DNA from: Psammoneis japonica
Taxonomy: Eukaryota
NCBI GenBank assembly: GCA_008632985.1
Contig: QPGO01000091.1
Span: 62,001 to 126,000, forward strand
DNA length: 64,000 nt
Reading direction: 5' to 3'
Notes under the pieces: generated by a model
The model's input: only the letters and a program-made list of their open reading frames with translations
Told to the model about the DNA's origin: nothing
The model's database searches: none
Shown here: one piece after another, positions 1-64,000 of the stretch
Position numbering within the stretch: the stretch's first letter is position 1
How the letters are laid out: each line of letters begins with the position of its first letter
Program-made: the position numbers and the translations under genes

Positions 1-65
1 AGGAACTCCGTCTTGTAAAGGCAAAGCTTGAAAGTGCATTAACAAGGAACAAGGAGGCAGAAGCT

Positions 66-1552
66 GTGATGGAGATCAAGTGTGGTGAACTCCGAATTGC
101 ACTCGAAACATCAGACAAGGAGAAAGAGAAACACAAGAAGCAAGCCATCCAGAACATGGAGAATCTCATGGCGACAAAAACAATTCTCTCTCATGATGAT
201 CTAAAGCCTGGAGGCTTGTTGGGGGGGTTTGTTGGGGACTGCACCTGCTTTCCTGCATTTAAATGCAACGAAGCCTTCCTGGACTTTCTTGGTCATGGCG
301 AAGCATGCGATCCCGCGACGGCTTGTGTGAGAACATCAGACGGCACTCCAGGGTCAGCTGGGAAGAAAGGAACGGCAAATCGTGAGAGAGACAGAGCAGT
401 GCAGGAGAGTGGCAATGAGTCAGATTTCTGTGTGCCGCTGGATGATTCAATGGGCGATGGTGAAAATTTTGAGAACTTGACCGAGGATGAAAATGTGGAC
501 CCGAAGCATGGCGGCAGCCGCGAGGGCAGTGGGAAGAAATGGCTCTTGTCTTGGAAGATGGAGTGGCTTGTCTACAATGTGCGCGCTCATTGCGGATTTA
601 CCATGCGACAAATTTGTCCTTTGTTTGGCATGGGGGCACCGGGTCTAGTCTCTGACATGGCACATGGTTGGGCGAACCTGTTGAACGATGCACTCGCTCG
701 CCTCTTTCCAACACCAACACGGAGTCAAATGTTGCGAGCACATCCTGTGAGTGTGATTCGCAAATTTGGTCATGCCCTCATCTTCATGCTTCTAGACGCA
801 ACTGAAGAAGGTGCCCAAAATGCATCAATGAAAACAATGAACTCTGCGTTGTTTTCGGCATGCAAGCATGGATCAACTGTAAAGTGGCTAGTGGGTTCAG
901 ATCCAATTGGAACAACATGGCACAAGTCGACACCAAGAGGACACCCTGGTGGCATCAGTGACCCGGCACAGACAATGGTGACAAAGATTCTTGATCAAGT
1001 TCCGTTTGGGCATGCAGTTGAAGTCGACAAAGGATTCCTGACAGACAACGACTGTGCCATGAAAGGCATCATTTGCACTCGTCCTCAGAAGAAACTGGAC
1101 AACCAAATGCAGCAATCGAAGGCGGACACGGCTTTGACGCAGAAAGTTGGCAAAACAAGAATCCCAACAGAACAAGCCAATGGACAAATGAAACAGTCCA
1201 CTCATTTTTCAACGACAAGATGAAGTTGCTGCAACTTGGATTGGCGGACGTCATGTTCCGTGTCGGATGTCTCGCGCAGAACTTCAAGGTTGGTTTCATT
1301 CAGGAGCAGGATGGAAGGAACGACCAAGAGACTGGGAGGCCTTGTTGTGCAGAGATTCGACATTGCGGAGGGGAAGACAGTGGATCAGTGGACGTGAGAC
1401 CCAATGTTGAGCTTCGGGGAACGGAAAAGGAGATCGAGCGGTGGCAAGAGATTCGAGAAAAAAATGAGGAAATGACCGATCTGGAAGTGTCCGAGAAAGT
1501 TCTAGCTGAGGATTGGCCAGCAAAGCTCAAGGGTGAACTAGACTCACTGTAA
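66..1552 (+). pseudogene. DDE transposase relic (DDE_Tnp_4, ISL2EU/IS5-Harbinger-like), frameshifted near 1205
   Basis: Motif order LDATE...FSA(C)KHGSTVKWLVG.DP.G...G(H)PGGISD...VEVDKGF...RIP.EQANG.MK matches the DDE_Tnp_4 core. The C-terminus continues in ORF 1073-1552. Only 1 Tyr in 385 aa, and positions expected to be Tyr read as Cys/His. Confidence 0.85.
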
Positions 1553-2090
1553 TGTTTGTGATGGTGTGACATTTAGTTCTCCGAATCGGCACCCAGATGT
1601 CGCGACGATCCCGCAGTTGTGCGCCAAAATCCCAGCGCGTTTTGCTCAAGCAGGTGTCACTTCAAAAAGATTTAAAATTATGACACAATCAACAGCTGGA
1701 ACATCATCTACAGAACAAGAGCTTTCTGATGATGTTGCTTTTATTTCCATGCCCCCAACAGATCCGAATTCTCATCCACATGTCCTGCCGACCCCGCACT
1801 TGCGCGCCACAAAATCCCAGTGCGTTTTGCTCGAGCAGGCATTGCTTCAGCAAAAACTGGAATTACAGCACAATCAATGGCAATGACATCATCTGAGGAA
1901 ATGACTGATCTGGAAGTGTCCGAGAAAGTTCTAGCTGAGGATTGGCCGGCAAAGCTCAAGGGTGAACTGGACTCACTGTGATGTTCATGATGGCGCAACA
2001 CTCAGTTCTGTGACCCCAGCAGATCCGAATCGGCATCCAGATGTCGCGATGATCCCGCAGTTGCACGCAAAAATCCTGGTGTGCAAACAA
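1465..2090. repeat. Local direct duplication of the transposase 3' end (about 1465-1655 vs 1894-2085), plus a third partial copy near 1760-1840
   Basis: tgaggaaatgac(c/t)gatctggaagtgtccgagaaagttctagctgaggattggcc occurs twice. A ccgaat...ccc gca.ttg...aaaatcc unit occurs three times. Confidence 0.9.
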
Positions 2091-2214
2091 ATGCAAGTGT
2101 GCCGGTGTCCAAATGAACCGGGGTCTGCCGGTTGCTGAGGTTGGTGAAGGACGAGAATTTCGCTTTTTTGTCGAGTCCTCCAGGGAGCTGCTTCAGCAGC
2201 CCTTTGACACCCAT
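2002..2214 (-). pseudogene. N-terminal fragment of an XPG/FEN1/EXO1-family 5' nuclease
   Basis: MGVKGLLKQL...PVHLDTGTLAF resembles the XPG_N start (MGIxGL...xxIDxS). It is truncated by the duplication. Confidence 0.55.
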
Positions 2215-2524
2215 TCTGAGTGGCCATTTTTGCTTGTGTGTCCGTGTGTGGCAACTTATGTGACAAGAACGACATGGTGAATGCTGCCGCTGCGATGACT
2301 GCTGCAGTGAAAAAATCGAAATGATTTTCAGCTCAAATCCGCTTGACGTACAGTCTGTCTGTCGAACTTGAAATGAAGAAATCGTCGCCCGTTCGTTCGA
2401 TCGAATGAATCATACATCATCATGGCGTCGGGCGGTTCGTCCGGCGGTCGTCACTCGTGTAGCCTTCGCGCGCAACAATCGCGCTCACTTGCCACCCTGC
2501 CTGCGGGCGGCCGCGCGGCGGCGG

Positions 2525-2637
2525 CAGAGGTGCATAAATCGTCTGTTGTCGCCCGATGCGCGCAAACGCGAATTGTGCGCGCGCTGAGTGTGCGAATGCG
2601 CGTGTGCGAACGACAACAGACGATTTGTGCACCTCTG
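2525..2637. mobile_element. Small MITE-like element with 27-bp terminal inverted repeats
   Basis: cagaggtgcataaatcgtctgttgtcg (2525-2551) pairs with cgacaacagacgatttgtgcacctctg (2611-2637), with 1 mismatch. No clear TSD. Confidence 0.6.
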
Positions 2638-4161
2638 GCCTCACGGTGTTTCAGAGCGGCATTGGCTTTGTAGAAATGATTTTTTGTGCCAGCGTAGAAA
2701 TCTACACACATTTCTGGCACACAAAATTCATGCCGACATCAACCTTTTTGTGATCTTTCGACAATGGCGGCGTTCTCGGTTCGCAGCTGTTGCGCCACTG
2801 ACACCTCGTCAATTGTCGCAAAACCTGCAGCATGTTGCTCGTCACCCTCTTCTCAGTTCATTTTTTCCTCTGACATTGCATCTTCTTTGGTCACAATCTT
2901 GAATTTCGATGGCATCAACACAAGGTGAAAATCCAAAGCGGGTGCGAGTTGGTTGTTGGTTTTTAACCCCGCGTTTTCATTTTAAATGCCCACCTGAACA
3001 GCATTTTGCCTTCTCTTTCACTTGATCCCCCAGGGTGTCATTGTTTCGAGCTGCAGTCATCCGGGGAGCCGTTTGCTGAGGCCATGAGCCATGAAGCTTC
3101 TGTTGAAATCTTTCTGTTGGGTGGAGATCACTAAACACGGTGACTGCCCTGTTGGGGTGGACACTCCGATTCGTTTCAAACATTGCCAAAGGAATGAAAC
3201 AAGTCACCCAGTTTCCGTATTTCCTGTTGGAGACTCGAATGAGCAAGCCACACTTGCTAACACCGCGGTCCACTTCGAAGGCAAGATCAAAACATCTGAC
3301 TCTGCTTGTTTGTCTCGTGGAATGAGATGTCTTCTTTAGACAGCTCGAATTTAGAGCCAATAGAAAAATGTAAAAAACACATTAGAACGCCCCATTAACA
3401 TCACAATAGTTTCGTTTTAGAGATGGGAAGGAGCGCCAACCATCAATGGCAGCTCAGCAGCATCAAAGCCATCGGAGCGCGCTCGGTTTCAGAGCTGAGA
3501 TCTGCGTGAATCCATCATTTCGTAAAGAGCATAAAACAGCACCACAACTCATGGACTCATGGGTGATTGATTTACATCAGAAGCCTTTTTCACAACAGTC
3601 ACTGGAAAGGCATAAGACGATGCGATCATCGTCAATCCAGGGTGAGTTCACCGATTTTTGTGATCGAGTGTTCTCTTTGTGACGTCACGTACTAGAAAAT
3701 GTCGTAAAGTCTACACAGAAAACGGAACACCAATTTGAAGCTGCTACTTCGTGGCCAAAATAAGCTTACCATTTGGAGCACATCTAAGAAATGGTCACTC
3801 CAACGAGTAAAGTGAAGGGCTATGGAAGGTGCTCCAAATGCCACAGCAGTTTTGATGTTGTAGTAACATCTTGAAACTTGCAGCTCTGTGTCATTAAGTA
3901 GGATTCCGTAAAATCTACGTGTCATGCATGAAAGCAAGGAATTTTAAAATTATTCGAGGTCGATCGAGCTCCAAAATAATTAATTTTGATTTTAGTCGTA
4001 CAAGTCGAAGCTAATGCCACTCGCGCGTAGAACTGAAACACCGTGGCCTGCGGAACCCGAAGATCGCGGCGCAGGCAGCTGAGCGATCATCACACCATGA
4101 CGAATCCAAATCATCAACGAAACTCCAAGACGTATATGTTTCACTGCAAGTAGGAGGTATC

Positions 4162-4872
4162 ATGGATGATTCATTCGAAGGTGCAATTCATCAAAGTGTC
4201 AGTGATCATTTGGGACACCGACAAGAAGTGGATTCGATCCGCAGCGTGATGGAAGCGTTCAAGCAAGCTGCCAATTTGTGCACCATTCAGCACAAGAACA
4301 AGATTTACGCAACGGGAATGCGTCCAAATCTCAATCTAGCTAGGCCTACACCATCATTTTGGCTCGATTCTGAACAACACATTAGAATTGAACCTTTTGT
4401 AGAAAACAATCAGGCTCAATACTGTGCCATTGAAGATGTTTTAAAGTTGGAACTACACGTGGGTGCTCGAGTGGTATCCTTTTCCGACGCCACACGCACC
4501 AAGTGTGGTCGGTTCGTTGGAGGGTATATTGAATATTACTTTATTTTTGACGATCTCATTCCAGCGAATGGACCAAATAGTTCGGCATTACAAGGGAAAG
4601 TAGGGGTGCTCTATAGGGTTCAACCTGGACTTTTGGCGGACTTGAAACTGGATGCATCGTCTGATGAACGGAACGCTGCAACGCATCCTTCACGTTTCTC
4701 GACCAGTGACTTGCTAGGACCCGTATCATTTACACAAATTTCCTTTATGGCAATGTATGAAACCGGTGAATCTAGCAGCAGTGAATATGATAGTGAGGAG
4801 GACGAAGGCAGCAGTGAATCATCTCAATCTGATAGTGAGGATGACGAAGTCATCGAAGAGAATGAAACCTAG
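4162..4872 (+). CDS. Hypothetical protein with acidic C-terminal tail, copy 1 of a duplicated pair
   Basis: 236-aa ORF with normal composition. It is a paralogue of 11738-12385, sharing FKQAAN.CTIQHKNKIYATGMRP and DASSDERNAATHPSRFSTSDLL. Confidence 0.65.
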   Translation: MDDSFEGAIHQSVSDHLGHRQEVDSIRSVMEAFKQAANLCTIQHKNKIYATGMRPNLNLARPTPSFWLDSEQHIRIEPFVENNQAQYCAIEDVLKLELHVGARVVSFSDATRTKCGRFVGGYIEYYFIFDDLIPANGPNSSALQGKVGVLYRVQPGLLADLKLDASSDERNAATHPSRFSTSDLLGPVSFTQISFMAMYETGESSSSEYDSEEDEGSSESSQSDSEDDEVIEENET

Positions 4873-5529
4873 AGAGCACCCAATTCTACCAGTCGATCAT
4901 GCATTGTTTCAAAGAGGGGTTGCAACTTAAAACTTAAAGAAAAAAATCTACATTTTCTAACATGATAAGCTGAACAGAACGGGGACACAATTCGCACGCA
5001 TTCATCTCGACTACCCAATAGAAACGACCGAATTGAAGCATGCCATATGCATGGAGGCTAGCCGAAAGAATTGGTGGCGTCACAAGTGGGCTTGAGAAGT
5101 TCTCTCGCCAAAGCTGCTGCTCTAGATGCCACCGATGCAAATCGTCCTGACACTGTGAGTTCCTTGAATGAACTGTTCTGGGCACTGGAGAACATCAACG
5201 GCTCCACTCGGAACCGGGCCATGAGGTGATGTCTTTGGCGGGATTTTAAGCAATCAAGACCCGGATTCCCCAAATGCACTGATCCAATTGCACGCGGAAG
5301 TGAGCACAAAAAAACGCTTGAATGCATTCAAGAAGAAGCCAGAGAGTTGGATCTGATTGTTTGTCATTGGTGTGAGAAGAATGTGATGAACTGCTGCCCT
5401 TGCAAGATGCTGCACCAGCAGTGGGCTGCTGCTGCTGCATCCAGTGCTGATGCAATGATTGTCAAGTCCATGTGTTGAAGCAAGAATTTTTAGGCTGGTG
5501 CAGCAACATGGGAGTGTTTGAGCATTGCT

Positions 5530-8500
5530 GTTTCCTGGTGCAACAATGTCCCATGAGTGTGTGGGCAAGAATTGCTCGGCAATGACAAGCTGCAATTTGC
5601 AGCCAGTTTGCTGCTCAGAACTCAGAAATCATTGAAACTTGTTGCACACAAAGTTGATGTGAAATGTGAAGCATTCCAAAGAGTGTCACACAGAACATCC
5701 ACATTCCCTCACATCTTGTCAGTGCACCCCCTCTTGACAAACCAAGAGGCATTTGGCCATGATTGACTCCTTGCTTGTTGTCATGCTGCAAAATCTGCTT
5801 GGTTGTTGCACCCAAAAACTCTGCAAATGATGTTGCCCAATCTGCCAAAACTGACAGACCAAGCACAGAGAATTTTTGTGCATCGCCACATTGTTTGTGG
5901 TTCTGTGAGGTGCTTGGGACAAGAGATTTCACAAGTGCTGCACCCGCCTGTCATCATTTTGGGTTGGGTTGTTCACAGCCCTTCTTGTGGATATCAGCTG
6001 GGTGTGCACATCTGCATGACCTGACCAATGAAAAGAGATGCTTCTGTCCATTGCACCAACGAACATTTTTGAAGCACTTGGGCAGGGGTGCAGCAGCCAA
6101 GCTCATGATTTCTGGTGCAACTGGGCAGTGTGCTCAGCATGCTGATGGCAACAAAGCCCAGCTGCCAACTGCTGTTCATTTGTGACAGACCTTGGCTGGT
6201 AGCCCAATGTTGTTTGCACACTCCATTGGCTTCTTCTGAGCAGTTGACTCTCCATGTGCTGCCCCATGTTAGCATGAAACAATGCCAAAAACAAGTTGTT
6301 GCACTGAGCGGCTCCAGCTGACCAATGTGCCCTCACTGCCACCACACTCATCAGCTCTGTTGTGTGCTCCAATCCATTTTCTCATGCTGCAAATGAAGCA
6401 CACCTGGAGACACCACCAATGTGGCTGCTGCATGTCCAAATTTCTGGCACGATGTTGCTGTTGTTTCAGGGCCAACCACAGCAGTGCACCACATGTGCAC
6501 AAACAAAACTCACACAGTTGAAACAGAATGAGCCATTCTCTTGCATCTTTCATCAACACTCTCATCTGCATTGCAACACCAAGAAAGACATGCTGCAGCA
6601 AGGCAGTGGCAGCAAAGCACTTGTGAAAGTGCTGCTGGCCTTGTGCAAATTTGAGTGGGCTGATGCTGGGTGCAACTGCCACTTTGTTGTTGTTTTGCTT
6701 CATGTTTTGAACACAGAAATGCACACAAATTTGGACTTCATGCCAAATGGCACAAAACTCTCCCAGCTTGTTGTCCAGTTCATTTCAGGCATGCTGGCAC
6801 AGAGCCTTGTGCAACTCTGCCCCAACACACATTTGCACGCAAGTGTGCCACAATGACTTGGGGGGGCTCCAGAGTGTGCACTCATGGAAATCTGGCCAAA
6901 ACTCCCAAATGTGCTGATCAAACAGACTCTGTAGCACAAATTCTGCCCAAATTCTTTGGCCAGCAGCTGGCCAGCATCTGGCCAGAGATGTCCCCCAGCC
7001 CCATCACGCCCAAAGATGCAAGATCTTCCAACATCAAAGCAGTGCACAATGGCGTCAAGCATCTTCCCATTTTTGTGCTTGCTGCAGGAGTGTTGTTCCT
7101 GCACCCAGTTGGCTTGTGTGGCTCTCCCAGATTGTTTTGGTGCAAGGAGATGTTTGTTTTGTCATGAGCAGAGACATGGAGCGACAAATCATTGTTGCAC
7201 ACAAAAGCAACATTCTCCAGTTTGTGCTGACTTGTGGCTTGTTTGTTGCCACCAGAGTGAAGTTGCTGGCATGTGGTGCAGCCAGCTTGCCACCCTCCAA
7301 TTGTCTCATCAGCATTGTCAGGCCACCAGCACATTTGACCTTGAAGCTGACCTTCCAAAGCAAGGTGACATCCTTTGTCAAAACATTTAAAAAAAAGCAT
7401 GTCAGAATGAGGATCTGTTTTGGAGAAGAACACTTGCATCTGCAATGAGTCAATCATTGCTGCTGTGACCCATCACTTGAGAGGCAACCCGAACATCCAA
7501 CAACAGAGTTGCACAACAGCAATGCCAGCTTTCCAGCAGCATGTGTCATGGTGCAAGTTGAACACCAGCCCAGGGCATGGTTCATGCACCACCACCTGAG
7601 GACAGCACGGGCATGGGTGTGCTTGATCATGTGTCATGCGTTGCCCCCCAGGGTTCAGTTTTTGAGCCAAAGTGTCTGCTCTGCACCTCATCTCTGAACT
7701 TTGCACCTCCACATGGGATGTGCACATGGGCTGCCAATGCCTTTCAATCTGCAGCAGTTGAGTGCTTTCATGAGCAGAACCCTGTGCCCTGTCTTGTGCT
7801 CAGATTCAAAGTCTTGAGATCAGCTCTTGGATTCCCATGTGAGAGCTCAAAGCCAAGAAACTCTTCCAGCCATGCCAGTTTTGTGACAGTCTTGGCCACT
7901 TCCTTGGCACATCAAAGCAACTGTTTCAAGTTGCTGAACCCAGTGTGTTGCTTTGCTTCTTTGCTGCTGGGTGCAAGAGCTTGCAGCAACAATGTTGGGG
8001 AGATGGGTGTGGCATTTCAGCACCCATTGTTGCTGTGATCCCAGAGAGTCTGTCATTGGCTGCTCCTGCACAGATTGTTCTCAGTTGCTGTGGTTGACTC
8101 CTTCTCTTTCATTTTTGCCACTCAAGTCAGAGTGGAGAGTTTTGACTCTTCTGTGTGTTTGTTGTTTTTGCATGATGCAAGACCTCTTGTCAAGAACTGT
8201 CTCCATTGGATGTGTGGTCTTTGCAGGGGCATTGTGGCTTTTCTCTGCAACTTGGACAGGAGCTTGAAATGGTGGGGCTGTTGCAGTCTTTTTGATGGCT
8301 GTGGTTCTTTGTCTTTGAACAGCTCCATTGGATTTTTTCATTTCCTGAGATCCTTGCTTTTGCAAAAAGACCACAGTCAAGGTGTTGTGTCCATTCTCAT
8401 CATTGGAGTGCTTTCTGCCAGTGCATGTCATCTGCTTTTTTTCTGCTGGCTTTTCTTTTGACAATGGCGGTGGCAGGTTTGGCACATGAGACAACGTTGA

Positions 8501-11500
8501 CTGTTGTTGTTGTCATGAGTGTGGTCATTGTCATCATTGTCATTGTTGTCATTGTCATGCTGTCATTGTTGTTGTTGTTGTTGTTGTTGTTTGGTGGCAT
8601 GGCATTTGTGCTGCCAGATGGTCATTGTTTGCTGGCAGTTAGAGCTGTTGCTTTTTTCTGCAATTGATCACCATCATCCCCATTTTTGGCTTTGGCACTC
8701 TTGCCCTTTCCTCTCCTCATGACAGTTTCACCCTCTGGCAGCAGCAACAACATGAGCTTCTTTGCTTTTTCCAGCGGTTTTTGGTGGTGTTCTGCACACC
8801 ACAGCCTCACCACTGCTGTGCACTTCCATCAGCAGCTTGCTCATGATGCAATCAAAATCCCACTGGGTTGTTCTTGCTGGCAGAAGCAATGCAGCACAAA
8901 TGACTGAGATGAGTTTCTTCTGCCCAAACAAGCATGACACAGCATTGCATCAAGAACTCCCTTGCCATGACTTGGCCCTCTTCTTCAGCTGCAGCTGTGT
9001 CCTTGAGAATGTTCAGCATTTCATTGGGACAGTGCTCACAATCTACATTTCCACACCCAATGTGTTGAACTTGCATCAAACAGCGTCTTGTGCAGCCAAA
9101 GAACCTGGGTGCAGAAGGCCTTTTCTCTTGCACTTTCTGCCCTTTCTTCCAAAGTCAAGATTGCACTTCACTTTCTCCTTCCTCAACATCTGATGTGCCT
9201 GCCTGAAAGCAATGCCCACATGCACTCAATGCACAAGGTTTGACATCCTTCTAAAGACTCTTTGCTGCTGGGTTCACTCATCAAACAAAATTGACAAATC
9301 ATTGCAACACAGACTCCACATTTGTGCACTCAGTGTCCAAAAAGTGGGAGATGAGTTGGCACTGAGCAACCTTTGCAGACAGATGCATTTGGTCCTTTGA
9401 CAATCTCAGCTTCAAAGCTGGTGAGTTCTTTGTTGAATCCATCCACCCCAACTCCAAGGGGGTTTTGCAACATGTGTCCATTGCTTGTTTTCTCACATGC
9501 AAGAAAAGCCACCACAACCACAGTCCAAATTTTGCAGCTTCAAATTAGAGCCATTCTTGCAGCTGACTTGACATCTTTCACAACGATGCTGCCCATGCTG
9601 GCTTTGCCATTTGGTCCAATGCACATTGAAAGAAAGATGGAATCTCCTGACATCAACCAGTCAACTTCTGCATCAATGGCCAACTTTGCAACACAAGAAC
9701 CCAATTGAGCTGGTGTCAGCACTTCAAATGAAACAAGTCCCTTGTTTGCAAAGTGATGCAATGAACGAATGTTTGCATCTTTGTTGCAAAGCAGCCTGTT
9801 GGCAACTGCAGCCACTTCATTGCATTCATCAACCTGCGTGTCTTTTTTTGAAATTTGTTCACTTGTGCAGTGTGTTTGGCTGCATGGTGGTTGTTCTCAT
9901 CTGACAGCCAGAGATTGCATGTCTCAGCCCACATGACAATGGGATGCATCACTTTGTTTGCTGTCTCTGCATGCCAACAACAAGATCTTTGCTTGGGTGG
10001 GTGTTGTGCAACTTGGTTGATGTTGTGCACAACATGCCAATTGACCAGAAAATTGGACAAGACATGAGACATTTGTTCAGCGACAGCACTGTCTCTGGTG
10101 AGTGTGATGATGTGTCATGTGCGCACTTGCACCCAACAAGATTTGCACCTGTTGCACACTTCACATGACACCCTGGCTGTTGCATGACACCAGTTGCTGC
10201 TTTGTCAACATTTCACAGCATGTCTGCATTCTGACTGGCAACAGCAGCTTTGTGCTTCATGAGAAACATTGCCAAATCACCCAGGGCAGGGCTCCTCTGT
10301 CTGCTGCACTGGACTTTGTCTTGAGATGACAAGCAGATGGGTGGGGTGATGCTGCTGGGGGATGAAAGAGTGAAAGCAATTTGCACACAAATGCAGAATA
10401 AATGGCATGTCCATTCATTGGCACAATGTGGGATGTGAGTCATTCTCAGGTTGGTTTTTGAATTGAAGTGAAAACTGCAGAGTGAGGCTGAAAAGCTCGC
10501 GCATGTGCACTCCACACAAAACTGTGTGGTGTGCCAAACACAAGACTCACTGACAAGCTGCCCATCTTGCACTGCTCTGCATTTTGTCAAACTTCAGCCT
10601 GGTCATTGCTGCAGCATGCACTCACTGGGCATGATTGTTCTGGACCCAAACCATCACCACTGAGACAGTGTAAAAAGTCCACAAAGGCTGGATTTTGTTG
10701 AGAGTTTCACAACTTGTGCATTTGGCAGATGCCTGACAGAAGCACATCAAGGGCAGTGCCACTCTGCCTGCCCCCCCCCGCCCCCTGTCAAAATGGCACC
10801 ATCAGCTGTGCAATGATCATGTCCTCCTCTTAAGAAAAGGCGGGGCACCTCCCAGAATGACCCCAGAGGTCATTCCCTCATTGTCAGACAAGGCTTTCCC
10901 CCCAACTCTGCCTCATCATGGATGCCCCCAGCAACCAAGCCCTTGGCATTGCTCAAATGACTCAAACAGAAGCATGCACATCAAGTGCAGCAGCAAAGTG
11001 CCAGCAAACACATCATGATCCCCAGCTTGAGCCGAGCCACAGAAAACGTCATTGCCAAACACCCGTTGTGGGTTCATCAAGTGCAGCAGCAAAGTGACAC
11101 ATGTGTGACATCCCCCTCTTCCTTGGCACACATGATCAAGCTTGCACCCAATCACAAGGAAAACCTTGTCATCAAGCACCCAGCTTAAAAAAAGTTGGAA
11201 ATGAGAAAAAGAGAGGGAGCTTTGGCAGCTTCTGACCAGGTGTGGTGTTCCCTGGGTGTCATCATGAAACATGCAAGATGCAAAGATCTGATCATTGTGT
11301 GTGTGTCTGCAGTGTGTCATGCTTGTGCTTGTGAACAAGAAGCCCAACACATGACAGTTGGGCATGGACAAATCATGAACTGCAGAGTTTCGCTGCAAAA
11401 GTGCCAAACAAGAATCTCACAACATTTGAGTTGAGTTCAGCTCCCATCTCCTGTCTCAACAAAGTGTTGCTGGAAAAGTGCGAGAAGAAGAGGGAAAAGA

Positions 11501-11600
11501 TTTCACAGACTGCCCAAATGCTGCTTTTTGGCAAGATTGACCCAAGCATTTGCTGGGGGATCACTGTGGTGCAAATGAGGTCAACGAATTTTTCGCCACC
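5530..11600 (-). mobile_element. Heavily mutated repeat or DNA-element relic encoding an XPG/FEN1-like nuclease (about 9300-10200)
   Basis: TA and CG are almost absent. Minus-strand fragments read AKLAIDAEVDWLMSGDS (XPG I-region-like), NPLGVGVDGF (H3TH-like) and KCATGANLVGCK (possible N-domain). Termini are not identifiable. Confidence 0.5.
8495..8592. repeat. (TTG)n/(TCATTG)n microsatellite
   Basis: gtcattgtcatcattgtcattg...ttgttgttgttgttg is visible directly. Confidence 0.85.
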
Positions 11601-11737
11601 GTCCGTGTTTGATCCGCTAGAGCGAGAGCCTCTGAGCGGAACATAATAATGTTATTCGCCCAAAGTTTTGGAGTTTGGGAATACTCGTATTTCGAAATAC
11701 TCCAAGATACGCAACAGTGTCACTGCAAGTAGGTATC

Positions 11738-12385
11738 ATGGATTCATTAGAAGGTGCAATTCGTCTATGTGTAAGTGATCATTTGGGACACCGACAAGAA
11801 GTGGATTCGATCCGTAGCATGATGGAACCGTTCAAACAGGCTGCCAATGTATGCACCATTCAGCACAAGAACAAGATTTACGCAACCGGAATGCGTCCAG
11901 ATCTAAATCTAGCTAATGCACTGTATTGGCGCGATGCAGATGAAGAAAAATATATCATAATGAAACCTTTTGTAGAAAACAACCAGGCTCAACGCTGTGC
12001 CATTGAAGATGTTTTAAAGTTGGAACTGCATGTGGGTGGTCGAGTGGTATCCTTTTGCGACGCCACACGCACCATTTGTGATGACTTCGATGAAAGCACG
12101 GGGGACATTGAATATTGCTTTATTTTTGAAGATCTCATTCCAGACAGTGAACCATATAGTTCAGCAGTAGAAGTGACCGTGCGGGTGGTGTATAGGATTC
12201 AACCTGGACGTTTGGCGGACGTGAACCTGGATGCATCGTCTGATGAACGAAATGCTGCAACGCATCCTTCACGTTTCTCGACCAGTGACTTGCTAGACCC
12301 CGTAATATTTTGCCCTATTACTTTTACGGCAATGTATGAAATCGATAGTGAGGATGACGAAGGCGTCGAAGAGAATGAAACCTAG
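11738..12385 (+). CDS. Hypothetical protein, copy 2 of the duplicated pair
   Basis: ATG at 11738 aligns with 4162. Homology continues about 600 bp beyond the stop. Confidence 0.65.
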   Translation: MDSLEGAIRLCVSDHLGHRQEVDSIRSMMEPFKQAANVCTIQHKNKIYATGMRPDLNLANALYWRDADEEKYIIMKPFVENNQAQRCAIEDVLKLELHVGGRVVSFCDATRTICDDFDESTGDIEYCFIFEDLIPDSEPYSSAVEVTVRVVYRIQPGRLADVNLDASSDERNAATHPSRFSTSDLLDPVIFCPITFTAMYEIDSEDDEGVEENET

Positions 12386-12834
12386 AGAGCACCCAATTGT
12401 ACGAGGCGATCATGCGTTGTTTCAAAGAGGGGGTTGTTGCAACTTAAAAACTTGTCGCAGAAAAAAATTCTCGATTTTCTAGCGTGATAAGCTAAGAAGA
12501 ACGGGGACACAATTCGCAAGTACCGCATTCATCTTGACCCAATAGAAAAGACTGAATTGAAGCATAACATATGTATAGAGGCTAGCCGAAATAATTGGTG
12601 GCGTCACAAGTTGGCTTGAGAAGTTGTATCGTCAAAGCTGCTGCTCAATGTCACCGATGCAAATCGTCCTGAAAATGTGAGTTGCTTGAATGAACTGTTC
12701 AAGGCACCGGAACATGTCAACTGCTAGCTGTGTCCACTCGGAACCGGAGGTGGTCATTGTCGGGGGTTTTACGCAAGACCCGGATTCCACTGCACTCTAG
12801 TCCAACTACGCATGGAATCAAGCACCACAGAAAT

Positions 12835-12990
12835 GTTTGTCATCGGTGTGAGAACAATATAATGAGCTGCCCTTGTATGATGCTGTGCCAGCTGTGCCGT
12901 TGCGTCTAATGCTGTTGCAAGGATTTTCAAATAAACGATTGGAAGGCATTCGACAAGCAGGAGTGCAAGAAGCTTAAGGCTGGTACGGGC
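12835..12990 (+). pseudogene. MYND zinc-finger relic (a more degraded copy lies at about 5360-5510)
   Basis: Translates as CHRCENN...LCQLCRCV*CCCKDFQINDWKAFDKQECKKL, which has MYND spacing with an internal stop. Confidence 0.55.
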
Positions 12991-13564
12991 GACACGAGAG
13001 AGCTTGAAGATTGGCGCAGCCAGTCTTGGTATGATCAGCCCGAAGGGAACACAGAGAACCTCATTCCCCATCCCCATTGCGGGTTCAGACGAAAGTAGCG
13101 AACCGGTATTTAGGGGAGAAATGCTTGTTCTATACTTGATCAATGCCAACTTGGATTTGGCTCGGGGCGTGGAGATGCTTGGGAAAAAACCAAAAGGCTT
13201 ACCACGCGAGGCTGCCGGTGTTGCCACGTGAGTTTACAAGGGGCACTAGCTAGAGGTCAAAGATGACTAAAATGGGGTGAACGAATAACAGAGATAAACG
13301 GCCTTGCGTTTGTCTGGTAGCCGGGAGAGCTCCAACATAAACCGACTTGTCGACAGAACCAAAAGGACTTCCAAGTGCTAAATGAGCTTTGCTAGCTAGT
13401 ATTAAGAGTGCAAAATGAGCGGCAGGTAGGTGCGAGATCTACTGCTTCTAGCTAGCTGCCTTTCTTGATGATCAGTACAATTGCGATACATAGTCGTACC
13501 CATGGATATATATCCATGGTCATACCAACACAATTGCCCGCGTGGCATTGACGACGTCAAGACA

Positions 13565-16500
13565 TTAATTACCACTCAATAGATTCATCATTTCACGTAA
13601 AAAGAAGCCACCAGTGGCTTCACGGAAGACATCCTCACTTTCTCCAGCGGAGGGGAACAAAGGTTTGAGGAGGACACGACGAAAGTTGGCGCGTGCGCTC
13701 TTTGCCTCAAAGAGGACGCGTAGAGAAGGGTGTTCGACCCGAAGTTCCGGTGCCATTGTCGCACGGATAAAATTGCAGAGGTTTTGGAACAACCTATACT
13801 CTTCAATCCACATTTCAATTTGCGACATGCCTCGGCCAGACTCGTCCAAACGATAAACCAAGTCAGCCATTTCAAGGCAAGTTTCCGAGGACAGGAAGCA
13901 GACAGACAAATCCAAAACCGGGTGGGCTTTTAGGCTATCCATCAATATTCCATGTCGCACGATAATGGCGACATATCCAATATCTGCTTCCTTAATTTGG
14001 AGAAGAACCAATTGAGTTTGCAGTTGAATCAGGCTCATGATGGTGTGCTTTACTTCGGCCAACATTGGCATTTTGCAGCCGTCGGTGGAAGAATCTTTGC
14101 GACGAAGGTGAGCACGCTCTTGGGACGTCAACTGTAAACCAGAGAAAGTTTGCAAAGCGCTCTCTGTCCAACCGACTTCCTCACTTCCAGTCAGGTCGCA
14201 ATATGTACAACCTAAAATTGAACTGGTTCGAACGGCAGAGAAGAATCCGTACGCCCCCTTCCTGATAAACAAAAGCCCTTTACTCGGTTCCAGTCTCCAA
14301 TCGCAAGCCTTCACTGGAACGGAGAAGATTAAGTCCTTTGCAATGATATCCCTGGCATATCTGACTCCAGGTAAACTAACCTTAACAGTGATTGCAAAGC
14401 TGTTGGACGGCTCCACGCGGAAGGCGTCTGGCGGGATTGGATTAGTTCCGAAGAATTCAGTTTTAGGCTGCACTTGAATCATAATACAATCGTCCGATTC
14501 ATCGAAGATAGAAAAGCAGATAAGCTCCATCGTGGAATCACGTTCCTTTGACATGGGAGCTGATGTTGTCTGTGTAGCACAGCCTTGGCACCCACTGAGC
14601 AAGGAGACAAGACGTCCCATCTTCTCATTGCTGGCAATGAACTCTTCAACCTTGATGTTATGAATCTTTTTCGGGGCGATAGGATCCTTGCAGCACAGCG
14701 AAGCCGTCCAACATGACTCCTCGACGAATCTGCGCCTGCACCAAAAGAAGAATCTCGTTGCTTGATTCTCTTCGTCAGAGGCGGGCTGTTCAAGCCAGAC
14801 CCCAAAAGTAGTGATAGATTTTAGTTCAACGTACACAGTTGGGGTTGGCGAGGATGTTGCAGAACATAGGATCTTGCGAAGAACACCATCATCGACTTGG
14901 AAGCTCATGAGCGAAACATCAGTAGAGTATGGCGGTGTCAGAAGGTCTCTGAGAACGCCTTCTTCGGCGTGTTGTTTGGAAGTAGTGTCGAGAACACTAC
15001 TGCAACCATGCCTGCAAAGCAATGCGACTGCTTTGCCGCACAGGTTATGTCCACTGAGCTGGTCCGACGTATTTCTACTCAGACCCGTTAAGTGCCTAGC
15101 TATCGGCCCATCCTCTGCAAGGTTTAGATTAGAATCCGAGTTTGTAGCAAGCCAGACAATCGTCGAATCCTTTCTGTTTAATGGCACGGGTGGTTCGTAC
15201 TCGGAATGGGCTATCTTGCAAGCTGAGGAGGTGCAGGCGTTGCCTTCGTATCCCATTGCCCGAAAGCGGAAGAGAGTTGTCCACCAAGAGGGGTTTGATT
15301 CCAGTAGACTCGCCTTGAGATAGTTTCTGCTCCCACCGTATCTTCTCCCATGAAGAAAGGACGTTGTAAATAGAGTCCCCCCTGCCACCAAGAGCGGGCG
15401 GGTGACAAGCAGTAGCGTAGACAGACCAATGTGATCAGCAACGTTACTCGTTGTGATGACATCAAAGCAGGCAGAGGAATCTGACTTATCTGAAAGCCCG
15501 CAACCCGGTTTGACAATTGACAAATTCCGCTCACTCAAGGAAACAGGCTTCTTGGGCATGTCAACAGCTAATGTCGACGACAGCGACATCGGTTTGATGA
15601 GTTGTACGCCCCATCTACCAGCCTCGGGAGCTTTGCGGGTAACCACGCCAATGATGCCGTTCAAACCTGGACTCTTCTGAAGCCCTCCTGTTACTACGAG
15701 GGCACCGCGAGACAGCTGTGACGCATGAAAGCCCTTCTTGGGCCTTATCGCAGTTGCGGCTTCGTCATCCCAACCAAAACGCGTAGCGTTAAAAGTTAAG
15801 CAAAACGTTTGGCAATCCAAAGAGGAAAAGGTCCAGGAAACTTTCTGGCGATTCTCACGAGCCTTAGCTAACCACGTCTTGAACACTTTGTAGCAACTGT
15901 CTACCGCAGTTGATCCTGCTGTGGGGAGAAATATAGGAAACGCCGAGAAGCTATCTGTGCCGTAGTGTAAATCATACTTCTCTTGACTCTGAAAAAGAGT
16001 TGGATTAACGTGGTAGTATTTCTCGTTCAAAACGGTACCGCTAGAGCTGGGAAGGAAGATTCCAGTCAACAAGTGTTCTTCGACCTCTGTTTCCCATACA
16101 GATCGTATCTCGGGTTCCACTCTACGCTCATCAATGTTGATGGAAAGGTGGGTACTCAAAGTCAAAGCTCGATGTTTCTTGATGAAGCTCCGCAGTCGAG
16201 ACTTGGCAGTCTCTCCATCAACGTCGGCATCACCAGCCGCGGTCAGTAACTGAATGCCCTTCTCAAGAAACGTGACGTGCCGCATTTCTTGAGTGTGCTC
16301 CCAATGTGTCAGATGGGTTTCGCTGGAAAGCGGAAAGAACACAAGCCACTTCTCCCAAGTCTTTCGAAGCTTACCAAGCAAGCCCGGCTCGGCACAGCGC
16401 CATTTCCAGGTCGATCCGTTCTCAGTAGATTGGTCGATGAGCTTCCTCAGAGAAAGCCGCAAAGCCGAAAGTTGGTGGTCCAGCAATGCTGTTGAAAACC

Positions 16501-16954
16501 ATATTGCGAAAATGGTTTCATCTGCCTCGGTCGAAGCTGGCGAATCAAACAACATATCCAATATTAGAATATTCCTTGCCAAAACATAAATGTCGTAATC
16601 ATTGATCACCAGTTCAACGGATCCGATGCCTTTAGTCGAGCCAAGCGAGAAGAGGACGTTGCGGAGATCTCCACATGCCAAACAAAGCACACGGAGGTCC
16701 TGGACTTGCTCAGAACTTCTCTCCAACGCCTTTTCGAAATTCGGATCAAAGTTGTGGTATATCCACGAGTTAGGCTTCATGAGTTCAACGTTCTCAAAGT
16801 TATGGGAAATATTTCGGTAAAAGATGTTTCTTGCGGGACTGTTGCCAATCGCATAGTAGTACTGCTGAAGTTTGATGAGACGGCACGGCGACAGCGGATA
16901 GTTGGCGTACTCTGCCTCTGGCAGAGCGTTGCTGTGTCTTCTTGAGTCTGACAT
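13565..16954 (-). CDS. DUF4470-domain protein (methyltransferase-like fold) with an SH3/KOW-like insert
   Basis: YYYAIGNSPA, LCLACGDLRNVLFS, NDYDIYVLARNILIL and FDVITTSNVADHIG are DUF4470-family motifs. First ATG at 16954. Confidence 0.8.
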   Translation of the reverse strand: MSDSRRHSNALPEAEYANYPLSPCRLIKLQQYYYAIGNSPARNIFYRNISHNFENVELMKPNSWIYHNFDPNFEKALERSSEQVQDLRVLCLACGDLRNVLFSLGSTKGIGSVELVINDYDIYVLARNILILDMLFDSPASTEADETIFAIWFSTALLDHQLSALRLSLRKLIDQSTENGSTWKWRCAEPGLLGKLRKTWEKWLVFFPLSSETHLTHWEHTQEMRHVTFLEKGIQLLTAAGDADVDGETAKSRLRSFIKKHRALTLSTHLSINIDERRVEPEIRSVWETEVEEHLLTGIFLPSSSGTVLNEKYYHVNPTLFQSQEKYDLHYGTDSFSAFPIFLPTAGSTAVDSCYKVFKTWLAKARENRQKVSWTFSSLDCQTFCLTFNATRFGWDDEAATAIRPKKGFHASQLSRGALVVTGGLQKSPGLNGIIGVVTRKAPEAGRWGVQLIKPMSLSSTLAVDMPKKPVSLSERNLSIVKPGCGLSDKSDSSACFDVITTSNVADHIGLSTLLLVTRPLLVAGGTLFTTSFLHGRRYGGSRNYLKASLLESNPSWWTTLFRFRAMGYEGNACTSSACKIAHSEYEPPVPLNRKDSTIVWLATNSDSNLNLAEDGPIARHLTGLSRNTSDQLSGHNLCGKAVALLCRHGCSSVLDTTSKQHAEEGVLRDLLTPPYSTDVSLMSFQVDDGVLRKILCSATSSPTPTVYVELKSITTFGVWLEQPASDEENQATRFFFWCRRRFVEESCWTASLCCKDPIAPKKIHNIKVEEFIASNEKMGRLVSLLSGCQGCATQTTSAPMSKERDSTMELICFSIFDESDDCIMIQVQPKTEFFGTNPIPPDAFRVEPSNSFAITVKVSLPGVRYARDIIAKDLIFSVPVKACDWRLEPSKGLLFIRKGAYGFFSAVRTSSILGCTYCDLTGSEEVGWTESALQTFSGLQLTSQERAHLRRKDSSTDGCKMPMLAEVKHTIMSLIQLQTQLVLLQIKEADIGYVAIIVRHGILMDSLKAHPVLDLSVCFLSSETCLEMADLVYRLDESGRGMSQIEMWIEEYRLFQNLCNFIRATMAPELRVEHPSLRVLFEAKSARANFRRVLLKPLFPSAGESEDVFREATGGFFLREMMNLLSGN

Positions 16955-17425
16955 CGCGAAGTTGTGCTTGTTATGATTCTTCTGATGTGCCGAGGTGAAA
17001 CTGGACTTTGAGTGGCGATCCACTTTCCTACTGGAAATGAAAATTTCACAGCCAATCAAAATTCAAAAAGTTAGGATCGTATCGTTCGCCTTTCTTCCGT
17101 AACACCCGAAAGACGCCTGCCACACCTTTTTCGTGAGCGGGCGCGACCACGCAATGCATCTTGGGTCACGATTTTTTGTTACAGTATCATTGGTCGCTGA
17201 CTGTAGTCTCGAAACCAGTGCACCGTTCAAGTAGTTTCTATTGACGTCGTTCTGGAATCGCTTTAACAGTGCGAATTCGTGTGAGCTTTTCAAATTATCC
17301 AGACCCGCTTCGCTCGTGATTCCCCATACTGTGTCTTTGAATACCGGTAGTTTATGCAACATTGGTAACGCCTTTACCGAAAAGATTCATGTTCGCGTGA
17401 TCTGACTTTGGGTCGTAGAGTGTAG

Positions 17426-19190
17426 TCATTGCCAACGACGCTGAAACCAAATCTCATGGAGAATATCTAGCATGTGTTGACTTCTGTGCCCACCAGGACT
17501 TCCCACCATGAACAAAAGCCCGTGACGTAATGCTTCTCTTATCAACTTCCGTAAGTGCCTTAGGAAGCTCTTCCCCTCCCCGGAAGACAGATCATCATCA
17601 CGCGCCGTTGCCGCGATTTGCGCAGACTCCCCTCTAAGTGACTTTTTGCTCCGCATAGAAACTTCAGGATTTCTTATCCGACTTGACAATGATTTGGGAA
17701 CTGGGAGACTTTCCTTTGCAATCGCTAGTTCTGCCCCTTGAATCTTCCTGTGATATGCCCCCCTCACCTTTCGGACGTCACCGGCCGGTATTGGCGGCAT
17801 CTTAACCGCACTACTACCCAGAACGCTACGATCCAACTCGTCCGTTTCAAAGTCCGTGCCTTGAATATCATTGGTTGCTTCATCTTGCTCTTCAATGCCC
17901 TTTGGTCTCGCGTCTTGGTCGTCCAAACCTGAGGGTTCCAGGGGTATTGGATTGGGTAAAGATTTGGTCCCATGATTAACCGATCTCTCAATGATGGGGC
18001 GATTTGAAATACCATTCCAGCCTCCTTTGGGTTGCCTGCCTTGATAATCTGTGCCTGTTTGTTCACCATGCTCTGCAGTGTCCTTCGGTCTCGAGTCTTC
18101 TTCTAAGTCAAGATAAGGGAAATCCGGTCGTTCAAAGGTTTGTTCAGGAAAGAACTTTATTTCGCCCGAACGTGTATTGGATATTGGACTGTGAAAAGAT
18201 TCCGTCTCATCAACCGATCTCTCGAACAGGGTACGATCAAGACTGCCTAGCCAGCTTCCTTCCCATGCCTCCATCGACGCATCGAAATGGATATCCATGC
18301 AACTACATAGACCAGTAGAAGCACAGTTTTCCGTGACAGAAAGAGCAACCGAATTTGGAATCCCGTCGATGTTGCCTCCATTTCATCTCGCCTCGGTACA
18401 CCCGCCAAAAAACAAAGAACAGCTACACCTGCAAACTTGGTCCCAAACCTTATAAAATCAGATGTATCTTGAAACTTGGATGCGAGCAAACTATAGAGTG
18501 AGAGAGCTGTACCACCCCGAAGGCGACAGAGTGTTGTCTCCCATATCATTGATGCGTCGTCGTCTCTTACGCACCTGATCTAGTATCTTGCTCATACACC
18601 AATCGATTTCTGTTTGGAAAGAACATTCGCTGTCTATTTGAGTAGCGAAGAGTAAAACATAGGCACCGTATGTATTTGACACATGGAGGAGCATGTTCTT
18701 ACCGAATTGACTCCATATCCTCCAGTTTCTCTGATCCTTCGTCGTCTTCTTTGAGAGCGGATTGAATATTCCGAATAGCATCGTCAATCGCAGACAAGTC
18801 TAGCTCGCTCTGGTCTTCTAAAGACATCTCACGTAGGTCAGCTATTGCCTTATCCAAGAGCTCCATCGTTTCATCTTGATCGTCATTCTCGGTGCCTTCC
18901 TCGGATCCAACCCATGACAAATCATTCACACTTCTACTTTCTTCTCCTCCATCTTCGGTCAACACTGACAATTCGGAAGCAAAACTCGCGCCCAAAAAGT
19001 TGGCGTTGGGGTTGCTCCTGCTATTGTTGCTCGTAGGGTTCTTTTGAGGCTTTAGAAGAATTGAAAGATCAAATCCGCGATCATCTTTCCCATCTTCATT
19101 CTCAAGTTGGGGTGGTGATGCATTGTTGCAATCAGAGGAGTTGCCGCCCTGGTTCAGCGCTAACCGATGAACTTCTTGCGTGGGTAGCAT
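17426..19190 (-). CDS. Hypothetical low-complexity protein(s), probably spliced
   Basis: ORFs 18699-19190 and 17426-18298 have protein-like acidic composition, with a hydrophobic segment between them. Exon structure is unresolved. Confidence 0.45.
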
Positions 19191-19743
19191 CGATGGCGTG
19201 TCCTGTATAAAGAGACATGCGGTATGAGGTGAAACTAGTGAGCTCTACCCTCTCTCTAGTAACATGGGTTCCGACTTTCCGATCCCGTTTTCTGTTCCGA
19301 AGCATTCTTCTGTCTTCTGATCCCAAGATCTTACCTCTGGGCCTGACGAATCCTTCTCTCCCATCGATTCCACTCGAAATCAACCAGGTGCAGGGCAGCA
19401 AAAATGTTCAGTACCTAGTGAACCCAACCTTGCCCATGTACTGTAATTGGTGAGATCGAACGACTGGGGGCGGCCATTACATCGTTGCTCATTGCGGGGG
19501 AAACTTGAGGAATATAATAATATATTCATTGTTATATAGGTAAGTATAATTTAGCGAGAAAGATACTTAACTTCAACGGTTGCTGCGATATTTTTTGGAA
19601 TTTTGGAGTTCGTACGAACGTTAAAATCAAGAAGTACTCATCCGCACTCCCGCTCGGCGCTCGGGCGAACCGATCGATCGGCCATTCGGCAATGGCACCT
19701 ATCGACGTCAGCTCGGCATATAGTACGCTCTGTACATTTGACC

Positions 19744-21471
19744 ATGAGGGTAGTAGCTGAAGGCTGGAAGGCGGTGGTAGTTTTTGCTCTCCTTCCCTAC
19801 GCCTCTGGCTTTGCGTTGTCACCTCTCAGAACGTTTGACCGAGCCCCACAACATGCTGTCGGTGCAGCATTCAACTCTGATTTCAACCGCATTTACAAAA
19901 ATCATGAACCCCGCATAACATCGTCAGCTTCTGAAAATATTGAACCAAAACAAGACGATATACCATTGTTTGAGCCTCTCGGAGTCGGCGTGAAGCGTGA
20001 CTTTTCCAGAAGGCTGCCCTTTTTCAAGTCTGACATTACAGATGGCCTGAACGCACAGAGTCTGGCCACAACATTGTTTTTGTTCTTTGCTTGCCTTGCT
20101 CCAGCCATTGGATTTGGTGGTATTCTAGGAGCAGCCACGGATGGAGCCATGGGAGCGATTGAAATGGTGGTGTCTACCTCGCTCTGCGGTGTGTGTACGC
20201 TGTGCTTGCACCTCAGCCCGTTCAACTGATTGGGCCCATGGGTCCGAATCTCGCCTACACAATTTCGCTAGTGACACTTGCAAAACATTTGCAGTTACCC
20301 TTTTTACCGCTCTATGCTTGGACTGGCATTTGGACTGGCGGGTTCTTGCTGACAGCAGCACTCACGTCCGCCTCTAACTTGGTGAAGAAGTTGACTCGCT
20401 TCACAGACGAAATCTTTTCCGTACTAATAAGCACAATCTTTTTGTTTGAAGCCGTCATTGACGTTGCAAAGACCTTTACTTCTCCAGCATCAACCGCCAC
20501 AAAGGCCTTGCTTACACTGACATGCTCTCTTGTTACTTTTGGATCAGCTACAATCCTAAAAGGCCTCAACACATCGATTTACTTTACCAAGTCTGTCCGC
20601 AAGAACCTTTCCAATTTTGCGCCAGCCATTGGTGTGTTGCTGGGCTCTCTTGTCGCTCGCGCAGCTCGGTTAAAGTATGGCGCAGCGACGGCAACGCTTC
20701 CAGTCTTGGCCTTGCCTGCAAAGTTTGCAACAACCACGGGTCGTCCGTGGCTGATTCCCTTGCTCGATCTTCCGGTATGGGCAAGGTGGGCTTGCAGTCT
20801 TCCCGCTTCTTGGCAACGGTCCTTCTCTTTCTTGATCAAAACATTACAGCCCGATTGGTCAACAACCCGCGATACAAAATGACAAAGGGTCGTGACGAGG
20901 GTAGCTTGCTGGATGGCTGTCACGGGGATATGTTGGTCTTGTCACTCCTTACGGCACTAACCTCAGTCGTTGGGCTTCCATGGATGGCGGGAGCCACGAC
21001 ACGAAGTGCCGCCCATGTTCGATCGCTATCCATCACGGATGAACAGGAGAAATCACGGGAACGCTTGAGAATCGTGTGTCGGGAGCCGCCATCCATGCGC
21101 TGATTGGGGCCTGTGCCGTGTGCTCTTGGCCACGCATGCTACTCTCGCAAGTTCCGCTTCCCGTGCTGTCGGGTGTATTCATGTACCTTGGAATGACATC
21201 ATTGCAAGGGCTTGAATTGTGGGATCGAATTCAAGGACTCTTTCATGACTCGTCGGTCGCGCCCAAGAAACGGTGGTCTACTGTACCGAGAAAGACCACT
21301 AGTGTTTTAACGCTGGTGCAAATGTCGTGTGTTGCCGCCATGATGAGGGTCACAAAATCGTCGTTTGGTGTTGTCTCTCCGCTAATCATTGCGTTACTAC
21401 CTCTCGTACGTCTGGCCCTGATCAAGACAAAAATCGTAAAGCAAGATGACATGGATTTGCTTGATGATTAG
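19744..21471 (+). CDS. SLC4: SLC4-family bicarbonate/anion transporter, probably plastid-targeted, with 3 frameshifts (about 20195, 20805, 21050)
   Basis: SDITDGL...FLFFACLAPAIGFGG, QPVQLIGPMGP, TRFTDEIFS, FLDQNITA, GLPWMAGATTRS and LSGVFMYLG are present. The signal peptide ends in ASG-FAL (ASAFAP-like). Confidence 0.9.
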
Positions 21472-21918
21472 GCTACGCCAATACTGCTATAATAGCTCTT
21501 CCATTAGCTACTAACTAGGTAGTATGGAAATACTACTCTCTCTGGAGAGAATAGGTTCAACTACATATCAGAACTACTATCTAGGTAAGTATCAAGTTGA
21601 AAGTACTTCTAGAGTATCAAGTTTGAAGCTGGCGCCTCGCAGTGTTTGTCTCTCGGACAGGCTTTTTCCAAAGGATTTTACGCATGACTGTCAGACTTTG
21701 TACTGAGCGTCGCGTACAATTCTACGTCGGAATTGCGATGTTTCAGCGAGAAAGTCACAACAACTTTTCACAATGCCGAATTGTTGCGTTGCGCTTATTG
21801 TTGATTGATTGCTTGTGTCTTTCATCTATTATTGCTGCTCTGCTGGCTAGCAAAGTCGGTTTCCGCTCTTCTTTGTTACATCAACTCTCTCAAAACTCTC
21901 TCAAAATTCCCTGCAAGC

Positions 21919-22190
21919 ATGATAATCGATGCCAAAACAGTGATATTCACGCTCGTGCTAGTGTCAGTCGGATTCTACTTTGGGCTCAAGTTTGTTCGAG
22001 CATTCGCTCTTTCAATCGCTCAGGAGAACCATGATGCAGTACTCGCTATGGAACAAGAAGATCAAGAAAAACAACAAAAACAGCAACGGGATGCCGACGT
22101 TGCAGCGAAAAGTGCCTTTGCCAAGGTTGAAGCGGTGGCTCCTGCTCCAAGTTCAGCGCCGTTGCTAAAGGAGGTGAAGGAGAGAGTGAA
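21919..22190 (+). CDS. Small single-pass membrane protein with coiled coil, 3' end uncertain
   Basis: MIIDAKTVIFTLVLVSVGFYFGLKF transmembrane segment followed by an EQEDQEKQQKQQ coil. Confidence 0.5.
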
Positions 22191-22389
22191 GCATAGTTGG
22201 GATATTGTATGGAGGATGTGGTTTTTCAAATTGTTATTGAGGGATGGGCTTTGCTTCAGATACATGGCTGTCTTGCAGTGTAGTTCAAGCTCGATGACTG
22301 CTACATACGTACCGGAGGATCCATGGCCTGAAGCTATGAATGGAAGTTCTTTTGAATTTTCGTATAAAAGCAGAATTATTATAATGCGT

Positions 22390-24093
22390 TCACTCTTGCA
22401 TCGATATGTTTGCAAGGGTTGTGCCGTTGGTGATCGTCGTTCTGTTTCTATTCATCGAGTCGTTGGTGATCATCGTTCCGTTTGTAGGCAAGGTTCCGTG
22501 TTGGCTCATTGTTCTGTTCGTAATGGCCGTTTCGTTTGTAATCATCGTTCTGTTTGTTATTCGTCGAGACTTGTTGTGAAAATTATGGCCATGTCTCGCT
22601 GCAAGGCATAACCGTCGCCCTTTTATGACATCGTAGTTGGCTCTTGCTGCCGTGTCGTATTCGCTTGCTTCTAGTTCGTCTGCAACCGCCAATGCGTATT
22701 GCGCCTCTGAATTGAGTTTCAAAAATACAATCGGAAACATCAAATGAGCAATAGACCTAAATGCACTCACACGCTACTCTTGAGAGACCGACAGGCTTAC
22801 CTTTGAGAAAAGAGGGCACAAAGCTCGATTCCTGGTGGTCAGGAAATATGACTCGTTGCGCCGCCTCCAGTTTCTTTAGCATGGTCTCGATGGTGGAGTA
22901 GCTAAGGTACCTCAATCGATCATTCAGGACTTTGGCTGGAGTGGATGACAATGACAGAAACTCCTCTTCTTTTATCATCACCGAGAAATCAGAGATGTTG
23001 AGAATCGTCTTGAATGGCGCACCATATGCCTCGAAAAAATCGCTCACCACCACTGGAATACAACCACTCCGCACAGAGTGAAGAAAAGAATGGCTCGATG
23101 GGTCGTCGCCTCGCACGACAAGACAGAATTTGGAATGGGAAATGTCGTGTCGCCACTGTTCAGGCAAAATGGACCCGCCAACACTGCACGGAGCAAGCTC
23201 CTCCGTATAGTTCAGCACGGCTCTTCGAAACACAGTTGAGTTACAAAGAAAGTCGGTGCTTCTTGTACGATAAAAGAGAAAGAATTCACTTTCTTGGAAC
23301 TTCTTCATGCTGGGCTTGACCAATGGAATGTGATCTTCCAATCCTTGACCTATACTAAACGCAGCCCGAGTGACTGGTGGACCTTCTTTGGAAAATCTGT
23401 TACAAAAATCAGTTCCAAGAGCCTTTCCGTCGCGATGAAGTTTCCATGTTTCGATTGGATCTGTTCGGCTGGCCACAATCACGTTGCGAAGTTTGGGGTA
23501 CGACTTTGTAAGCGGTTCGTTCGGGATCACATTGGAGAATGTTGTGTACATGAGACCAATGATAATATGACGTTTTCCATAATCATCCTTGATGAATAAC
23601 TCGTGTTGCGAAAGAGCATTAAAGGCGTCATCATAGTCGGTGCAGTTCCTGTCCATATTGTGACGACAACCGCTCACATATACCGCGCCAACAGGTGTAG
23701 GTACAATGAAGAAATCAGCTTCATCAGGATTATAGGTTCGTAGCTTGTGCTTTTCAAGAGCCTCGTGAACACTTATTTCCGACAACGGATATCGAATCTG
23801 TGCAAAAGAGCCTTTCTTTTCGTGCATTGCAGTCAGTGCCTTTTTGAGAACTTTCATCCTGAGTGATATCGCTTCTTCAGGATAAATGTAGTAGCGCGGA
23901 CCTTCAGGCGGGACTTCACTGACGCTTTCGAGTTGCCGATAATGACGGGGTGGGGTGGGACACTGCTTTGGTACGAATAAAGTGACTTTCGAACCGAATA
24001 GCCAAGATTGAGGCAAGACCAAAAGAATGCAGCAAGGCATGCAACTTGAAAAGTTCTTATTCTCATTCCTCGCAGGGAGTGTGGATACCCCAT
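22390..24093 (-). CDS. Exostosin-family (GT47) glycosyltransferase
   Basis: RTYNPDEADFFIVP and SKFCLVVRGD...SGCIPVVVSD motifs. Type II anchor in ORF 23854-24093 (frameshift). GT-AG intron 22707-22800 restores frame. The C-tail has repeated NxT sequons. Confidence 0.85.
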
Positions 24094-24539
24094 CGTCGCT
24101 TATGTAGGATGATATTTCTCGGATTTCTCTTAGCGACTACTCGGTAGAGACGAGGATAGTGAGAGACGTAGTCGTCGTCACCTTGGGAAAGGATCTGATC
24201 TTGCTTGTTCTGCTTGTTGAGAAACGGGAAAGGTGTGTGTCGGTTGTGTGGGTGAAATGCATCCTCTCCCGTTTTGTGAGGCGCGATGACCGCGATGACT
24301 ATCCTAATGACTTCATTTGACTTGACTATTGCAAATTTCACACATCTGAATAATGTATTCTTTATATATCGCTTTATTTTAATTAACAACCGGATGACCA
24401 TCGGATGACCCAAAACCCAAACATCATTTAAAAAACATGGTTGATTTTTAATTTCCAATATAATGGGATAAGATGACGTATCCTTGTCCGTCCGCGAACC
24501 GAACCGCACATCACATCATCATCTCACATTGAAATTGCG

Positions 24540-25955
24540 GTGTTGGCAATGGCGTTTCGACCGTCGCCAAGACACGGAATGAATGCCAAGACAATCTGCT
24601 CTCTGCTTCTCTTTGATGCTACTTTTGTACATAGCTTCGTTTCAATCAGAGTCGTGTGCTCAAGATCGCACTCAGTATGTATGAAGCCTCATCACACAGA
24701 TCATGATGGTGAATTCATGGAAGGCAGACTCTCGCGAAACTACTTTGACTCATCCATGGATTACAGTGAACGAATACCTTCAAGGCCCCACCTTACGTTG
24801 GATGAAACAAATTTTCTAGATGATTGGGGTATTGGACAATATGCAGTAGAACCGCACTTTCCGGACACAGTCGAGAGCGTCGCGCAGGCTGCGTTTGAAG
24901 CTATTGCGGGAACGCTCTATGGCAAGCAGCGACTGGATCCAAATGTTGCAAGCAACGCCATGACACGCAGTATATTTGGGTATCGTCCTGTACGGTATCC
25001 AAAAAACGTTGGGAGAATCGGTGTCGAAATTGACGGTGCAAGCTATCTGTTCCCTTCCACCAAACGACCTGGCAACGCCGACGCTACTCGACGCATTGCT
25101 CTTTTAATTGCCAGGAAACTTTCAGAAAAGCCATGGCTCGATTTCGAAGAAGGAGTATCAAATGACAAGATTGGTTCCAGACCTGTAGCTGTTTATTTTA
25201 ATACGGTGAAGCAGGCCCTTGTCGCAAGTCAAGAGTTGCAAATGTTAATGCGGGAGGAGATAGCGACAGGAAAGGGAACAGTAGAACAAACAGAAGAGAG
25301 ATTCGAAAAGATATCCATTCAATCAGTGGGACAGGAAGATGCCGAGATACCAGAAGACATGCATCGACCAAGAGGTTACAGAGGCGTTTTCAAAGGCAAG
25401 GTTGACCCAACGCGAGGAATAGTGCTGGTCGTACAACCGACCGATTACAGCCCTGCAGTTGGCGCCGTTTCATCCTTGCAACGACTTGTGGCACGTGCTG
25501 GTGTACAAGAGCTCCCAACCGTGGTATTGTCACCTCGGTTTCTGGCGACGAGCGACCACGGGGGAAGTGCTGGGTCGGGTTGGGAACAATCTGGATACCA
25601 ACAGTCCGCAATCTTTGGCGGAGCTGAGCCACCCAAAGGGCCAACACCATGGCTCATGAGAGACTTTTCGCCTCCTGTCTTTTGTTGGGTGGGAAATGCA
25701 CTCTCGAATCGACCGGGGCGAGGAGTACACAATCATCGCGGGAGCAACATGGAACACTCTAGGGTGGCTCTCACACAGTCTGTGATGGATGAAGGTCATT
25801 CATGGCACATGTTTGCTGCCGAGGAGAAAGCAAATCATAAAAAGCACACGAAGAAGTCATCATTGTACAAATACCTTGCCAGCACGAAGACCTCTTCAGG
25901 TCGTCCGACGCGAAACATTATTCGAACGGTTTATGATCAATATCACGAGGCGTGA
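24540..25955 (+). CDS. Putative plastid-targeted protein, DUF1995-like
   Basis: Signal peptide ...VHS-FV. FPDTVESVAQAAFEAI...IGVEID and VLVVQP...PTVVLSPR resemble DUF1995. Confidence 0.6.
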   Translation: MLAMAFRPSPRHGMNAKTICSLLLFDATFVHSFVSIRVVCSRSHSVCMKPHHTDHDGEFMEGRLSRNYFDSSMDYSERIPSRPHLTLDETNFLDDWGIGQYAVEPHFPDTVESVAQAAFEAIAGTLYGKQRLDPNVASNAMTRSIFGYRPVRYPKNVGRIGVEIDGASYLFPSTKRPGNADATRRIALLIARKLSEKPWLDFEEGVSNDKIGSRPVAVYFNTVKQALVASQELQMLMREEIATGKGTVEQTEERFEKISIQSVGQEDAEIPEDMHRPRGYRGVFKGKVDPTRGIVLVVQPTDYSPAVGAVSSLQRLVARAGVQELPTVVLSPRFLATSDHGGSAGSGWEQSGYQQSAIFGGAEPPKGPTPWLMRDFSPPVFCWVGNALSNRPGRGVHNHRGSNMEHSRVALTQSVMDEGHSWHMFAAEEKANHKKHTKKSSLYKYLASTKTSSGRPTRNIIRTVYDQYHEA

Positions 25956-26913
25956 TCGCTTGTTTAGAGCACCAGGCCCACATTTTTTGACATTACATGA
26001 GTTCTACAGAGAATCCTTCACTTGATGATGTTACAGAAAGAACGATAGCAGTGCACAGCTTCCGGCACTCTCTCTAGATTTCTAAAAGTGGAATGTTTTA
26101 TAACTTTTCTCCGATTGTTTGCGAAGACGCCTTTGCCGAAACCGAGAACCAGCCCAAACTTACTGGTCAATTTTGATCGAATGGCAAATGCATGCATTAT
26201 AGTTGTTCCATAAATGGAAGCACTTTAATCAATTTAGAGAAACCGGCACGACTCTATAGAGCGAACAGTCACTACTCTCCAGCGACTAGAAGTATTCTGC
26301 AGATTAAAGATGGAAAGTGAGGCCACAAACTACAGTAAGTATTAATGCTTTATAGAAGAACGGAGTCGAAGAAAGAAAACTCTTTTCAATGGCATGACAC
26401 CTCACCGTAACGATCATTATCAATTTTGACAGCGTTGCGTTGTTGTTTCGGCTGGATGACAGCCAAACGGAAGGTTAGAATGTTTGGCACCATTTTTTTT
26501 CAATTTCTTCTGAAAGCCAGCAAGAGACGCATTATATCATGGCATACATCTATCTAGAAAACAGATATTACATTATCTTACAACATTGTACACTCTAGAG
26601 CAATGCGGGAAGGGGGGCAAAACCAAAGCGCACACTAGTTGCAGAGTATTTCCTGGCTCTTTCCACGGCTCAAACTGTAGCAAAGAGTCGTTACTCTCCC
26701 CATAAGACACAACAAAGCTATGAAATCTGATGCATCAGTTTCTCTCGCTCCAAGCAAGTGAAACGAATCGAGCCTTGCTACTCCCGAACGCCAAACAAAA
26801 ACTATGCATACTTGACGTACCAGTTTCACCGGCTCCAAGCTAGTGAAACGAATATTATGAATACGCGCGCCATATCAACACACACTGTCACCTTCTCAGC
26901 GCAATTAAACGCT

Positions 26914-28024
26914 TCAAGAGCTTTCCTCAGTTGCCTCCAAGCAAGCCTGCTTGATGTTGTTGAGAGGCTTCCACCTAGCAGCATTACAAGTATCCTTGTG
27001 ATTCTTCCAATCCCTCACAAGGCATTCATCACTACAGTACCAAACAACGTCACAACGATTGCACACCATCATGTCTTGGGATTTTCTACCACAGCTGTGA
27101 CACTGAGGAACAACATCTTGCAAATTGTGCAACGTCTTTCTTGCCTCCTCAACAACCTCCGGACATTGCTCATTTTGTTCCAAGACATCTTCCATGACAG
27201 CATCGCCACCAGCAGCAAGGACTACTGACGGTGCGCCACCAAAATCCTGGTCAGAGAAACGGTTCATGATTACGCTCCCGTACATCTGGACGTCACTGTC
27301 GCCTGGGAATTGCCTCATGGCTGCGAGAATGGTGGGGATTCCACCACAGCTAATTATTTCGTCAAGAAACGACGAGACAAGGCAGCACTCATTATCCATG
27401 ACGGAGTCTTGTATTTCCCAAATCAGCATAAATGTGTCTTTGCATATGGGCGCTTGGTAATCTTCTGGGCGAAAACTGCTCAAATGCCTTAGGATCTCCA
27501 CAGCCATCCGGGAAACCCCAGCTATTCGCACGGCGTCGACGTGTTCATTAGCAGACAAGTGTTGCAGCAGCAAAAGTGAGCTTTCAATGCAAATTGCCAC
27601 TCGTTCCTCATCATCATCTTCAGATATTTGTCGACCGATGAAATTGTTCACAGTAGCAATCACGGTGCTGACCGCCACCGAGTACAACAGCTTGTTCGAT
27701 TCCACCGGTGCCTTTCTCCACAGCAGCGTGAAGAAGGCCGGAACCAAGATAGTGTATGGTTACCACCTGTGGATTCTCACGCATTAGAGTAATGATATCG
27801 GTCACACCGCCTGCTCGGAAAAGGGCTACCACTGAGCTACGCGCCGTATGCACATCCTCGCAATCAAAGAGATCGTCAAGATGCGCCAAAGCAGCACACA
27901 CACCCTTTATGTCCGCTTCCGATACTAAACGTTTGCAGCAGCGCAAGTAACCCACAAGACGTGGAATTATCTCATGGGGCTTTGACTTGCCCTTGGCTCT
28001 ATCGCGTCGACTTTTCTTTCCCAT
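26914..28024 (-). CDS. ARM-like repeat protein with C-terminal MYND zinc finger, frameshift near 27745
   Basis: CHSCG...VCNRCDVVWYCSDECLVRDWKNHKDTC, plus GGI..IL.AMR-type repeats in both ORFs. Confidence 0.8.
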
Positions 28025-28679
28025 GGTCGAGTTGACGGCTGTTGTAGTCGTTGCTTTTTTGTGATCCCATCATCAGTTTTGCGGTTTTCGCCGGAGGAAG
28101 CACAAGGAGCGACGTACGTACGGTACGAAGATTTGGCCCAATCTAAAAAAAATTTGAAAATTCCCAAAAGCAAAAAGCAAACTTGGAAGCCCATCACTCT
28201 GTAACTATCGATCTGACGCTCGACACGTCGACACTTAGGTCGTATCGTTGTACACCCTCCATGGCGTTTCTTCAAACTTTTCTGGTTTGAACTGAGCGGT
28301 CGTGGAAGGCAAAAACGTCAATCTTTGAGATCATCGCGCAAATCTTCTGATGTCAAATGATTTCAAGCGTCTTTGGCATGTGATGATGATGAGGCTGCGG
28401 CAACGGAAATGCCGGGTTTGGAATGCGATGAGTGCAATGGAATGATGATTTGCACACGAAACACCCATTTCACTCCAATTGACGAGCGCATGCACTGACT
28501 TTGTGTTGAATCTTTTGCAGAAGCAGAGTTTTCCCGTCGATTCGCAGGTGAGTTTGTCACCGCGACGATTTTCACTCACAGTTCCGTGGAACAAAATGCG
28601 TGCAACGATGAGCTTCATGTGAACCAAAGAGCAGCAAATCTTGTGTTGCGTGCATTGTGCACCGAAAGGAGCTGTCAAA

Positions 28680-30230
28680 TCACTCCACTCGAACTTTTTT
28701 AGAGGGCAAAGGAACGCCATGAAGGAGGAACATGCACTCCTCTGGCCTTTTCTCCTTGGCAATGAGTTTTTCGCGAAGTTTGCCAACATGTTTGTCCTCA
28801 TTGGCATGGTCGAGGATTTCCTTCGAGCGCACGACATGTCGTTCAACACAGCCAATGTGCCCTTCCAGGAGAATGCACTTCAAATGCCCCAGCAATGGGT
28901 CCACGAATGTTTTCTTTTCGACGTCGAAATTGGCCGTGATGGTGGAAAACACACGCTTCTTTTGAGTTTCCAGCATGCCAGTGTGAACTTGTTGAGACGC
29001 AATCTCAGTCTTGGCCTCTTGCAGACAATCCATCACGTTGTGTGTGCCTTTGCAATGCGACAGCCAGCACCAGAGGAGTGGTGTGGCGACAATTTGTTGT
29101 CAGACAACAATGCACAAACCTTCTGCTTGAACAGATTCATCATCTCTGTTGGGCAAATTTCTTCTTCGCAAAATTTGGAATCGAAACAGTGGCTGGTGGT
29201 GCCACAAGTTCCTTCCTGCCGGAGGGCTTCGAAGCAAGCATCCTTGAAACGCGGAAGTGCATGTTTCTGAATGTGAGCTTGGTCTGTCAGCCAAAAAGAA
29301 AACATGAGAGATGGTGCAAGCCGTGGGAAGCCGGAATTAATTGACAGAAAGGAGATGTCTTACATTCAGCTGGGATTGCCAAAATCAACCATCCATGGAT
29401 TTTGGTTGACGGTTCATTTCGCAAACATTGAGCTGATTGACTCGAACGTCATTTCGGTGGCTTTCTTCATGAATTCCTCTGCGATCGGTTTCCAGAGGTT
29501 CTTAACTTTTCTGACTGCATGTTCGAACACTTCCTGGCCCTGGAACAATGCACAATGGAAAGAGTTGATTGCAAAGCCCGAGGTGGCAAATTCAATGGCA
29601 ACCTCACCCTTGGTCTCGTTGATTTTGTCCTTTAGAAGGAGCAAGCACTTGTTTGAAAGATCCTTCTCCAACTCGTTGATCTGGTCCTAAGACCTGATGG
29701 CAACAGTTTGCAATCTCAATGCGAGACTTCAGCTCCACACCAACTTTTTCAAGTTGCAGTTGGGTCTTGTTGAGATTGTCGGAAACGCTCTGTTTCAACA
29801 GGGGCAGATGTTTCTTTGCGAGGTTGGCAAACAGAGGCTGAAGCCTTTCCTTGAGCACAGTGACACCAGATCTTTCATGAGGCACTTTGCACTCTTCACT
29901 GAGCTGTTTCAATTCCATCTGATCTCCTTGTTTGTCCGATTGAAGTTTGCCATCTTTGCCAACTGAAACAATGGCATGTGGACCCAAGTTCAGATGACCA
30001 GTGACCAGCAACGTCCGTGCCATCCGCAGAAAGTAGAAAGGCCATCGACGACCAGCTTGACAGCTCTGGCTTGAGTGTCAGGAGGGAAAGCTCCAGGACA
30101 AATTCAGCCCTGCCACTGGCATTGCAGAAATTGTCCAATTTTGTCACACTGCTTTTGCACTCACTTGGGGGCTGTGTTTTGCATGTCCTTGACAAGCTCG
30201 CATCACAAGGCAACCAAAGAGACAAATGCT
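28680..30230 (-). pseudogene. Dynamin/Mx-like GTPase relic (end of G domain, middle domain, GED)
   Basis: TKLD (G4-like), then SGVTVLKERLQPLFANLAKKHLPLLK (middle domain), then ITANFDVEKKTFVD...EDKHVGKLREKL (GED). Split over several ORFs and TA-depleted. Confidence 0.65.
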
Positions 30231-30369
30231 GAACAGAATTTGCCATTCGCAAAATTCTCATGAACTTTTTTGACTCTCTGTCAGCCCAAGGGTGAAGGCA
30301 CTGACTGCAAGGAATCCTCATTTGGCAAAGTGAGGTTGCGGTGTTTGGGCCCCACACTGCATTGGAAAT

Positions 30370-31527
30370 GAATCTCTCTGTTGGGGCTGCCCTGACGGCC
30401 TTTCCAGAAAGACATGTGGTGCTTCCAAAGGGATCGATGACGAGTGGATGGGTTCCAGCATCTGCGTTGGCTAACCCGATTTCACATGGTGAAAACCTTG
30501 GCTTCCCCGGTTGTTTCAACATGTCGATGATTTTGGCACACTTCTGGGGCCCCTCCAGCATCAAACGAGCAACGCTCTGCTCAATGTCGCTGGGAATCTC
30601 TCCATCCATCTCCGTCTCTAATTTCCTGAAAAAGAATCTCCAACCGGCGTCGGCCAACTCTGCCCGCTTCGCGAATTGTTGGCCAAGCAGATTTTTCCTG
30701 GATTTTTTGTCTGTGGGTTGTGTTTGCATTGACGATTGGCACAGATCCTGTGGCTCACCAAATTTCAAGTCGAATTGTCCGGCAATGTCACTGGAAAGCT
30801 GTTCCCTCCGAAGTTTGTCCACAAAGGAAGTGGGCATGCGGGGGGTCAAATGGTCTGTTGCCTCTTTGGGGGCAAAGTCACCAATGTGCACGCCAATCAC
30901 TCGGTGGGCTTCAAGGTTCAAACCTGCCTCAATGGCAGCTCTTGAGTCTGAAATGTCAACGATGATTCTCGGATGTCCTCTGTCACGTTTTTCGCAGGAC
31001 AATGTCTTTGCCTGGGTGACAACGCCATTCAATGCGCTTCCGCCGCAGCCGGCTTCGAGCGACACTGCGACAACTGGCTTCGACAGTGGACTCCAGGCAA
31101 AGACTCTTTCGACAAAACTTTCAGACTCCGGGGTCCCAAACACGTGAAGCCTTCTTGACAACTTTTCAATCAGCTCATCTTGAGCTTCGTCGTGATCTGT
31201 TTTCTTTAAACTGACATTGATCACCCCTCGGTGGCCACTGAGGGCATGTCGAATGAGCGATGTTTTCCCTCCACCCCTGTTGCCAAAGACAAGAACAGTT
31301 TTTGACTGTTTGTTGTTTGATGCTTCCAGCAATTCTTTTTCCAACGAAGCACGTTCAACAAATTTGCTGTCATTGATTGTTTCTTTCGGGCCGACCTTGA
31401 TCAGCAGCAACGAGGCGGAAACAATGGCTCTGATTTGCTCATGGATGGGACAAATGACAGCGACTGACATCGCAACAAACTGCAACCAGAAGAAAACCGA
31501 CTCCTCCAAGCTTGCTTCATTTGACAT
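30370..31527 (-). pseudogene. P-loop ATPase (AAA/STAND-like) with N-terminal TM segment, TA-erased
   Basis: FVERASLEKEL...VLVFGNRGGGKTS Walker A. There is no Tyr in the 543-aa ORF, whose tail runs into the dynamin relic. Confidence 0.65.
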
Positions 31528-33444
31528 GGTGCACTCAGCTGGTTGAGACCCAATTTTAACGTCTCTGCTTGTTTGGTGTCCCCATTGGCACCTGAGGTTG
31601 ATGGGTGATGTGTGGCTCTCCTGTCCACGCGTGCTGCATCTTCACTCGCCGCGGCGACGAAACCTGATGCAGGCGATGCAGACTCTCCACCGATGGGGTG
31701 TGGCAGCAACGCACGAGATCAGACGTTGCAAAATTTAGCAGTTGTTGGAGGCATGGCGAACATTGGCTTGAAAAAGAAGGGAGTCATGTGGCAATCATTG
31801 TCAGGACCACAAAAGACAGCATCGATGATGTCCAATGCATGGTGGACATCAACAGGCTGCTGCTCTGGTTCTCAAACAATGGCATCATTGTCAGATTCCC
31901 TGTCATCCAAAGCTGTTCCTTGGCTTGCATCATTTTCGTTGTTGTCATCATGCAAGCCATCATCTGCAACGTCCAAAGCAGGTTGGGTGCCGGACATTTG
32001 TGCTGCTGTTGCTGTGTGCTCCTGGTCATGCAAAGGGCACAGCACGGGCATTCTGTCATTGACCCCATGGGGCAACACATCATGAGGAAAAATGCACTTC
32101 TTCACAAATTTGTGGCAATTTTCAACAGCAATGAGAGCTTTTTTGGGCACAGTTGGTTGAGTGCATCACAGGTCATCAACAACAGATTGACAGGGGACTC
32201 AGGTTTTGCAGTTTTTGAAAGAGCAGCACTGCTCCTCCAGCAGCACACAGATGCAATTCAAATGTGTCTGTTTGTTCCAAAGAGAGCTCATCATGTTTTC
32301 ACATGATTTGACTTGGATGGCTCAGTTTTGAGTGACAAGAAAGAGTTTCCAAGCAAGCCTTTGTCAGAAGATTTGAGTTGACTTTGAGTTTTTGAGTTCT
32401 TGTTCCAAGCAAGTCAAGCTGTGCATGGAAACTTCCCAGTCTCAGCAACCTTTGATCTCCATGGGCGCAGCAGCAGCAACAACAACAACAGGTGGGCAAT
32501 GAGCCACACTCTGGGTGGGGCAAGTGAGATTGCAGTTTGTTGGTGGAAGCATCTCAGCATCAGCCATCCCTTCTTGTGCTGCTTGTTGCATTTCTTTGCA
32601 AGTTTTCAAATGCCTTTTGGTGCACTGGCAAATTGCATCCCATGGATCATGCCCCAGCTGCAAGCAAAAAAGCATGAAAAGCCTTGTGGGGCAAAGCCTT
32701 GCAGGCTTTTTGCCCTCACAATTCATTTCAGCAGTTCCCTGAAAGACCCAACTTCCTAAAGCTGCATCATGCTGCATTGAAGTCAGCTCCAGCCTGATCC
32801 AAGCACAGCACCACTCTGCTTCAACATCATTGGCAGAAGCTGCCTCTTCCTGCTTGTGTTCAATGTGCCGTTCTTGAACCTCCAAACATGGTGTCTCATG
32901 CAGATTGCTCACCTGGTGTGGCTCTTCTGCAAAAAGCTCCCAACTAACTTCCAAACTCTTCCCCTGCAAGCAACATGATGCCTGCTGCAGATGGCAACAC
33001 AGTGACAGTCAGTGTTGTGCCCAACCACTTGAGGAGCCAGGCAAGTGTTCAAACTGGCAGTCATCATCATGTCTGCCACCAGGTGGCTGGCTCATCTCTT
33101 TGCCCGTAATGTGATCTTGCTCTGGCAACAAATTGCAGTTGATTGCTGGTGATGTTGGTGCACTGCTTTTGTTTCACAGCAGAAATTCTTTGTGCTCCAT
33201 CCAGTCACTGGTGGGAAGCAAGATTTTTCATGGTGAAATGAGAAATGTCAAGAGATTCTACTTCAAGTCACAGCAGCAACTCAGCACCACCGCTGCCTGA
33301 GGCATGCGATGAGGTGGCAACATGTTGGCGAGGAGTTGATTTTGTGCAACTTCACAAGCCGGCAACAACACAACGGCAGTCCAACCATCATAGACTGCCT
33401 CTCCTGCTTGAAAGACGCCACACAGCAACATTGTTGCTGGCTTT

Positions 33445-34957
33445 CTACAACCTCTGCCTGCTGTAGATGGCAACACAGACAGTCAACGACGTGGCACTCG
33501 CAGAGTCAGGCAAATGTTCAAACCAGCAGTCATCATCATCATCACATCCGCCACCGGGCACTCGACCCATCTCTTCGTCCGCAATGCGATCTTCCTCCGT
33601 GTGGTCCATGAAACCAGACTGTGGGCCTTCTCCTCCATTCAAATCACTCGCCGAAGGACCTCCAGGAGGCATCAGCTTTTGCTCCAACGCAGTGACAGTC
33701 GGGTGCTTGGGACTGGACCCGCTGAAAGCTCGGCCAGTGAGAGCGGACATCATCACTTCATGCTCCTTTCTCTGTCTGACAAAGTGCCCATAAGCAGTCA
33801 AGCCCTTTGGGTCCTGTTTTGACTTGTTGGCTCCGGCAGCAAGCAAAGCATCGATAACTCGAGTTTCCCCTGTCCCATTGATCGAGTTACGACCCGCAGC
33901 AGACACTGCCGCACACATGAGCGGCGTGATCCCATGTTCATCCGCCGTGTTGACGACAGCGACTCTCGACTCTACCATCTCCAACAGGGCCATGAGAGCA
34001 GCGTCGTTGTTGTTGGCAGAGGCGGCATGCAGGGCGTGGGAGCGATCGATCGAGCCACCTTCAGTGACGAGACGGGACACATTTCTTAGAAGATCAGCAA
34101 GCTGGGGTGCGGAGGGCTGATGGGACGACTTGATCGCCTGTAGAATCTCCGCATCCTTGCCACTGGGAGGCGGTGGTTTGGGAGGTGGCACATGGAACTG
34201 GATCGCCTGAGCTTGAGCATGCGTCAATGTGGGCATGCCACCGGCTCCCTTTGGGGCCCAATTTCCGTAAGATGCCACAAGGAACCTTTCGTTGCCCTGA
34301 TTGGCAAGGGCAGGATCCTGAAAGAAACCGTTTCGGAGAAATTGGTTGGCATCCAGGCGAGCAAGGCCGTCGAGTTGAGTCTTCTCTGCCGCTTTGGCCT
34401 TTCGATCATCGTCGGTTTCAACCTTGCTTTCAAACGGAGACCGAGAATGCCAGGCCTCTCTCTGCTTGGCTCGGAAGCTTTCCTTCTCCTGACTTGTCAT
34501 GGCCTCCAATGGATCCAGAACACACACAGCGGATGACACTTTCCAGCACCCAAACTGGAGATCTCCACGGATGAACGGGTGGTGAAGGAACTGGTGCAAA
34601 GCAGCTGTCCCGATGTCTGAAGCCCCGTTCACTTTGCATTCATCGTTCACATGAAGAACATTGATGCACATTGTGTCGAACTCCGGGTCGCCTGGTTCTT
34701 CCGTGTCACGGTTCAAAAGCAGTCACGCCAACCTCCTGCATTTCCTGACTGTGTCCATCCACAGCCGACATGAAGCAACCGTCAGGGATTCTCTGTCTGT
34801 CAATGATGGTCGCCACAATGCATCCAATCTTCTTGGTCTGATGGAGCACAATGTCTGCCTGAACGTTCGTGAAGGCACCACATTCACCGTCCTCATCCAA
34901 CGAATGCGTGAGCTGCAGCGAGACATCTGCGACGCTCGAAATTGCAGGGGAGCTCAT
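33445..34957 (-). pseudogene. Ankyrin-repeat protein gene, TA-depleted, interrupted near 34706
   Basis: ALHAASANN...ADEHGITPLMCAA...LLAAGANKSKQDPKGLTA. The N-terminal ORF 34706-34957 ends at TGA. 3 Tyr in 423 aa. Confidence 0.7.
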
Positions 34958-34965
34958 TGCTGAAT

Positions 34966-35229
34966 AGCTTCATCGTGGAACCCCGCAAATGCGCGGGGAC
35001 CCTCCTGTGCCGCAGAGGTCTACGCTCATTTTTGTGTGTGGCACTGAAACATGTAGCCTGCATGCGCAAAACTGGCACAGTTTCTACGACAAAATTTCGA
35101 AAAAACGCCTAGTTCGCGAGATGGCTCTGGTGCAAAACGCACGTAAAGAGTCCCCACACATGCACGTGCAACTCTGCACATTTCCGGGTTACGGGTCCCC
35201 GCGCATTTGTGGGGTTCCACGATGAAGCT
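34966..35229. mobile_element. MITE of about 264 bp with 37-bp terminal inverted repeats
   Basis: agcttcatcgtggaaccccgcaaatgcgcggggaccc (34966-35002) pairs with gggtccccgcgcatttgtggggttccacgatgaagct (35193-35229), with 1 mismatch. Confidence 0.8.
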
Positions 35230-37132
35230 GAACTCCAGGGTAGAAAAAAAAGCTCGACAGAATTCCTTCTCTTCTGAGGACTCTGGGAGAAAAAGAGATT
35301 GCAAGGGAATGATGAGAAGACACCGCAGCAAAAAACGATCATGCCTCATTCATCATTGTGGTGTTCCGGATCTTTTTTTGCTTTCTTTGTTCGTGATGCG
35401 TCTGTGAGTCTGCACGCAAAGTTCGAAAAACAGAAAAGGCGCAAAAAGCAAGAAGCAGAAGGGGTGATGAGCGAGCGACGAGCAGACAGAGAACCGCGAC
35501 ATTCTGCAAACATTTGCTTGTCATTTTGGGTGTCGCCACTTTGGGTGTCAGTCGCCACTTGCAACGAGAATCATCGCAGTGGCGGTCTTTCTGTGCAGCA
35601 TTTTCTGCACATGTTTTGCACTTTTGTCCGTCCCCACCACCTCCAGCCCGATCCGAGATGGCAGGGACCGATGGGTGAAAGCACAAAAAACAAGCGCAGA
35701 AATCACCACATGGGCAGACCACCACTGTGACTCTCATTGCAAGTGTGGCAACACCCAACTCATCTTGCATTTCTGCTCAATTCAGTTGACTCCCTTGACC
35801 TGACTCTCTTGCCAGTGGATTTCAGAGACAGCCGTCCACAGCCAGAGAGATGGAGGGAAATGGAGCATGGGCTTCTTCAGAACCCATCACAACAGATTTC
35901 CAGAGAGAGCGGCGAGGTGTGGAGCAGCCGCAACACTGTTCTCTGAAGGCAGGCACACCACTCATTTGTGTGCCAAAAAAAGCAAACAAGGAGCAGCCCG
36001 TGTGCCACATGGCAAGACTGTGGTCGTGGGTGAGAATTTTTGTTTTTTGTCATTTGAGTTCTCTCCAAGCCTCATGCTCCAAACAATGACCTGCAAATGC
36101 CATGTTGCAGTGCATCACTTTGAGCATCATTTCAAGATGTGTGCTTTTAAGGCATGCACATGAGTTGCACACAGCAGCAAAATGTCGGGCAGACAACGGC
36201 TGTGCAATTGACTGCAATTTGCACGACAAATTGTCGTTCAATGCCAAAGCTTGCTCAGAGTGCACCACTGCTTTGATGTTCTCAAAGAGCCCCGGGAACA
36301 CATTGGTCATCTCAGCATGCAACAGCTCTTCTTTCAAAAGCTGTCTTTGACAAAGCCACTTTGCAAGACATTGCTCTTCTTCAGCTTTGGCACAGCACAA
36401 GAGTGCTCCCTGCTGTTCTTTTGTGGCAGTTTTCTGAAGAGCGGGACAACAACAGCAGGGGTGTGGAAATTCAAAACTCCAAACTGCCCCCCAAGCCCTT
36501 TTCACAAGCACACGCCCAAATTCAAAAGCTGTGCTCAGCAGCAACAAAACATCACTTGTCAACACCAGCATGCAGCTGCTGGGCCACACAGTGCTGGGCA
36601 GACACTTTTCTCTGCCTCTGGTGCGGACAGGGGACCACTCACACAACACATGGGAGCCAGTGCAATTTTCCTGTCAACTGTCCCAACAAATCTTGTGATG
36701 ATGTTTTGGAGCCAATCTCCCACCCCCCCCCCCCCCCCCACCATGTGCAGCAGGAGCTGGCAGCATGCTGCTGTGGGTGGCAGAGTGTGCGCATGTGGGG
36801 AGGGGGGGGCGAGTGGTGCGTGTCAGGAGGAAGCGCGTGCAAAATCTCATGTGAGGTTTCCCTGAAGCTCAACCCAGAGAAGCCAGCTGTGAGGTGTCTC
36901 AGCTTTTGCAGTCTCTGTGTGCTCTAGAGAGAGAGAGAGAGTGTGTGTGTGTGTGTGCTTCTTGAGGTCGCTAGCTCGAAAGGGCCCATGATGTACCGGC
37001 AACTCCTCAACACGAGGGATGTGAGAGACAGACAGAAAGACAAGACAGACAACGATTCGGCGGGAAGTTGTTTTTGACACAAATCTTCGCGAGTGACACT
37101 TTCCTTTTCCTTTCTCAGTAACACTGTCGAAC

Positions 37133-39540
37133 ATGGCGTCAGAGGAATCAAATATACAGCAGCGGCAACCGTCCTTGTTTCATGCGGTGGCTGACAGAGA
37201 CTTTGAACAGATTGTGGAGCTTTATGCAACAAATGTAAGGAGCTACATCTCTTCACAACTTGCCACCAAGAGTCGGTGGTATTTGCGACGTCAAGAAAAT
37301 GGTGAGTTTCAGAATTTTGTGTAGAATTCTACGTGACTGTCGTATGTCCTGACGTTGAAGTCTGGAAAACATACCGCCGAGACACGAAAAAGTGCCGCTT
37401 GACATGATGTTTGGGCCTTTCCTTGCTTTCTCTGTAGACAAGCTGTTTGCTATGTGTGATCTATGAATACCACATGTGTGATTGTGTTGTTTGCAATTTT
37501 TTTAGAGGCGTTGAACTCAACTTGATGCTCTGACACCACCTGCTTCTTGTTTTTTTGGGTTTTCTAGAGGAAAAGCGTGACGAGTATTATAGCCCCTCCT
37601 CACCACCAAGAGTATCGCGTATGCGACTTCGCGACACCTTTCGGTATAGTGAACGACCATGGGGGTGGAGAAATTCTGGACCGAGTATGGATAAGCAGCC
37701 CGATGACTCATTCTTTCATAGCATGATGGATGAGCTAGGTGAATTGATTCATTCTGAAACGGACGAAGAAATGCAACAAGAGGCTGCTCTTCCACTCAAG
37801 CGAAGCAGAAAACAAACAGACCCGTATCCTTCTTATGTCGAACGCCTTACGTGGGAGGCTGCCACGGTTGCCAGTAATGTGCGTCCTGACGCGGACTTTG
37901 CCGTGAGAACGAATGAGGGTATCTCCGACGAGGAGCGACCTGCACTTTTCGACGGGGCTATAGCAAATGCGACGCCACCGCCATTGATTGGAGGTACATC
38001 TTCAGGTGGTGGGTCGGGAACGGTTCTTCATTTGGCATGTGCGATAGACTCGCCGTTTGCTCTTGCTATCTTGCTGGTCATGGGTGCCGATGCTGCTGCA
38101 CCGCATACGGCATTTCGCCGACTCATGATGCATGAAGCCGCCTGCTGTGGATCTTCGGAATGCCTGGATCTTCTCTTGAGTCTGGGGGATCAGTGCTCTG
38201 TGGAAGTGGCTAGAGCTAAAAGAGAAGGCTCTAGTGTGCTCTTGCCAAATATTTCGCTTGGCCATGATTCTCCTGCGAAGCGGAAGAGCAGCGGAGTTGC
38301 AAACTTGGTACTTCCTACGGTTCAGCGCTCCTTTTTGGAATTTCTCAATGTTGTGCTCGACCTATCTCGCAAGGTGAAATCAGAAGACATGACAGAGATG
38401 CAAGCAGCACGCGTTGTCCTTTCCAGTGCGAAGCTTCCCAATTCCTCCATTACGACAATTGCCAAGTCTTGTGTATTTTCTCGCGAAAAGGATGCTCCGT
38501 TTGTGCAGCACGGCTACTCGGATGGTCACGGCAATACGGCTCTCCATTGGGCAGCATTCAAGAATGAGACAGAGTGCGTCTCGATCTTACTTGGGTACGA
38601 CGCGGATCCCAATGCACGTGCGCATCCTTCTGGATGGACCCCGCTTCATGACGCGGCGTATAGCGATGCTGCCGAATCGCTGTCGCTACTTTTGGATGCT
38701 GGTGCATTCGTGGACTCCAGGGCAAACAGTGGAGCTACTCCTCTTTGCTTTGCGGCTCAGGAAGATGCTGCAAACGCTGTGCAGATCCTGCTGGATCGCG
38801 GTGCCAAGCTAAGTGCTCGTTGCTGTGGCCAAAGTCGGGGAGAAGGGCATCAGCTGGGGCAGGATTTACCCGGCCTGCAGCAAAATATTCATCATCACCA
38901 TGGCCGTTTCAGCGGATACACGCCGCTTCATTATTGTGCCCACTACAATGCCTGGCGTGCTGCTCGTCTTTTACTCCGCCATGCTTCTGCATCTGAAGCT
39001 ATGGAAATAGCAGACCTCAACGACCGCCTACCCATACATGTGGCGGCCGCACGTGGTAGCAGCGATGTTTTAAGAGAGTTACTCCATTCAGGTGCGCGGA
39101 TGGACACCGAGCCCGAGCAGAACGAGGGTCCTGTGATCCCTCCCGCACCTCAGCAGCCACCATCCCCTCCCTCCCCGCCACGCGCTCAGCAGGCGGGCAG
39201 AAACGTTGTTACTCCCGTTTCCTCTCCGGTTCTCCGCTCCATGATCCCATCGAGACCGGTTACGTCATCCAAGCCATGGAATTGCTTGTCGCAACGATCC
39301 ATTGACGAGTGCCGGGACTTGCTTGCCCAAGCAGAACAAAGCTGGTCACAGAATCGTCACGGGCTCTTTACTCCCGCCGATCGACGTGCAATCTTGGAAC
39401 TTCTCCGAGTCGGCAAGAGACTGGAACAAATGGGCACCGGCATCTACTTGGAATTATGGCCCCAGATTCTCAGCTTTTGTGGAAGAGGCTGGTTTCTTCC
39501 GTCCATGCCTCAAATTGAGAATGACAGCCAATCAGATTGA
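37133..39540 (+). CDS. Ankyrin-repeat protein, 2 exons (37133-37301, 37568-39540)
   Basis: GNTALHWAA, GWTPLHDAA, GATPLCFAA and GYTPLHYCA repeats. A phase-compatible GT-AG intron spans 37302-37567. Confidence 0.88.
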
Positions 39541-40357
39541 GATTGGGCATTGTAGCAGAGCTCTCACGACTTCAGAACTGCAGTGATGCCTCCTTCCAGC
39601 TATTAATGGAGGTCTTACGCGATAAACCAAATGAGTTCAGAGGAAGATGTCGTGCGAGGTCTGATAACTACTGAAGTAGCCTGAGCTTGGAGCGGTGGCT
39701 TGGGGGTGCCGTTTCCTCCGCAGTAGGTAGGACTTTTAGATAAGCAAGTCTACCGGAAACCAATTTTTAAATCTACAGCTAGTGTAGCTCAGTTTCATAA
39801 AAATAACAAACACTCTATCGTTTTGGCTTTTGACTTCGATGCGTGTTACAGTAGGGTGCATCAGCGCTTGGCGAACTGGCACCAATGTACTGTAGTGGTA
39901 TAGCTCTAGCGAGTAGGTAGCGGTATCGTATCAATAAAACGGCAGAAAGGATTCTGTCGCCACGACGACTCCGTCAGCTACTGCTACACACAAGCTTCAG
40001 CGCAGCCCAGACACACAAAGCACCAGTCACCACAATTTGCGAGGGAGGTGAGAGCACATGAGCCATGAGCCACAGGTGCCTGACCATGGTGCCAGGACCT
40101 TACCAAAACAAAAGTGTGATAACTGGTCAGTGGGTACCTCCTCTTTGGATCCTCTCACACTAAAGTTTCATTGCTACATCTAATCTCTTTTTTCTGCACA
40201 ACCGGGTTTCAAAAATCTTTCGGTCAACGGTCAACTTGAAACTCGATCTCAACAAGAAATGGCAAAACAGCGGCGCTGAAGACTGGAGAAGCACAAATAC
40301 CAGGTACAAGTTTTCCGGCAGTAATCATACTTCTTCAAAACTGTTTAGAAGTCACGT

Positions 40358-41770
40358 TTGACAATGGCAACAGACTACTACACGACCGAAATGCTCCATC
40401 AGATCTGGCCCGAGAACTGGTACAACGGCATGTTCGGCAGTTCATCGTGGTTCGACAATTCCGTTGCGCTGAAACCCATAGCTCCAATGTTTCAATCTTT
40501 TTATCCATACGCTTGTCATGCGTGCGCTCGGGGTACTCTTACAAATACAAATCTATCGACTTGTTCTGGTTGTCGCGTAGTCAAGTACTGTTGTCGCGAT
40601 CATCAACGGGCTGATTGGAAGAAACACAAGAACTTCTGTAAGGCGTTCAAGCAAGTTCGCGAGCAAGTCAGCATGGACGCAAAATCGAGAGAAGAATGGC
40701 AGGCTTCTGCTCAGACCGTTAGTGACATGATGTCTACTCAAATGGAGCTTGCAAGGCACTCGGACGACGTTCAAATTCCGTGGTTGCAACCTCACTGCCG
40801 TAAATGCTTCAAGGCAGAGCAGTCTAGGGAAGTAGAGCTTGTAGCATGTCCACGTTGTGCAGGAGTTGCTTTGTGTAAGGACTGTCTTGGCGATGTGGAA
40901 ACGACAGAGGGTTACGAAATGTTTCACTTTGAGACGGACGACGCACTCAAAGAATGCAATGAGCATTTGCTTTCTCTGTGTTGCAAGGCCATGATTGTTG
41001 AACAAGGCAACCCTCTCGGCATGCCCTGTCTGACTGATGCTGCCTCGTACTGGCGACCGCCTAATTGGATTGACTATTTTAGACGGAAGTACAATGATTA
41101 TGAAGTGCCAAGTCCGTTATTCAACATGGCCCCGATTCCTGCTTTCTTGTCGGATGCTCACTCCACGGTGCTCACGATTCAGCACGTGTTAGGCCTGCCG
41201 CAAGTAGGCCACGACACGTCCTCTACAGAGCTTGTTGTACATATTTGTGGGGCAGCTATAAATGACGAAATGATGCCGGGTCGCTATGTCGAGATGATTC
41301 GGTTGAATCCTCAGCTCAAGAAGTTAGAGTTACACTTTGTCGGACCAAAGTTAACATTGAAAACCGAAGATATGCAAAGAGCCGTTGACCTGGAAAGAAT
41401 CCGCAGCACTTGCACCTTATCCGTACACTGTCACGAAGGACTCTACCACGAAGTCGCTTTGGGCTTGCCAAGACCGTCGATTGCCTTTTGCACGCATCCC
41501 GGCCTTTGCGACGATGCCTACACGCGGCATTGGTTACCGACCATGAATTACTTCATTGAAAACAATACGCTGCTGGTTCTAACCGGTTACAACCATAGAG
41601 AGAATTTGGAGGACAGTGAGGTGATGCGGGGATGGGGAGCCCGTGTCATTGTTTCGCCCACTCCAAATCCTTTTCGAGGGCTTCGACCCTTTTTGGACCC
41701 AGCACGGCAGCCAAATGACATGATCTTTACAAACAGCTCTTTTGCGGTCTTCCAGGGTGCAAACGTGTAG
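40358..41770 (+). CDS. MYND zinc-finger protein of MSS51/ZMYND15 type
   Basis: CSGCRVVKYCCRDHQRADWKKHKNFC, then C-terminal VVHICGA, LHFVGP, GLYHE and NPFRG motifs. Start uncertain. Confidence 0.82.
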   Translation: MTMATDYYTTEMLHQIWPENWYNGMFGSSSWFDNSVALKPIAPMFQSFYPYACHACARGTLTNTNLSTCSGCRVVKYCCRDHQRADWKKHKNFCKAFKQVREQVSMDAKSREEWQASAQTVSDMMSTQMELARHSDDVQIPWLQPHCRKCFKAEQSREVELVACPRCAGVALCKDCLGDVETTEGYEMFHFETDDALKECNEHLLSLCCKAMIVEQGNPLGMPCLTDAASYWRPPNWIDYFRRKYNDYEVPSPLFNMAPIPAFLSDAHSTVLTIQHVLGLPQVGHDTSSTELVVHICGAAINDEMMPGRYVEMIRLNPQLKKLELHFVGPKLTLKTEDMQRAVDLERIRSTCTLSVHCHEGLYHEVALGLPRPSIAFCTHPGLCDDAYTRHWLPTMNYFIENNTLLVLTGYNHRENLEDSEVMRGWGARVIVSPTPNPFRGLRPFLDPARQPNDMIFTNSSFAVFQGANV

Positions 41771-42109
41771 GTGATATCGAAATGATGCCTCTTACAACCC
41801 AGCCAGCATCCTTGTGGTTCTGTCCAATGTCTCGTTTCTACCAAAACAGAGCGGCGCATCTGTCGCTTTTGTGCGGTGCGTTTTCTTCTTGAGCATTTAT
41901 TCACTCTAGTAGTCAAACGTTCTTCAACGCGTTGAAGCGTGAAATCGCATGTCGCAGGATGCACTTGAGGTGTTTCCTGCGGTGCTATTCTGACTTCTCA
42001 TCAACCTCTTCCCCGAATTCCCTTTACTCGCTATCCGCCATCCTGGCATCATCATCTTGAACATAAGTTTCTCTCAAGCTATGGAGGGAGAGAAAAAGTG
42101 GACCTGTGC

Positions 42110-42375
42110 AGCTCTAGAGGGCCTGCCGGAATTGCAGTCACTCGAGCGAGCGAGTAAGCTCCATAGATTTGAATGCTAGCTCTAGAGCAGCAGTGCCCTC
42201 TACTCTACTACCTAGCTAGAGCTCTACTAGCTAGCAGCAGCTACTACTCTAGCTTAGTAGCTACTCTGCTACTGCTCTACTTAGCCAGCAGAGGCCTACT
42301 CTAGAGAGCTCTCTACTCTACTCTAGTAGAGAGTAGAGAGAGCTAAAGCGAGCTCGCGAAGCTAGCTAGCTAACT
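42110..42375. repeat. CTAG/CTA/AGAG low-complexity intergenic tract
   Basis: ctagctagagctctactagctagcagcagctactactctagc... Similar tracts occur near 13240-13460, 21500-21615, 39770-39920, 52250-52335 and 57840-57960. Confidence 0.85.
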
Positions 42376-42645
42376 TGGAATGGCTACGTCCGTCATTCGC
42401 ACGATGCCCATTTGATGCACAGTACCAGAACCAACGTGTTTTCTACGTAGAAAAACCTCACCGCCATTCGTCAGCGTTGTGACGTGTTACATCCGCAACA
42501 TGCGCAACGTTTTCGGTTTGCCAACGACCAGACACACGGATGATGTGATGTGAATAACAAAAGAGGCAGAACAAAAGCGACGAACGCGAACATTCATCAA
42601 GTCCTACCAACTAGTTTACGTCCATATCTCTCAATCTATTACACT

Positions 42646-43496
42646 ATGAAGTGCCACAAATCAACTTCATACAGCTTTGGGGTGCTCCTTTTGCTCTTGG
42701 TAAGGGCGACCTCTTTTTCTCCGCGAACAAATCAACGGCAGGTTCGACGCACGTCCAACACAATTTCATGGATGAGCGCCCCACCAAAAGGATTCGGAGT
42801 TGTGGAAGAGGCAAAAGTGGCAAAGAAAACAGATGATGCAGTCGACGTATCCTCGAAATCAGCCTTGGAAATCAAAGACTCTTGTTGGATCTTTTGCCTC
42901 GCATGATGGGTACTCCGGAAGAACTGAAAGAGGCTGAATCCTACATCAATGCCTTGGAAGAAAAGTACATGCCTGCACAAACTCTGGACTTTTTGAATCT
43001 AGCCATGGGCGGAGAATGGCAACTACTGTTTTCCACAAATCGTCTGGGTCCACCGAAATCAACTTTTCGTTTGCGTGAAATGTTCCAACGCGTCGAAACA
43101 AAAGGCCTCGAGGGTAATGTGACAAATCAAGTGCAATGGGACTTTTGTCAGGGAGAAGAAGGGGAAGAGAATCCTACCGAGTTTGACGTTACCGGGACGT
43201 TTGGTGTCAAGTGCAATTATCAAATCAATCAGGGTGCTCGCATGATCATGGAGGTTAAGGACCATGTTGTGGAACTTTTGCCAGGCTCAAACGTCCCCAG
43301 AGATGTTCAGGGTTTAGTGGGCCTGATCCATCGTGCCATGCCTAAAGAACTATTTGATCCTAACGATCACGCTATGGATACTACATATTTGGATGGAGAT
43401 TTGAGAATAGTACGCATGACAGGTCCACATCATGAGGGAATTCGCGATATCTTCATTCGACGTGGCAGTATCGAACTCAATCCAACGTCTGATTAG
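42646..43496 (+). CDS. Plastid lipid-associated protein (PAP/fibrillin), frameshift near 42880
   Basis: Signal peptide ...ATS-FSP, GEWQLLFST and DTTYLDGDLRIVR. Confidence 0.85.
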
Positions 43497-43738
43497 GCTT
43501 CGGCCGCTTCGATTGCCTGAAAGACGACACGTTGCCCTCTCGAGGTTTGGAGAAATTGTGATAACACCGATCAACATCGATGTACTCTTTTTAATAAGTA
43601 GAAATGCATAATGTACATACTTCTCAAGCAAAACTGGAAGAACACGTGTTATCTGTTTTGCTGTCGTGCGACGAGGCCGATATGAAACAAGGATAGACTT
43701 CAAAGCTATTGAGATATCTCTAAAAGCAGCAGTTATCA

Positions 43739-46700
43739 CTAAAGTGATGGCAATTCTGTTCGACAAATCGGGCACTCCATCTTAACGTCCATCCATTGCA
43801 TAAGGCAGTCACGATGGAAGACATGGTCACACGGAGCCAGCATGTAGCCGCGACGGTTGTGAATGTCAATGCCATTGTAGCAAATCACACAGTCCAATGT
43901 GTGGGGACTGGTGTTGGTATTAACGGGAGTTTCTGTTGTGGTTGTAGGTTGCGAGTCGTTTCGTCCGCGAGAACCATTTATTCTGTTCCTCGTGGTGTTG
44001 CTACTTGAAAGCCGGCTCCTACTCGGGCTCTCCGTCAGCGGCTGCATCTCAACTTCGGATGTCATGCCCTCCTCAAAGGAAGCATCTGGCGAAACCTGAT
44101 CAGCTCCGGGAGGCAAAAGGGACTCTGGAATCGGGCGATTGTAATCAAATTTGGGTGGGAGAAACCTGTGTGATGGATGAGAGCGAAAGTGTGAGACGAC
44201 ATGTGCTATGGCAGAACTCAGACGAACGCGCGAGACTAGAAACGCACCTTGCGGGGATCATGAATCGAGCGCCGTAGTGGCCCTGTGCAAGAAGGACAGC
44301 CGCTTGTACTCCAACCCATAGGACAAGCATCTGGCACATAAACGGATATGAGGGAGCATCAGGATAAACTTCCTTGAGAAAATTGTGAGGGACAGAGAAT
44401 AGGTAAAGCGGCGCCACCAACCGAGATATGCTCATTCCGTAAACGTAGTAGTGGTGCAAAGGTCGCTTGGCTTCTGTAATGATGTTGAGTATAATCTGTG
44501 GAACCCAAAACGAGTAGAGGAATAGTACGTATGGTGTTCGGTATTCCTCTCCGGCGTAGAAGAACGCTACAAGGATTGCCATGAGTGCCGCGTAAAATCG
44601 TAGGTGCAGCATGGTCACTTGTCTTCTCAACATCTCGGCCGTGTTTTGACCCCCACTCTGAGCATTTCTTGCTTGCATAATGATAGCCATGTATTTCATT
44701 TCGATTACGCAGAATATGAGAAGCTTGAAGAAAGCTACGCTTGCAAACGCGGTGAACAAGGGTTGCATTGACAGACTCAAGGAAATATGTCCGAGACACA
44801 GAAGCGCATCCAATACAGTCTGCCAGCCAATACAGAGCAGCGAGACCCGTGTGGCTGTTGACTGCGCCTGCGAATGAAGGAGCTGTCGCAGCAAAACCAC
44901 AATTTGCGTCAAACATGTCAACATCATGTAAAAACTGTAATTGATTGCCTTCGATGTCGTCTGTTCCCAGTTGGTCCTGATCGCCGTGACGTTCATAGTC
45001 GCCGTGAAATCACAGTTTGGTGAATGTACTGAGCCAACCATTTCCATAACAAGCGCCTGGTCGTGAAGAGCTGCCACTCTTGGCTCTGGCATGTGCGGCA
45101 TTCGGGCGGCGGCAGGCGGCCTTTCACTTCATCTGCTTTTGGTTTCTGAGGTGTAAGCGTCTTCGCAGTTGCCGGGTTCAACTGGTACATTTCCTGGACG
45201 CGTCGTCCTGCAAGATTTTTCCATTCACCAATGGTCCACTCAACTGGCTTCACGTCGAAATTTAATTCAAACTCACAAGTTCCCGCATTGGCCTCCAGCA
45301 GTTTCTCAGCCTTGGGAATTCGTCGCGACGTTGGCGTTTTTGCCTTTACAAGACTTTCCCTACTGTCATCTAAAACAAATGGATACGGAAACACAGCGTT
45401 GGACCGCCAAGGGACTTCTGTTGTTGTTGTTGCGCTTTCGTTGTATCCGATGTTTCGTTTCCTTTCTTCTCGGCTTTGATTCGCCTTTCGCCAGCCACGG
45501 GCTGTTCTAGAAGCGTGGCTGCCGGCTTGTTCCTTCTAAAGCTCCAGATTTCGCTTCTATTGTGCCTTGTGATTCGCCAGCAGTTTCTTCGTTGTCATTT
45601 TCAATAAGCTTCTTTAAAATTTCCAAAGCTTCATCCCGTTCGCCAGGAGTTTCTTCCTGTTCATTCAAGAAACGATCCAGTTTTTAATCTCGGCAGTGAA
45701 TCTTCATTCGCTGCCCATGTCTCCTGCGTGTCAGAATCTTTCAGGGAATCAAACGGATACAGAGCCAAAGCATCGTCGCGGATGCGTTCTTGCAACTTCT
45801 TCTGCTTGGTGACAGATGAAGCGTTGGCCAAGGCGGAGAGAGCTTCCTCGAGACGCCGATGACTTTCAATTTTGTCATTTGAAGAGGAAATAACCAACGC
45901 GCTTCGTCCTGGGCTATCATTGGCAACCATGGAAACCCGCCCAATAGAATGCAGTATGACACCCCGAACACGTAGCAACACGTCCTTCCGCGATGAGTAA
46001 CTCGAATCAGAATCATAAAGCTTAACAAATCCTTCCAATAGACTTAGCTCTTTCATGGCGGGAATGGATCGAGAATACAATTGAAAAGCCACCCGTCCGG
46101 AGTTTTTTGTAAGTGTTAACTTTTGCAAAGCAGTGGCCGGATCTTCTTCTTCTTCATCGTCTACTTCTGGTACAATCAATTCGGATGGCTGTCGTGACCA
46201 TAGCATACTCCACAAGGACAGTGCGGGCCGCTTGTTTCTCATACGAATAGCGTACCGATCCGTTGTGCCGCCTGTTCGAGAAATTCTAGTTTGGTGGCAT
46301 TGAAAGCCGCACCACCAAGCTTTAGCTTCTTTTCTGGCGGCAAAGCATCGTGCTACACCCCCGCGTTTTTGCGCAGCCTTTTGCAGGCTAGACTCCATCT
46401 CCAAGGGTGTCCTATATGTCATCTTAGGAGCTGTTGTTCTTCAGACATGCGCCTTTCCGATTTTTCCGTCTCTGCTACCGGACTCCGTCTTGCTCTCGGA
46501 TCCACTCACCGCGATAAAATCCCGTGGCGTTCCATGGATAGTGATGCACCTTTACCCGATCTTCCGGGTCGCTTTCTTTCGGTTGATCCTTTCCTACCAT
46601 ATTGAGTATCCAGGTATCGATTTCGCGCTCCAATTACGACCTTTGTTCAGTTTAATCAGTTCACTTTTCGCGCATGACCCTGTAAGGCCTGAGCAATTTT

Positions 46701-46982
46701 AAAATCTTGTCTAGTCCGTGCCTTGAAGAGTGGTTCTTCCAAGGGCGCCGGTATTTCGTGCTGCAATCGAGCCTTACGCAGCTGAATCTCACGCCGACGC
46801 CTCGAGGAAGACGCGTTCTGTTCCTCCCCGTCCATGAGCAGCAGCATGAGTAAAAACATCATGAGCAATCGTACCGTTCGTTGTCGTCTTTCTCGTTCAC
46901 GCCACGCAGCCATGGCGGCCGCGTTGCCTGTACCGAAATCTCCATCCCATGGATCGTCCATTCCAACACCAGGACCAATCAT
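43739..46982 (-). CDS. Transmembrane RING-H2 E3 ubiquitin ligase (Tul1/FLY1-like), split over several frames
   Basis: Multi-TM region with SFWVPQI and YGARFMIP. C-terminal DCVIC...MLAPCDHVFHRDCLMQWMDVKMECPICRTELP. Confidence 0.85.
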
Positions 46983-47814
46983 ACTGGGAAAAGCTTAACT
47001 CTTTAACTCTCAACAACACAAAAACGGTATGAATGCTTTGACGGGACCCTCTCTGGTATTCCTCGTAGAAATCGTACCAACGCCTACGCAGCCCCTCCAC
47101 TCACAGTGACTGGGCTTTAGCAATCGTTCCAAACACACCACAGATGCGATTGATGATCCAAAATCGAGATCAACTTTTAGTATCTGTAACAAATTATGAA
47201 CTGTGAGAAGATGATGGGTGTCTGAAAGCAATGACAGCAACACTCTAGTACAGTAAAGCGCGGTTGGTGATCCTCCTGAAATGTTTTGACCCTGCGCCGA
47301 AAGTTTGTGTTTTGCTGTTTCGCCTCGATAAATTCGAAAAATTTAGAAATTTTGTGAAAAAAGGGGCTATTGAATGTACATGTGGATATATACAAGAAGT
47401 AGAAGTACGAATATGTATCGGCCAGTACAAATATAAACGGACGACATACTGACGTGTCGTAGGGACTTTTCGAATTTTCAATTTTTTCATGTACTGTACA
47501 ATGCCGTCGGGACGCAGTTCCAGCTTACCGTACCACTGCCAGGTTATTCTTTTCTGTGGAGGGCAACCACTCTATCAATCAAGCAATAATGTGGTTTGTA
47601 TTGAATAGAAAAAGCAAAAGTTCTCGCCAGGAGGGCCAAAACAACATAATATGAGCCAGTGTCGCTTGTTTTTTCAGACGTGGTGTGCTTCAGAATCAAC
47701 GCGTGTCGTTGTCTGCCAGTCTGGTGATATGCTTCTTTTTATGTTGGGGTTTCATCGCACAAAATGAATCTTGGTATGAAACTGAAACGTGCCTTGAGCT
47801 GAAGAAAAATTTCA

Positions 47815-49234
47815 ATGAGACGCCTCTTCCTGACGCTAGGCATCGCGTTTCTGGCGTGCTTGCTTGCATTCACAAACATTTACAACCACTGTCTCGTCAA
47901 GGTTGGTTTCAACGCAACTCCTCGCGGAATAAAATGGAGATTCAATGGTAAAGGTGTTGACTCTGTTCCCATATCAACAATATATGAGATTGGTGCTGTT
48001 GTTGAGAAAGGGAGCGAGTATCGAAACACGTTTGACGTTGTAGCCCACCATGAGAAGCTTCCATCGAATGTTACAGGCGTTCGGTTCAATGTGGAGACAG
48101 TTCCTGCCGCTTTCCAACAACACTTGCACAAGCCACGATTGAGTCGTGCTGCTGCTTTGAAAGACCTTCGTCGGAGTAGTTACCAAGCATATCGCCAACA
48201 GTTCGAGGATCGTCGTCGCTGTCCTTTGAAAAACGAGAAAGACATGCGTCTAGAAGCCGTCTCAAAACACGACGCAAATCTAATCTACGCTGGTGGAAAC
48301 GGATTTCTAGTTGCTTCTGTCATGGCGTTTGCTCAACATTTGCCTCTACATTTGTCCCCAGATCATATTTGGTCATTGATAATGTTTGCCTTTGCCAAGC
48401 ATGTTGATTTGAATTCTGAGGAGCTCCGATTCAAGTTCGTCCAGCATGAAGGGAAGGAACGAATCCTTATCAGAACGCCGGATTACTTTCAAATGAGCCA
48501 AAATGGATATCCAGGCTCAGGAGCATCCTCAGAAAGCTGGGAAAAGCATGTGTTTGACAAGTTCGCGGATAGAATTAGAGAGCACATTGGAGAGGACACC
48601 TACAATGCCGTGGTGGCCAACTTTTCAACTTCTACACCAAGCTCTCGTGCCGCAAATGAAATTGCTCTCATGTCAGCCACCAAGAACTACTTCAGCTTTG
48701 GAATGTATACGTGTTGTGGTATTCCAAGTATCACCCTTCTAGGAACGGAAGAAGATTGGGTTGATCTGCGACGTCGTACAAACGAGTTGAGCCATCTCAT
48801 GACTACCGAGTTCTCGGAATATTGGATGCCACTTCTGCTGCCAATCCTTGATGAGTTTGTCAAGAGCTATCGAGGAAAGGTCAACCACGGGTTTTGGCAG
48901 TCGATGGTCAAGTTGAGAAGTACTGGTTTTGGTTCGGGAAGTCAAGCTTTTATCAGTGGGTGGATGCAAATACTATTTCCTTACCTAGCCAACAACAAAT
49001 GAACACTGATCTACACCCTGGCAAGAAATGTTCTTTTTTGGGCCACAGCCAGACCAATTTCCTCCTGTCGTATCTTCCGCACCAGTTGATTGGGATTACT
49101 ATGGTTCGGTGTTTGACATGGGTTTTCATGCTGGAATGATTGGTGTTCGCCAAGATCCTTCTGATGGGGGTCTGTCGCCGACTACCGGCTGGTATGTCAC
49201 ACACGAGCCCAAGGAGCCACTTCAGGAACTCTGA
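47815..49234 (+). CDS. DUF4419-domain protein, frameshift near 49010
   Basis: AFAQHLPLHLSPDHIW, NFSTST, CGIPSITLLGTEEDW and ISGW, with a tail of SSAPVDW...FHAGMIG. Confidence 0.85.
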
Positions 49235-49419
49235 TATTTTTCGTGAGATGTACGATGTTAAAATCTATCCAGGACATAGAGGAGAGAGAGGCAACAAGCC
49301 ATGCTACGGTCGAAAGGAAAGACACGGATTAAGAACTGTTCATCGAGTCCTCCTCTACATGTTCGGAGTATTTACATAGTAGCAATCTTATTACATATTA
49401 GCAGCTTAGCGGCCCGGTC

Positions 49420-51744
49420 CTACTTGCTTTTGCACTTGGTCTCCGCCTTCACGCAGGACTTATCGTCATCCTGAATGACGATACGGGACGAAAACGGCGG
49501 ACTCTTTTCACCATTCATGTGAGCTACGTACTTGAGAAAGAAGACGTGGTACTTCTTGTCCGATTCGTTCTTCGCAAGAAAACAAAAATAATCATTTGTT
49601 TCACCGAAATTGTCACAGGTCTCGGATTCAAACTCCTTCAACGCTCCTCCCTTTAGGTGTCGAACGTCTTCCATCTTGAGCTGGCGACGAGACGGAAGCT
49701 TGTTTGTTGCCCAACTCGAGAGTTTCGTGACTTCGATGGACGGTGTCGTCAAGTTGGAACAAGCCGCCGAGACCTGAACAAAGCCGCTCTTGGGAAAGCA
49801 GACATACTTGTCCTTCTTATCTTTATTCCTCCTAGCACACGTGGTTCGGACATGGCGGGTTGTGTGACAATGCAGTCATTGAGTTTTGTATCAGGGGTAG
49901 TGTCAAATAACGACATGGGCGGATTGGGGCTTCGCAGTGGGTGTTGGATGTTGAGTTGGTGGCTCTGAAGGAACTGTTGATGGGTCGTTTGTGGGCATGA
50001 CTGTAGGAGTCGATGTTGGGTACGAGGATTTGTAGGTGGGTGCTAGCGTGACTGCTTGGGTGGGCAGGGTAGTTGGGTACGAACTAGGCATTGCAGTTGG
50101 ATTCAAGGTCGGAGCTGCCGTCAGGTTAGGAGTTGGGGAGCTGGAAATACTGGTTGATGGGTTCGGCGTCGGTTTGGTCGTTGGGCCGCGTGTGGGATTG
50201 GATGTTGGATGCGATGTCGGAGACGCTGTTGGAAAAGACGTAGGATCGCCACTTGGGTAAGTTGTCACAAGTTTTGTTGGCTTGGAGGTCGTGGCTGCTG
50301 TCGGGTAGGGCGTGGGCCGTGGTGTTGGGTTCAAGGTTGGCTTCATACTTGGGACGGGAGTAGGATTCGGTGTGGGACTCGGGGAGACAATCAAAGACGG
50401 AGAAAAAGAAGGATGTGCTGTTGAGCTATCGTTCCTTTCTGAGTCACAAGTAACCCCGTCGCTCTCAAGGGTTCTGAGGACCGCGTCAACCGACTTCTGA
50501 GAGAAGCCTAAACTCCCAGATGTGACAAAGGGACTCATTATATACTCGCCTTCTTGGTCTTCTAGATGCCCGACTCCAAGGTTGTGGGCGAGCTGCGAAG
50601 ACACGAAGAAGGAATCATTAGCTACGCAAAAGGAAAGCGGCTAGCATGACTACCTCCGTCGAAAACATACCTCATGCGCATACACGACTATTTGACGTGC
50701 AACATTTGTCCTGCTATACTGCATATAATTGACTCCATACATCCATTTCTTATTGCAAACGGTGCCAACGTATGCACAACCAACGGCGGCACTCCGAATG
50801 GGAGCGCCGGAGAACAAGTGAATGGCATCAGCGTCGTCTACATCAAGAGTGTCACGATTTTCCCTCATCCACTTTGAGAACTGCGAAAGGAAGTGATCCG
50901 CTTCATTATCTTTTGGGCGGGTGCAAGGGTTGTCGGTATTCATGTCTTTGAACACATCTTGATCGTAGTTGCAATTGCCACGAATGCCCGTGATCTCTAG
51001 TCTCACGCACATGTCGTTTTCAAAGTACAATGATGCACCCAATACGATATCGAGGATGCATCGTTCCGCGTTGGCGTACCCACCATACTCCCGACAGAAC
51101 GCCTCGTCAAAGACAACGGCAACATCGACAATCTTGAACGTTTGGCACTCAGACGAACTGCCATCACCACGAGTATAGCGAAACGCGAGATCCCTGCCGT
51201 GCTTTCCGGTTTTCCTGTTCAAGAGTCGAAGGCTAGTATGATCTGCTTCTTCCGGCGCTGGGATGGCATCAATGCTGTGCATTTCACGCTCCTTTAATTC
51301 ACTCTGGTCGAAGGTGACGTAGCTATTGTCTTCGTTGCGAACCAACACGGTCACTTTCCTCTCATGAGTTTGGATGGATTGCTGGTGAATTTCAGCATAC
51401 TCAATCTCTCCATTTTCGTCGGTGCATACTTGAATGACTGTTCCATCGGGATACGTTGCTCGAAAAACATTGACGGGGATATTCTGTCCCGTTCGAACGT
51501 CATACACGCCGTTGTCGGTGGGAACAAAGTATCTTGAAGAAAAGGCATCAGTTTGAGCAACTAGATTTCCATCAAGCGGGTACTTCTTCCCATCCTTGGC
51601 GGTTACAACACGATCGGAAAGGCTCTGAAGAAAAGGATCCGCGTCAGCTTTCAAGTCCAGTCCTTCAAAGTTGGTGCCAGTGGCAAACAGGATGAGATTG
51701 GAGAATACCGCAAAGGCAACAACTGGCACAACGCTTAGTAGCAT
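49420..51744 (-). CDS. Secreted M12B/reprolysin-like metzincin metalloprotease with Pro/Thr stalk
   Basis: Signal peptide and VGCAYVGTVC. Splicing the intron at 50593-50670 gives HELAHNLGVGH and the Met-turn YIMSP. PT repeats follow, and the C-terminus lies in another frame. Confidence 0.85.
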
Positions 51745-52459
51745 CTTTTTCTACGCTCAAACCCAAGGACTTTCGAAATAAAGCAAAACGCTCTTCTAGA
51801 GATGAAAGATATAAAGAATAAAGTATGAGGATACCGGCACACTGAACAAAGATCGCCGAAGGGAAAACATCTTACTCACCGATGTTTTCGCCCTCCGACC
51901 ATTTTATGAAAAGAAACAAAACTCTGAACGACCATCATCATTTTTTGAAAATTTGCACCGAGCTCTCATTGAGGAACCAATGCATGTGTAAGTGTGACTT
52001 TTAATGATTCTTTGAAGTTAATCCCGGGAATCAATTGTTCGAGAAAAATCCGTCATACTTTCACCACACTGAAATTGAGCCCACTCAACAACCAGAGAGA
52101 AATCATTCTCCATTCAAACTCAATCTATGAATGGGTGTCACAATTCTATATACGGTATAACTAAAACGGACTCATAGTGTTCCATGCAGCCGCGGCAGCC
52201 CTACTGTACCAGAAGAAGTCGGCATTTCATACATTGTCATTGTCACCGACCGACCTAGCTACATGTACGTACCGACTCTAGCTATCTACGGTACTCTCTA
52301 CTGGTAGTAGAGTGTAGAGATAGTACCGGTCTACCGCGACACCATTCCATCCGCGCCGCCGGCTGCGCGCAACTTTTCACAGGCTCAGAGGAAACCCACC
52401 CATCTTAGATAGATAGATGTCTAAGAAGGAGGGACACCGTCTATCTGTCTGGCCGGGAG

Positions 52460-55400
52460 ACATTATTTTTTGTGACGGACACACACAAGCGGTCAACAAG
52501 CAGTGAGCAGGCTGATTTTGTGGGGCTACACCATTTGGCTCAGATCGCGTTTCTGCATGAGGCTTTGCAAAACAGGGAGCACAAAAAACAATTTCACAGA
52601 AGAATGTGGAAATGTGTGTGCACACAATCATTTTTGTGCGTGAGCGATCAAAAACTGTCAGTGTCGCACCCCAGCACTGCAAGCTCCCACCCAGGGCTGG
52701 AGTGTGTCGAGCAGGCAACTGGTGCCCCCCATTGATCCCAGTGTTTTCATCCAAATTATCAGCAGATTCAAGAGGAGCAGGAGATGAATGCAAAAGAAAG
52801 GTGTCAAATGTCGGCATCATCTGGCTCTGCTGCTGCTTCACAAGCAGAGTGGCACAAACTTTTGGGAGCGACAGCAGCTGTGTGCTTCTTTGCCTTTTTC
52901 GCTGCTGTTTCAAGCTCAGTGGCAGAACATTGGAAATTGCAGCACTCTTGTTGGCATCATCTGATTGCACGGCAACTGTGCTCAGCTCCTCCACTGTTGT
53001 GCACTCTCACTGTTGCCTCCCTTGTCCAAGGATGCACCACCTCAGCTCTGCTTCCTGGCAGCATTCCCTGAAATGCTTGAGCATTGAAGAGCCATCATTG
53101 TTCCAAAGAGGCTGTGCCACAGGCAAACATGTTGCATGTTCCCACTGCAAATCACAAAATCAGCCATTGTCTGCTGGCTTGGCTTGGGTTTTTCTCATCC
53201 TTTGGAGCATTGTTGTGCCCTCCTCCACATTTGCTTTGTGGCCACCTGAATTGGCAAAGGGATGGCCCACCTTGTGCTGAAGGTCCAGGTGCTGCTTCAC
53301 AGCAATGCTGCTCAACACACAAATCTTGGCAGTTGTCACTGTGCAAACTTTGCTGCAGTTGATGCCTCTGACTGCCCCTCGCCCAACTTGTCCACTTTGA
53401 ACTTTTGGCAACATCTTTTTCAATGTGGGAGAAATTGAAATCATCTGTGCTGACATTGTCATTTGTCCATTGAAGAAATTGACCACACCTCCTGCCATTT
53501 GATCCTTTAACAAGCTCAACTTGGTCCCACAGAAGGGAGCAAATGCCTTTGCCAAAGTCAAATGCCTGGCATGTGTGCGCAGCCTTGGGTTGTTTCAGCA
53601 ACCCCTGCAAATGCTTCAAACACATCATGTGTGAAATTCTTCCAGAAATGCCCAAATGCTGGGTCCATGGCATCATGCTCATCATGCGCACACATGTGAT
53701 GCCAAATGGAAAAATCTGGAGAGACCAGCTTGACATCCAGCCATTGTTGCCATGCGCGCGCTTTTGCACAACAAACTCCAGCACCAGAGCACACACAACA
53801 ACTTTGTGTGCAACATTTGTGCTCCTGCCAGCAACAACAAGAAATCTTGGATGAGACAGCAAAGGGGTGGTGGGTGGTGGATGCAATGTTGCACCATGAC
53901 AGTTGCAAACTTGTGTCAATCACCAGCCCAAAGCTGGTTTTCCCAATGTCTTTGTCTTGCCAGCTGTCCAGCTCATCCAGGAACAAATCTTATGGGCTTC
54001 AAAGTGTCAGCACCCCACTGGACAAACAATGCAGACCACCCTTGTGCTGCTCAACTTGAGCTGAAAAAGATGTGCTCAGCTTGGAAAAGCAACACTTGGC
54101 ACACTTTTTTAATCCTCTGCACCCAAAAAGCTCATCAAGGCAATTGCCCATGGAGGCATGACATGGATGTCACCCATGATCTTGATGGACCAAAAAATGC
54201 ACTCAAACTGGTCTTCAACAGCTGCACACCAAGCACATGTCTTGCTGGATTCATCATGGCAATTGCTCTTGTCATTGATGCAACGATCCATGTCCTGGTT
54301 GCAAGCGATGCTGGTGCTGCACAGCAGGGGAATGCAAGTGATGCATTTTGCCTGGACAATCGTCTCTGGTGCATGGAAACTCATCTGCCATTTGGACAGC
54401 AGCAAGAAGTTGTTGTTTTCTTCCACCAGGTGTTCCTCTTCACACTCTGCTGTCAGATTGACCAGCCTGTCAGAGTGGGGCTCCTGTGCTCCACGCATGC
54501 TCTGTGTGCATGCACATCACACCACACTCCAACTTTGACTCTGTTGCAGCACCACAAGTGGAGTCCACTGCTCCACATCTGTCCCAGATTGCTGGTCTTC
54601 TGGGTGGGACCCCACAGCTCTGCTGGGTCCATGAGGATGACTGCAAGAGGAAGCAGCTGTGATTGAAAAGTCCACACTTGAGTTGGAGGCACACTGGATG
54701 ATGGGAAGCTCAGAGCAACTGACTGTGAGCAGGACAGCACAGCCCACTGGTGGCCCAAAATTTGCAACACAGATCATGTGCTCAAGTCCAGACTCAAGTC
54801 AAGTTTCAAGCCAAGCTTGTCAACCCCAATCTTCTCTCCTGATCCCAGCCTGCCCAAGTTCCACCTTGACCCCCTGCTCATCACCATGGTTCTTGCCAGC
54901 CAACAGTCCATTGATGGCCTCAATCATGTGATTGGCACTGTTTTGGCTCAGCCTGTCAACAGCCCTCTTTGTTCTGCTTTGGCTGTCAACACCCTTGTCA
55001 GGTGTGAGGATCTGCTCTCCCTTGCTCCCTGCCAGGCCCGGCTCCAGCTCCAGGTGAATCCCATCACTGGCCCATTTTTGCATTTGGCACAATGAACTCC
55101 TTCTTTTTTCCAAATCGAAGGGTGAGTGCACACAAAACTTTTGTTTTTTATGTGCACTCACCTTTTTATTTTCAAAATGATTTGAAGAAAATGTGCTGAA
55201 CTGCACAGAAAATCAAACTCTTGTGTGATGGATTGTGGACAACATGGGGCTGGAACAGGCCACCAGTGCCATTTTGACAACCTCCAGTGCAGCAGAAATG
55301 GTGACACCCTTGCACCCCTGCCTCATCATCACAAGGCTCTGCCAGTGGCTTTCTCATCAGTTTCAACACTTTTGAAGGGGTTGCTCAAGTGCACCTGTCA

Positions 55401-57848
55401 GCAGTGACTTCACTTTGCTCACCCATGAAGAGTTCCAAGAGCATTGTCCTGGTGTCCAGGTTGTGTGACATCTCTGCTTTCTAATGTTGCTGCTCGTTGC
55501 TCCCCCTTCACCCAAAAAGCCACATTGCACCACCAGCCACTTGGTCTGCACCCCAACAGACCTGTCATGTGCTGTGGGCCACTCTCAATGTGCTCTAAAA
55601 ACAACATGTCTATCCTGTGCCATGATCCATTGACTGAGCCTTCTGTGTGCCCCAACAGGCCTGTCCCATGCTGTCAGTCAATCTGACCTTGCACCTTCCT
55701 CTGCAAATGGCAGCACACTTGCTGAGGAATGGCCACCATGCCTCCCCAAGTGTCGACATGCCCTGTCCTTTGAGCTGCACTCTCCGGCTGGTCTTGGCCT
55801 TGCCCAGGCTTGTGCCTTCTGAGATGTGGATGTGCCCCATCCTCCAGGTTGCACTTCATTCTTTCCAGGTTGCACTTCATTTGGGGTGCCCTCCCAGAGT
55901 CATCCAGGGCAATCATCCTTGAGCCCTCCAAGCCCTGAGCTGCCAATTTTCATGCATCAGCATCTGCCAACCTCTTCAGGCACCAGCCAATCTTTGTTTG
56001 GAGAGTGACAGTCAAGTCAATTTGCCAATGATGACTGACAGCATTGCTTTGTTTTCCCTGACCTCCTGCCACCAATGCTGCTGCCACCACCAACATTTCT
56101 GCACAGGACAATGACTTGTGTTTTTTGCACCTGCAGATGGGAAGTTGTCTCCATTTTTCATTGTCCATCACCAAATCCTGTTCAGCATGCAGGGCACCTG
56201 ATTTGTCAGATGGGGAGATCACAAGGCCCAAAAAGCAGCTTCGCTGTGTTGGAACTTGAGTCATGCAAAGGTCCACATCTGAGCCTCACAATCTAAAAGT
56301 TAGAAAGATTCAAGCTGTGAAAGAATCAAGCTGTGGCATCAAGCTTGGATTGGAGAATGGAGAGATCATGGCCAAGCTGCACTCCTTTCTCATGCTTCAC
56401 CTTGCCACAAGTGCACACATTTGATCTCTGGGCTGAATCTGCATGCTGTGCCTTCTCAAGAAGCTTTTGATTGACTGAATTTTCAAGAAACAAGGCCCCA
56501 TGGACCAAAATGCTGTTTGTGGTTCTTCTGGGTTTGTTGCATCCCACACTCCAAGTTGTGTGCAAGCATCATGCCGCCTTGTGCAAGAAGCACTGCTCCA
56601 GCACCCTTTTTTGCCCCATGCTGTTTCTGCTCTCATGTGTCCTGTGTCCCAGAACTTTGGTCCCAGGGCTTTTGCTGATTCCATCATTGATGTGGTTCCT
56701 TTGGGGCTCCTTCCAGCAAAATGGGAAGTGACAGAAAAGATTAAACAGGGTTTCAGCTGTGCACAATTTGTCAAGCCCTGCGTTTGTTTGGTTGTCACAC
56801 ACAGGCTTGTGTGCTCTTGTTTCTGCTGGCATTTGTGTTGTGCATGCCATGCAGTTCTGCTCTTGAACCACACAGCTCACATGAAATGAACAGCATCTCT
56901 GTCAGCTCCTGTGATGGTCTCCAGATGGAGACTCATCTGCCATTTGGACAAGAACAGCAAGGAGTTGTCATTTTCTTCTGCCAGCAGATTCCTCTTTGCA
57001 CTCTCCTGTTGATGCAAAACAACTGGTGCAGGTTTTCTGCGTGCAGCAGTCAAAATCCAAAAAAAGCCCTCTGAGCTGTCTTCCACAAAAATTCTGCAAA
57101 CACATCTTTCTGGACACAACTGTGACACCAAGGGCACTGACACACTTTGCAACTCAATTGCACCACTCAGCAGCAAAAATTGTGAGCACAAGATGCCTGT
57201 GTGACTGACCACCAAAACAATGGAAGCGCAAGCAGCCAAGCGGACAACATGTTGGGGGGAGAACATGCACTCAAAGAATTTGGAAGTGTCTTTCCAGGAT
57301 TTCTGGCTGGTGCCCTCTTTCTCCTGCATGGCTCATGTGAGCCATGGCAGAGCCACCATGTGGGGCTCAGCACAAAGAAACAGCACAGGTTTGTCAAGCT
57401 CTGCTTTGACTTTCCTGCGCTGGGCGTGCAAAAAAATCCAACAGAGCCATGTTGGACCTGCACCCCCCCTCTGATGCAAAAACAGAGCAACAGTGTTTTG
57501 TGGTGGGTTTTTGTGGATTGTGTGTGGCACATTTTTTGGTGTGAAAGAGGCAGAGCACAGCTGGTGCCACAAAAGGGCAAAACAACAAACTGCAAAAGGG
57601 TGCGCTGCAGCAAAATGAGCTTTGTGCTGCAATGAAAATTTGGGGGAAAGTCTGTCAGATTTTTGCTTGCACAAAATGCATGATGATGGAAGAAGGGTGG
57701 ACACAACATGCGACCTCAGCACGTGCATCTGCAGCACTGCATCAGAGGCCTCTGCCCAGAGAGGGCCTTGCTGCGCAGGCCTTTGCTCTCTCTCTGCTCT
57801 CCAGCCAGAGAGCACCAGAGCCACTCTCTGGCTGGAGAGAGCAGAGAG

Positions 57849-57883
<35 letters not shown>

Positions 57884-57905
57884 TCTGCTGGCTCTCTCTG
57901 CCACT
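52460..57905. mobile_element. Unidentified hypermutated repeat relic (TA- and CG-depleted) with an internal duplicated segment
   Basis: Composition as in the other mutated domains. About 54370-54450 resembles about 56925-57010 (actcatctgccatttggaca). No domain recognised. Confidence 0.45.
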
Positions 57906-58228
57906 CTAGCTAGCTACAGCAGAGTGCTTCTCGAGAGTAGAGAGAAGCAGAGAGAGTGCTGTAGGGAGCGCGCGTTTCTTCACACATCGTCATTCGTGAC
58001 GGTGCGTTGTTTCAAAAATTTGAACTCTTGCGAGTCGTGTGTGATCATACCGTAACTGCAGTACGGGGCTGTACCGTACATCCTTACATAATGGAGCGTT
58101 GAAAGACAAAAATTCCCATTCTTGAGAAGTCGTGCCACCACCGACAAATGATCATCCCGTCCCTTGGACGAAACACCTGAACAACTTCCCACTTTTTTGG
58201 TTTTTGACCATTTGTAAGGACCGGCATT

Positions 58229-59594
58229 ATGCGTTTCGCCGTCCTTTGTGCCCTCCTTCTTGCTGTCTCGGCACGTTCTGCTACCGCAGACAGAACCACA
58301 TCGACGGAACCAGACGATGGCATTTCTCGTCACCGTTCACGCCTTCGAAGGGAGTTAAGGGTTTCGTCGGACGAGGAAGGCGCAAACTCCATTAAAGAAA
58401 AGAAGAGTAAAACTGCCAAGAAATCCTCGAAACTCAGGAAAAGTCAAGACAGCTATGTAGAAGAAATAGACATATCTCCTGAAGCAATCCCTGGAACCAC
58501 CAACGACGTCTCTGCCATCGACTTCGCTCAACAAGATGCGACAGTCGATGAGGATGCTGACGCAGTAGTTGATAAGGAAACCAACGTCCCTCCCTTTGCA
58601 GCTCAACCAGAGACCGACGTGAACGATTTTGTTCTACCGGAAGCATTGTCCAATGAGGACGCCAATCTTTGGGACGCATTTGACTTTGAAACATTAAGCA
58701 TGAGCATCACAGGAAGCCTGACTGCAGCTCCTTCCCCGGCTCCGACTACCTCTCCAACTCCGAGTCCGACTCCTTCGCCCACACAGAGTCCACCGCCGCC
58801 TCCTCCTCCTCCNNNNNNNNNNNNNNNNNNNNNNNNNNNNNNNNNNNNNNNNNNNNNNNNNNNNNNNNNNNNNNNNNNNNNNNNNNNNNNNNNNNNNNNN
58901 NNNNNNNNNNNNNNNNNNNNNNNNNNNNNNNNNNNNNNNNNNNNNNNNNNNNNNNNNNNNNNNNNNNNNNNNNNNNNNNNNNNNNNNNNNNNNNNNNNNN
59001 NNNNNNNNNNNNNNNNNNNNNNNNNNNNNNNNNNNNNNNNNNNNNNNNNNNNNNNNNNNNNNNNNNNNNNNNNNNNNNNNNNNNNNNNNNNCGCCGCCGC
59101 CACCGCCGCCTCCTACTGAACCTCCTACCTCGGCTCCGACGCCAGATCCTGGAACGTGCAGTGACGCCGACAAAGCTCTTTGCGATGATGCCTATAAGGC
59201 AATGACGGGGTTAAGTAACAACCGCGCCAAATGTTGCCCCGCAACTAGCGGATGCGTCAAGGATGCTTGGGCAGCTCAGGCCACAGTAACCTGCAGCACC
59301 GAATGTGGCGTGGGTTGTATCTCTGGCGAAACTATAGGAAACAACCCAGAGTATCCTTCGACCTATTGTGTCATTTCAGATGTTGTGATCGAAAACATGC
59401 CTTCGTGTGAAGACGTGAAGGCGGCAGCCATGACTGGCCTAATTTGCCAAAATTCTGGTGATCCTCTTTGTTGCGACGGAGGCTTCGATTGCACCACTTC
59501 AGCAACCTACGGACCAACGTCTGCACCGCAGGTTTGCGTCAACCCTCCCAGGGCTACGCCAAATACCAGTCCAATAGATGACTGCCCTCCTTAA
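58229..59594 (+). CDS. Secreted Pro/Thr-rich protein with Cys-rich C-terminal domain, candidate cell-wall protein; spans an assembly gap
   Basis: Signal peptide, RRELR, Lys/Ser cluster, acidic region, PTPS repeats and poly-Pro. After the gap, PPPTEPPTSAPTPDPGTC is in frame with ORF 59202-59594. Confidence 0.75.
58813..59091. other. Assembly gap (N run) within a poly-proline repeat
   Basis: N run flanked by (CCG/CCT)n. Confidence 0.99.
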
Positions 59595-60223
59595 CACTTA
59601 GTTCTTCAGTTAGTGATTTGCATGATTGGTTTTTTTTAATTTCAGAGTGATTCACCATACAGTAGAAGCACGAACAACCAATCTACTCAATGTCGCGCCG
59701 ATTTTTTGTTTATTGCACACGGTGTATTTCAAAGTTTGGGTGCACGCTACTGCGTGAAAGCTCTAGCTTGCGTGAAACGGAAATGCGAGGTGGAGAACTT
59801 ACAAGTACTTTATCTTTTGAAGTGTAGATTGCAATTTATTTTTTTTTCGCTCTGGCAGGGCCCTGCCGGCACCGGCAGGTGAGGTCACTCGTAGCTTCAG
59901 CTGGGCGACAAAAAACCCAAGCACAGACATTGTGCTTTTCTGGGTGTACCACACTAACTACAATACAACATAACGAATTGGCACACAAATTGAACATCCA
60001 TAGAGACAACTGTGATCAGAAACAACAGCGAAATGACAAATTGAAAATAACCCGTTGCTGGATGAGTCGTCCGACTTCCGACCGCGCGCTGTGCGCGCGC
60101 GATGCGTGCAACTCAGCATCATGCCAAAAACGGCACGGTCGCAACAATGACGAACGCATCTGCGTCGGCCGCTTCTTGTACATTCAAACTGTAAGCCATT
60201 CGAAGCAACAGACAAACAGGCTA

Positions 60224-61558
60224 ATGAAGAAGCCTACACTTCTCAAGCTTTTCGGATTCATACTGGGTTCATACCTCTTTCTCGTGTCAATAACAGTGCA
60301 GAAGTTTGATTCTTCCAATCCGTCAGACGCAGATTCGATTGCCATGATGGGGCAACGATTCCCTGAGCGAAACAGTTTGCTTCCTCGAGTTCTTGTTATT
60401 GTCTTTCCTCAGTTTCATAGCGATCCACTCAATGATAAGATGTGGGGCAAAGACTTTACGGACTGGGAAAACCTTCGCTCTGCTCCAGAGAAAAATCGGC
60501 TGGGTTACGCGATTCCTCGCCCCACCGAACTCGGATACTACAATTACACTCACACAGAGCCACGCAAAAAACAAGGAGAGCTCGCTCGACAGTATGGAGT
60601 GGACGGTTTTGTCTTTCATCACTATTGGTTTTACGATGATACTCATCCTGGTCCGAATCTGCATAAGCCGCTTATGAATATGCTTCAAGACGGATATCCC
60701 AACATTCCGTTTTGTTTGCATTGGTGCGCTATCAAGTGGACGGATACATGGCACGGAAAAACGGTAGATACCTTTGACAAAACACAGGATGGCATCCTTC
60801 AGAACCAGTACTTTCCCAAGAACGCTTCTGATCCTGCAATTAAAGAGCACTACAACTGGCTCAGCCAATTCTTCCAGCACCCCAACTACATCAAAGTACA
60901 GGGCAAACCGGTCTTTATGATGTACCAAAAGAAGCCGGGAAGTTTCACGGTGTTGAGAGAATTGCGCCGGTTGGCAATGGAGGATGGCTTTCCGGGACTC
61001 TACTTTACTGTCGGACTTAGCAAATCACACAATGAACTCTTTCCCAACGGCAGCCGGCAAGGACAATGGCACGGGATCAATCATTTTCCCCGAGACGTCT
61101 TTACCAAGACAGTCGCGTATCCACAACCTCTTGACTGGATGTCGAAACAAGTACTAAAAGTCCCGGAGTGGTGCGAGCAGGATCCAATTCCCAAACAGAA
61201 GCGAAGCGTTGAAATTGCAGGCATCTTGAGCTCCTTTGACAACACTCCGCGGCGTGACTTGGAAAGTGCCAATCTCTGGTCGGCCGACGACCCAAAGTTG
61301 GTGGCGTTGCGCTTTCATGATTCACTGTACGCAGCGCTCTACTATGAGGCTTGCTGTTTTCCACACGAGTACAATGCAAACAACACATATCCCGCAGATG
61401 ACGATAGATTCATTCTTATCAATTCCATGAATGAATGGGCCGAAGGGATGGCTCTTGAACCGAGCAATGTGTTTGGACGCAAGTTGTTGGAGGCTGTGAG
61501 GAATGCAAAAGCTTCCCTTCTAGCTAGTGGATGCAAAAAATATGCACACAAGACCTGA
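60224..61558 (+). CDS. WbsX-like glycosyltransferase / GH99-like domain protein with N-terminal anchor
   Basis: PQFH...ND.MWGKDFTDW, LGYY, YGVDGFVFHHYWF, YIKVQGKPVF and NEWAEGMALEP. Confidence 0.88.
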   Translation: MKKPTLLKLFGFILGSYLFLVSITVQKFDSSNPSDADSIAMMGQRFPERNSLLPRVLVIVFPQFHSDPLNDKMWGKDFTDWENLRSAPEKNRLGYAIPRPTELGYYNYTHTEPRKKQGELARQYGVDGFVFHHYWFYDDTHPGPNLHKPLMNMLQDGYPNIPFCLHWCAIKWTDTWHGKTVDTFDKTQDGILQNQYFPKNASDPAIKEHYNWLSQFFQHPNYIKVQGKPVFMMYQKKPGSFTVLRELRRLAMEDGFPGLYFTVGLSKSHNELFPNGSRQGQWHGINHFPRDVFTKTVAYPQPLDWMSKQVLKVPEWCEQDPIPKQKRSVEIAGILSSFDNTPRRDLESANLWSADDPKLVALRFHDSLYAALYYEACCFPHEYNANNTYPADDDRFILINSMNEWAEGMALEPSNVFGRKLLEAVRNAKASLLASGCKKYAHKT

Positions 61559-62047
61559 AGAATCGAGTCAGTCATGTCTCTTTGGATCTGAAATCTGCGC
61601 GGTTCTCGTCCGTGGCTCATGAAGAAGTGTTCTGTTCATCTGTCGCGACACTTTGCGTTGATATTCATACTCCGGTGGGGCACAGATTGAGGACCAATCC
61701 GGACCCGAACCGATGTCTTTTCACGCCGTTGCATAACCAAGGATGTTCATCATACGCTGCTAATACCGCAACTAGTTACTGTACGACAGGTGCAACATAC
61801 GCTACATACGATATACAGTCGAATCTGCTGCGTGCATGCTTGCATCGCCGCAGTATCCCGGACACAATGGAAGAGAACAATGTTCAATGCGTTGATGAAG
61901 TTCAGATTTTAAATATGTTGTCAATAGATCTCGCACTAAGATGCAAGTTATCGGGCTTGTGCAATGTGCTGTTGCCTGCTAGCTTGTATGCTCTTTCTAT
62001 ACAGCAGAGACGACCAAAGCCTTTGATCCCACAATTGATTGAAAAAT

Positions 62048-63300
62048 CTACACGATGGCGAGAGTTTGTCGTTCTGTACGGCGTCGCAGTCCAATTTCTT
62101 TACGTCTGTAGCTTTCGGATTCATCCAGACCGTTAAAATCGGCACTGCCCGTAACATTGTCAACATAACCATGACTAGTGGGAGTGCAGCCGCACTGAGC
62201 ATTTTGCGATCCACACCCAAAGCAAAACTGGCCTTCGCAGCGACACTTCAGTTTGAGGCCAACGGACCAAAGTTGCACTCCGTTTCTGCATCTTCGACAT
62301 TGTTTTATGTTGAGCTGAGCCAATGACTCCTCATCTCTGCAGTTTTGAACTGGAAGGAGGATGTTTCTCCCTCCCAGCTTTTCTGCTCCCTCTGCTAGAT
62401 TGAACCAAACCTTGCCCTTTGCTGGCCTTGTTGTGCATGCTTGTCAATCCTCACACATTCTGTTCTCATGGTGTGGGCTGCAGCCACATTTGAGACATGC
62501 AACTCATTGATGCTGCTTGAAGCAATCCAATGTTGGGGGTCCATTGTTCCAAAATGTGATGTTGTTGTAATCTGGAGTGGGGCAGTGATGACAATCAGGA
62601 TGTTGCATTGCAAACAACAACTGGGAGCCCTTTTTTACCTTGACATGATCAGCTTTTTCAAGTGGTCTGCCTCACTTGTGATGATCTGCACATGACAAGT
62701 GGTCAACAGGCAGCAAATCAAGTCAGCCTTGTCACTTGCCTTCACCAATTTCATGCTTGAATGCAGCATTGGAAGCATGCAATGCTGAACAAATGCTGAT
62801 GTGCTGTCCCAAAAATGGGCAGTTGTGTGTTCATCATTGGCAAATTGCCCACTGTCACCAAGTCAGTGAACTCAGCAGTGCAACTCTCACAATTCTGGAA
62901 CCTGTTGATGCCACTCAACACTCTGTCTTGTCTGTGCACCAATTCTTGGCTGTCATGGCAGCATCCACTCACACTTTGTCAGAGCCAAGAATGCACTGTA
63001 ATGTTCACACACCTGGAGTGGGCATTGCAAACAGTGCTGCAGCATTGTCTCAATCAATCAACTTCTTTTCAGCAAGTGCCATGTTGGTCCCATGGTTGCT
63101 TGCACAATCGCTGTGTCCTTTGTGCACATTTTCACATTCATGGACATGAACAAATGCTCTGGGAGGAGAGAGCTGTGTGATCCATTGCACGTGCCGTTGG
63201 AAAATGAAATGTTTGATCATGTGAATGGAACATGCAGGCTAACACATGTGAACATTTGTAAAAACTTTACATTTCATTGGCATCTGCTAGAGAGCTCCTT
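62048..63300 (-). pseudogene. RBR (RING-IBR-RING) E3 ligase: intact 3' RING2, degraded 5' part
   Basis: IKQCRRCRNGV...LKCRCEGQFCFGCG (RING2) at 62048-62323. Upstream minus-strand fragments such as HCPTPDYNNITFW (IBR-like) contain stops and frameshifts. The 5' limit is approximate. Confidence 0.65.
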
Positions 63301-64000
63301 TGCACTTGTGTTTTGCCCACCTCTTTTTTCGTCATCTGGCTTTTGAAGATGCGCGCGGGTCTGATTCTTGAGCCCTGATTTTATTTTCTGTCTGTGATTC
63401 TTGGTTTCCAGTTTGGTCATGACAGATTGTCAAACAGCCAGAGCTGCTTTGTGCAGTCTTTGTGCAGCCACATTGTGCATGGGTCGCTGTTGAACACCCG
63501 GCTCATGCAGCCCAGCAGATCTTTCTGAGACTTGCTTCTCTCCGCTCTTTCTTGCTGGCTTGCATGCACATCATTGCTCTGTCACCAGTTTGCAAGAACT
63601 GGGTCCTTTGTGCTTGTCAATGCTGCTGTTGTTGCTGCAGCATGCTCATGACTGCAAGCAGCTCTTGTGTGCCTCATTGTCAAAGTGCTTTTTTAGCTGG
63701 AGCAGAGTGGAATTTTTTTCAGCCTCTTTCCTCTGGGCAGCCAAAACACTTCCAAGCACCCAATCCCAGTGCAGGGGAATTGAATTGCCATTGTTCAGCA
63801 CAAAAGAACCGGCAAGGACAATCATGAGAACATCCAAAGCGAATGTCTCAGTCACAAATTGTTGATGTCTGCGTTCATCGTGTCCTTCGGTTTGCCCTTC
63901 TGAACGGACGTGCGCGCAAAATTTCAAAATTTCGAATTGAATTAGCAATATTGTGTACGTATATATAATATTCAATCGTGCGATGTCGCAAAAATGTGAC

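Follow-up and report, generated by a model that had tools for sequence, protein, structure and literature searches.

Domain-confined loss of TpA in a diatom contig, probably through hypermutation of the kind described in Bigelowiella natans

In Bigelowiella natans, integrated giant-virus and virophage DNA undergoes TpA hypermutation (Mettrop et al., bioRxiv 10.64898/2026.01.13.699255). The main text of that preprint reports that the mutations gained by two viral insertions in mutation-accumulation lines were A->G or T->C in 230 of 231 cases, that the GC-biased viral-insertion mutations all fell at TpA and arose at ~6e-7 per site per generation, and that the genome contains 124 TpA-poor, CpA+TpG-rich clusters (10.64898/2026.01.13.699255). 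Fungal RIP resembles the pattern reported here: it too is a hypermutation by transitions at a specific dinucleotide, destroys repeats or foreign DNA in place and produces blocks of unusual composition with sharp edges, from which mutation can spread into neighbouring sequence. Deaminase-based restriction, by APOBEC3 on retroviral DNA and ADAR on repeat dsRNA, resembles it as a hypermutating defence with a short sequence context, although APOBEC yields C->U, unlike the A:T->G:C change found here, and ADAR works on RNA. Very-short-patch repair in enterobacteria (E. coli) depletes CTAG, taking a motif's TA to CA/TG through repair bias.

We analyzed a 64-kb stretch of the genome of the diatom Psammoneis japonica (hereafter the window), in which observed/expected (o/e) values are 0.39 for TA, 0.72 for CG, 1.39 for TG and 1.40 for CA. 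A sequence-only reading had claimed five TA-poor domains flooded with TG and CA, and 1-kb bins bear this out: TA o/e is 0.02-0.19 within five blocks versus 0.37-0.82 elsewhere in the window, with TG and CA at 1.3-2.5 within blocks. The blocks make up ~40% of the window and comprise eight sub-domains totalling 24,714 bp, which hold 104 TA versus ~988 expected when scaled from a baseline of 1467 TA in 36,686 bp of normal window sequence (Poisson log10 P ~ -284). Borders defined by TA lie at ~3330 for the right end of block 1 and at 5248-11617, 28252-36924, 52528-57906 and 62177-63942 for the others, with composition switching over tens of bases at each block edge. The blocks and the features discussed below are as follows.

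1 to 3330, no strand: block 1, poor in TA but normal in CG, the decayed remains of a Harbinger/PIF DNA transposon (31 TA and 168 CG in positions 1-3200)
3 to 1220, plus strand: DDE_Tnp_4 open reading frame (ORF) of block 1, extending past the left end of the window
4122 to 5467, plus strand: copy 1 of a gene-bearing tandem duplicate, its last ~200 bp inside block 2
5248 to 11617, no strand: block 2, TA- and CG-free, single-copy, without a recognisable gene (15 TA, 40 CG, 790 TG and 752 CA in 6361 bp)
11699 to 12932, plus strand: copy 2 of the duplicate, with normal TA, a proxy for the unmutated state
28252 to 31800, no strand: block 3a, TA-poor with CG present (12 TA, 136 CG)
29899 to 31641, minus strand: AAA-ATPase-family ORF of block 3a, with weak AAA_16/ATPase_2 matches
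31801 to 33200, no strand: block 3b, TA/CG-free, between the two ORFs (3 TA and 8 CG in 1400 bp)
33201 to 35600, no strand: block 3c, TA-poor with normal CG (19 TA, 131 CG)
33448 to 34722, minus strand: ankyrin-family ORF of block 3c (Ank_2, E=6.5e-6)
35601 to 36924, no strand: block 3d, where block 3 ends, free of TA and poor in CG (1 TA and 24 CG in 1250 bp), with dense TA resuming at 36925
52528 to 57906, no strand: block 4, TA/CG-free, without a recognisable gene (12 TA, 35 CG, 604 TG and 599 CA in 5201 bp)
62177 to 63942, no strand: block 5, TA- and CG-poor, without a recognisable gene (11 TA and 10 CG in 1501 bp)

The dozen to twenty TA that had been estimated by eye for the second domain agree with the 15 counted in 5260-11620. 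The loss is specific to TpA, as had also been claimed from the persistence of AA, because AA and TT o/e hold at 1.0-1.6 in 1-kb bins; AA, TT and AT are little altered. All TA contexts are affected, with CTAG among the better-surviving ones, unlike the bacterial, genome-wide and mild depletion of that one tetranucleotide by very-short-patch repair. The GC content of the eight sub-domains, 46.5-53.0%, is unchanged or slightly higher compared with 0.41-0.53 outside (1-kb bins), whereas RIP lowers GC. The earlier argument that neither 5mC decay nor RIP suffices also stands: neither removes TA, and RIP, which turns CpA into TpA, enriches the dinucleotide that is erased here. Deamination of 5mC in methylated transposons, CG->TG/CA, gives the same end products as are seen in five sub-domains (5.3-11.6, 31.8-33.2, 35.6-36.85, 52.6-57.8 and 62.3-63.8 kb), where CG o/e is 0.05-0.3, but three TA-poor sub-domains (1-3.2, 28.4-31.8 and 33.2-35.6 kb) have lost TA with CG normal or near normal. 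CpG decay is thus a separable layer, slower than the TpA loss.

The direction of change is TA to TG/CA, and only the domains are affected, as judged from polarised protein and paralogue comparisons; all polarisation comes from homologous proteins, from a single paralogous edge of 200 bp (7 TA) and from 40 of 390 listed differences between copies. The Harbinger ORF (DDE_Tnp_4, Pfam E=6e-11) has 51 homologues, and all named ones are from diatoms; all named homologues found for window proteins come from Thalassiosira, Cyclotella or Attheya. Tyr accounts for 1 of its 406 residues versus 1.3-4.4% in the homologues, and for none of the 581 in the ATPase ORF, in line with the Tyr-poor proteins noted earlier, whose lengths had been put slightly differently at 385 and 543. 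Only one of ten conserved Tyr columns is kept in the Harbinger ORF, the others holding His in four (CAT/CAC), Cys in one (TGC) and other residues in four, versus 157 of 200 other conserved columns kept (Fisher p=1.6e-5); among 12 conserved Ile columns, four hold Thr (ACA in three) and one Met (ATG). The ankyrin ORF (Tyr 3/425) has 305 homologues at E<=1e-3, and the 150 ankyrin proteins compared are normal in Tyr content, with a median of 2.6%. In the window ORF conserved Tyr is kept in one of six columns, with Cys in three, His in one and Trp in one, versus 128 of 150 other conserved residues kept (p=6e-4). The database protein P0069, 85% identical to the ATPase ORF, has three Tyr, and at these positions the window encodes Cys, Cys and His. 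The ATPase ORF also passes its family's usual stop: the family ends ..SNxV, where the window sequence goes on with TGG.

The edge of duplicate copy 1 inside block 2 provides an internal polarised control, read against copy 2. The two copies match at 78% identity by blastn (to 11699-12788), and after purine/pyrimidine recoding the alignment carries on to 5467/12932. At the edge (5201-5500), the seven TA of copy 2 correspond to TG in four cases, CA in two and TC in one, with none kept, whereas upstream nine of 50 have become TG/CA and 26 are kept (6/7 versus 9/50, p=8e-4). The protein columns, P0069 and this edge together agree with the earlier claim of a TpA-specific TA->TG/CA change. The mutated zone of block 2 runs into the duplicated host segment.

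Surviving TA contexts are non-random (chi2=82, df 9, p=6e-14). From normal DNA to CG-retaining and then CG-free blocks, RTAY per kb falls from 12.09 to 0.22 and 0.06, YTAY from 10.39 to 1.89 and 0.57, and YTAR from 7.39 to 2.89 and 1.47, while the excess of YTGY/RCAR versus RTGR/YCAY per kb is 6.3 versus 3.0 in CG-retaining and 18.0 versus 5.2 in CG-free blocks. These unpolarised tetranucleotide counts, with neighbouring genes as the baseline, suggest that T-A-Y (= R-T-A) is mutated ~3-4 times faster than T-A-R; among the 12 Tyr codons that are polarised, the bias this predicts cannot be seen in the outcomes (RTAY His 3/Cys 4, YTAY His 3/Cys 2). Both strands are mutated equally: RTGY and RCAY number 203 and 204 in block 2 and 158 and 150 in block 4, and a runs test on RTGY/RCAY gave |z| <1.5 in all eight sub-domains. 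This symmetry points to duplex genomic DNA as the substrate.

These data demonstrate the signature and its direction, a context that extends beyond the dinucleotide, and restriction to particular regions, and they probably reflect a genuine TpA-specific hypermutation of DNA, acting in place and of the same kind as in Bigelowiella. Action on DNA and in place is indicated because block 1 is a DNA transposon and block 2 enters a duplicated host segment. The process would convert A:T to G:C at the palindromic TpA and hardly anywhere else, giving TG from change on one strand and CA from change on the other, and would proceed site by site, equally on both strands and faster where a pyrimidine follows the A, to near saturation (82-99% of TA lost, though 76% in block 1). 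Because the block edges ignore sequence-family borders, targeting looks regional and may resemble a chromatin or silencing domain. Ordinary CpG->TpG/CpA decay would form a second layer, complete in blocks without recognisable genes. Tentatively, we infer that the best candidate for the enzyme is an adenine deaminase of the TadA/ADAT2 type that acts on DNA and would be recruited where this is silenced or foreign. TadA/ADAT2 deaminates tRNA A34 after U33, and U/T precedes the target A here too; we know of no natural chromatin-targeted DNA adenine deaminase that has been demonstrated.

A rather less probable source of the same changes is thymine chemistry, in which a TET/JBP-type dioxygenase would oxidise T at TpA in silenced DNA and the resulting 5-hydroxymethyluracil (5hmU) or 5-formyluracil, by mispairing with G or through error-prone repair, would cause T->C. 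Adenine- and thymine-targeted chemistry predict the same outcome because TpA is palindromic, so every sequence result fits both equally. Base J of trypanosome telomeres lies at T before A on both strands and 5-formyluracil favours A:T->G:C changes, which count for this route, whereas 5hmU pairs normally with A, and TC is undepleted (o/e 1.08, a whole-window value only). A dinoflagellate TET/JBP homologue is described as making 5hmU and aiding transposon silencing (PMC11572971), and 1980s work on Crypthecodinium cohnii, as recounted in PMC11071213, placed 5hmU preferentially in TA/TC contexts, but base-resolution 5hmU mapping in Breviolum, according to the same paper, found no motif.

Under biased mismatch repair, a thymine-removing T:G glycosylase or endonuclease that guards methylated CpG within silenced domains would also 'correct' T:G mispairs left by replication at TpA to C:G, much as very-short-patch repair depletes CTAG in E. 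coli. Efficient T:G->C:G repair would fit block 1, where CG stands at 5.25% versus 5.36% in normal DNA although 76% of TA is lost, and at the edges of the CG-free blocks the borders for TA and CG lie within ~50-100 bp of each other. However, efficient T:G repair is contradicted by the five sub-domains with so little CG, the strict TpA specificity has no known reason, with TT and TC undepleted, and the bursts reported in the preprint, of 2-45 mutations within individual B. natans lines, look enzymatic rather than like a by-product of replication errors (10.64898/2026.01.13.699255). We consider this explanation improbable.

It is highly improbable that TA was miswritten as TG/CA when modified DNA was base-called or assembled, because contigs of the public run X1 reproduce the sequence and both block 2 borders, although that run is not fully independent because it may be the assembly's own source sample. 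The platform of neither the assembly nor run X1 is on record and the window contains a 279-N scaffold gap, but an independent k-mer assembly of run X1 yields the same sequence at an even depth of ~57-68: contigs spanning 4856-6932 and 8601-11803 cross both borders, and block 2 is reproduced with 19 differences in 6804 bases. At >=85% likeness block 2 is single-copy (depth 57-77 versus 55-61 in its flanks), whereas RIP needs duplicated sequence; block 1 is multicopy, with a summed contig depth of 150-1160 versus ~56 for unique DNA. Among copies or alleles in run X1, 301 of 375 tallied differences are transitions, and the 40 of 390 that were listed include six TA<->TG/CA, eight CG<->TG/CA and three dinucleotides (835/6, 2836/7 and 9868/9) at which CA stands opposite TG. 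Such pairs are expected if two lineages inherited the same TA and each mutated it separately; errors would not make copies differ in this way, nor alter 95-99% of sites yet spare adjoining genes, and P0069 shows the unmutated Tyr of the same family.

There is similarly little likelihood that the blocks were TA-free from the outset, whether horizontally acquired or under anti-TA selection. Four of the five are without identifiable origin, but the 51 transposase and 150 ankyrin homologues have normal Tyr content, it is conserved Tyr columns that suffered the losses, and depletion extends to the host-derived edge of the duplicate, to both strands and to non-coding DNA. Around related Harbingers at 35 metagenome loci, none of 239 1-kb windows had TA o/e <0.3, a result that weighs against the hypermutation reading as well, in a search that disfavours mutated copies because its patterns contained Tyr and Ile. 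Least probable of all is A-to-I editing of retroelement transcripts by an ADAR-like enzyme followed by reverse transcription, since one-strand editing predicts TG on the sense strand only whereas TG and CA are equal and interleaved, the sole identified element is a DNA transposon, the mutated zone reaches the flanking duplicated segment and, to our knowledge, ADARs are known from animals only. ADAR does favour a U before the edited A, as stated in the preprint (10.64898/2026.01.13.699255).

Only block 1 of the five is a recognisable, demonstrable mobile element, and the 28.3-36.9 kb block carries pseudogene-like members of the AAA-ATPase and ankyrin families. Pfam searches gave nothing above cut-off in blocks 2, 3b and 4, and, across 121 long and 150 of 154 short ORFs, the CG-free blocks showed no trace of a transposon or viral protein. 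The earlier description of the domains as transposon chromatin is supported for the Harbinger block only. Defence against foreign DNA is weakly grounded because only one of five blocks is demonstrably mobile and block 2 is single-copy at the likeness given above. The supposition that the process is undescribed in diatoms agrees with our literature search, which found nothing comparable for diatoms; as a kind of process, however, it has been described, so far only in one 2026 preprint, on B. natans.

The host here is a diatom (Stramenopila), whereas B. natans is a chlorarachniophyte (Rhizaria), an unrelated alga in which mutations were measured live; here the signature is known from sequence alone. 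TA depletion is near saturation here (o/e 0.02-0.16), compared with a rho of 0.45 given in the preprint for the active viral region of B. natans. The main text of the preprint has neither 'trinucleotide' nor 'context', and its passages on motif and strand stop at TpA without touching on strand balance. It does not mention CpG, whereas CpG decay overlies five sub-domains here. Targets here are one DNA transposon, two members of cellular-type gene families and unidentifiable DNA, with no viral genes found. The two systems nevertheless share, as far as the preprint describes its own, A->G/T->C change at TpA giving TpG/CpA, regional action and TpA-poor, CpA+TpG-rich clusters, and DDE transposase domains are enriched among the TpA-poor genes of B. 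natans, as DDE_Tnp_4 is found in block 1 here.

Depletion of TA is a real and striking feature of the window. Observed/expected (o/e) ratios for the whole window were 0.39 for TA, 0.72 for CG, 1.39 for TG, and 1.40 for CA, and in 1-kb bins the TA ratio fell to 0.02-0.19 within five blocks versus 0.37-0.82 outside them, with 49 of the 124 1-kb windows of this stretch lying below 0.3. Within the blocks, TG and CA ratios in 1-kb bins were 1.3-2.5, AT ranged from 0.56 to 1.1, and AA and TT were not affected (1.0-1.6), in line with the claim of the sequence-only reading that the change is specific to TpA and leaves AA runs in place. Maps of TA positions gave the following block borders:

up to about 3330: block 1
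5248-11617: block 2
28252-36924: block 3
52528-57906: block 4
62177-63942: block 5

At every border TA density flips over tens of bases, yielding five discrete blocks in normal surroundings. Eight sub-domains of these blocks (24,714 bp) contained 104 TA dinucleotides versus approximately 988 expected from ordinary sequence (1467 TA in 36,686 bp; Poisson log10 P approximately -284), which bears out the TA-poor domains first noticed by eye; the second of them, in which roughly a dozen to twenty TAs had been estimated, holds 15 in 6361 bp. A scaffold gap of 279 N (58813-59091) lies immediately to the right of block 4.

The blocks carry two layers of loss, TA and CG, not one. CG was almost gone (o/e 0.05-0.3), with TG and CA raised, from the five sub-domains at 5.3-11.6, 31.8-33.2, 35.6-36.85, 52.6-57.8, and 62.3-63.8 kb, where the CG and TA borders match to approximately 50-100 bp, and was kept in the three sub-domains at 1-3.2, 28.4-31.8, and 33.2-35.6 kb, in which the recognisable ORFs are found. 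In block 1, CG stood at 5.25% versus 5.36% in normal DNA, yet 76% of the expected TA was lost. We infer that the CG-free blocks have the greater age, and that TA disappears either independently of CpG decay or at a much higher rate. Judged by composition, CpG decay through 5mC deamination would account for the second layer only, so that the earlier argument that it does not explain the loss of TA still holds. Among strand-symmetrised tetranucleotides of the CG-free blocks, CpG survival was approximately 8.5% at YCGR, 14% at YCGY, and 19% at RCGY, suggesting that a C preceded by a pyrimidine decays faster at CpG.

The direction of change was polarised indirectly, through small samples, by comparing three ORFs with their homologues and the two copies of a tandem duplicate with each other. 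The first ORF (3-1220, + strand) encodes a Harbinger transposase with a DDE_Tnp_4 match (E=6e-11) and 51 homologues, those named being from Attheya, Cyclotella, and Thalassiosira. Tyr accounts for 1 of its 406 residues versus 1.3-4.4% of residues in the homologues. At columns with at least 60% agreement among homologues, only one of ten conserved Tyr was kept, the others having become His (four, CAT/CAC), Cys (one, TGC), and Arg, Gly, Ala, and Phe (one each), versus 157 of 200 columns kept for other conserved residues (Fisher p=1.6e-5). Its 12 conserved Ile columns included four changes to Thr, three of them ACA, and one to Met (ATG), the pattern predicted by ATA->ACA/ATG. In the second ORF, an ankyrin protein with 305 homologues (33448-34722, - strand), one of six conserved Tyr columns was kept (three Cys, one His, one Trp) versus 128 of 150 others (p=6e-4). 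Pooling both ORFs, conserved Tyr is now His or Cys in 9 of 16 columns and kept in 2. The third, an ATPase-family ORF (29899-31641, - strand), contains no Tyr in 581 residues, and the three Tyr of P0069, a database protein 85% identical to it, align with Cys, Cys, and His. These results agree with the sequence-only reading, which had proteins inside the domains losing Tyr to His and Cys. The ATPase family terminates at ..SNxV, where the window ORF continues through TGG, a read-through that on sequence grounds is consistent with TAG->TGG; the C-terminal 152 codons of this ORF (29899-30355, - strand) extend approximately 150 codons beyond the usual family end.

The tandem duplicate (copy 1, 4122-5467; copy 2, 11699-12932) shows 78% raw identity and approximately 88% after purine/pyrimidine recoding, and the last 200 bp of copy 1 fall inside block 2. 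Between 5201 and 5500, the seven TA of copy 2 correspond to TG (four), CA (two), and TC (one) in copy 1, with none kept, versus 26 of 50 kept and 9 of 50 replaced by TG or CA outside the block at 4100-5200 (p=8e-4). In these small, indirectly polarised samples the changes were almost only A->G/T->C, and the losses at Tyr columns, the P0069 comparison, and the six of seven TA replaced by TG or CA at the duplicate edge all run in the TA->TG/CA direction originally proposed. The duplicated gene-bearing segment (4015-5467 and 11636-12932, + strand; 78% DNA identity) flanks block 2 on both sides, and its encoded proteins share a ..SDHLGHRQEVDSIRS.. motif and belong to no Pfam family.

Loss was confined to TpA, with CpA and TpG enriched, and the surviving TA were non-randomly distributed across contexts (chi2=82, df 9, p=6e-14). 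Relative to expectation, TTAA and CTAA/TTAG survived approximately 3x, and ATAC/GTAT, ATAT, and GTAC 0.07-0.13x. Densities by flanking class, with adjacent genic DNA as the baseline for context estimates, were as follows:

TA sites per kb by flanking context in normal, CG-keeping, and CG-free DNA
RTAY (both A followed by a pyrimidine): normal 12.09, CG-keeping 0.22, CG-free 0.06
YTAY (one A followed by each): normal 10.39, CG-keeping 1.89, CG-free 0.57
YTAR (both A followed by a purine): normal 7.39, CG-keeping 2.89, CG-free 1.47

Taking the two A of each site as independent, the rate is approximately 3-4x higher at T-A-Y than at T-A-R. At asymmetric sites the product predicted by this preference, YTGY/RCAR, was in greater excess than the alternative, RTGR/YCAY (6.3 versus 3.0 per kb in CG-keeping and 18.0 versus 5.2 per kb in CG-free DNA), and lost YTAY plus lost YCGY equalled gained YTGY plus RTGR to approximately 1.5 per kb. 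No bias in outcome was visible at the few sites offered by 12 polarised Tyr codons (RTAY, three His and four Cys; YTAY, three His and two Cys). Our analysis supports, rather than demonstrates, a preference for T-A-Y.

The products were symmetrical between strands, with RTGY:RCAY at 203:204 in block 2 and 158:150 in block 4, and these two classes were randomly interleaved in all eight sub-domains (runs-test |z| < 1.5). With all TG and CA included, the runs test gave -2.8 in D3c, a sub-domain of block 3, and -1.7 and -2.1 in two normal control regions; strand-coordinated clusters were found in none of the sub-domains, at a power diluted by the approximately half of TG/CA that is original. Strand symmetry, the presence of a DNA transposon, and the spread of the change into a duplicated host segment together point to genomic duplex DNA in a regionally defined domain as the target, not an RNA intermediate. 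ADAR-type editing of retroelement RNA predicts changes on one strand and was rejected, as TG and CA are equal and interleaved and the one identified element is a DNA transposon.

We compared the window with two sequencing runs, X1 and X2. X1, a public run whose platform is not on record, contains 88% of sampled words of 3500-13000. Its independently built contigs differed from block 2 at 19 of 6804 letters, its depth was 57-77 over block 2 versus 55-61 over the flanks, and its contigs at 4856-6932 and 8601-11803 span both block 2 borders. A technical artefact is therefore unlikely: X1, possibly the assembly's own sample, rules out an assembly or polishing error, if not every sequencing effect. 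Over block 1, the summed depth of 150-1160 and the many contigs 85-99% alike indicate a multicopy family. Transitions made up 301 of 375 tallied differences across all X1 contigs compared, and the 40 listed of 390 differences included six of TA versus TG/CA, eight of CG versus TG/CA, and three of CA versus TG at one dinucleotide, the last being expected between copies or alleles if one ancestral TA mutated separately in two lineages. Block 2 differed from X1 at a 3.7-fold higher density (19/6804) than its flanks did (6/7918; p=0.004), which, like the CA-versus-TG pairs, may hint at new mutations. The stretch at 3336-4002 reached a summed X1 depth of approximately 690 versus approximately 56 for unique DNA and has normal TA (5-14 per 200 bp); it is repeated yet TA-normal, so that TA erasure spares some repeats. 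One X2 contig omits 18610-18702 and 19202-19333, whose ends are CT..AC on the + strand (GT..AG on the - strand), and given this spliced contig X2, listed as 'DNA?', behaves like RNA, the skipped stretches being two introns of a minus-strand gene. X2 contigs gave no cover over block 2.

That the process acts on transposon chromatin, as initially proposed, holds for block 1, the sole block with a mobile element, the Harbinger transposon, and was over-interpreted for the other blocks, which have no demonstrable one. Both families with decayed members in block 3 are of cellular type; the nearest Atlas clusters of the ATPase family are eukaryotic, and no relatives of it were found in viral contigs. 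In the CG-free blocks, which include blocks 2, 4, and 5, neither 121 ORFs of at least 90 aa nor 150 of the 154 measuring 45-89 aa gave a Pfam match above cut-off. X1 covers block 2 at the depth of its flanks and shows no further copy of it at 85% likeness or more, a limit that the divergence of older copies may exceed. Within the window, blastn, tblastx, and purine/pyrimidine-recoded blastn, with recoded matches of approximately 80 bits or below taken as noise, detected no homology between TA-free blocks, the only repeats being the tandem duplicate and short internal ones. Internal direct repeats (1465-1632 versus 1894-2076, 83% identity; 1580-1709 versus 1763-1894, 73% identity) occur in the Harbinger block outside its coding sequence, and X1 contigs carry several length variants there. 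In 35 metagenome loci with related Harbingers, TA o/e was 0.47-0.94 and none of 239 1-kb windows fell below 0.3; Tyr and Ile in the search patterns disfavour mutated copies, and this result does not show that the signature is absent from other diatoms. The window also bears a cluster of MYND-finger-related genes with DUF4470 (13565-17062, - strand), zf-MYND (26914-27759, - strand), and zf-MYND plus MSS51_C (40349-41770, + strand), the distant homologues of the DUF4470 protein being fungal MYND proteins.

The same signature has been reported from another supergroup lineage, in the available part of a preprint on mutation-accumulation lines of Bigelowiella natans dated April 2026 (10.64898/2026.01.13.699255). 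According to that part, 231 of 302 nuclear mutations fell in integrated giant-virus and virophage regions; 230 of the 231 were A->G/T->C, the GC-biased ones all at TpA, and they arose in some lines only, in bursts, at approximately 6e-7 per site per generation, or approximately 1000-fold background. It further describes 124 genomic clusters poor in TpA and rich in CpA and TpG, an enrichment of DDE and reverse-transcriptase domains among TpA-poor genes, and an ADAT2 homologue as the proposed enzyme; the words 'CpG', 'diatom', 'trinucleotide', and 'context' are absent from its main text (10.64898/2026.01.13.699255). The host of the window is not B. natans, as the named homologues of its genes are all diatom and the best match to a 1165-aa ORF is only 57% identical. 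For the diatom P. tricornutum, the part of a mutation-accumulation study available names CG, CC, and TG as mutable contexts and reports no TpA effect (PMC6604790). The sequence-only reading had been aware of no description in diatoms, and the literature we searched likewise describes TpA hypermutation only for B. natans; this kind of process is thus already known and appears new for diatoms.

The window itself displays the signature, its direction, context bias, strand symmetry, and regional restriction; behind them may stand an enzyme recruited to silenced domains. Our favoured candidate is adenine deamination by a TadA/ADAT2-type enzyme, since a T precedes the target A in the natural substrates of this family. 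The chief alternative is that a TET/JBP dioxygenase oxidises thymine. Enzymes of this type in dinoflagellates make 5hmU and aid transposon silencing, as far as the available text of one study goes (PMC11572971), and older work, as described in another paper (PMC11071213), placed 5hmU preferentially at TA and TC. Because TpA is palindromic, adenine and thymine chemistry are inseparable from sequence alone. Fungal RIP, by C->T change at CpA, raises TpA and lowers GC, whereas TA in the window is down approximately 10-fold and the sub-domains, at 46.5-53.0% GC versus 0.41-0.53 in outside 1-kb bins, show no such drop; RIP also acts on duplicated sequence, and here block 1 is multicopy and block 2 showed no second copy at 85% likeness or more, although older copies may have diverged further. 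Its direction is opposite, as had been argued at the outset. We rejected gBGC, as it is not TpA-specific and S->W loss of CpG is seen alongside, and 6mA, for which the motif known from eukaryotes is ApT rather than TpA.

More tentatively, and in our estimate on the unlikely side, diatoms and chlorarachniophytes, possibly with the whole stramenopile-alveolate-rhizarian assemblage, might share an enzymatic defence in which silenced or invading DNA is recognised as a chromatin domain and its duplex TpA erased at a 5'-T-A-Y motif, the enzyme being either a DNA adenine deaminase that occurs in nature or a thymine dioxygenase. Such a defence would destroy Tyr codons, TAA/TAG stops, and TATA-like signals, as a functional mirror image of fungal RIP, and if the pathway is that of Bigelowiella, it would be a lineage-spanning means of disabling invading DNA among the main primary producers of the ocean. 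A second, distant host would make the enzyme findable by comparative genomics, among genes common to hosts with the signature and absent elsewhere. Saturated blocks are unusually informative on the process and may resolve more than a mutation accumulation of approximately 230 events, including the extended T-A-Y context, equality of both strands, independence from CpG decay, and borders that are regional rather than homology-based. Base-editing technology would also have an interest in a natural A:T->G:C editor that works on duplex DNA and recognises a defined motif. For annotation, TAA and TAG are nearly absent from TA-free blocks, leaving TGA as the sole stop and long spurious ORFs in all frames; transposons in such blocks are concealed from homology searches, and the proteins predicted from them, with their many Cys and His residues, resemble zinc fingers. 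Short ORFs at 5.3-11.6 and 52.6-57.8 kb gave many sub-threshold matches to zf-TRM13_CCCH, DUF4379, ZZ, and Zn_ribbon_recom, which probably reflect Cys/His enrichment through TGY and CAY codons rather than real domains.

Follow-up and report, generated by a model that had tools for sequence, protein, structure and literature searches.

Does a short duplication at the tail of a decayed transposon preserve a record of TA dinucleotides being converted to TG or CA after the duplication took place? The question is raised by the beginning of a 64,000-nt stretch of the genome of the diatom Psammoneis japonica (assembly GCA_008632985.1, contig QPGO01000091.1, positions 62,001 to 126,000 of the forward strand), for which a preliminary description had proposed that an internal duplication captures such conversions, including independent TG and CA outcomes. 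We refer to this whole stretch as the window, and all coordinates below are positions within it. Our analysis supports the proposal in part: the duplication lies in an element that is clearly TA-erased, and the differences between its two copies represent mostly CpG decay together with a few probable TA losses.

Structure of the locus

The window opens inside a Harbinger/PIF-type transposase on the forward strand. Its N-terminal part, together with the DDE domain, is encoded by an open reading frame (ORF) at 3..1223, which matches Pfam DDE_Tnp_4 (E 6.1e-11; 42.6 bits, the cut-off being 24.8). The ORF is still open at the left edge of the window and terminates prematurely following the loss of 1 nt near 1203-1204; in one paralogous contig there is an additional base behind 1203, i.e., at the site of the deletion. 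The C-terminal part follows on the same strand in a shifted frame at 1205..1552, is 44-58% identical to 11 relatives over their C-termini and ends in a TAA stop at 1550-1552, so placed that the C-terminus ends where the relatives end. A protein search found 51 transposase relatives, and the named ones belong to the diatoms Attheya, Cyclotella and Thalassiosira. The closest relative is 73% identical over only 15% of the query, and paralogues from the same species are absent from the protein collection, so that silent sites cannot be polarized from proteins. When metagenomes were scanned with the transposase peptide, 114 stretches matched by pattern and none was confirmed, the patterns being derived from the mutated copy and thus liable to miss unmutated relatives. 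Further downstream, at 2525-2637, lies a 113-nt near-palindrome whose 27-nt arms are 96% complementary; the DNA around it is rich in CG, with 26-27 CG per 250 nt. A contig depth of 1500-3900 marks the near-palindrome as a high-copy element, possibly the terminal region of the transposon or a miniature element.

Both repeat finding and blastn show that the segment 1465-1640 recurs at 1894-2084 with the same internal junction. The duplicated segment consists of the last 88 nt of the frameshifted transposase ORF and approximately 100 nt of the adjoining satellite unit, which is itself approximately 185 nt long. Independent repeat finding scored the duplication at 116 nt and 91%, and blastn aligned 1465-1632 with 1894-2076 at 83%, including a 15-nt indel. 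Five parts succeed one another on the forward strand in the order A1-B1-B2-A2-B3. A1 (1465..1556), identified by repeat finding and alignment, comprises the final 88 nt of the ORF and 4 further nt, in the first of their two copies. B1 (1557..1739) is the first satellite-like unit of about 185 nt; its first 85 nt or so lie inside the duplicated segment, and it carries a 15-nt deletion relative to both B2 and B3. B2 (1740..1893) is a second, older satellite unit. A2 (1894..1985) is, by alignment, the duplicate of A1, and B3 (1986..2085) is the duplicate of the start of B1, which contains no TA and whose likeness to B1 fades past about 2085. In what follows, A1 with B1 is copy 1 and A2 with B3 is copy 2. 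Since B1 and B3 are 83% alike when part A is included and each is 73-76% identical to B2, the latter can be used as an outgroup for the B part of the duplication.

Contigs from one public sequencing run, aligned on positions 1-3000 at 80% likeness (470 pieces), supplied the paralogous sequences. One aligned paralogue spans 1276-1556, and a paralogous contig departs from the window directly after 1556, which marks the boundary between part A, the ORF end, and part B, the satellite. In the same run, contig depth over the repeat of about 185 nt is 1500-5300 against about 250 over the ORF, and contig joints over the repeat go back by 185 nt; together, the high depth and the spacing of the joints indicate that elsewhere in the genome the repeat forms a tandem satellite. 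Metagenomes were also scanned for a degenerate 22-nt motif from the satellite core; the 119 loci recovered are all chance motif matches with blastn alignments of at most 24 nt.

TA erasure in the transposon and in the window

What the element has lost can be read from its protein. We compared the window copy with 17 of the 51 relatives, picked for length and score. Its 406 aa include a single Tyr, compared with 7-15 where these 17 relatives align. At 12 conserved Tyr columns (Tyr in at least 60% of the relatives) the window reads Y once, H four times, C three times, F twice, and G and R once each; every one of the 17 relatives has Tyr in 6-10 of the 6-10 N-terminal columns that it covers. The shifted-frame part at 1205..1552 contains no Tyr, and both of its conserved Tyr columns are Cys. 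Conserved Ile residues that have been retained use ATT or ATC in nine of nine cases, and those that have been replaced read ATG (4), ACA (3) and, once each, ACT, GCG, TTG and GTG. A change of TA to CA or TG would be expected to produce just these replacements, Tyr to His or Cys and Ile to Met (ATG) or Thr (ACA). The changes deduced in this way are spread evenly over the two strands (forward strand: about 8 T-to-C and 7 A-to-G), and about 85% of TA has been removed from the transposase ORF. By this protein comparison TA is ancestral for the element as a whole, and at the scale of the element its erasure to CA and TG is clear.

The transposase is part of a wider pattern. Over the whole window, the ratio of observed to expected is 0.39 for TA and 1.40 for CA and TG. 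TA falls below 0.25 of expectation in 49 of 127 bins of 500 nt (128 less one with N; the window contains an assembly gap of 279 N at 58813-59091). These TA-poor bins amount to 24.5 kb and merge into six tracts, in which TA is 0.02-0.17 and TG+CA 1.4-2.1 of expectation and whose edges are sharp to about 50-100 nt. The tract that holds the duplication (1..3330, with its right edge at about 3260-3340) has TA at 0.15-0.17, CG at 0.62-1.2 and TG+CA at 1.4-1.5 of expectation. In several TA-poor tracts CG is down to 0.05-0.10 as well, but it is largely kept in 1-3000 and in most of 28.5-36 kb while TA is lost there, so that TA loss and CpG loss are separable, and can be told apart at the present locus.

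In regions with normal TA, ORFs have clear Pfam matches (DUF4470, exostosin, ankyrin, MSS51/zf-MYND, DUF2921, DUF4419, reprolysin and WbsX), and a Pfam search of 29 stop-free frames from the other TA-poor tracts gave sub-threshold matches only. Among these tracts, the one at 28500-37000, in which much CG is kept, shows sub-threshold AAA_16, ankyrin and Dynamin_M matches in long stop-free frames and may consist of decayed gene copies rather than transposons. The window also contains a direct repeat of about 1.1 kb with normal TA (4122-5269 and 11699-12788, 78% identity), each copy of which has a 236-aa ORF without a Pfam match. It brackets a tract at 5.3-11.6 kb where both TA and CG are almost fully erased, and the edges of this tract coincide with the inner ends of the repeat.

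Differences between the two copies

Copies 1 and 2 differ at 21 of 176 aligned positions and by one 15-nt indel. The differences are strongly patterned: 20 of the 21 are transitions and one is a transversion, and 18 sit in pyrimidine-purine (Y-R) steps, so that 18 of 85 Y-R positions differ compared with 3 of 92 others (Fisher p 2.8e-4). As an internal control we took 4100-5300 and 11677-12820, a pair in normal DNA with 78% identity and the only long repeat in the window besides the duplication. Its 188 differing positions comprise 87 transitions and 101 transversions, against 20:1 in the duplication (p 9.5e-6), and they include three TG/CA doubles; the share of differing positions that lie in such doubles is thus 6/188 in the control and 8/21 in the duplication (p 5.4e-6).

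Sorted by dinucleotide, CG is present in both copies at 7 places and is opposed by TG or CA at 6 sites, having been lost four times in copy 2 and twice in copy 1. TA is present in both copies at a single site; it is opposed by TG at two sites (1540 and the stop codon at 1551) and by CA at one (1574). At four sites TG stands opposite CA, namely 1557-58, 1567-68, 1620-21 and 1633-34, with partners in copy 2 at 1986-87, 1996-97, 2064-65 and 2077-78, respectively. T/C changes outside TA or CG are found at 1572, 1592 and 1640. TA-type changes therefore account for 3 of the 16 differing dinucleotide or single sites, and one of the three can be polarized. The preliminary description had read the sequence accurately here: 1535-1554 has TA at 1539-40 and 1550-51 where the matching string at 1964-1983 has TG at both, the transposase TAA stop (1550-1552, in the ORF 1073..1552) is TGA in the copy at 1979-1981, and the two TG/CA pairs that it listed, 1557-58/1986-87 and 1620-21/2064-65, are both present, the other two of the four being additions of this study.

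How far these classes exceed chance differs between them. With the non-Y-R background of 3/92 and 20-27 TG/CA steps, 0.65-0.88 differences are expected for the TA type and for the CG type each. The 6 single sites of CG type are well above this (P <= 3e-4), and the 3 TA-type differences are borderline (P 0.03-0.06). Four or more tandem TG/CA doubles appear in 0.1% of random placements of 21 changes and in 6.7% of placements restricted to Y-R positions; given the latter figure, the doubles mostly follow from the concentration of changes in Y-R steps and add little beyond it. If CG and TA are taken as ancestral, copy 2 received 7 hits and copy 1 received 2, which is not significant (p 0.18), and neither is the 3:0 asymmetry of the TA-type differences, in which TA was kept in copy 1 each time (p 0.25). 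The four differences between A1 and A2 are all silent in the ORF frame (ACC/ACT, CCA/CCG, CTA/CTG and TAA/TGA). By our own arithmetic, four of four silent has a chance of about 1 in 16 given dinucleotide-targeted changes, and it is therefore no evidence for selection.

Ancestral states at individual sites

The third satellite copy, B2, polarizes several of these sites. At 1574..1575 (forward strand, as for the sites below) copy 1 has TA, copy 2 has CA (2003-04) and B2 has TA; by this outgroup TA is the ancestral state, which became CA in copy 2. At 1620..1621 copy 1 has TG, copy 2 has CA (2064-65) and B2 has an intact CG (1803-04), and this site is accordingly a CpG that was hit on opposite strands, not a TA conversion. 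The preliminary description had explained the TG/CA pairs by one palindromic dinucleotide hit on opposite strands in the two copies; that part of its explanation is borne out at 1620-21, and the part that counted such pairs among TA conversions fails there. The remaining three TG/CA sites read TC (1557-58), TT (1567-68) and CA (1633-34) in B2; the first two are uninformative, and the third is ambiguous, CA also being the state of copy 1. Elsewhere B2 has CG at 1606 and 1638, where copy 2 has TG, so that CG changed to TG in copy 2 at both. At 1565 and 1636 B2 reads TG, for which either T must have become C in a TG step or CpG must have been lost in parallel.

The two TA/TG differences at 1539..1551, TA in copy 1 and TG in copy 2 at 1968-69 and 1979-80, lie in part A, which B2 lacks. 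Both 1540 (Leu, CTA/CTG) and 1551 (stop, TAA/TGA) are silent, so protein relatives cannot polarize them. CG was rejected as the ancestor at 1540 because the Leu at 1538-40 is common to two relatives and the second codon base was therefore T.

On balance, CpG decay after the duplication is well supported, and TA loss after the duplication is suggested, not established. The earlier assertion that mutation continued after the duplication agrees with copies that diverged almost only at two palindromic Y-R dinucleotides, but its TA component stays at the level of a suggestion. Likewise, the view that the duplication records TA conversions finds support in the outgroup TA at 1574 and is weakened by the numbers, TA-type differences being only 3 compared with 6 single and at least one double of CG type.

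Context of the surviving TA

Whether a TA survives depends on its flanks. Comparing the TA-poor bins (113 TA in 24.5 kb) with the normal bins (1290 TA in 29 kb), and with the gene-rich bins taken as a proxy for ancestral composition, survival is 0.31 for TTAA, 0.28 for CTAA/TTAG, 0.15 for CTAG, 0.034 for ATAG/CTAT and 0.013 for ATAC/GTAT. The flank effect is strand-symmetric (chi-square 59.8, 9 df, p 1.5e-9) and suggests a sequence preference of the mutating process or of repair. All four TA of copy 1 (CTAG, CTAG, GTAA and TTAG) are in the slower half of the context classes. This fits a late, slow conversion in copy 2, and survival bias under other readings fits it too.

Copy 1 is also unusual in forming an island where TA was retained. 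There are 8 TA in 1503-1742, against a prediction of 1.9 from the flanking 3 kb (P 8e-4), and TA is absent from the 613 nt upstream of it, between 890 and 1502. The slow contexts account for part of the island. The mutator may be patchy, or copy 1 may have received sequence by gene conversion from a paralogue with fewer mutations; such conversion, if it took place, would undo the dating of the mutation after the duplication.

Proposed explanation and alternatives

The reading that we prefer, with a probability of roughly 0.6, is a local duplication followed by mostly CpG decay and a minority of TpA loss. A decayed copy of a Harbinger DNA transposon abuts an array of the satellite of about 185 nt, and a segment of about 190 nt across the junction of the ORF end and the first satellite unit would have been duplicated locally, to behind the second unit. 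Afterwards, the copies would have diverged almost only through transitions at pyrimidine-purine steps. The majority of these would be CpG to TpG or CpA, as would follow if methylated cytosine were deaminated on either strand, and the minority would be TpA to TpG or CpA, the same A:T-to-G:C change that has stripped the ORF of most of its TA and other sharp-edged tracts of nearly all of theirs. The downstream copy would have been hit more often by both kinds of change. Under this explanation the differences at 1540 and 1551 would mean that copy 2 lost TA, not that copy 1 gained it, CpG would be methylated at the locus, and the TA change would be the work of a DNA-level process, e.g., a putative adenine deamination at TpA; as a DNA transposon is here joined to satellite DNA, a step of RNA copying would not be involved. 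The TA island at 1503-1742 speaks against the explanation in its simplest form, since a uniform tract-wide process does not account for it.

The TA-type differences might instead come from CpG decay and ordinary drift only. In that case the duplication would postdate the TA-erasing episode, TG and CA would be ancestral, and TA would have been made in copy 1 by G-to-A and C-to-T changes. Such an account can draw on the borderline excess of TA-type differences (3 against 0.65-0.88), on the dominance of CG-type sites, on the fact that the sole resolved TG/CA site was CG, and on the surplus of TA in the stretch around copy 1 relative to the flanking DNA. We nevertheless find it unlikely: the outgroup TA at 1574 would demand a parallel CA-to-TA change in two copies, all three changes would have occurred in one copy, and a gain of TA opposes the strong net TA loss of the element. 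The TA richness of copy 1 (8 TA in 240 nt) would also be understandable if the copies had not diverged in place, either because gene conversion replaced copy 1 (about 1503-1742) with the sequence of a less mutated paralogue or because copy 2 and the DNA downstream of it belong to another, more mutated transposon joined by recombination. Either way TA would remain the ancestral state, but the differences could no longer place the mutation after the local duplication. The genome has many copies of the transposon and the satellite (470 contig pieces, depth up to 5300) that could take part in such an exchange, and the 15-nt deletion of B1 is absent from B2 and B3. Yet the A-B junction is common to both copies and missing in at least one paralogue, which favors a junction that was copied once, and the slow contexts of the TA in copy 1 explain part of the island without conversion. 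On this evidence, we regard exchange or recombination as distinctly improbable.

Two further accounts carry very little weight with us. One is an assembly artifact, by which the second copy was mis-joined among high-copy satellite units and two loci are being compared. The satellite is very abundant, and there are several alternative contig joints in 1700-2050; on the other hand, contigs of the public run cover 1901-2000 (depth 47) and 61% of sampled words of 1-3000, an argument that is weak inasmuch as the run may be the assembly's own data. We put the chance of such an artifact at very low. The other account is ADAR-like A-to-I editing of transcripts followed by reverse transcription, which is the least credible of all. 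ADAR enzymes prefer to make A-to-G changes with a 5' U/T neighbor, and the A-to-G changes with a 5' U/T neighbor at this locus resemble that preference, but the element is a cut-and-paste DNA transposon with satellite DNA, the changes are strand-balanced as given above, and the sharp edges of the tracts are unrelated to ORFs.

Returning to local duplication followed by CpG decay and some TpA loss, a broader proposal may be made, to which we give slightly less than even odds: that this diatom runs a DNA-level, TpA-directed A:T-to-G:C editing on silent repeat DNA. Such editing would act long after insertion, would hit each strand and each copy independently, would be 10-20 times more complete in its erasure of TA with T or C behind it than of TTAA or CTAA/TTAG, and would be separate from the decay of methylated CpG. 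If this is true, the last TA, those in slow contexts, are seen in the course of conversion in the duplicated transposon tail. A local duplication offers paired sites, from which the order and the strand of the hits become readable once other genomic copies are aligned. Caution is needed in reading such pairs: TG opposite CA in these tracts is no evidence for a lost TA, because CpG decay looks identical.

Comparison with known systems

With regard to the element itself, the window copy shares DDE_Tnp_4 with the PIF/Harbinger DNA transposons of other diatoms and has 45-71% identity to its diatom relatives; it differs from them by its frameshift, its many substitutions and its truncation at the window start.

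As for the mutations, methylated transposons are known to lose CG to TG or CA through deamination of 5-methylcytosine. Decay of this kind explains the 6 single sites, the resolved TG/CA site and the loss of CG in the most eroded tracts, and CG does appear as the ancestor of TG and CA in that B2 has CG at 1620-21, 1606 and 1638. It cannot yield the differences between TA and TG or CA, or the Tyr-to-His/Cys replacements. Diatom transposons are methylated according to the part available to us of a paper on diatom methyltransferases (PMC9998398), which in that part brings up repeat-induced point mutation (RIP) only through DNMT4/RID relatedness. Directed TA erasure in repeat DNA is the mirror image of fungal RIP. 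In Neurospora and other ascomycetes, RIP is a transition-only hypermutation of repeats that turns CpA/TpG into TpA and enriches TA. Our locus is like RIP in that transitions affect repeat and transposon DNA with a dinucleotide preference and that both copies of the duplication are altered. The chemistry is the opposite, however: instead of C:G-to-T:A changes that raise TA, TA has been destroyed (0.15-0.17 of expectation in the tract, and lost by comparison with the protein outgroups) and CA and TG are enriched, and duplication as the trigger is without support here.

In our literature search a single publication, a 2026 preprint on the unrelated alga Bigelowiella natans (Mettrop et al., bioRxiv 10.64898/2026.01.13.699255), described the TA-erasing signature, and no description of it from a diatom was found. 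In the preprint, integrated viral DNA of B. natans is described as undergoing a hypermutation restricted to TpA, which becomes TpG or CpA on either strand, and an ADAT2-like adenine deaminase is proposed as the cause. It also reports de novo events in mutation-accumulation lines, TA in viral regions at 0.45 of expectation, and an enrichment of TA-poor coding sequences in DDE endonuclease and reverse-transcriptase domains. Compared with what is described there, the host in our case is a diatom, the targets are not inserts of giant viruses or virophages but a DNA transposon and a satellite, TA is reduced further (0.02-0.17 of expectation against 0.45), CpG is also lost in several tracts, and the mutation is read from sequence only, whereas theirs was observed de novo. 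The B. natans changes are almost exclusively A:T-to-G:C, whereas G:C-to-A:T changes at CG sites form the majority between our two copies. The likeness is found at the scale of the element and its tracts: TpA has changed to TpG and CpA, and it has done so in local tracts of foreign or repeat DNA in which a clustered depletion of TA goes together with an enrichment of CA and TG. Since the targets at this locus include a cut-and-paste DNA transposon and a satellite, an RNA intermediate is unnecessary for such a process.

Follow-up and report, generated by a model that had tools for sequence, protein, structure and literature searches.

Location-dependent TpA and CpG conversion in the tail of one copy of a duplicated unit in Psammoneis japonica

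We analyzed a window of 64,000 nucleotides from Psammoneis japonica (assembly GCA_008632985.1, contig QPGO01000091.1, positions 62,001 to 126,000; all coordinates below are those of the window) and found a block nearly free of TA and CG dinucleotides whose mapped left edge falls inside one copy of a duplicated unit. Conversion of TA and CG to TG and CA in this copy was one-sided, confined to the tail, equal on both strands and later than the duplication, and it went by location, not by sequence identity or duplicated state. We consider it probable that TpA and CpG were converted in place, by domain, and that the left edge of the block came to lie within the copy-1 tail after the duplication.

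The duplicated unit and its genes

An earlier note on this DNA had proposed that a unit at 4118-5530 is duplicated at 11693-13020. Local alignment bore this out, pairing 4118-5528 with 11693-13014 collinearly from gene body into tail, and blastn aligned 4122-5269 with 11699-12788 at 77.8% identity over 1185 columns. The three sequence examples quoted in the note were all present at their places. The features of the region are as follows.

4118..5530, forward strand: copy 1 of the duplicated unit (local alignment, blastn), with a read depth of about 58-87, that of a single copy
4162..4872, forward strand: gene A1, an intact 236-aa ORF of unassigned family with normal TA and CG content
4873..5039, forward strand: non-coding, unconverted 3′ flank of A1 (9 TA and 7 CG in 170 bp; differences 4 vs 3)
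5040..5315, forward strand: rim with thinning TA and retained CG (site counts against copy 2; HMM TA edge at 5124)
5316..5530, forward strand: fully converted end of copy 1, homologous to copy 2 (site counts; HMM CG edge at 5316)
about 5358-5500, forward strand: putative MYND zinc-finger relic, converted, within the copy-1 tail
5531..11584, strand not assigned: core of the mutated block, with TA and CG nearly absent and TG+CA raised about 1.7-fold (244 vs 144-146 per kb)
11693..13013, forward strand: copy 2 of the duplicated unit, of normal composition throughout
11738..12385, forward strand: gene A2, an intact ORF of 215 aa counted from the ATG that matches the start of A1
12834..13013, forward strand: putative MYND zinc-finger relic, unconverted, in the tail of copy 2, its translation interrupted by an in-frame stop

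We take the tail relic to be of the MYND type from its Cys pattern and the MYND consensus. The A1 and A2 products share 74.9% amino-acid identity over 211 aligned codons (dN/dS 0.65, dS 0.23), and judged by this dS of about 0.23 the duplication is old. The C-terminus of A1 is acidic and rich in Ser, Asp and Glu. The protein had no match in the Pfam scan or in the atlas and a single distant homologue (P0001, 38% identity); that A1 is a host gene is an assumption.

One-sided conversion in the copy-1 tail

Differences between the copies were classed by single base, a change from TA or CG in copy 2 to TG or CA in copy 1 being counted as forward. Over the gene body and 3′ flank (4118-5039) the differences were symmetric, with 14 forward and 17 reverse, whereas the tail (5040-5540) held 15 forward and none in reverse (binomial p=6e-5, from the small number of 15 polarised sites). 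The forward changes comprised TA>TG (5), TA>CA (3), CG>TG (5) and CG>CA (2), and they extended from 5041 to 5509, where the homologue in copy 2 is unmutated. Counted as dinucleotides, body and tail (13:11 vs 0:15) also differed in Fisher's test (p=3.6e-4). The note's observation is confirmed in this respect.

The gene bodies had been said to retain TA and CG, and so they did: over 4118-5039, copy 1 carries 42 TA and 41 CG and copy 2 carries 43 TA and 44 CG. Coding selection is not the reason for this retention, because the non-coding flank at 4873-5039 keeps its 9 TA and 7 CG as well. Transversions between the copies (52 of 677 aligned bases in the body, 40 of 420 in the tail) and purine/pyrimidine identity (88% in the body, 84.5-87.6% in the tail) are similar in both parts, which indicates that the tail is of the same age as the body. 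Since there is no outgroup for the tail, the polarity of its changes rests on their asymmetry and on composition. The inference that duplication alone did not direct the changes held, with both duplicated bodies untouched and the tail of one copy converted.

Shape of the left edge

HMM segmentation placed the left TA edge at 5124 and the left CG edge at 5316. The loss of CG at 5316 is a step: of the copy-2 CG sites upstream of this position 36 are kept and 6 converted, whereas after it none is kept and 6 are converted (p=7.5e-5). For TA, the kept and converted sites numbered 23 and 6 in the body, 3 and 3 in 5040-5315, and 0 and 5 after 5316. This trend from body through rim to end was significant (p=4.6e-4), and the body compared with the 5040-5315 zone alone was not (p=0.16).

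Within 5040-5315, the 11 TA sites of copy 2 are divided among 3 kept, 3 converted, 4 otherwise changed and 1 gapped, while its 12 CG sites include 9 kept and 1 converted. Clean conversions in 5124-5315, a zone of few informative sites, amount to one CG and no TA. In 5316-5530, by contrast, none of the 7 TA and 8 CG sites of copy 2 survives (11 changed to TG or CA, 2 otherwise changed, 2 gapped), and copy 1 itself retains one TA and no CG. The left edge thus consists of two nested edges, for TA at about 5040-5124 and for CG at about 5316, without a smooth gradient. The tail had been described as progressively converted; the TA trend agrees with this description, and the step in CG does not.

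Mutated segments across the window

Between 5316 and 11584 we counted 2.2 TA, 4.9 CG and 244 TG+CA per kb, against 40, 54 and 144 in normal DNA. The block, 6.5 kb long (5124/5316 to 11584/11617), has a sharp right edge at 11584-11617 and a read depth of about 57-68, corresponding to a single copy. No Pfam family was found in its 27 ORFs or 6 read-through frames, and no homologue in purine/pyrimidine space was found inside the window. The HMM recognized five TA-depleted segments in the window, sized 1.8-8.7 kb. All five CG-depleted segments lay inside four of these or no more than 25 bp from their edges, and the fifth TA-depleted segment (1-3217) lacks a CG-depleted core. TA was reduced to 1-7 per kb in mutated segments (40 in normal DNA) and CG to 5-13 per kb in their cores (54 in normal DNA).

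In all eight mutated segments the gain of TG+CA per kb equalled the loss of TA+CG per kb, with strand symmetry. The TG share was 0.513 in block 1 and 0.500 in block 4; TA-only domains gained 30-40 TG+CA and lost 31-37 TA per kb at a TG share of 0.47-0.53. G+C in the block (0.45-0.52) is equal to that outside. The rho value of TA is about 0.03 in depleted DNA and about 0.6 in the normal DNA of the window, where TA is already under-represented.

Rims that still contain CG, 100-190 bp wide, occur at 52528/52709, 62177/62296 and 63809/63942, and most TA edges elsewhere in the window are abrupt, the change taking no more than 100 bp. A fixed boundary accounts for such edges more readily than diffusive spreading does. 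The earlier suggestion of targeting by proximity or chromatin spreading over about 500 bp is supported only in part: the left edge shows two nested edges and no gradient, and a TA-free rim around a CG-free core recurs at other block edges. Copy number is not the trigger today, because a roughly 10-fold repeat at 3500-4167 has normal TA and CG and the mutated block is single-copy. As regards a viral or transposon origin, Pfam identified a DDE_Tnp_4 ORF in the TA-only domain 1-3217, the cores have no Pfam family, and resident, unmutated DNA contains a homologue of the converted tail.

Protein sequences and contigs from run X1

The direction from TA and CG to TG and CA, as the earlier note had it, is supported by the one-way tail, the mass balance and the loss of tyrosine. 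Tyr makes up 0-0.7% of residues in ORFs of TA-free domains and 1.8-4.7% in normal genes. At 5 of 11 columns in which diatom homologues conserve Tyr, the ORFs of TA-free domains have His or Cys; in one relative of 85% identity, all three Tyr correspond to Cys, Cys and His in the window protein. The Tyr loss gives the direction without recourse to the duplicate pair. TA-free domains with normal CG hold still-open ORFs of 406-543 aa.

A contig from sequencing run X1 covers 4856-6932 with 5 differences from the window, and the contigs of this run reproduce the block and its edge. At position 5046 the window has T and X1 has C (TA to CA). Of the 23 X1-window differences listed in 5040-11617, 5 fall on residual TA or CG sites (2% of positions), and in run X1 all five read TG or CA (p=9e-5). 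This comparison concerns the one sample in which the sequence was found, which may be the source of the assembly itself, and the 23 differences are those among the rows listed, with 46 further rows outside the list. The residual-site differences give only a hint of polymorphism at such sites, and the X1-window differences could also reflect heterozygosity or assembly error.

Comparison with known systems

The closest known case is the TpA hypermutation of Bigelowiella natans. Gene structure in B. natans does not match the long intron-free ORFs seen in the window, and the homologues of the window proteins are from diatoms. The preprint describes a regional hypermutation, TpA>TpG/CpA, that affects NCLDV and virophage DNA after integration; in mutation-accumulation lines it was regional, confined to TpA and on both strands, with a de novo rate about 1000-fold above background, and mutation rate extended one hypermutable region about 21 kb past the annotated virus (Mettrop et al., bioRxiv 10.64898/2026.01.13.699255). 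The P. japonica window resembles it in TpA-confined transitions on both strands (8 TA>TG/CA in the tail, 5 to TG and 3 to CA, none in reverse), in discrete kb-scale regions, in long-term TpA depletion with a gain of CpA and TpG, and in that gene content does not define the region in either genome. The same preprint reports DDE transposases enriched in TpA-depleted coding sequences, and here the DDE_Tnp_4 ORF sits in a TA-free domain. The two differ in extent, as depletion is near-complete here (rho about 0.03) and reaches 0.45 in the NCLDV region described there. TpA loss goes together here with a CpG>TpG/CpA loss that is just as complete and occupies a nested core, unlike that report, in whose text "CpG" does not occur. 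De novo rates were measured in B. natans, whereas we observe an end state together with the residual-site hint.

For the edge effect, the closest analogue is leakage of repeat-induced point mutation (RIP), which in ascomycetes is reported to reach adjacent single-copy DNA (PMC9453070; PMC3105345). The likeness is one of behaviour only: a DNA-level transition mutator also alters neighbouring non-target sequence. In RIP, C becomes T chiefly at CpA, which makes TpA and leaves DNA AT-rich, whereas here TpA is destroyed and G+C unchanged. RIP requires a RID/DNMT4-type methyltransferase and acts before meiosis; duplication sets it off, and both copies are mutated. Here the differences between the duplicated bodies are symmetric (14 vs 17) and one tail only is converted. 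We rejected fungal RIP on the fall of TA, the unchanged G+C, and the undepleted duplicated bodies and 10-fold repeat.

Decay of CpG through 5-methylcytosine offers a further comparison, since CpG>TpG/CpA change here affects silent, element-like DNA with an abrupt edge (7 forward and 0 reverse in the tail; 0 of 8 copy-2 CG kept after 5316). Unlike plain CpG decay, the loss is always found together with a TpA loss whose domain is slightly larger, and depletion goes as far as 5-10% of normal. In one report, diatom transposable elements are CpG-methylated, with DNMT5 methylation, and diatoms have a RID-related DNMT4 whose function is unknown (PMC9998398).

Alternative explanations

Gradual decay of old, methylated, untranscribed DNA, through spontaneous 5mC deamination and an ordinary context bias of replication or repair at TpA, with no dedicated targeting or enzyme, is unlikely to account for these data. 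CpG decay is general in methylated repeats, the methylation of diatom transposable elements would allow it, and normal window DNA is already TA-poor. Yet 5316-5540 keeps none of 15 TA/CG sites against 20 transversions in 183 aligned bases (two lineages together), and the inferred rate at those sites is tens of times above background. No ordinary bias is known to cut TpA down to 5% of normal; the open ORFs in domains with normal CG show that TpA loss can finish first; and the 1000-fold de novo rate of B. natans sets a precedent for hypermutation. Slightly less probable is that the converted tail was part of a targeted element, the MYND relic being element-borne and copy 2 an older copy split off before mutation. 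Both copies carry the tail as a pseudogene relic, an indel run (5279-5360) lies just ahead of the fully converted part, and the majority of TA edges elsewhere have the sharpness expected of element ends. Against this stand the collinear homology from gene body to tail with equal purine/pyrimidine divergence, and TA conversion that begins at 5041, well ahead of the indel run. Even so, the same sequence would be mutated at one locus only, so that position dependence would stand and only the word "host" would fall.

It is very improbable that all of copy 1 was hit and that purifying selection or gene conversion from copy 2 preserved TA and CG in its body. Both ORFs are indeed intact, but 167 bp of non-coding DNA past the stop codon are unconverted, the dN/dS of 0.65 indicates weak constraint, the copies are 22% different without a conversion tract, and the body differences are symmetric. 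We give still less credence to ADAR-like editing of a transcript or viral intermediate before integration, with the tail arising by chance or as a base-call or assembly artefact. ADAR hyper-editing of repeat-derived dsRNA resembles the present changes in A to G conversion with a preference for 5′ U or T, and base modifications can give systematic base-call errors. However, ADAR edits RNA, whereas these changes are genomic and strand-symmetric (TG share 0.50-0.51 in two large cores) and reach resident sequence to which the tail is contiguous and homologous; the 15-to-0 split is not chance. Run X1 contigs, perhaps from the assembly's own sample, reproduce block and edge, and comparison with protein relatives of other origin shows Tyr replaced by His or Cys, as expected. 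ADAR-type editing through an RNA intermediate was accordingly rejected, there being no strand asymmetry and the conversion entering contiguous duplicated DNA. The 5′ U preference of ADAR is mentioned, citing others, in bioRxiv 10.64898/2026.01.13.699255.

Proposed mechanism and implications

Under in-place conversion by domain, two dinucleotide-specific transition processes, TpA to TpG/CpA and CpG to TpG/CpA, would have run near completion on the DNA itself within kb-scale blocks. A TpA domain somewhat larger than the CpG domain would leave a core free of both dinucleotides within a TA-free rim. The left edge would lie in copy 1, within its non-coding or pseudogene 3′ part, converted after duplication, the paralogue and both gene bodies being spared. 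The domain may be one of silenced chromatin or methylation, bounded about 190-250 bp past the A1 stop and about 120-150 bp before the A2 start. It may have begun with an inserted foreign element that leaked outward or by filling the A1-A2 interval; with no Pfam family in the core, a foreign element is an assumption. CpG loss could proceed by 5-methylcytosine deamination, spontaneous or driven by a RID-like DNMT4, and TpA loss by an adenine-deaminating or equivalent activity, as proposed for B. natans. More speculatively, one dual A/C deaminase, or an oxidase of 5-methylpyrimidines (T, 5mC), might lie behind both arms.

Composition alone cannot separate DNA that arrived free of TA and CG, through foreign bias or pre-integration editing, from DNA rewritten in place. 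The duplicate pair serves as an internal control, intact at one locus and fully converted where it enters the block at the other, and it thereby places the process on genomic DNA and after the duplication, gives its direction, and shows that it is the domain that is targeted, irrespective of homology, copy number or foreign origin. Methylation and chromatin edges are predicted near 5100-5320 on the left and near 11585-11617 on the right. We tentatively raise the possibility that diatoms have an active, still-running defence that erases both self-complementary pyrimidine-purine steps, TpA and CpG, by deamination to TpG/CpA in a marked chromatin domain, resident DNA included, with a TpA arm that reaches about 100-200 bp further. 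Such a defence would correspond in function to fungal RIP while acting on TpA in the opposite sense, and it would be akin to the TpA hypermutation newly reported in one chlorarachniophyte but wider in scope. If the process is an active defence, TpA hypermutation would gain a second major algal lineage, in which it is tied to the loss of CpG.

One-sided conversion in a duplicated unit

Local alignment of the window paired positions 4118-5528 with 11693-13014, and blastn gave 77.8% identity between 4122-5269 and 11699-12788. Each copy of this unit carries an intact open reading frame (gene A):

4162-4872, gene A1, intact ORF in copy 1
11738-12385, gene A2, intact ORF in copy 2

The two products share 74.9% amino-acid identity, with a dS of 0.23 and a dN/dS of 0.65. 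Gene A matched no Pfam family and no entry in the atlas search, and the one homologue found was 38% identical; that it belongs to the host is thus an assumption. The non-coding stretch 3′ of each ORF ends in a MYND-finger-like relic, interrupted in copy 2 by an in-frame stop, which we take to be a MYND finger from its cysteine pattern and the MYND consensus. MYND sequences also occur in the 1164-aa DUF4470 gene beside copy 2 (13565-17059, minus strand) and in a MYND + MSS51_C gene (40358-41770), and together with the relic at 12834-13013 they may form a locally expanded family.

We classed the mismatches between the copies by their context in the assumed ancestor. In the body of copy 1 (4118-5039), 14 sites read TA or CG in copy 2 and TG or CA in copy 1, against 17 in the reverse direction. 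In the tail (5040-5540), which runs into a TA- and CG-poor block, the counts were 15 against 0 (binomial p=6e-5; Fisher test against the body, p=3.6e-4), comprising five TA>TG, three TA>CA, five CG>TG and two CG>CA changes. The three example sites from which the earlier note had read this direction were all correct when checked in the window sequence, and symmetry of the TA/CG differences between the copies, which that note had named as the outcome contrary to its reading, was found in the body alone. Transversions were similarly frequent in both parts (52/677 in the body and 40/420 in the tail), which indicates a tail no older than its body. Where the tail is converted, none of 15 TA and CG sites survived, compared with 20 transversions among 183 bases with both lineages summed, from which we infer a rate at TA/CG sites tens of times above background.

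Mutated domains across the window

The window has a G+C content of about 48% and long, intron-free ORFs, and it looks eukaryotic. A diatom is the probable source: the atlas cluster nearest to its WbsX glycosyltransferase has Bacillariophyta as its commonest phylum, and Attheya, Cyclotella and Thalassiosira supply the named homologues of its DDE_Tnp_4 ORF. A 500-bp dinucleotide profile combined with two-state segmentation defined the following domains:

TA-depleted: 1-3217, 5124-11617, 28252-36924, 52528-57906 and 62177-63942
CG-depleted: 5316-11584, 31758-33290, 35696-36789, 52709-57931 and 62296-63809

Each CG-depleted segment falls within a TA-depleted one or no more than 25 bp from its edge. 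This nested layout suggests that the process acting on TpA extends beyond the one acting on CpG or begins before it. At several edges, a TA-free rim of 100-190 bp that retains CG encloses the CG-free core (noted for 31758-33290, 35696-36789, 52709-57931 and 62296-63809). The rise in TG+CA equals the loss of TA and CG in the per-kb counts.

Table. Dinucleotide counts per kb by type of DNA
Normal DNA: TA 40, CG 54, TG+CA 144
TA-only domains: TA 3-10, CG 41-56, TG+CA 175-185
Cores (depleted in both TA and CG): TA 1-7, CG 5-13, TG+CA 229-244

The ratio TG/(TG+CA) was 0.42-0.55 across eight mutated segments, the two large cores among them (0.51 and 0.50); a share this close to half indicates that both strands were hit equally. 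A scaffold gap of 279 N lies at 58813-59091, and ORF calls across 58229-59173 are unreliable.

Shape of the domain edges

The earlier note had described a progressive gradient into copy 1, a description that was only partly right: TA has a softer edge from about 5040, and CG is lost in a step at about 5316. Upstream of 5316, copy 1 kept 36 of the copy-2 CG sites and converted 6; after it, none were kept, 6 were converted and 2 were gapped (p=7.5e-5). Copy-2 TA sites were kept at 23 positions and converted at 6 in 4118-5039, split three and three in 5040-5315, and yielded five conversions with none kept after 5316. Residual TA steps in the domain include those at 5046, 5059, 5123 and 5247. The trend in TA loss was significant (p=4.6e-4), with the middle zone 5040-5315 alone non-significant (p=0.16) and the zone 5124-5315 nearly devoid of informative sites. 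On its right side the block ends sharply at 11584-11617, approximately 120-150 bp upstream of the A2 start codon. Elsewhere, sharp TA edges are accompanied by CG edges 100-190 bp further inward (52528/52709, 62177/62296 and 63809/63942), and the two nearly coincide at 57906/57931. The sharpness seen at most edges speaks for a fixed boundary; at copy 1, the less sharply defined left edge fits some leakage.

Read-derived contigs from one sample (run X1) reproduced the left edge, with a single piece spanning 4856-6932 with 5 differences. Among 23 listed differences between X1 and the window in 5040-11617, from a longer list with 46 further rows, five fell at residual TA/CG sites, a class comprising 2% of positions (p=9e-5), and X1 reads TG or CA at all five (5046, 6271, 7053, 9766 and 9838). 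Run X1 may be the assembly's own sample, and heterozygosity or assembly error could account for the differences; those at residual sites hint at a recent process and may reflect ongoing conversion or heterozygosity. Among sequencing data sets, only one sample (X1-X3) matched, and no RNA set was listed.

Content of the block and rejected alternatives

Homology between the copies ends at approximately 5530/13013, also when transitions are ignored by means of a purine/pyrimidine alphabet, which rules out the block as a mutated copy of the sequence from 13013 onward. A BLAST search in that alphabet (4000-11700 against the window, with a reversed-sequence control) gave no match exceeding the control past approximately 5467/12932, and thus no sign of a duplication hidden by transitions in the block. 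No Pfam family was found among 59 ORFs of at least 90 aa in the mutated cores, or when the two large cores were read through in 12 frames, stops being written as X. The mutated blocks showed no DNA similarity to each other, and terminal repeats were not found in purine/pyrimidine space. Inside the block, a low-complexity TG-rich tract at 8459-8600 has one frame with a long run of Cys codons; reads are seemingly cut at 8521-8600, and purine/pyrimidine self-matches pile up on the tract.

The earlier note had argued that duplication alone does not target a sequence for conversion, and this was borne out, since the gene bodies are duplicated yet untouched. Copy number is likewise not the trigger today: the repeat at 3500-4167 has normal TA and CG at about 10x single-copy depth (read depth 620-730, compared with about 60 elsewhere), whereas the unit and the mutated block are at single-copy depth (approximately 57-94). 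Sparing of the copy 1 body by selection or gene conversion was rejected because the 167 bp of non-coding DNA 3′ of the A1 stop codon are unconverted, with 9 TA and 7 CG; coding selection is therefore not the reason the body was spared. Constraint on the gene is also weak (dN/dS 0.65), the copies are 22% divergent and show no conversion tract, and the body differences are symmetric. RNA editing or an artefact was rejected on the TG shares of the two large cores (0.51 and 0.50), the 15 to 0 split in the tail, the contiguity of the converted tail with resident DNA to which it is homologous, the X1 contigs, which repeat the block and its edge but may stem from the assembly's own sample, and the His and Cys found where protein relatives have Tyr. 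The repeat at 3500-4167 has the TA-free transposase domain on one side and copy 1 on the other; it belongs to a family of about 10 copies, shows as many as 12 variant contigs, and has loose ends at 4045, near which the repeat ends.

Tyrosine loss in open frames

Three long ORFs lie in TA-free domains of normal CG content:

3-1223, DDE_Tnp_4 ORF, in domain 1-3217
29896-31527, minus strand, 543-aa AAA-like ORF, in domain 28252-31757
33445-34716, minus strand, ankyrin ORF, in domain 33291-35695

Such frames stay open because the stop codons TAA and TAG need TA. Tyrosine makes up 0-0.7% of residues in ORFs of TA-only domains, compared with 1.8-4.7% in 11 ORFs of normal composition. We aligned the DDE ORF with 17 homologues and counted columns with tyrosine in at least half of them; at these 11 columns the window ORF has Tyr 1, His 4, Cys 1, Phe 2 and other residues 3, and it kept tryptophan at 5/5 Trp columns. 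P0053, a database protein from another public contig that is 85% identical to the 543-aa ORF, has only 3 tyrosines in 371 aa; the window carries Cys, Cys and His at these positions, exactly as TAY changing to TGY or CAY would yield. The tyrosine loss thus gives the direction of change independently of the duplicate pair. P0053, from a related copy or organism, appears to be less far along in the same decay, and the three CG-normal domains look like an earlier stage of it. The ankyrin ORF was considered as a paralogue of the normal ankyrin gene at 37555-39540 and proved not to be one.

Proposed mechanism and comparison with known systems

The reading we favour is a mutation process that acts in place on the DNA, goes by domain and has two arms; its enzymes and chromatin state are inferred. 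The CpG arm would resemble deamination of 5-methylcytosine; diatom transposable elements are methylated via DNMT5, and a RID-related DNMT4 of unknown function occurs in many diatoms (PMC9998398). The TpA arm would match the regional TpA>TpG/CpA hypermutation of B. natans, which was measured in mutation-accumulation lines and for which its authors proposed an ADAT2-like adenine deaminase (bioRxiv 10.64898/2026.01.13.699255). The B. natans process shares motif, strand symmetry and regional confinement with the window. The window is set apart by its organism, by how complete the depletion is and by its coupled CpG loss, CpG having 0 occurrences in the searched text of that paper. The edge effect at copy 1 behaves like the leakage of RIP in fungi (PMC9453070); fungal RIP differs in that it creates TpA and needs duplication as its trigger. 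The domain may have arisen in two ways, by leakage from an inserted element, the "spreading" of the earlier note, or as a silent domain filling the interval between A1 and A2.

In the literature searched, mostly outside subscription journals, we found no description of a joint TpA and CpG collapse or of TpA hypermutation in diatoms. The duplicate pair serves as an internal control that fixes the direction of change, its substrate (DNA in place) and its targeting rule (position).

Follow-up and report, generated by a model that had tools for sequence, protein, structure and literature searches.

Why is TA nearly absent from discrete blocks of otherwise ordinary DNA, and why have some of these blocks lost CG as well? 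The question is raised by a stretch of 64 kb (the window): ∼40% of it consists of sharp-edged blocks in which almost all TA has become TG or CA. The initial annotation had described two tiers of erosion, loss of TA alone and loss of TA together with CG, and proposed that TpA mutation is faster than, or precedes, 5mC decay, so that the two ratios could date silencing. The host genes in the window are closest to those of diatoms, the main primary producers of the ocean. The window contains one 279-N gap and so belongs to a draft assembly.

Two nested tiers of dinucleotide loss

As background we took 11.7-28.25 kb and 36.9-52.4 kb of the window, with TA at 40-41/kb (o/e 0.59-0.60) and CG at 53-55/kb (o/e 0.95). 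The domains said to have lost TA and retained CG (28,251-31,720; 33,300-35,720; 1-3,300) were found as described, with TA o/e of 0.03-0.16 and CG nearly kept. All domains said to have lost both dinucleotides were recovered too, although the one placed at 36.05 kb starts at ∼35.75 kb; block E (Table 1) was absent from the earlier list. The five both-lost blocks have TA o/e of 0.01-0.10 and CG o/e of 0.10-0.24, with TG and CA doubled: in these blocks CA and TG reach o/e of 1.7-2.06, as against 1.35-1.49 in the TA-only blocks. Gaps of at least 250 bp without TA numbered 35, where 0.10 would be expected from background density; for CG there were 24 such gaps against an expected 0.005.

Table 1. 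Eroded blocks, the inserted element and gene copies in the window
Feature	Position	Strand	Description
Block A, TA-only	1..3300		TA 10.0/kb (o/e 0.16), CG 52.4/kb (0.85); runs off the window start
Block B, both lost	5300..11600		TA 2.2/kb, CG 5.4/kb, TG+CA 243/kb
Block C1, TA-only, ∼24% CG loss	28251..31720	-	TA 3.5/kb (o/e 0.05), CG 40.9/kb (0.69)
P-loop NTPase pseudogene (P0001), block C1	∼31,527 to 30,355, reads on to 29,899	-	weak AAA_16 match
Block C2, both lost	31750..33250		TA 2.0/kb, CG 6.0/kb
Block C3, TA-only	33300..34965	-	TA 6.0/kb (o/e 0.12), CG 54.6/kb (0.74)
Ankyrin-repeat pseudogene (P0002), block C3	34,942 to 33,448	-	frame break near 34,690
MITE-like insert within TA-only block	34966..35229		TA 22.7/kb (o/e 0.43), CG 75.8/kb
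Block C3b, TA-only tier resumed	35230..35720		TA 2.0/kb, CG 48.9/kb
Block C4, both lost, CG ∼30% of background	35750..36925		TA 0.9/kb, CG 16.2/kb
Block D, both lost	52757..57907		TA 2.3/kb, CG 6.0/kb
Block E, both lost, small normal islands	62290..63880		TA 6.9/kb, CG 9.4/kb

Nesting of the tiers was scored on 254 N-free 250-bp segments: 148 were normal, 60 TA-low/CG-low, 25 TA-low/CG-normal, 11 TA-low/CG-mid and 10 TA-normal/CG-mid. Not one of the 254 was TA-normal/CG-low, which bears out the earlier statement that no domain of the window combines CG loss with normal TA.

The blocks are 0.5-6.3 kb long, with edges of at most 50 bp and GC content of ∼0.48-0.55. They are not copies of one another in comparisons within the window, even in a transition-blind alphabet, and for most of the 28-37 kb block there was no second contig at ≥80% likeness in the public run X1. 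The targets have no close paralogues. Block C4 runs up to a (GA)n(GT)n microsatellite that precedes the next host gene by ∼200 bp.

Among the TA-low segments CG o/e is bimodal, only 11 of 96 being CG-mid, so that two discrete states fit as well as two age classes. The tier also switches within 30-50 bp between sub-blocks of one contiguous 8.7-kb eroded stretch, which requires insertions of different ages nested in one another, or methylation that is itself patchy. Both features favour independent targeting, with TpA hypermutation on all silent blocks and CpG methylation and decay in a subset of them; the tiers would then reflect methylation state and not age. We consider this rather unlikely, though it deserves serious attention, and evidence on both its sides appears below.

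The slight fall of CG o/e in the TA-only tier (to 0.78) is mostly due to a normalisation effect: converting all background TA in silico yields CG o/e of 0.80 with zero CG lost. In raw density, 28,251-31,720 is the sole TA-only block that has lost CG, and this loss of ∼24% counts against independent targeting. The same is true of the rank order of the blocks, which is shared by residual TA and residual CG (as percentages of background, 24/∼97 in A, 15/∼100 in C3, 8/76 in C1 and 2/30 in C4, with 5/10-11 in B, C2 and D).

Direction, context and strand of the changes

TA and CG were both lost by mutation, with TG/CA as the product in each case. The joint fraction of TA, CG, TG and CA among dinucleotides is 0.240 in background, 0.235 in the TA-only tier and 0.245 in the both-lost tier, and when the TA of background is converted in silico, all 16 dinucleotide ratios come out as in the TA-only tier. 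With respect to TA, the changes are exclusively TpA→TpG/CpA, as in hypermutation of the Bigelowiella natans type: the sum of the four dinucleotides is conserved, Tyr is replaced by His or Cys and stop by Trp. They are also restricted to discrete regions beside normal DNA. The CG loss follows CpG→TpG/CpA with CpG o/e going towards 0.1-0.2, as expected of 5mC decay. The TAs that survive suggest an extended sequence rule, in which YTAR, especially TTAA, CTAA and TTAG, would be poor substrates.

The changes are strand-symmetric. TG is about equal to CA in all blocks, and a runs test on TG/CA labels detected no strand runs (z from -0.7 to +0.4 in six of seven blocks). On these two grounds RNA-level ADAR hyperediting of a retro-copied intermediate, which would leave clustered A→G changes on a single strand, was rejected.

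A single polynucleotide deaminase with two activities on DNA, one at A in TpA and a much slower one at C in CpG, would account for confinement of both losses to the same blocks and for CG loss never occurring without TA loss; a preprint on B. natans cites reports of ADAT2-type enzymes with deaminase activity on A as well as on C in DNA (10.64898/2026.01.13.699255). However, the context geometry differs, as the edited A stands after T and the edited C before G. Moreover, 5mC decay ordinarily leaves CpG→TpG/CpA changes, and diatoms are described as methylating CpG in silent blocks (PMC5124317). In B. natans 230 of 231 hypermutations were A/T→G/C at TpA, with CpG unmentioned in the main text of the report (10.64898/2026.01.13.699255). 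A single enzyme of this kind seems to us very improbable.

Gene copies in the TA-only blocks

Open reading frames in the TA-only blocks exceed those of a Markov simulation (P ≤ 0.003), and long frames with homologues are still open. Block A carries a Harbinger-type transposase frame (3-1220, plus strand; PF13359 DDE_Tnp_4, E = 6e-11) with one Tyr in 406 residues. Blocks C1 and C3 contain copies of cellular-type genes; no viral gene was recognised among the targets.

The P-loop NTPase pseudogene of block C1 has no Tyr in 581 residues, while its relatives have 3-9, and it has Trp at the relatives' stop position, i.e. the stop is read through. It is 85% identical to one relative (P0004), with changes Y→C, Y→H, R→H and R→C; 17 of the 50 residue differences fit TA→TG/CA and 8 of 50 fit CG→TG/CA, both counts being greedy upper bounds.

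The ankyrin-repeat pseudogene of block C3 belongs to a conserved family (36 homologues at 35-56% identity). Of eight conserved Tyr columns, defined by Tyr in ≥60% of eight homologues, the block C3 copy keeps one (the others being H in three, C in two, P in one and L in one), whereas the homologues retain 5-7 apiece. The relatives' N-terminal 84 residues match 34,942-34,691 in a frame other than that of P0002. Related loci in metagenomes (22 of 22, 101 kb) have normal TA, with o/e of 0.53-0.89.

One could argue that the composition predates integration, the blocks being foreign DNA, viral or from a mobile element, that underwent editing at the RNA or cDNA stage, or was naturally devoid of TA and CG, and was then inserted. 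The sharp block edges, the transposase in block A and the lack of homologues for the both-lost blocks agree with such an origin. Against it, block C3 copies a protein family of large eukaryotic contigs, all with normal TA; P0001 had no match in the viral contig collection; the TA-only composition equals host background after TA conversion; and the strand symmetry with random interleaving of TG and CA argues against editing of a single-stranded intermediate. In addition, the in-place CpG and TA/CA differences from X1 (see below) mean that change continues at the locus. We hold an origin before integration to be highly improbable.

Content of the both-lost blocks

A C2 fragment of ∼145 bp (32,979-33,124) is a paralogue of the 3′-terminal part of the ankyrin gene of block C3 (tblastn with P0002 residues 376-419, E = 1.6e-5). 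The alignment of the two (A2) pairs CG of the C3 copy with TG/CA of the C2 copy.

In block B no Pfam hit was found among 27 ORFs of ≥100 aa (5,250-11,650), the longest ORF (184 aa) is at chance level (P = 0.75 against Markov simulation) and the purine/pyrimidine period-3 signal is mostly null. In block D there was no Pfam hit among 26 ORFs (52,400-58,000), and a 310-aa ORF (53,734-54,663) had no relatives among 1.84 billion representatives. The both-lost tier as a whole gave no Pfam hit, and its ORF lengths are near chance (P 0.03-0.75 against simulation). Scored on purines and pyrimidines, the median period-3 signal falls from 1.93 in background to 1.71 in the TA-only tier and 0.90 in the both-lost tier.

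The both-lost blocks also have a GpC excess (o/e 1.35 versus 1.11-1.18 simulated) and a GA/TC deficit (0.87/0.93), a signature that the TA-only blocks do not carry. The two losses do not generate it, so the both-lost blocks may have another origin or may be subject to a third process. Being limited to this tier, the signature suggests a different kind of DNA and so speaks for independent targeting.

Differences from the contigs of run X1

The blocks are present in X1 contigs too, which differ from the window at 6 positions in 5,973 bases and at 1 in 1,543; the run is possibly from the same sample as the assembly, so that differences may be haplotypes, and they are unpolarised. A sequencing or assembly artefact, such as base-calling errors at modified bases, is hardly credible given this agreement, even if the platform of the run is not on record; nothing specific points to an artefact beyond the draft state of the assembly with its gap.

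CpG transitions make up 9 of the 12 differences between the window and X1 in TA-only blocks, a 30-fold per-base excess (Fisher 7e-8); thus CpG decay is in progress within these blocks. Differing CpGs were 9 of 242 in TA-only blocks and 0 of 154 in flanks (Fisher 0.014). CpGs that are so much more variable than other bases of the same blocks, and than CpGs of the flanks, appear hypermutable and are probably methylated, which argues against tiers set by methylation state alone. One TA/CA difference was seen among ∼20 residual TAs. With a 30-fold excess, 90% CpG loss implies ∼8% other change, so the age needed for CG saturation is by itself insufficient to explain the absent coding signal of the both-lost blocks.

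Order of the losses and dating

The earlier proposal that TpA mutation is faster than, or comes before, CpG decay gains partial support from the strict nesting, the shared rank order, the long open frames of the TA-only tier as against the chance-level ORFs of the both-lost tier, and the ongoing CpG change. Dating by two ratios survives in part. CG is usable, although this clock saturates near o/e 0.1; TA is at its floor in every block, and therefore only CG can be a clock. After a short first phase TA carries almost no timing information.

The second TA-only block is split by an insert of 264 bp without TA erosion, MITE-like in having 37-bp terminal inverted repeats (34,966-35,002 and 35,193-35,229, 97% identity). 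Up to 20 X1 contigs match it at 80-95% likeness. As this dispersed element keeps its TAs, the TpA process is not continuously saturating at that place.

Proposed mechanism and its meaning

We think it fairly probable that two context-specific transition processes, at TpA first and then at CpG, act on discrete blocks in the nuclear DNA of a diatom or a close relative. The targets would be chromatin-sized blocks. The first process would change TpA to TpG or CpA, i.e. A to G on either strand, both strands equally, and would be near saturation, with 2-25% of TA left and with Tyr codons and TAA/TAG stops removed; its enzyme may be a DNA adenine deaminase, as proposed for B. natans. The second would change CpG to TpG or CpA, with the signature of 5-methylcytosine deamination in CpG-methylated silent DNA. 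If the first is much faster, or came as an early burst followed by slow CpG decay, every targeted block would already be TA-free. The TA-only tier would then be recently silenced DNA with recognisable gene copies and the both-lost tier old, featureless DNA. CpG methylation, the time order and a role in defence against foreign or silenced DNA are the parts of this scheme that we infer.

The block pattern looks like that of a targeted DNA-mutating defence. We give nearly even credence to the broader proposal that diatoms carry an active, region-targeted defence by adenine deamination at TpA, on both strands and at any copy number, upstream of CpG decay and shared SAR-wide. If so, silenced chromatin is edited at TpA until no TA is left, block ratios trace a fixed path with TA falling first and CG later, CG can be used to date silenced DNA and, together with B. 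natans, the locus would indicate an ancient system with a wide distribution across the SAR supergroup.

Comparison with known systems

Repeat-induced point mutation (RIP), a genome defence of ascomycete fungi, depends on duplicated DNA, in which it turns C into T, chiefly at CpA, so that TpA is gained and GC content falls. The pattern described here resembles it in that silenced DNA is irreversibly mutated by dinucleotide-specific transitions, with coding capacity wrecked and skewed blocks left. Unlike in RIP, TpA is destroyed, GC content is kept, targets are without close paralogue and one dispersed repeat is spared. RIP was rejected, since TpA is removed rather than made, there are no repeats among the blocks and most of block C has one contig per place.

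Among animal defences, ADAR converts A to I on dsRNA, favouring 5′ U, and APOBEC/AID enzymes convert C to U on ssDNA. They share with our case deaminase-type transitions with neighbour preference, the 5′ U of ADAR matching the T before the edited A. Here, in contrast, the changes are fixed in genomic DNA, strand-symmetric, unclustered by strand and saturating.

Decay of 5mC, as in vertebrate genomes and in repeat blocks of centric diatoms (PMC5124317), is similar in turning CpG into TpG/CpA block-wise to o/e of ∼0.1, and in affecting DNA that looks unexpressed, next to genes with normal CpG. For the centric diatom Cyclotella cryptica, CpG is reported as the main context of methylation, which lies in silent blocks up to 30 kb (PMC5124317). 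Unlike in those systems, CpG decay in our window, known from its sequence, occurs only in blocks already TA-free and alongside a GpC excess.

So far, TpA→TpG/CpA hypermutation appears in the literature only for B. natans, in a 2026 preprint, with a rate of ∼6e-7 per site per generation in integrated viral DNA (Mettrop et al., bioRxiv 10.64898/2026.01.13.699255). According to that source the targets are integrated giant-virus and virophage DNA, the per-generation rate is raised ∼1000-fold and the process is active only in some lines; DDE-endonuclease and RT domains are enriched in TpA-poor genes. B. natans is a chlorarachniophyte (Rhizaria), whereas the host here is a diatom-like stramenopile, with targets that include host-type gene copies. 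Depletion of TA is almost complete here, with o/e of 0.01-0.16 versus 0.45 in the giant-virus region there (cluster cut-off 0.43), and a second tier with CpG loss is present here, while the main text of the preprint has no occurrence of CpG or 5mC. What the two have in common, as far as the preprint describes it, is exclusive TpA→TpG/CpA change on both strands, confined to blocks and directed at single-copy targets, with DDE-endonuclease (transposase) genes among the TpA-poor genes and with a long-term trace of TpA depletion and CpA+TpG enrichment.

Two tiers of dinucleotide depletion

Averaged over the window (G+C 48%), the observed/expected ratio (o/e) is 0.39 for TA, 0.72 for CG and 1.39 for CA/TG; these averages conceal two kinds of DNA, background and eroded blocks. 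In background (11.7–28.25, 36.9–52.4 and 57.9–62.25 kb) we counted 35–41 TA per kb (o/e 0.56–0.60) and 53–55 CG per kb (o/e 0.95–1.00). The eroded blocks make up about 40% of the 64 kb; TA is nearly gone from them, with CG either largely kept (TA-only tier) or nearly gone as well (both-lost tier). The density of TG+CA is 145/kb in background and higher in the blocks, at 167–184/kb in the TA-only tier and 221–243/kb in the both-lost tier. We counted 35 gaps of ≥250 bp without TA (the longest is 1,252 bp), with 0.10 expected at background density, and 24 without CG, with 0.005 expected.

Features of the window and residual TA and CG (percentage of background)
Feature	Positions	Strand	TA/kb	CG/kb	TA left	CG left	Description
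Block A	1–3,300		10.0	52.4	24%	about 97%	TA-only
Block B	5,300–11,600		2.2	5.4	5%	10–11%	both lost
Block C1	28,251–31,720		3.5	40.9	8%	76%	TA-only
P0001	31,641–29,899	minus					581-residue frame in block C1
Block C2	31,750–33,250		2.0	6.0	5%	10–11%	both lost
Block C3	33,300–34,965		6.0	54.6	15%	about 100%	TA-only
MITE-like insert	34,966–35,229						264 bp; 37-bp terminal inverted repeats, 97% identity
Block C3b	35,230–35,720		2.0	48.9			TA-only
Block C4	35,750–36,925		0.9	16.2	2%	30%	both lost
Block D	52,757–57,907		2.3	6.0	5%	10–11%	both lost
Block E	62,290–63,880		6.9	9.4			both lost

The two tiers, proposed in the initial annotation from the sequence alone, are confirmed by the per-block densities and the gap counts. 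The block coordinates proposed there are accurate within ~50 bp, except that CG loss in the last sub-block begins at ~35.75 kb and not at 36.05 kb; block E is an additional both-lost block, absent from the original list. Among 254 N-free windows of 250 bp, 148 were normal, 60 TA-low/CG-low, 25 TA-low/CG-normal, 11 TA-low/CG-mid and 10 TA-normal/CG-mid. Not one was TA-normal/CG-low, which bears out the claim that no domain has lost CG while retaining normal TA.

The right edge of the eroded stretch coincides with a (GA)n(GT)n microsatellite (36,921–36,958); a C20 run (36,720–36,741) and a G run (36,800–36,809) lie near it. An assembly gap of 279 N is located at 58,813–59,091, with G+C of 0.34 in the 500 bases around it.

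Direction and context of the losses

Together, TA, CG, TG and CA account for 0.240 of dinucleotides in background, with totals of 0.235 for the TA-only tier and 0.245 for the both-lost tier. We simulated erosion by turning every background TA of the window at random into TG or CA. The result matched the TA-only tier in each of the 16 dinucleotide ratios (simulated/observed values were 1.29/1.30 for AA, 1.50/1.42 for CA, 1.47/1.44 for TG, 1.26/1.27 for TT, 1.17/1.17 for GA and 1.09/1.09 for GC). As the bookkeeping of the four dinucleotides balances and the simulation reproduces the TA-only tier, we consider the losses to be mutations. The CG o/e of this tier was 0.80 when simulated by TA conversion alone and 0.78 when observed; thus, most of its apparent mild drop is an effect of normalization.

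The direction of mutation is known from comparison of the frames in blocks C1 and C3 with their homologues. The C1 frame P0001, a P-loop NTPase pseudogene, has four relatives, the closest of which (P0004) is 85% identical. While the relatives have 3–9 Tyr residues, P0001 has none; columns with Tyr in all four relatives contain Cys or His in P0001, and several Arg positions contain His, Cys or Gln. The position where the relatives end is occupied by Trp, and the frame runs ~150 residues further. P0001 and P0004 differ at 50 residues. A single TA>TG/CA step in the window copy can account for 17 of these and a CG>TG/CA step for 8, while 2 fit the reverse change; of the remainder, 13 require a transversion, 5 another transition and 5 multiple steps. 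The classes were assigned greedily, so that these counts are upper bounds. A pattern search of viral_contigs with P0001 gave no match. For another C1 frame (28,334–28,879, minus strand) the atlas look-up produced only scores of ≤0.85, too low to inform, along with weak sub-threshold Pfam matches (Dynamin_M, 23.8 bits; 7tm_1, E=0.009).

The C3 frame P0002 (425 residues) is a member of a conserved family of ankyrin-repeat proteins; its 36 relatives are 35–56% identical, and several of them lie on contigs of 0.1–1.7 Mb. In the eight columns with Tyr in ≥60% of eight relatives, P0002 has one Tyr, three His, two Cys, one Pro and one Leu, while each relative, scored in the same way, retains 5–7 Tyr. 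Conserved Arg is retained by P0002 at 7 of 11 columns, about as in the relatives. The first 84 residues of the family match 34,942–34,691 in a frame other than that of the rest of the gene, indicating a frame break near 34,690 in the C3 copy (34,942–33,448, minus strand). All 22 loci of this family found in metagenomes (101 kb with flanks) have normal ratios (TA o/e 0.53–0.89, CG o/e 0.67–1.12). A 145-bp fragment from the ankyrin gene's 3′-end occurs twice, 476 bp apart (32,979–33,124 in C2; 33,455–33,599 in C3), on opposite sides of the tier boundary, the C3 copy with CG kept and the C2 copy with CG lost; most differing sites pair a CG in C3 with TG or CA in C2, and TA/CA differences run in both directions.

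The TA-removing process acts alike on both strands, with similar TG and CA counts in every block. TG and CA succeed each other at random along the blocks (runs-test z from −0.7 to +0.4 in six of them), with z of −2.5 in C3 and of −1.7 and −2.3 in background; the runs test on blocks gave no sign of the long single-strand tracts characteristic of processivity. Of the surviving TAs, 18 of 29 (both-lost tier) and 19 of 55 (TA-only tier) are TTAA, CTAA or TTAG, compared with 151 of 1,299 in background (Fisher test, 3e-10 and 1e-5, respectively), while a share of 17–19% is expected if survivors are new back-mutations from TG/CA. The survivors are non-random, therefore a pyrimidine before and a purine after TA seem protective, which suggests that YTAR is a poor substrate of the process.

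Content of the eroded blocks

The unaffected genes of the window are eukaryotic (zf-MYND/MSS51, DUF4470, DUF4419, exostosin, DUF2921 RING ligase, reprolysin and WbsX glycosyltransferase). Their nearest named relatives come from centric diatoms, namely Pseudictyota dubia (69%), a Coscinodiscus transcriptome (67%) and Thalassiosira pseudonana (64%), and an atlas cluster is mostly Bacillariophyta. This places the host with the diatoms or their close relatives, and not with Bigelowiella.

The TA-only blocks carry recognizable, damaged genes: a transposase (A), the P-loop gene (C1) and the ankyrin gene (C3). The transposase is of Harbinger type (DDE_Tnp_4, E=6e-11). Downstream of its frame we observed a ~180-bp direct repeat (1,465–1,640 and 1,894–2,084, 83% identical) and a 113-bp palindrome (2,525–2,637), which may be parts of the Harbinger-type element. 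The longest TA-only frames have 406–581 codons, lengths reached in none or almost none of 300 Markov simulations (P≤0.003), partly because TA loss removes TAA and TAG stops. The longest both-lost frames are at chance level in such simulation (P 0.03–0.75). At E≤0.01, Pfam gave no match for the 59 ORFs of ≥100 aa in 5,250–11,650, 52,400–58,000 and 62,200–64,000, nor for the ORFs of 31.6–33.0 kb and 35.8–36.9 kb; a marginal 310-codon ORF in block D (53,734–54,663) has no relatives among 1.84 billion representatives. The median period-3 signal in the purine/pyrimidine alphabet, a measure that transitions do not erase, is 1.93 in background, 1.71 in the TA-only tier and 0.90 in the both-lost tier, with noise at ~0.7.

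The eroded blocks are not copies of each other, even in a transition-blind alphabet. A blastn self-comparison of the window gave eight pairs, among which only the 145-bp fragment joins two eroded blocks, and the purine/pyrimidine self-comparison, whose E-values are not valid in a two-letter alphabet, added only short chance matches. No common terminal repeats were found upon alignment of six block edges. Over most of block C we saw a single contig of the public sequencing run X1 per place, even with likeness down to 80% admitted, hence repetition is not the mark of the target. Block B is flanked by a direct repeat of ~1.15 kb (4,122–5,269 and 11,699–12,788), 77.7% identical and 88–89% identical in the purine/pyrimidine alphabet. 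In both copies TA and CG are normal and a frame of 236 codons is open (4,162–4,872; 11,675–12,385), with no Pfam match; the arrangement resembles a host gene that was duplicated, the eroded block lying in between.

The MITE-like insert, the only clearly dispersed element, sits within a TA-free block, immediately upstream of the eroded ankyrin gene, and yet has normal TA o/e (0.43) and CG o/e of 1.05. Up to 20 X1 contigs match it with 80–95% likeness, which indicates a dispersed family. In the neighbouring intact ankyrin-repeat gene (start ~37,135) a contig of a second run, X2, lacks a 266-base stretch bounded by GT..AG (37,301–37,566), probably an intron; given this joint at 37,300–37,567, X2 looks like RNA. 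The X2 contigs match the flanks and the MITE-like element, with none on 28,152–34,679 or 35,448–36,983, although absent cover does not amount to silence.

CpG loss as a probable later stage

The initial annotation had also claimed that TpA loss precedes or outpaces CpG decay. Several observations count for such an order: the strict nesting, with no CG-low/TA-normal window among 254; the residual TA and CG, which fall in the same block order (see table); and the coding signal, wholly lost in the both-lost tier only. In C1, we estimate that TA has been lost at least about 9-fold faster than CG (ln 0.085/ln 0.76), a lower bound since TA is already at its floor.

An alternative is that the TA-only blocks are an unmethylated subset, the tiers marking methylation state and not age. 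Comparison with X1 bears on this issue. Its contigs cover 27,054–38,500 at 99.8–100% identity; X1 is possibly from the same sample as the assembly, and the differences may be alleles and cannot be polarized. In TA-only DNA, 12 differences to single X1 contigs could be placed: nine are CpG<->TpG/CpA, one is TpA<->CpA and two are transversions, one of which makes a CpG (one more difference, in a contig over 33,645–35,052, was not placeable, and 33,642 and 33,647, near a contig end, were excluded). This corresponds to 9 differences per 242 CpGs versus 3 per 4,798 other bases, a 30-fold excess per base (Fisher test, 7e-8). In the 2.7 kb of flanks we saw one transversion and no change at 154 CpGs (Fisher test, 0.014); the both-lost parts, where almost no substrate remains, do not differ from the same contigs. 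This concentration at CpG indicates that the CpGs of TA-only blocks are hypermutable now, as a model of fast TpA loss followed by slower CpG decay needs and as a pure unmethylated subset does not expect.

Other observations count against a later stage. The CG o/e is bimodal with few intermediates, and the tier switches within tens of bases in one contiguous eroded stretch. In addition, the both-lost blocks have a GpC excess (o/e 1.35 versus 1.11–1.18 simulated from ORF and non-ORF background). Simulated erosion of TA and CG from either background did not reproduce this excess, and we found no single transition able to yield it. Blocks B, C2, C4 and D also have a deficit of GA/TC (0.87/0.93), with AGC, GCA and CCC up and GAA, TCA, ATC and GGA down in all four, a pattern that the simulated erosion likewise failed to generate. 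The GpC excess and GA/TC deficit could reflect a third process or a different ancestry.

The claimed order is supported by the nesting, the rank order, the loss of coding signal and the CpG excess against X1, but is not proven; TA loss followed by CG loss is the best-supported reading, and we regard it as fairly probable. As for the proposal that the two ratios could date silencing, TA saturates almost at once, which leaves CG alone as a possible clock.

Comparison with known systems

According to the accessible text of a 2026 preprint on the chlorarachniophyte Bigelowiella natans, an integrated giant-virus region and a virophage region undergo ~6e-7 mutations per site per generation in mutation-accumulation lines, a rate 1000-fold that of the genome; A/T->G/C changes, all at TpA and in some lines only, made up 230 of 231 mutations (10.64898/2026.01.13.699255). 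That genome has 124 clusters of TpA-poor, CpA+TpG-rich windows, its TpA-poor genes are enriched in DDE-endonuclease and reverse-transcriptase domains, and an ADAT2-like adenine deaminase was proposed as the enzyme; the main text of the preprint mentions neither CpG nor 5mC (10.64898/2026.01.13.699255). In the diatom Cyclotella cryptica methylation is described, in the accessible text, as chiefly CpG; it lies in silent repeat blocks reaching 30 kb, adjacent to gene-rich blocks that are unmethylated (PMC5124317). By analogy with these silent CpG-methylated blocks, 5mC decay would be the economical reading of the CG loss.

In the window, the TA loss represents what TpA->TpG/CpA hypermutation of the B. 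natans kind leaves in the long term. The CG loss reflects a second decay, which is slower, specific to CpG and seen within TA-eroded blocks only. In the full-text literature, outside subscription journals and bioRxiv supplements, we found no TpA hypermutation in diatoms or stramenopiles and no link of it with CpG loss. If our reading is true, TpA-directed hypermutation is not confined to one chlorarachniophyte and reaches saturation in a diatom-like genome too, where it has remodelled ~40% of 64 kb and destroyed copies of ordinary cellular genes; the next question would be what enzyme and what chromatin mark steer TpA editing. The nesting of TA and CG loss, of which we found no description in print, offers a testable order of silencing and a possible clock. 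Since TA-eroded blocks have no TAA or TAG stops and no Tyr codons, gene finders would report long false ORFs in them, and transposons or viral inserts there would escape homology searches.

Fungal RIP changes C to T, makes TpA and depends on repeats; the TA process of the window is like it in logic and opposite in chemistry, and would, if true, represent a second eukaryotic genome defence that is RIP-like yet adenine-directed. Compared with B. natans, the change is of the same TpA->TpG/CpA kind; here, however, it is saturated, it occurs in a diatom-like genome, and its targets are copies of cellular genes plus a transposase.
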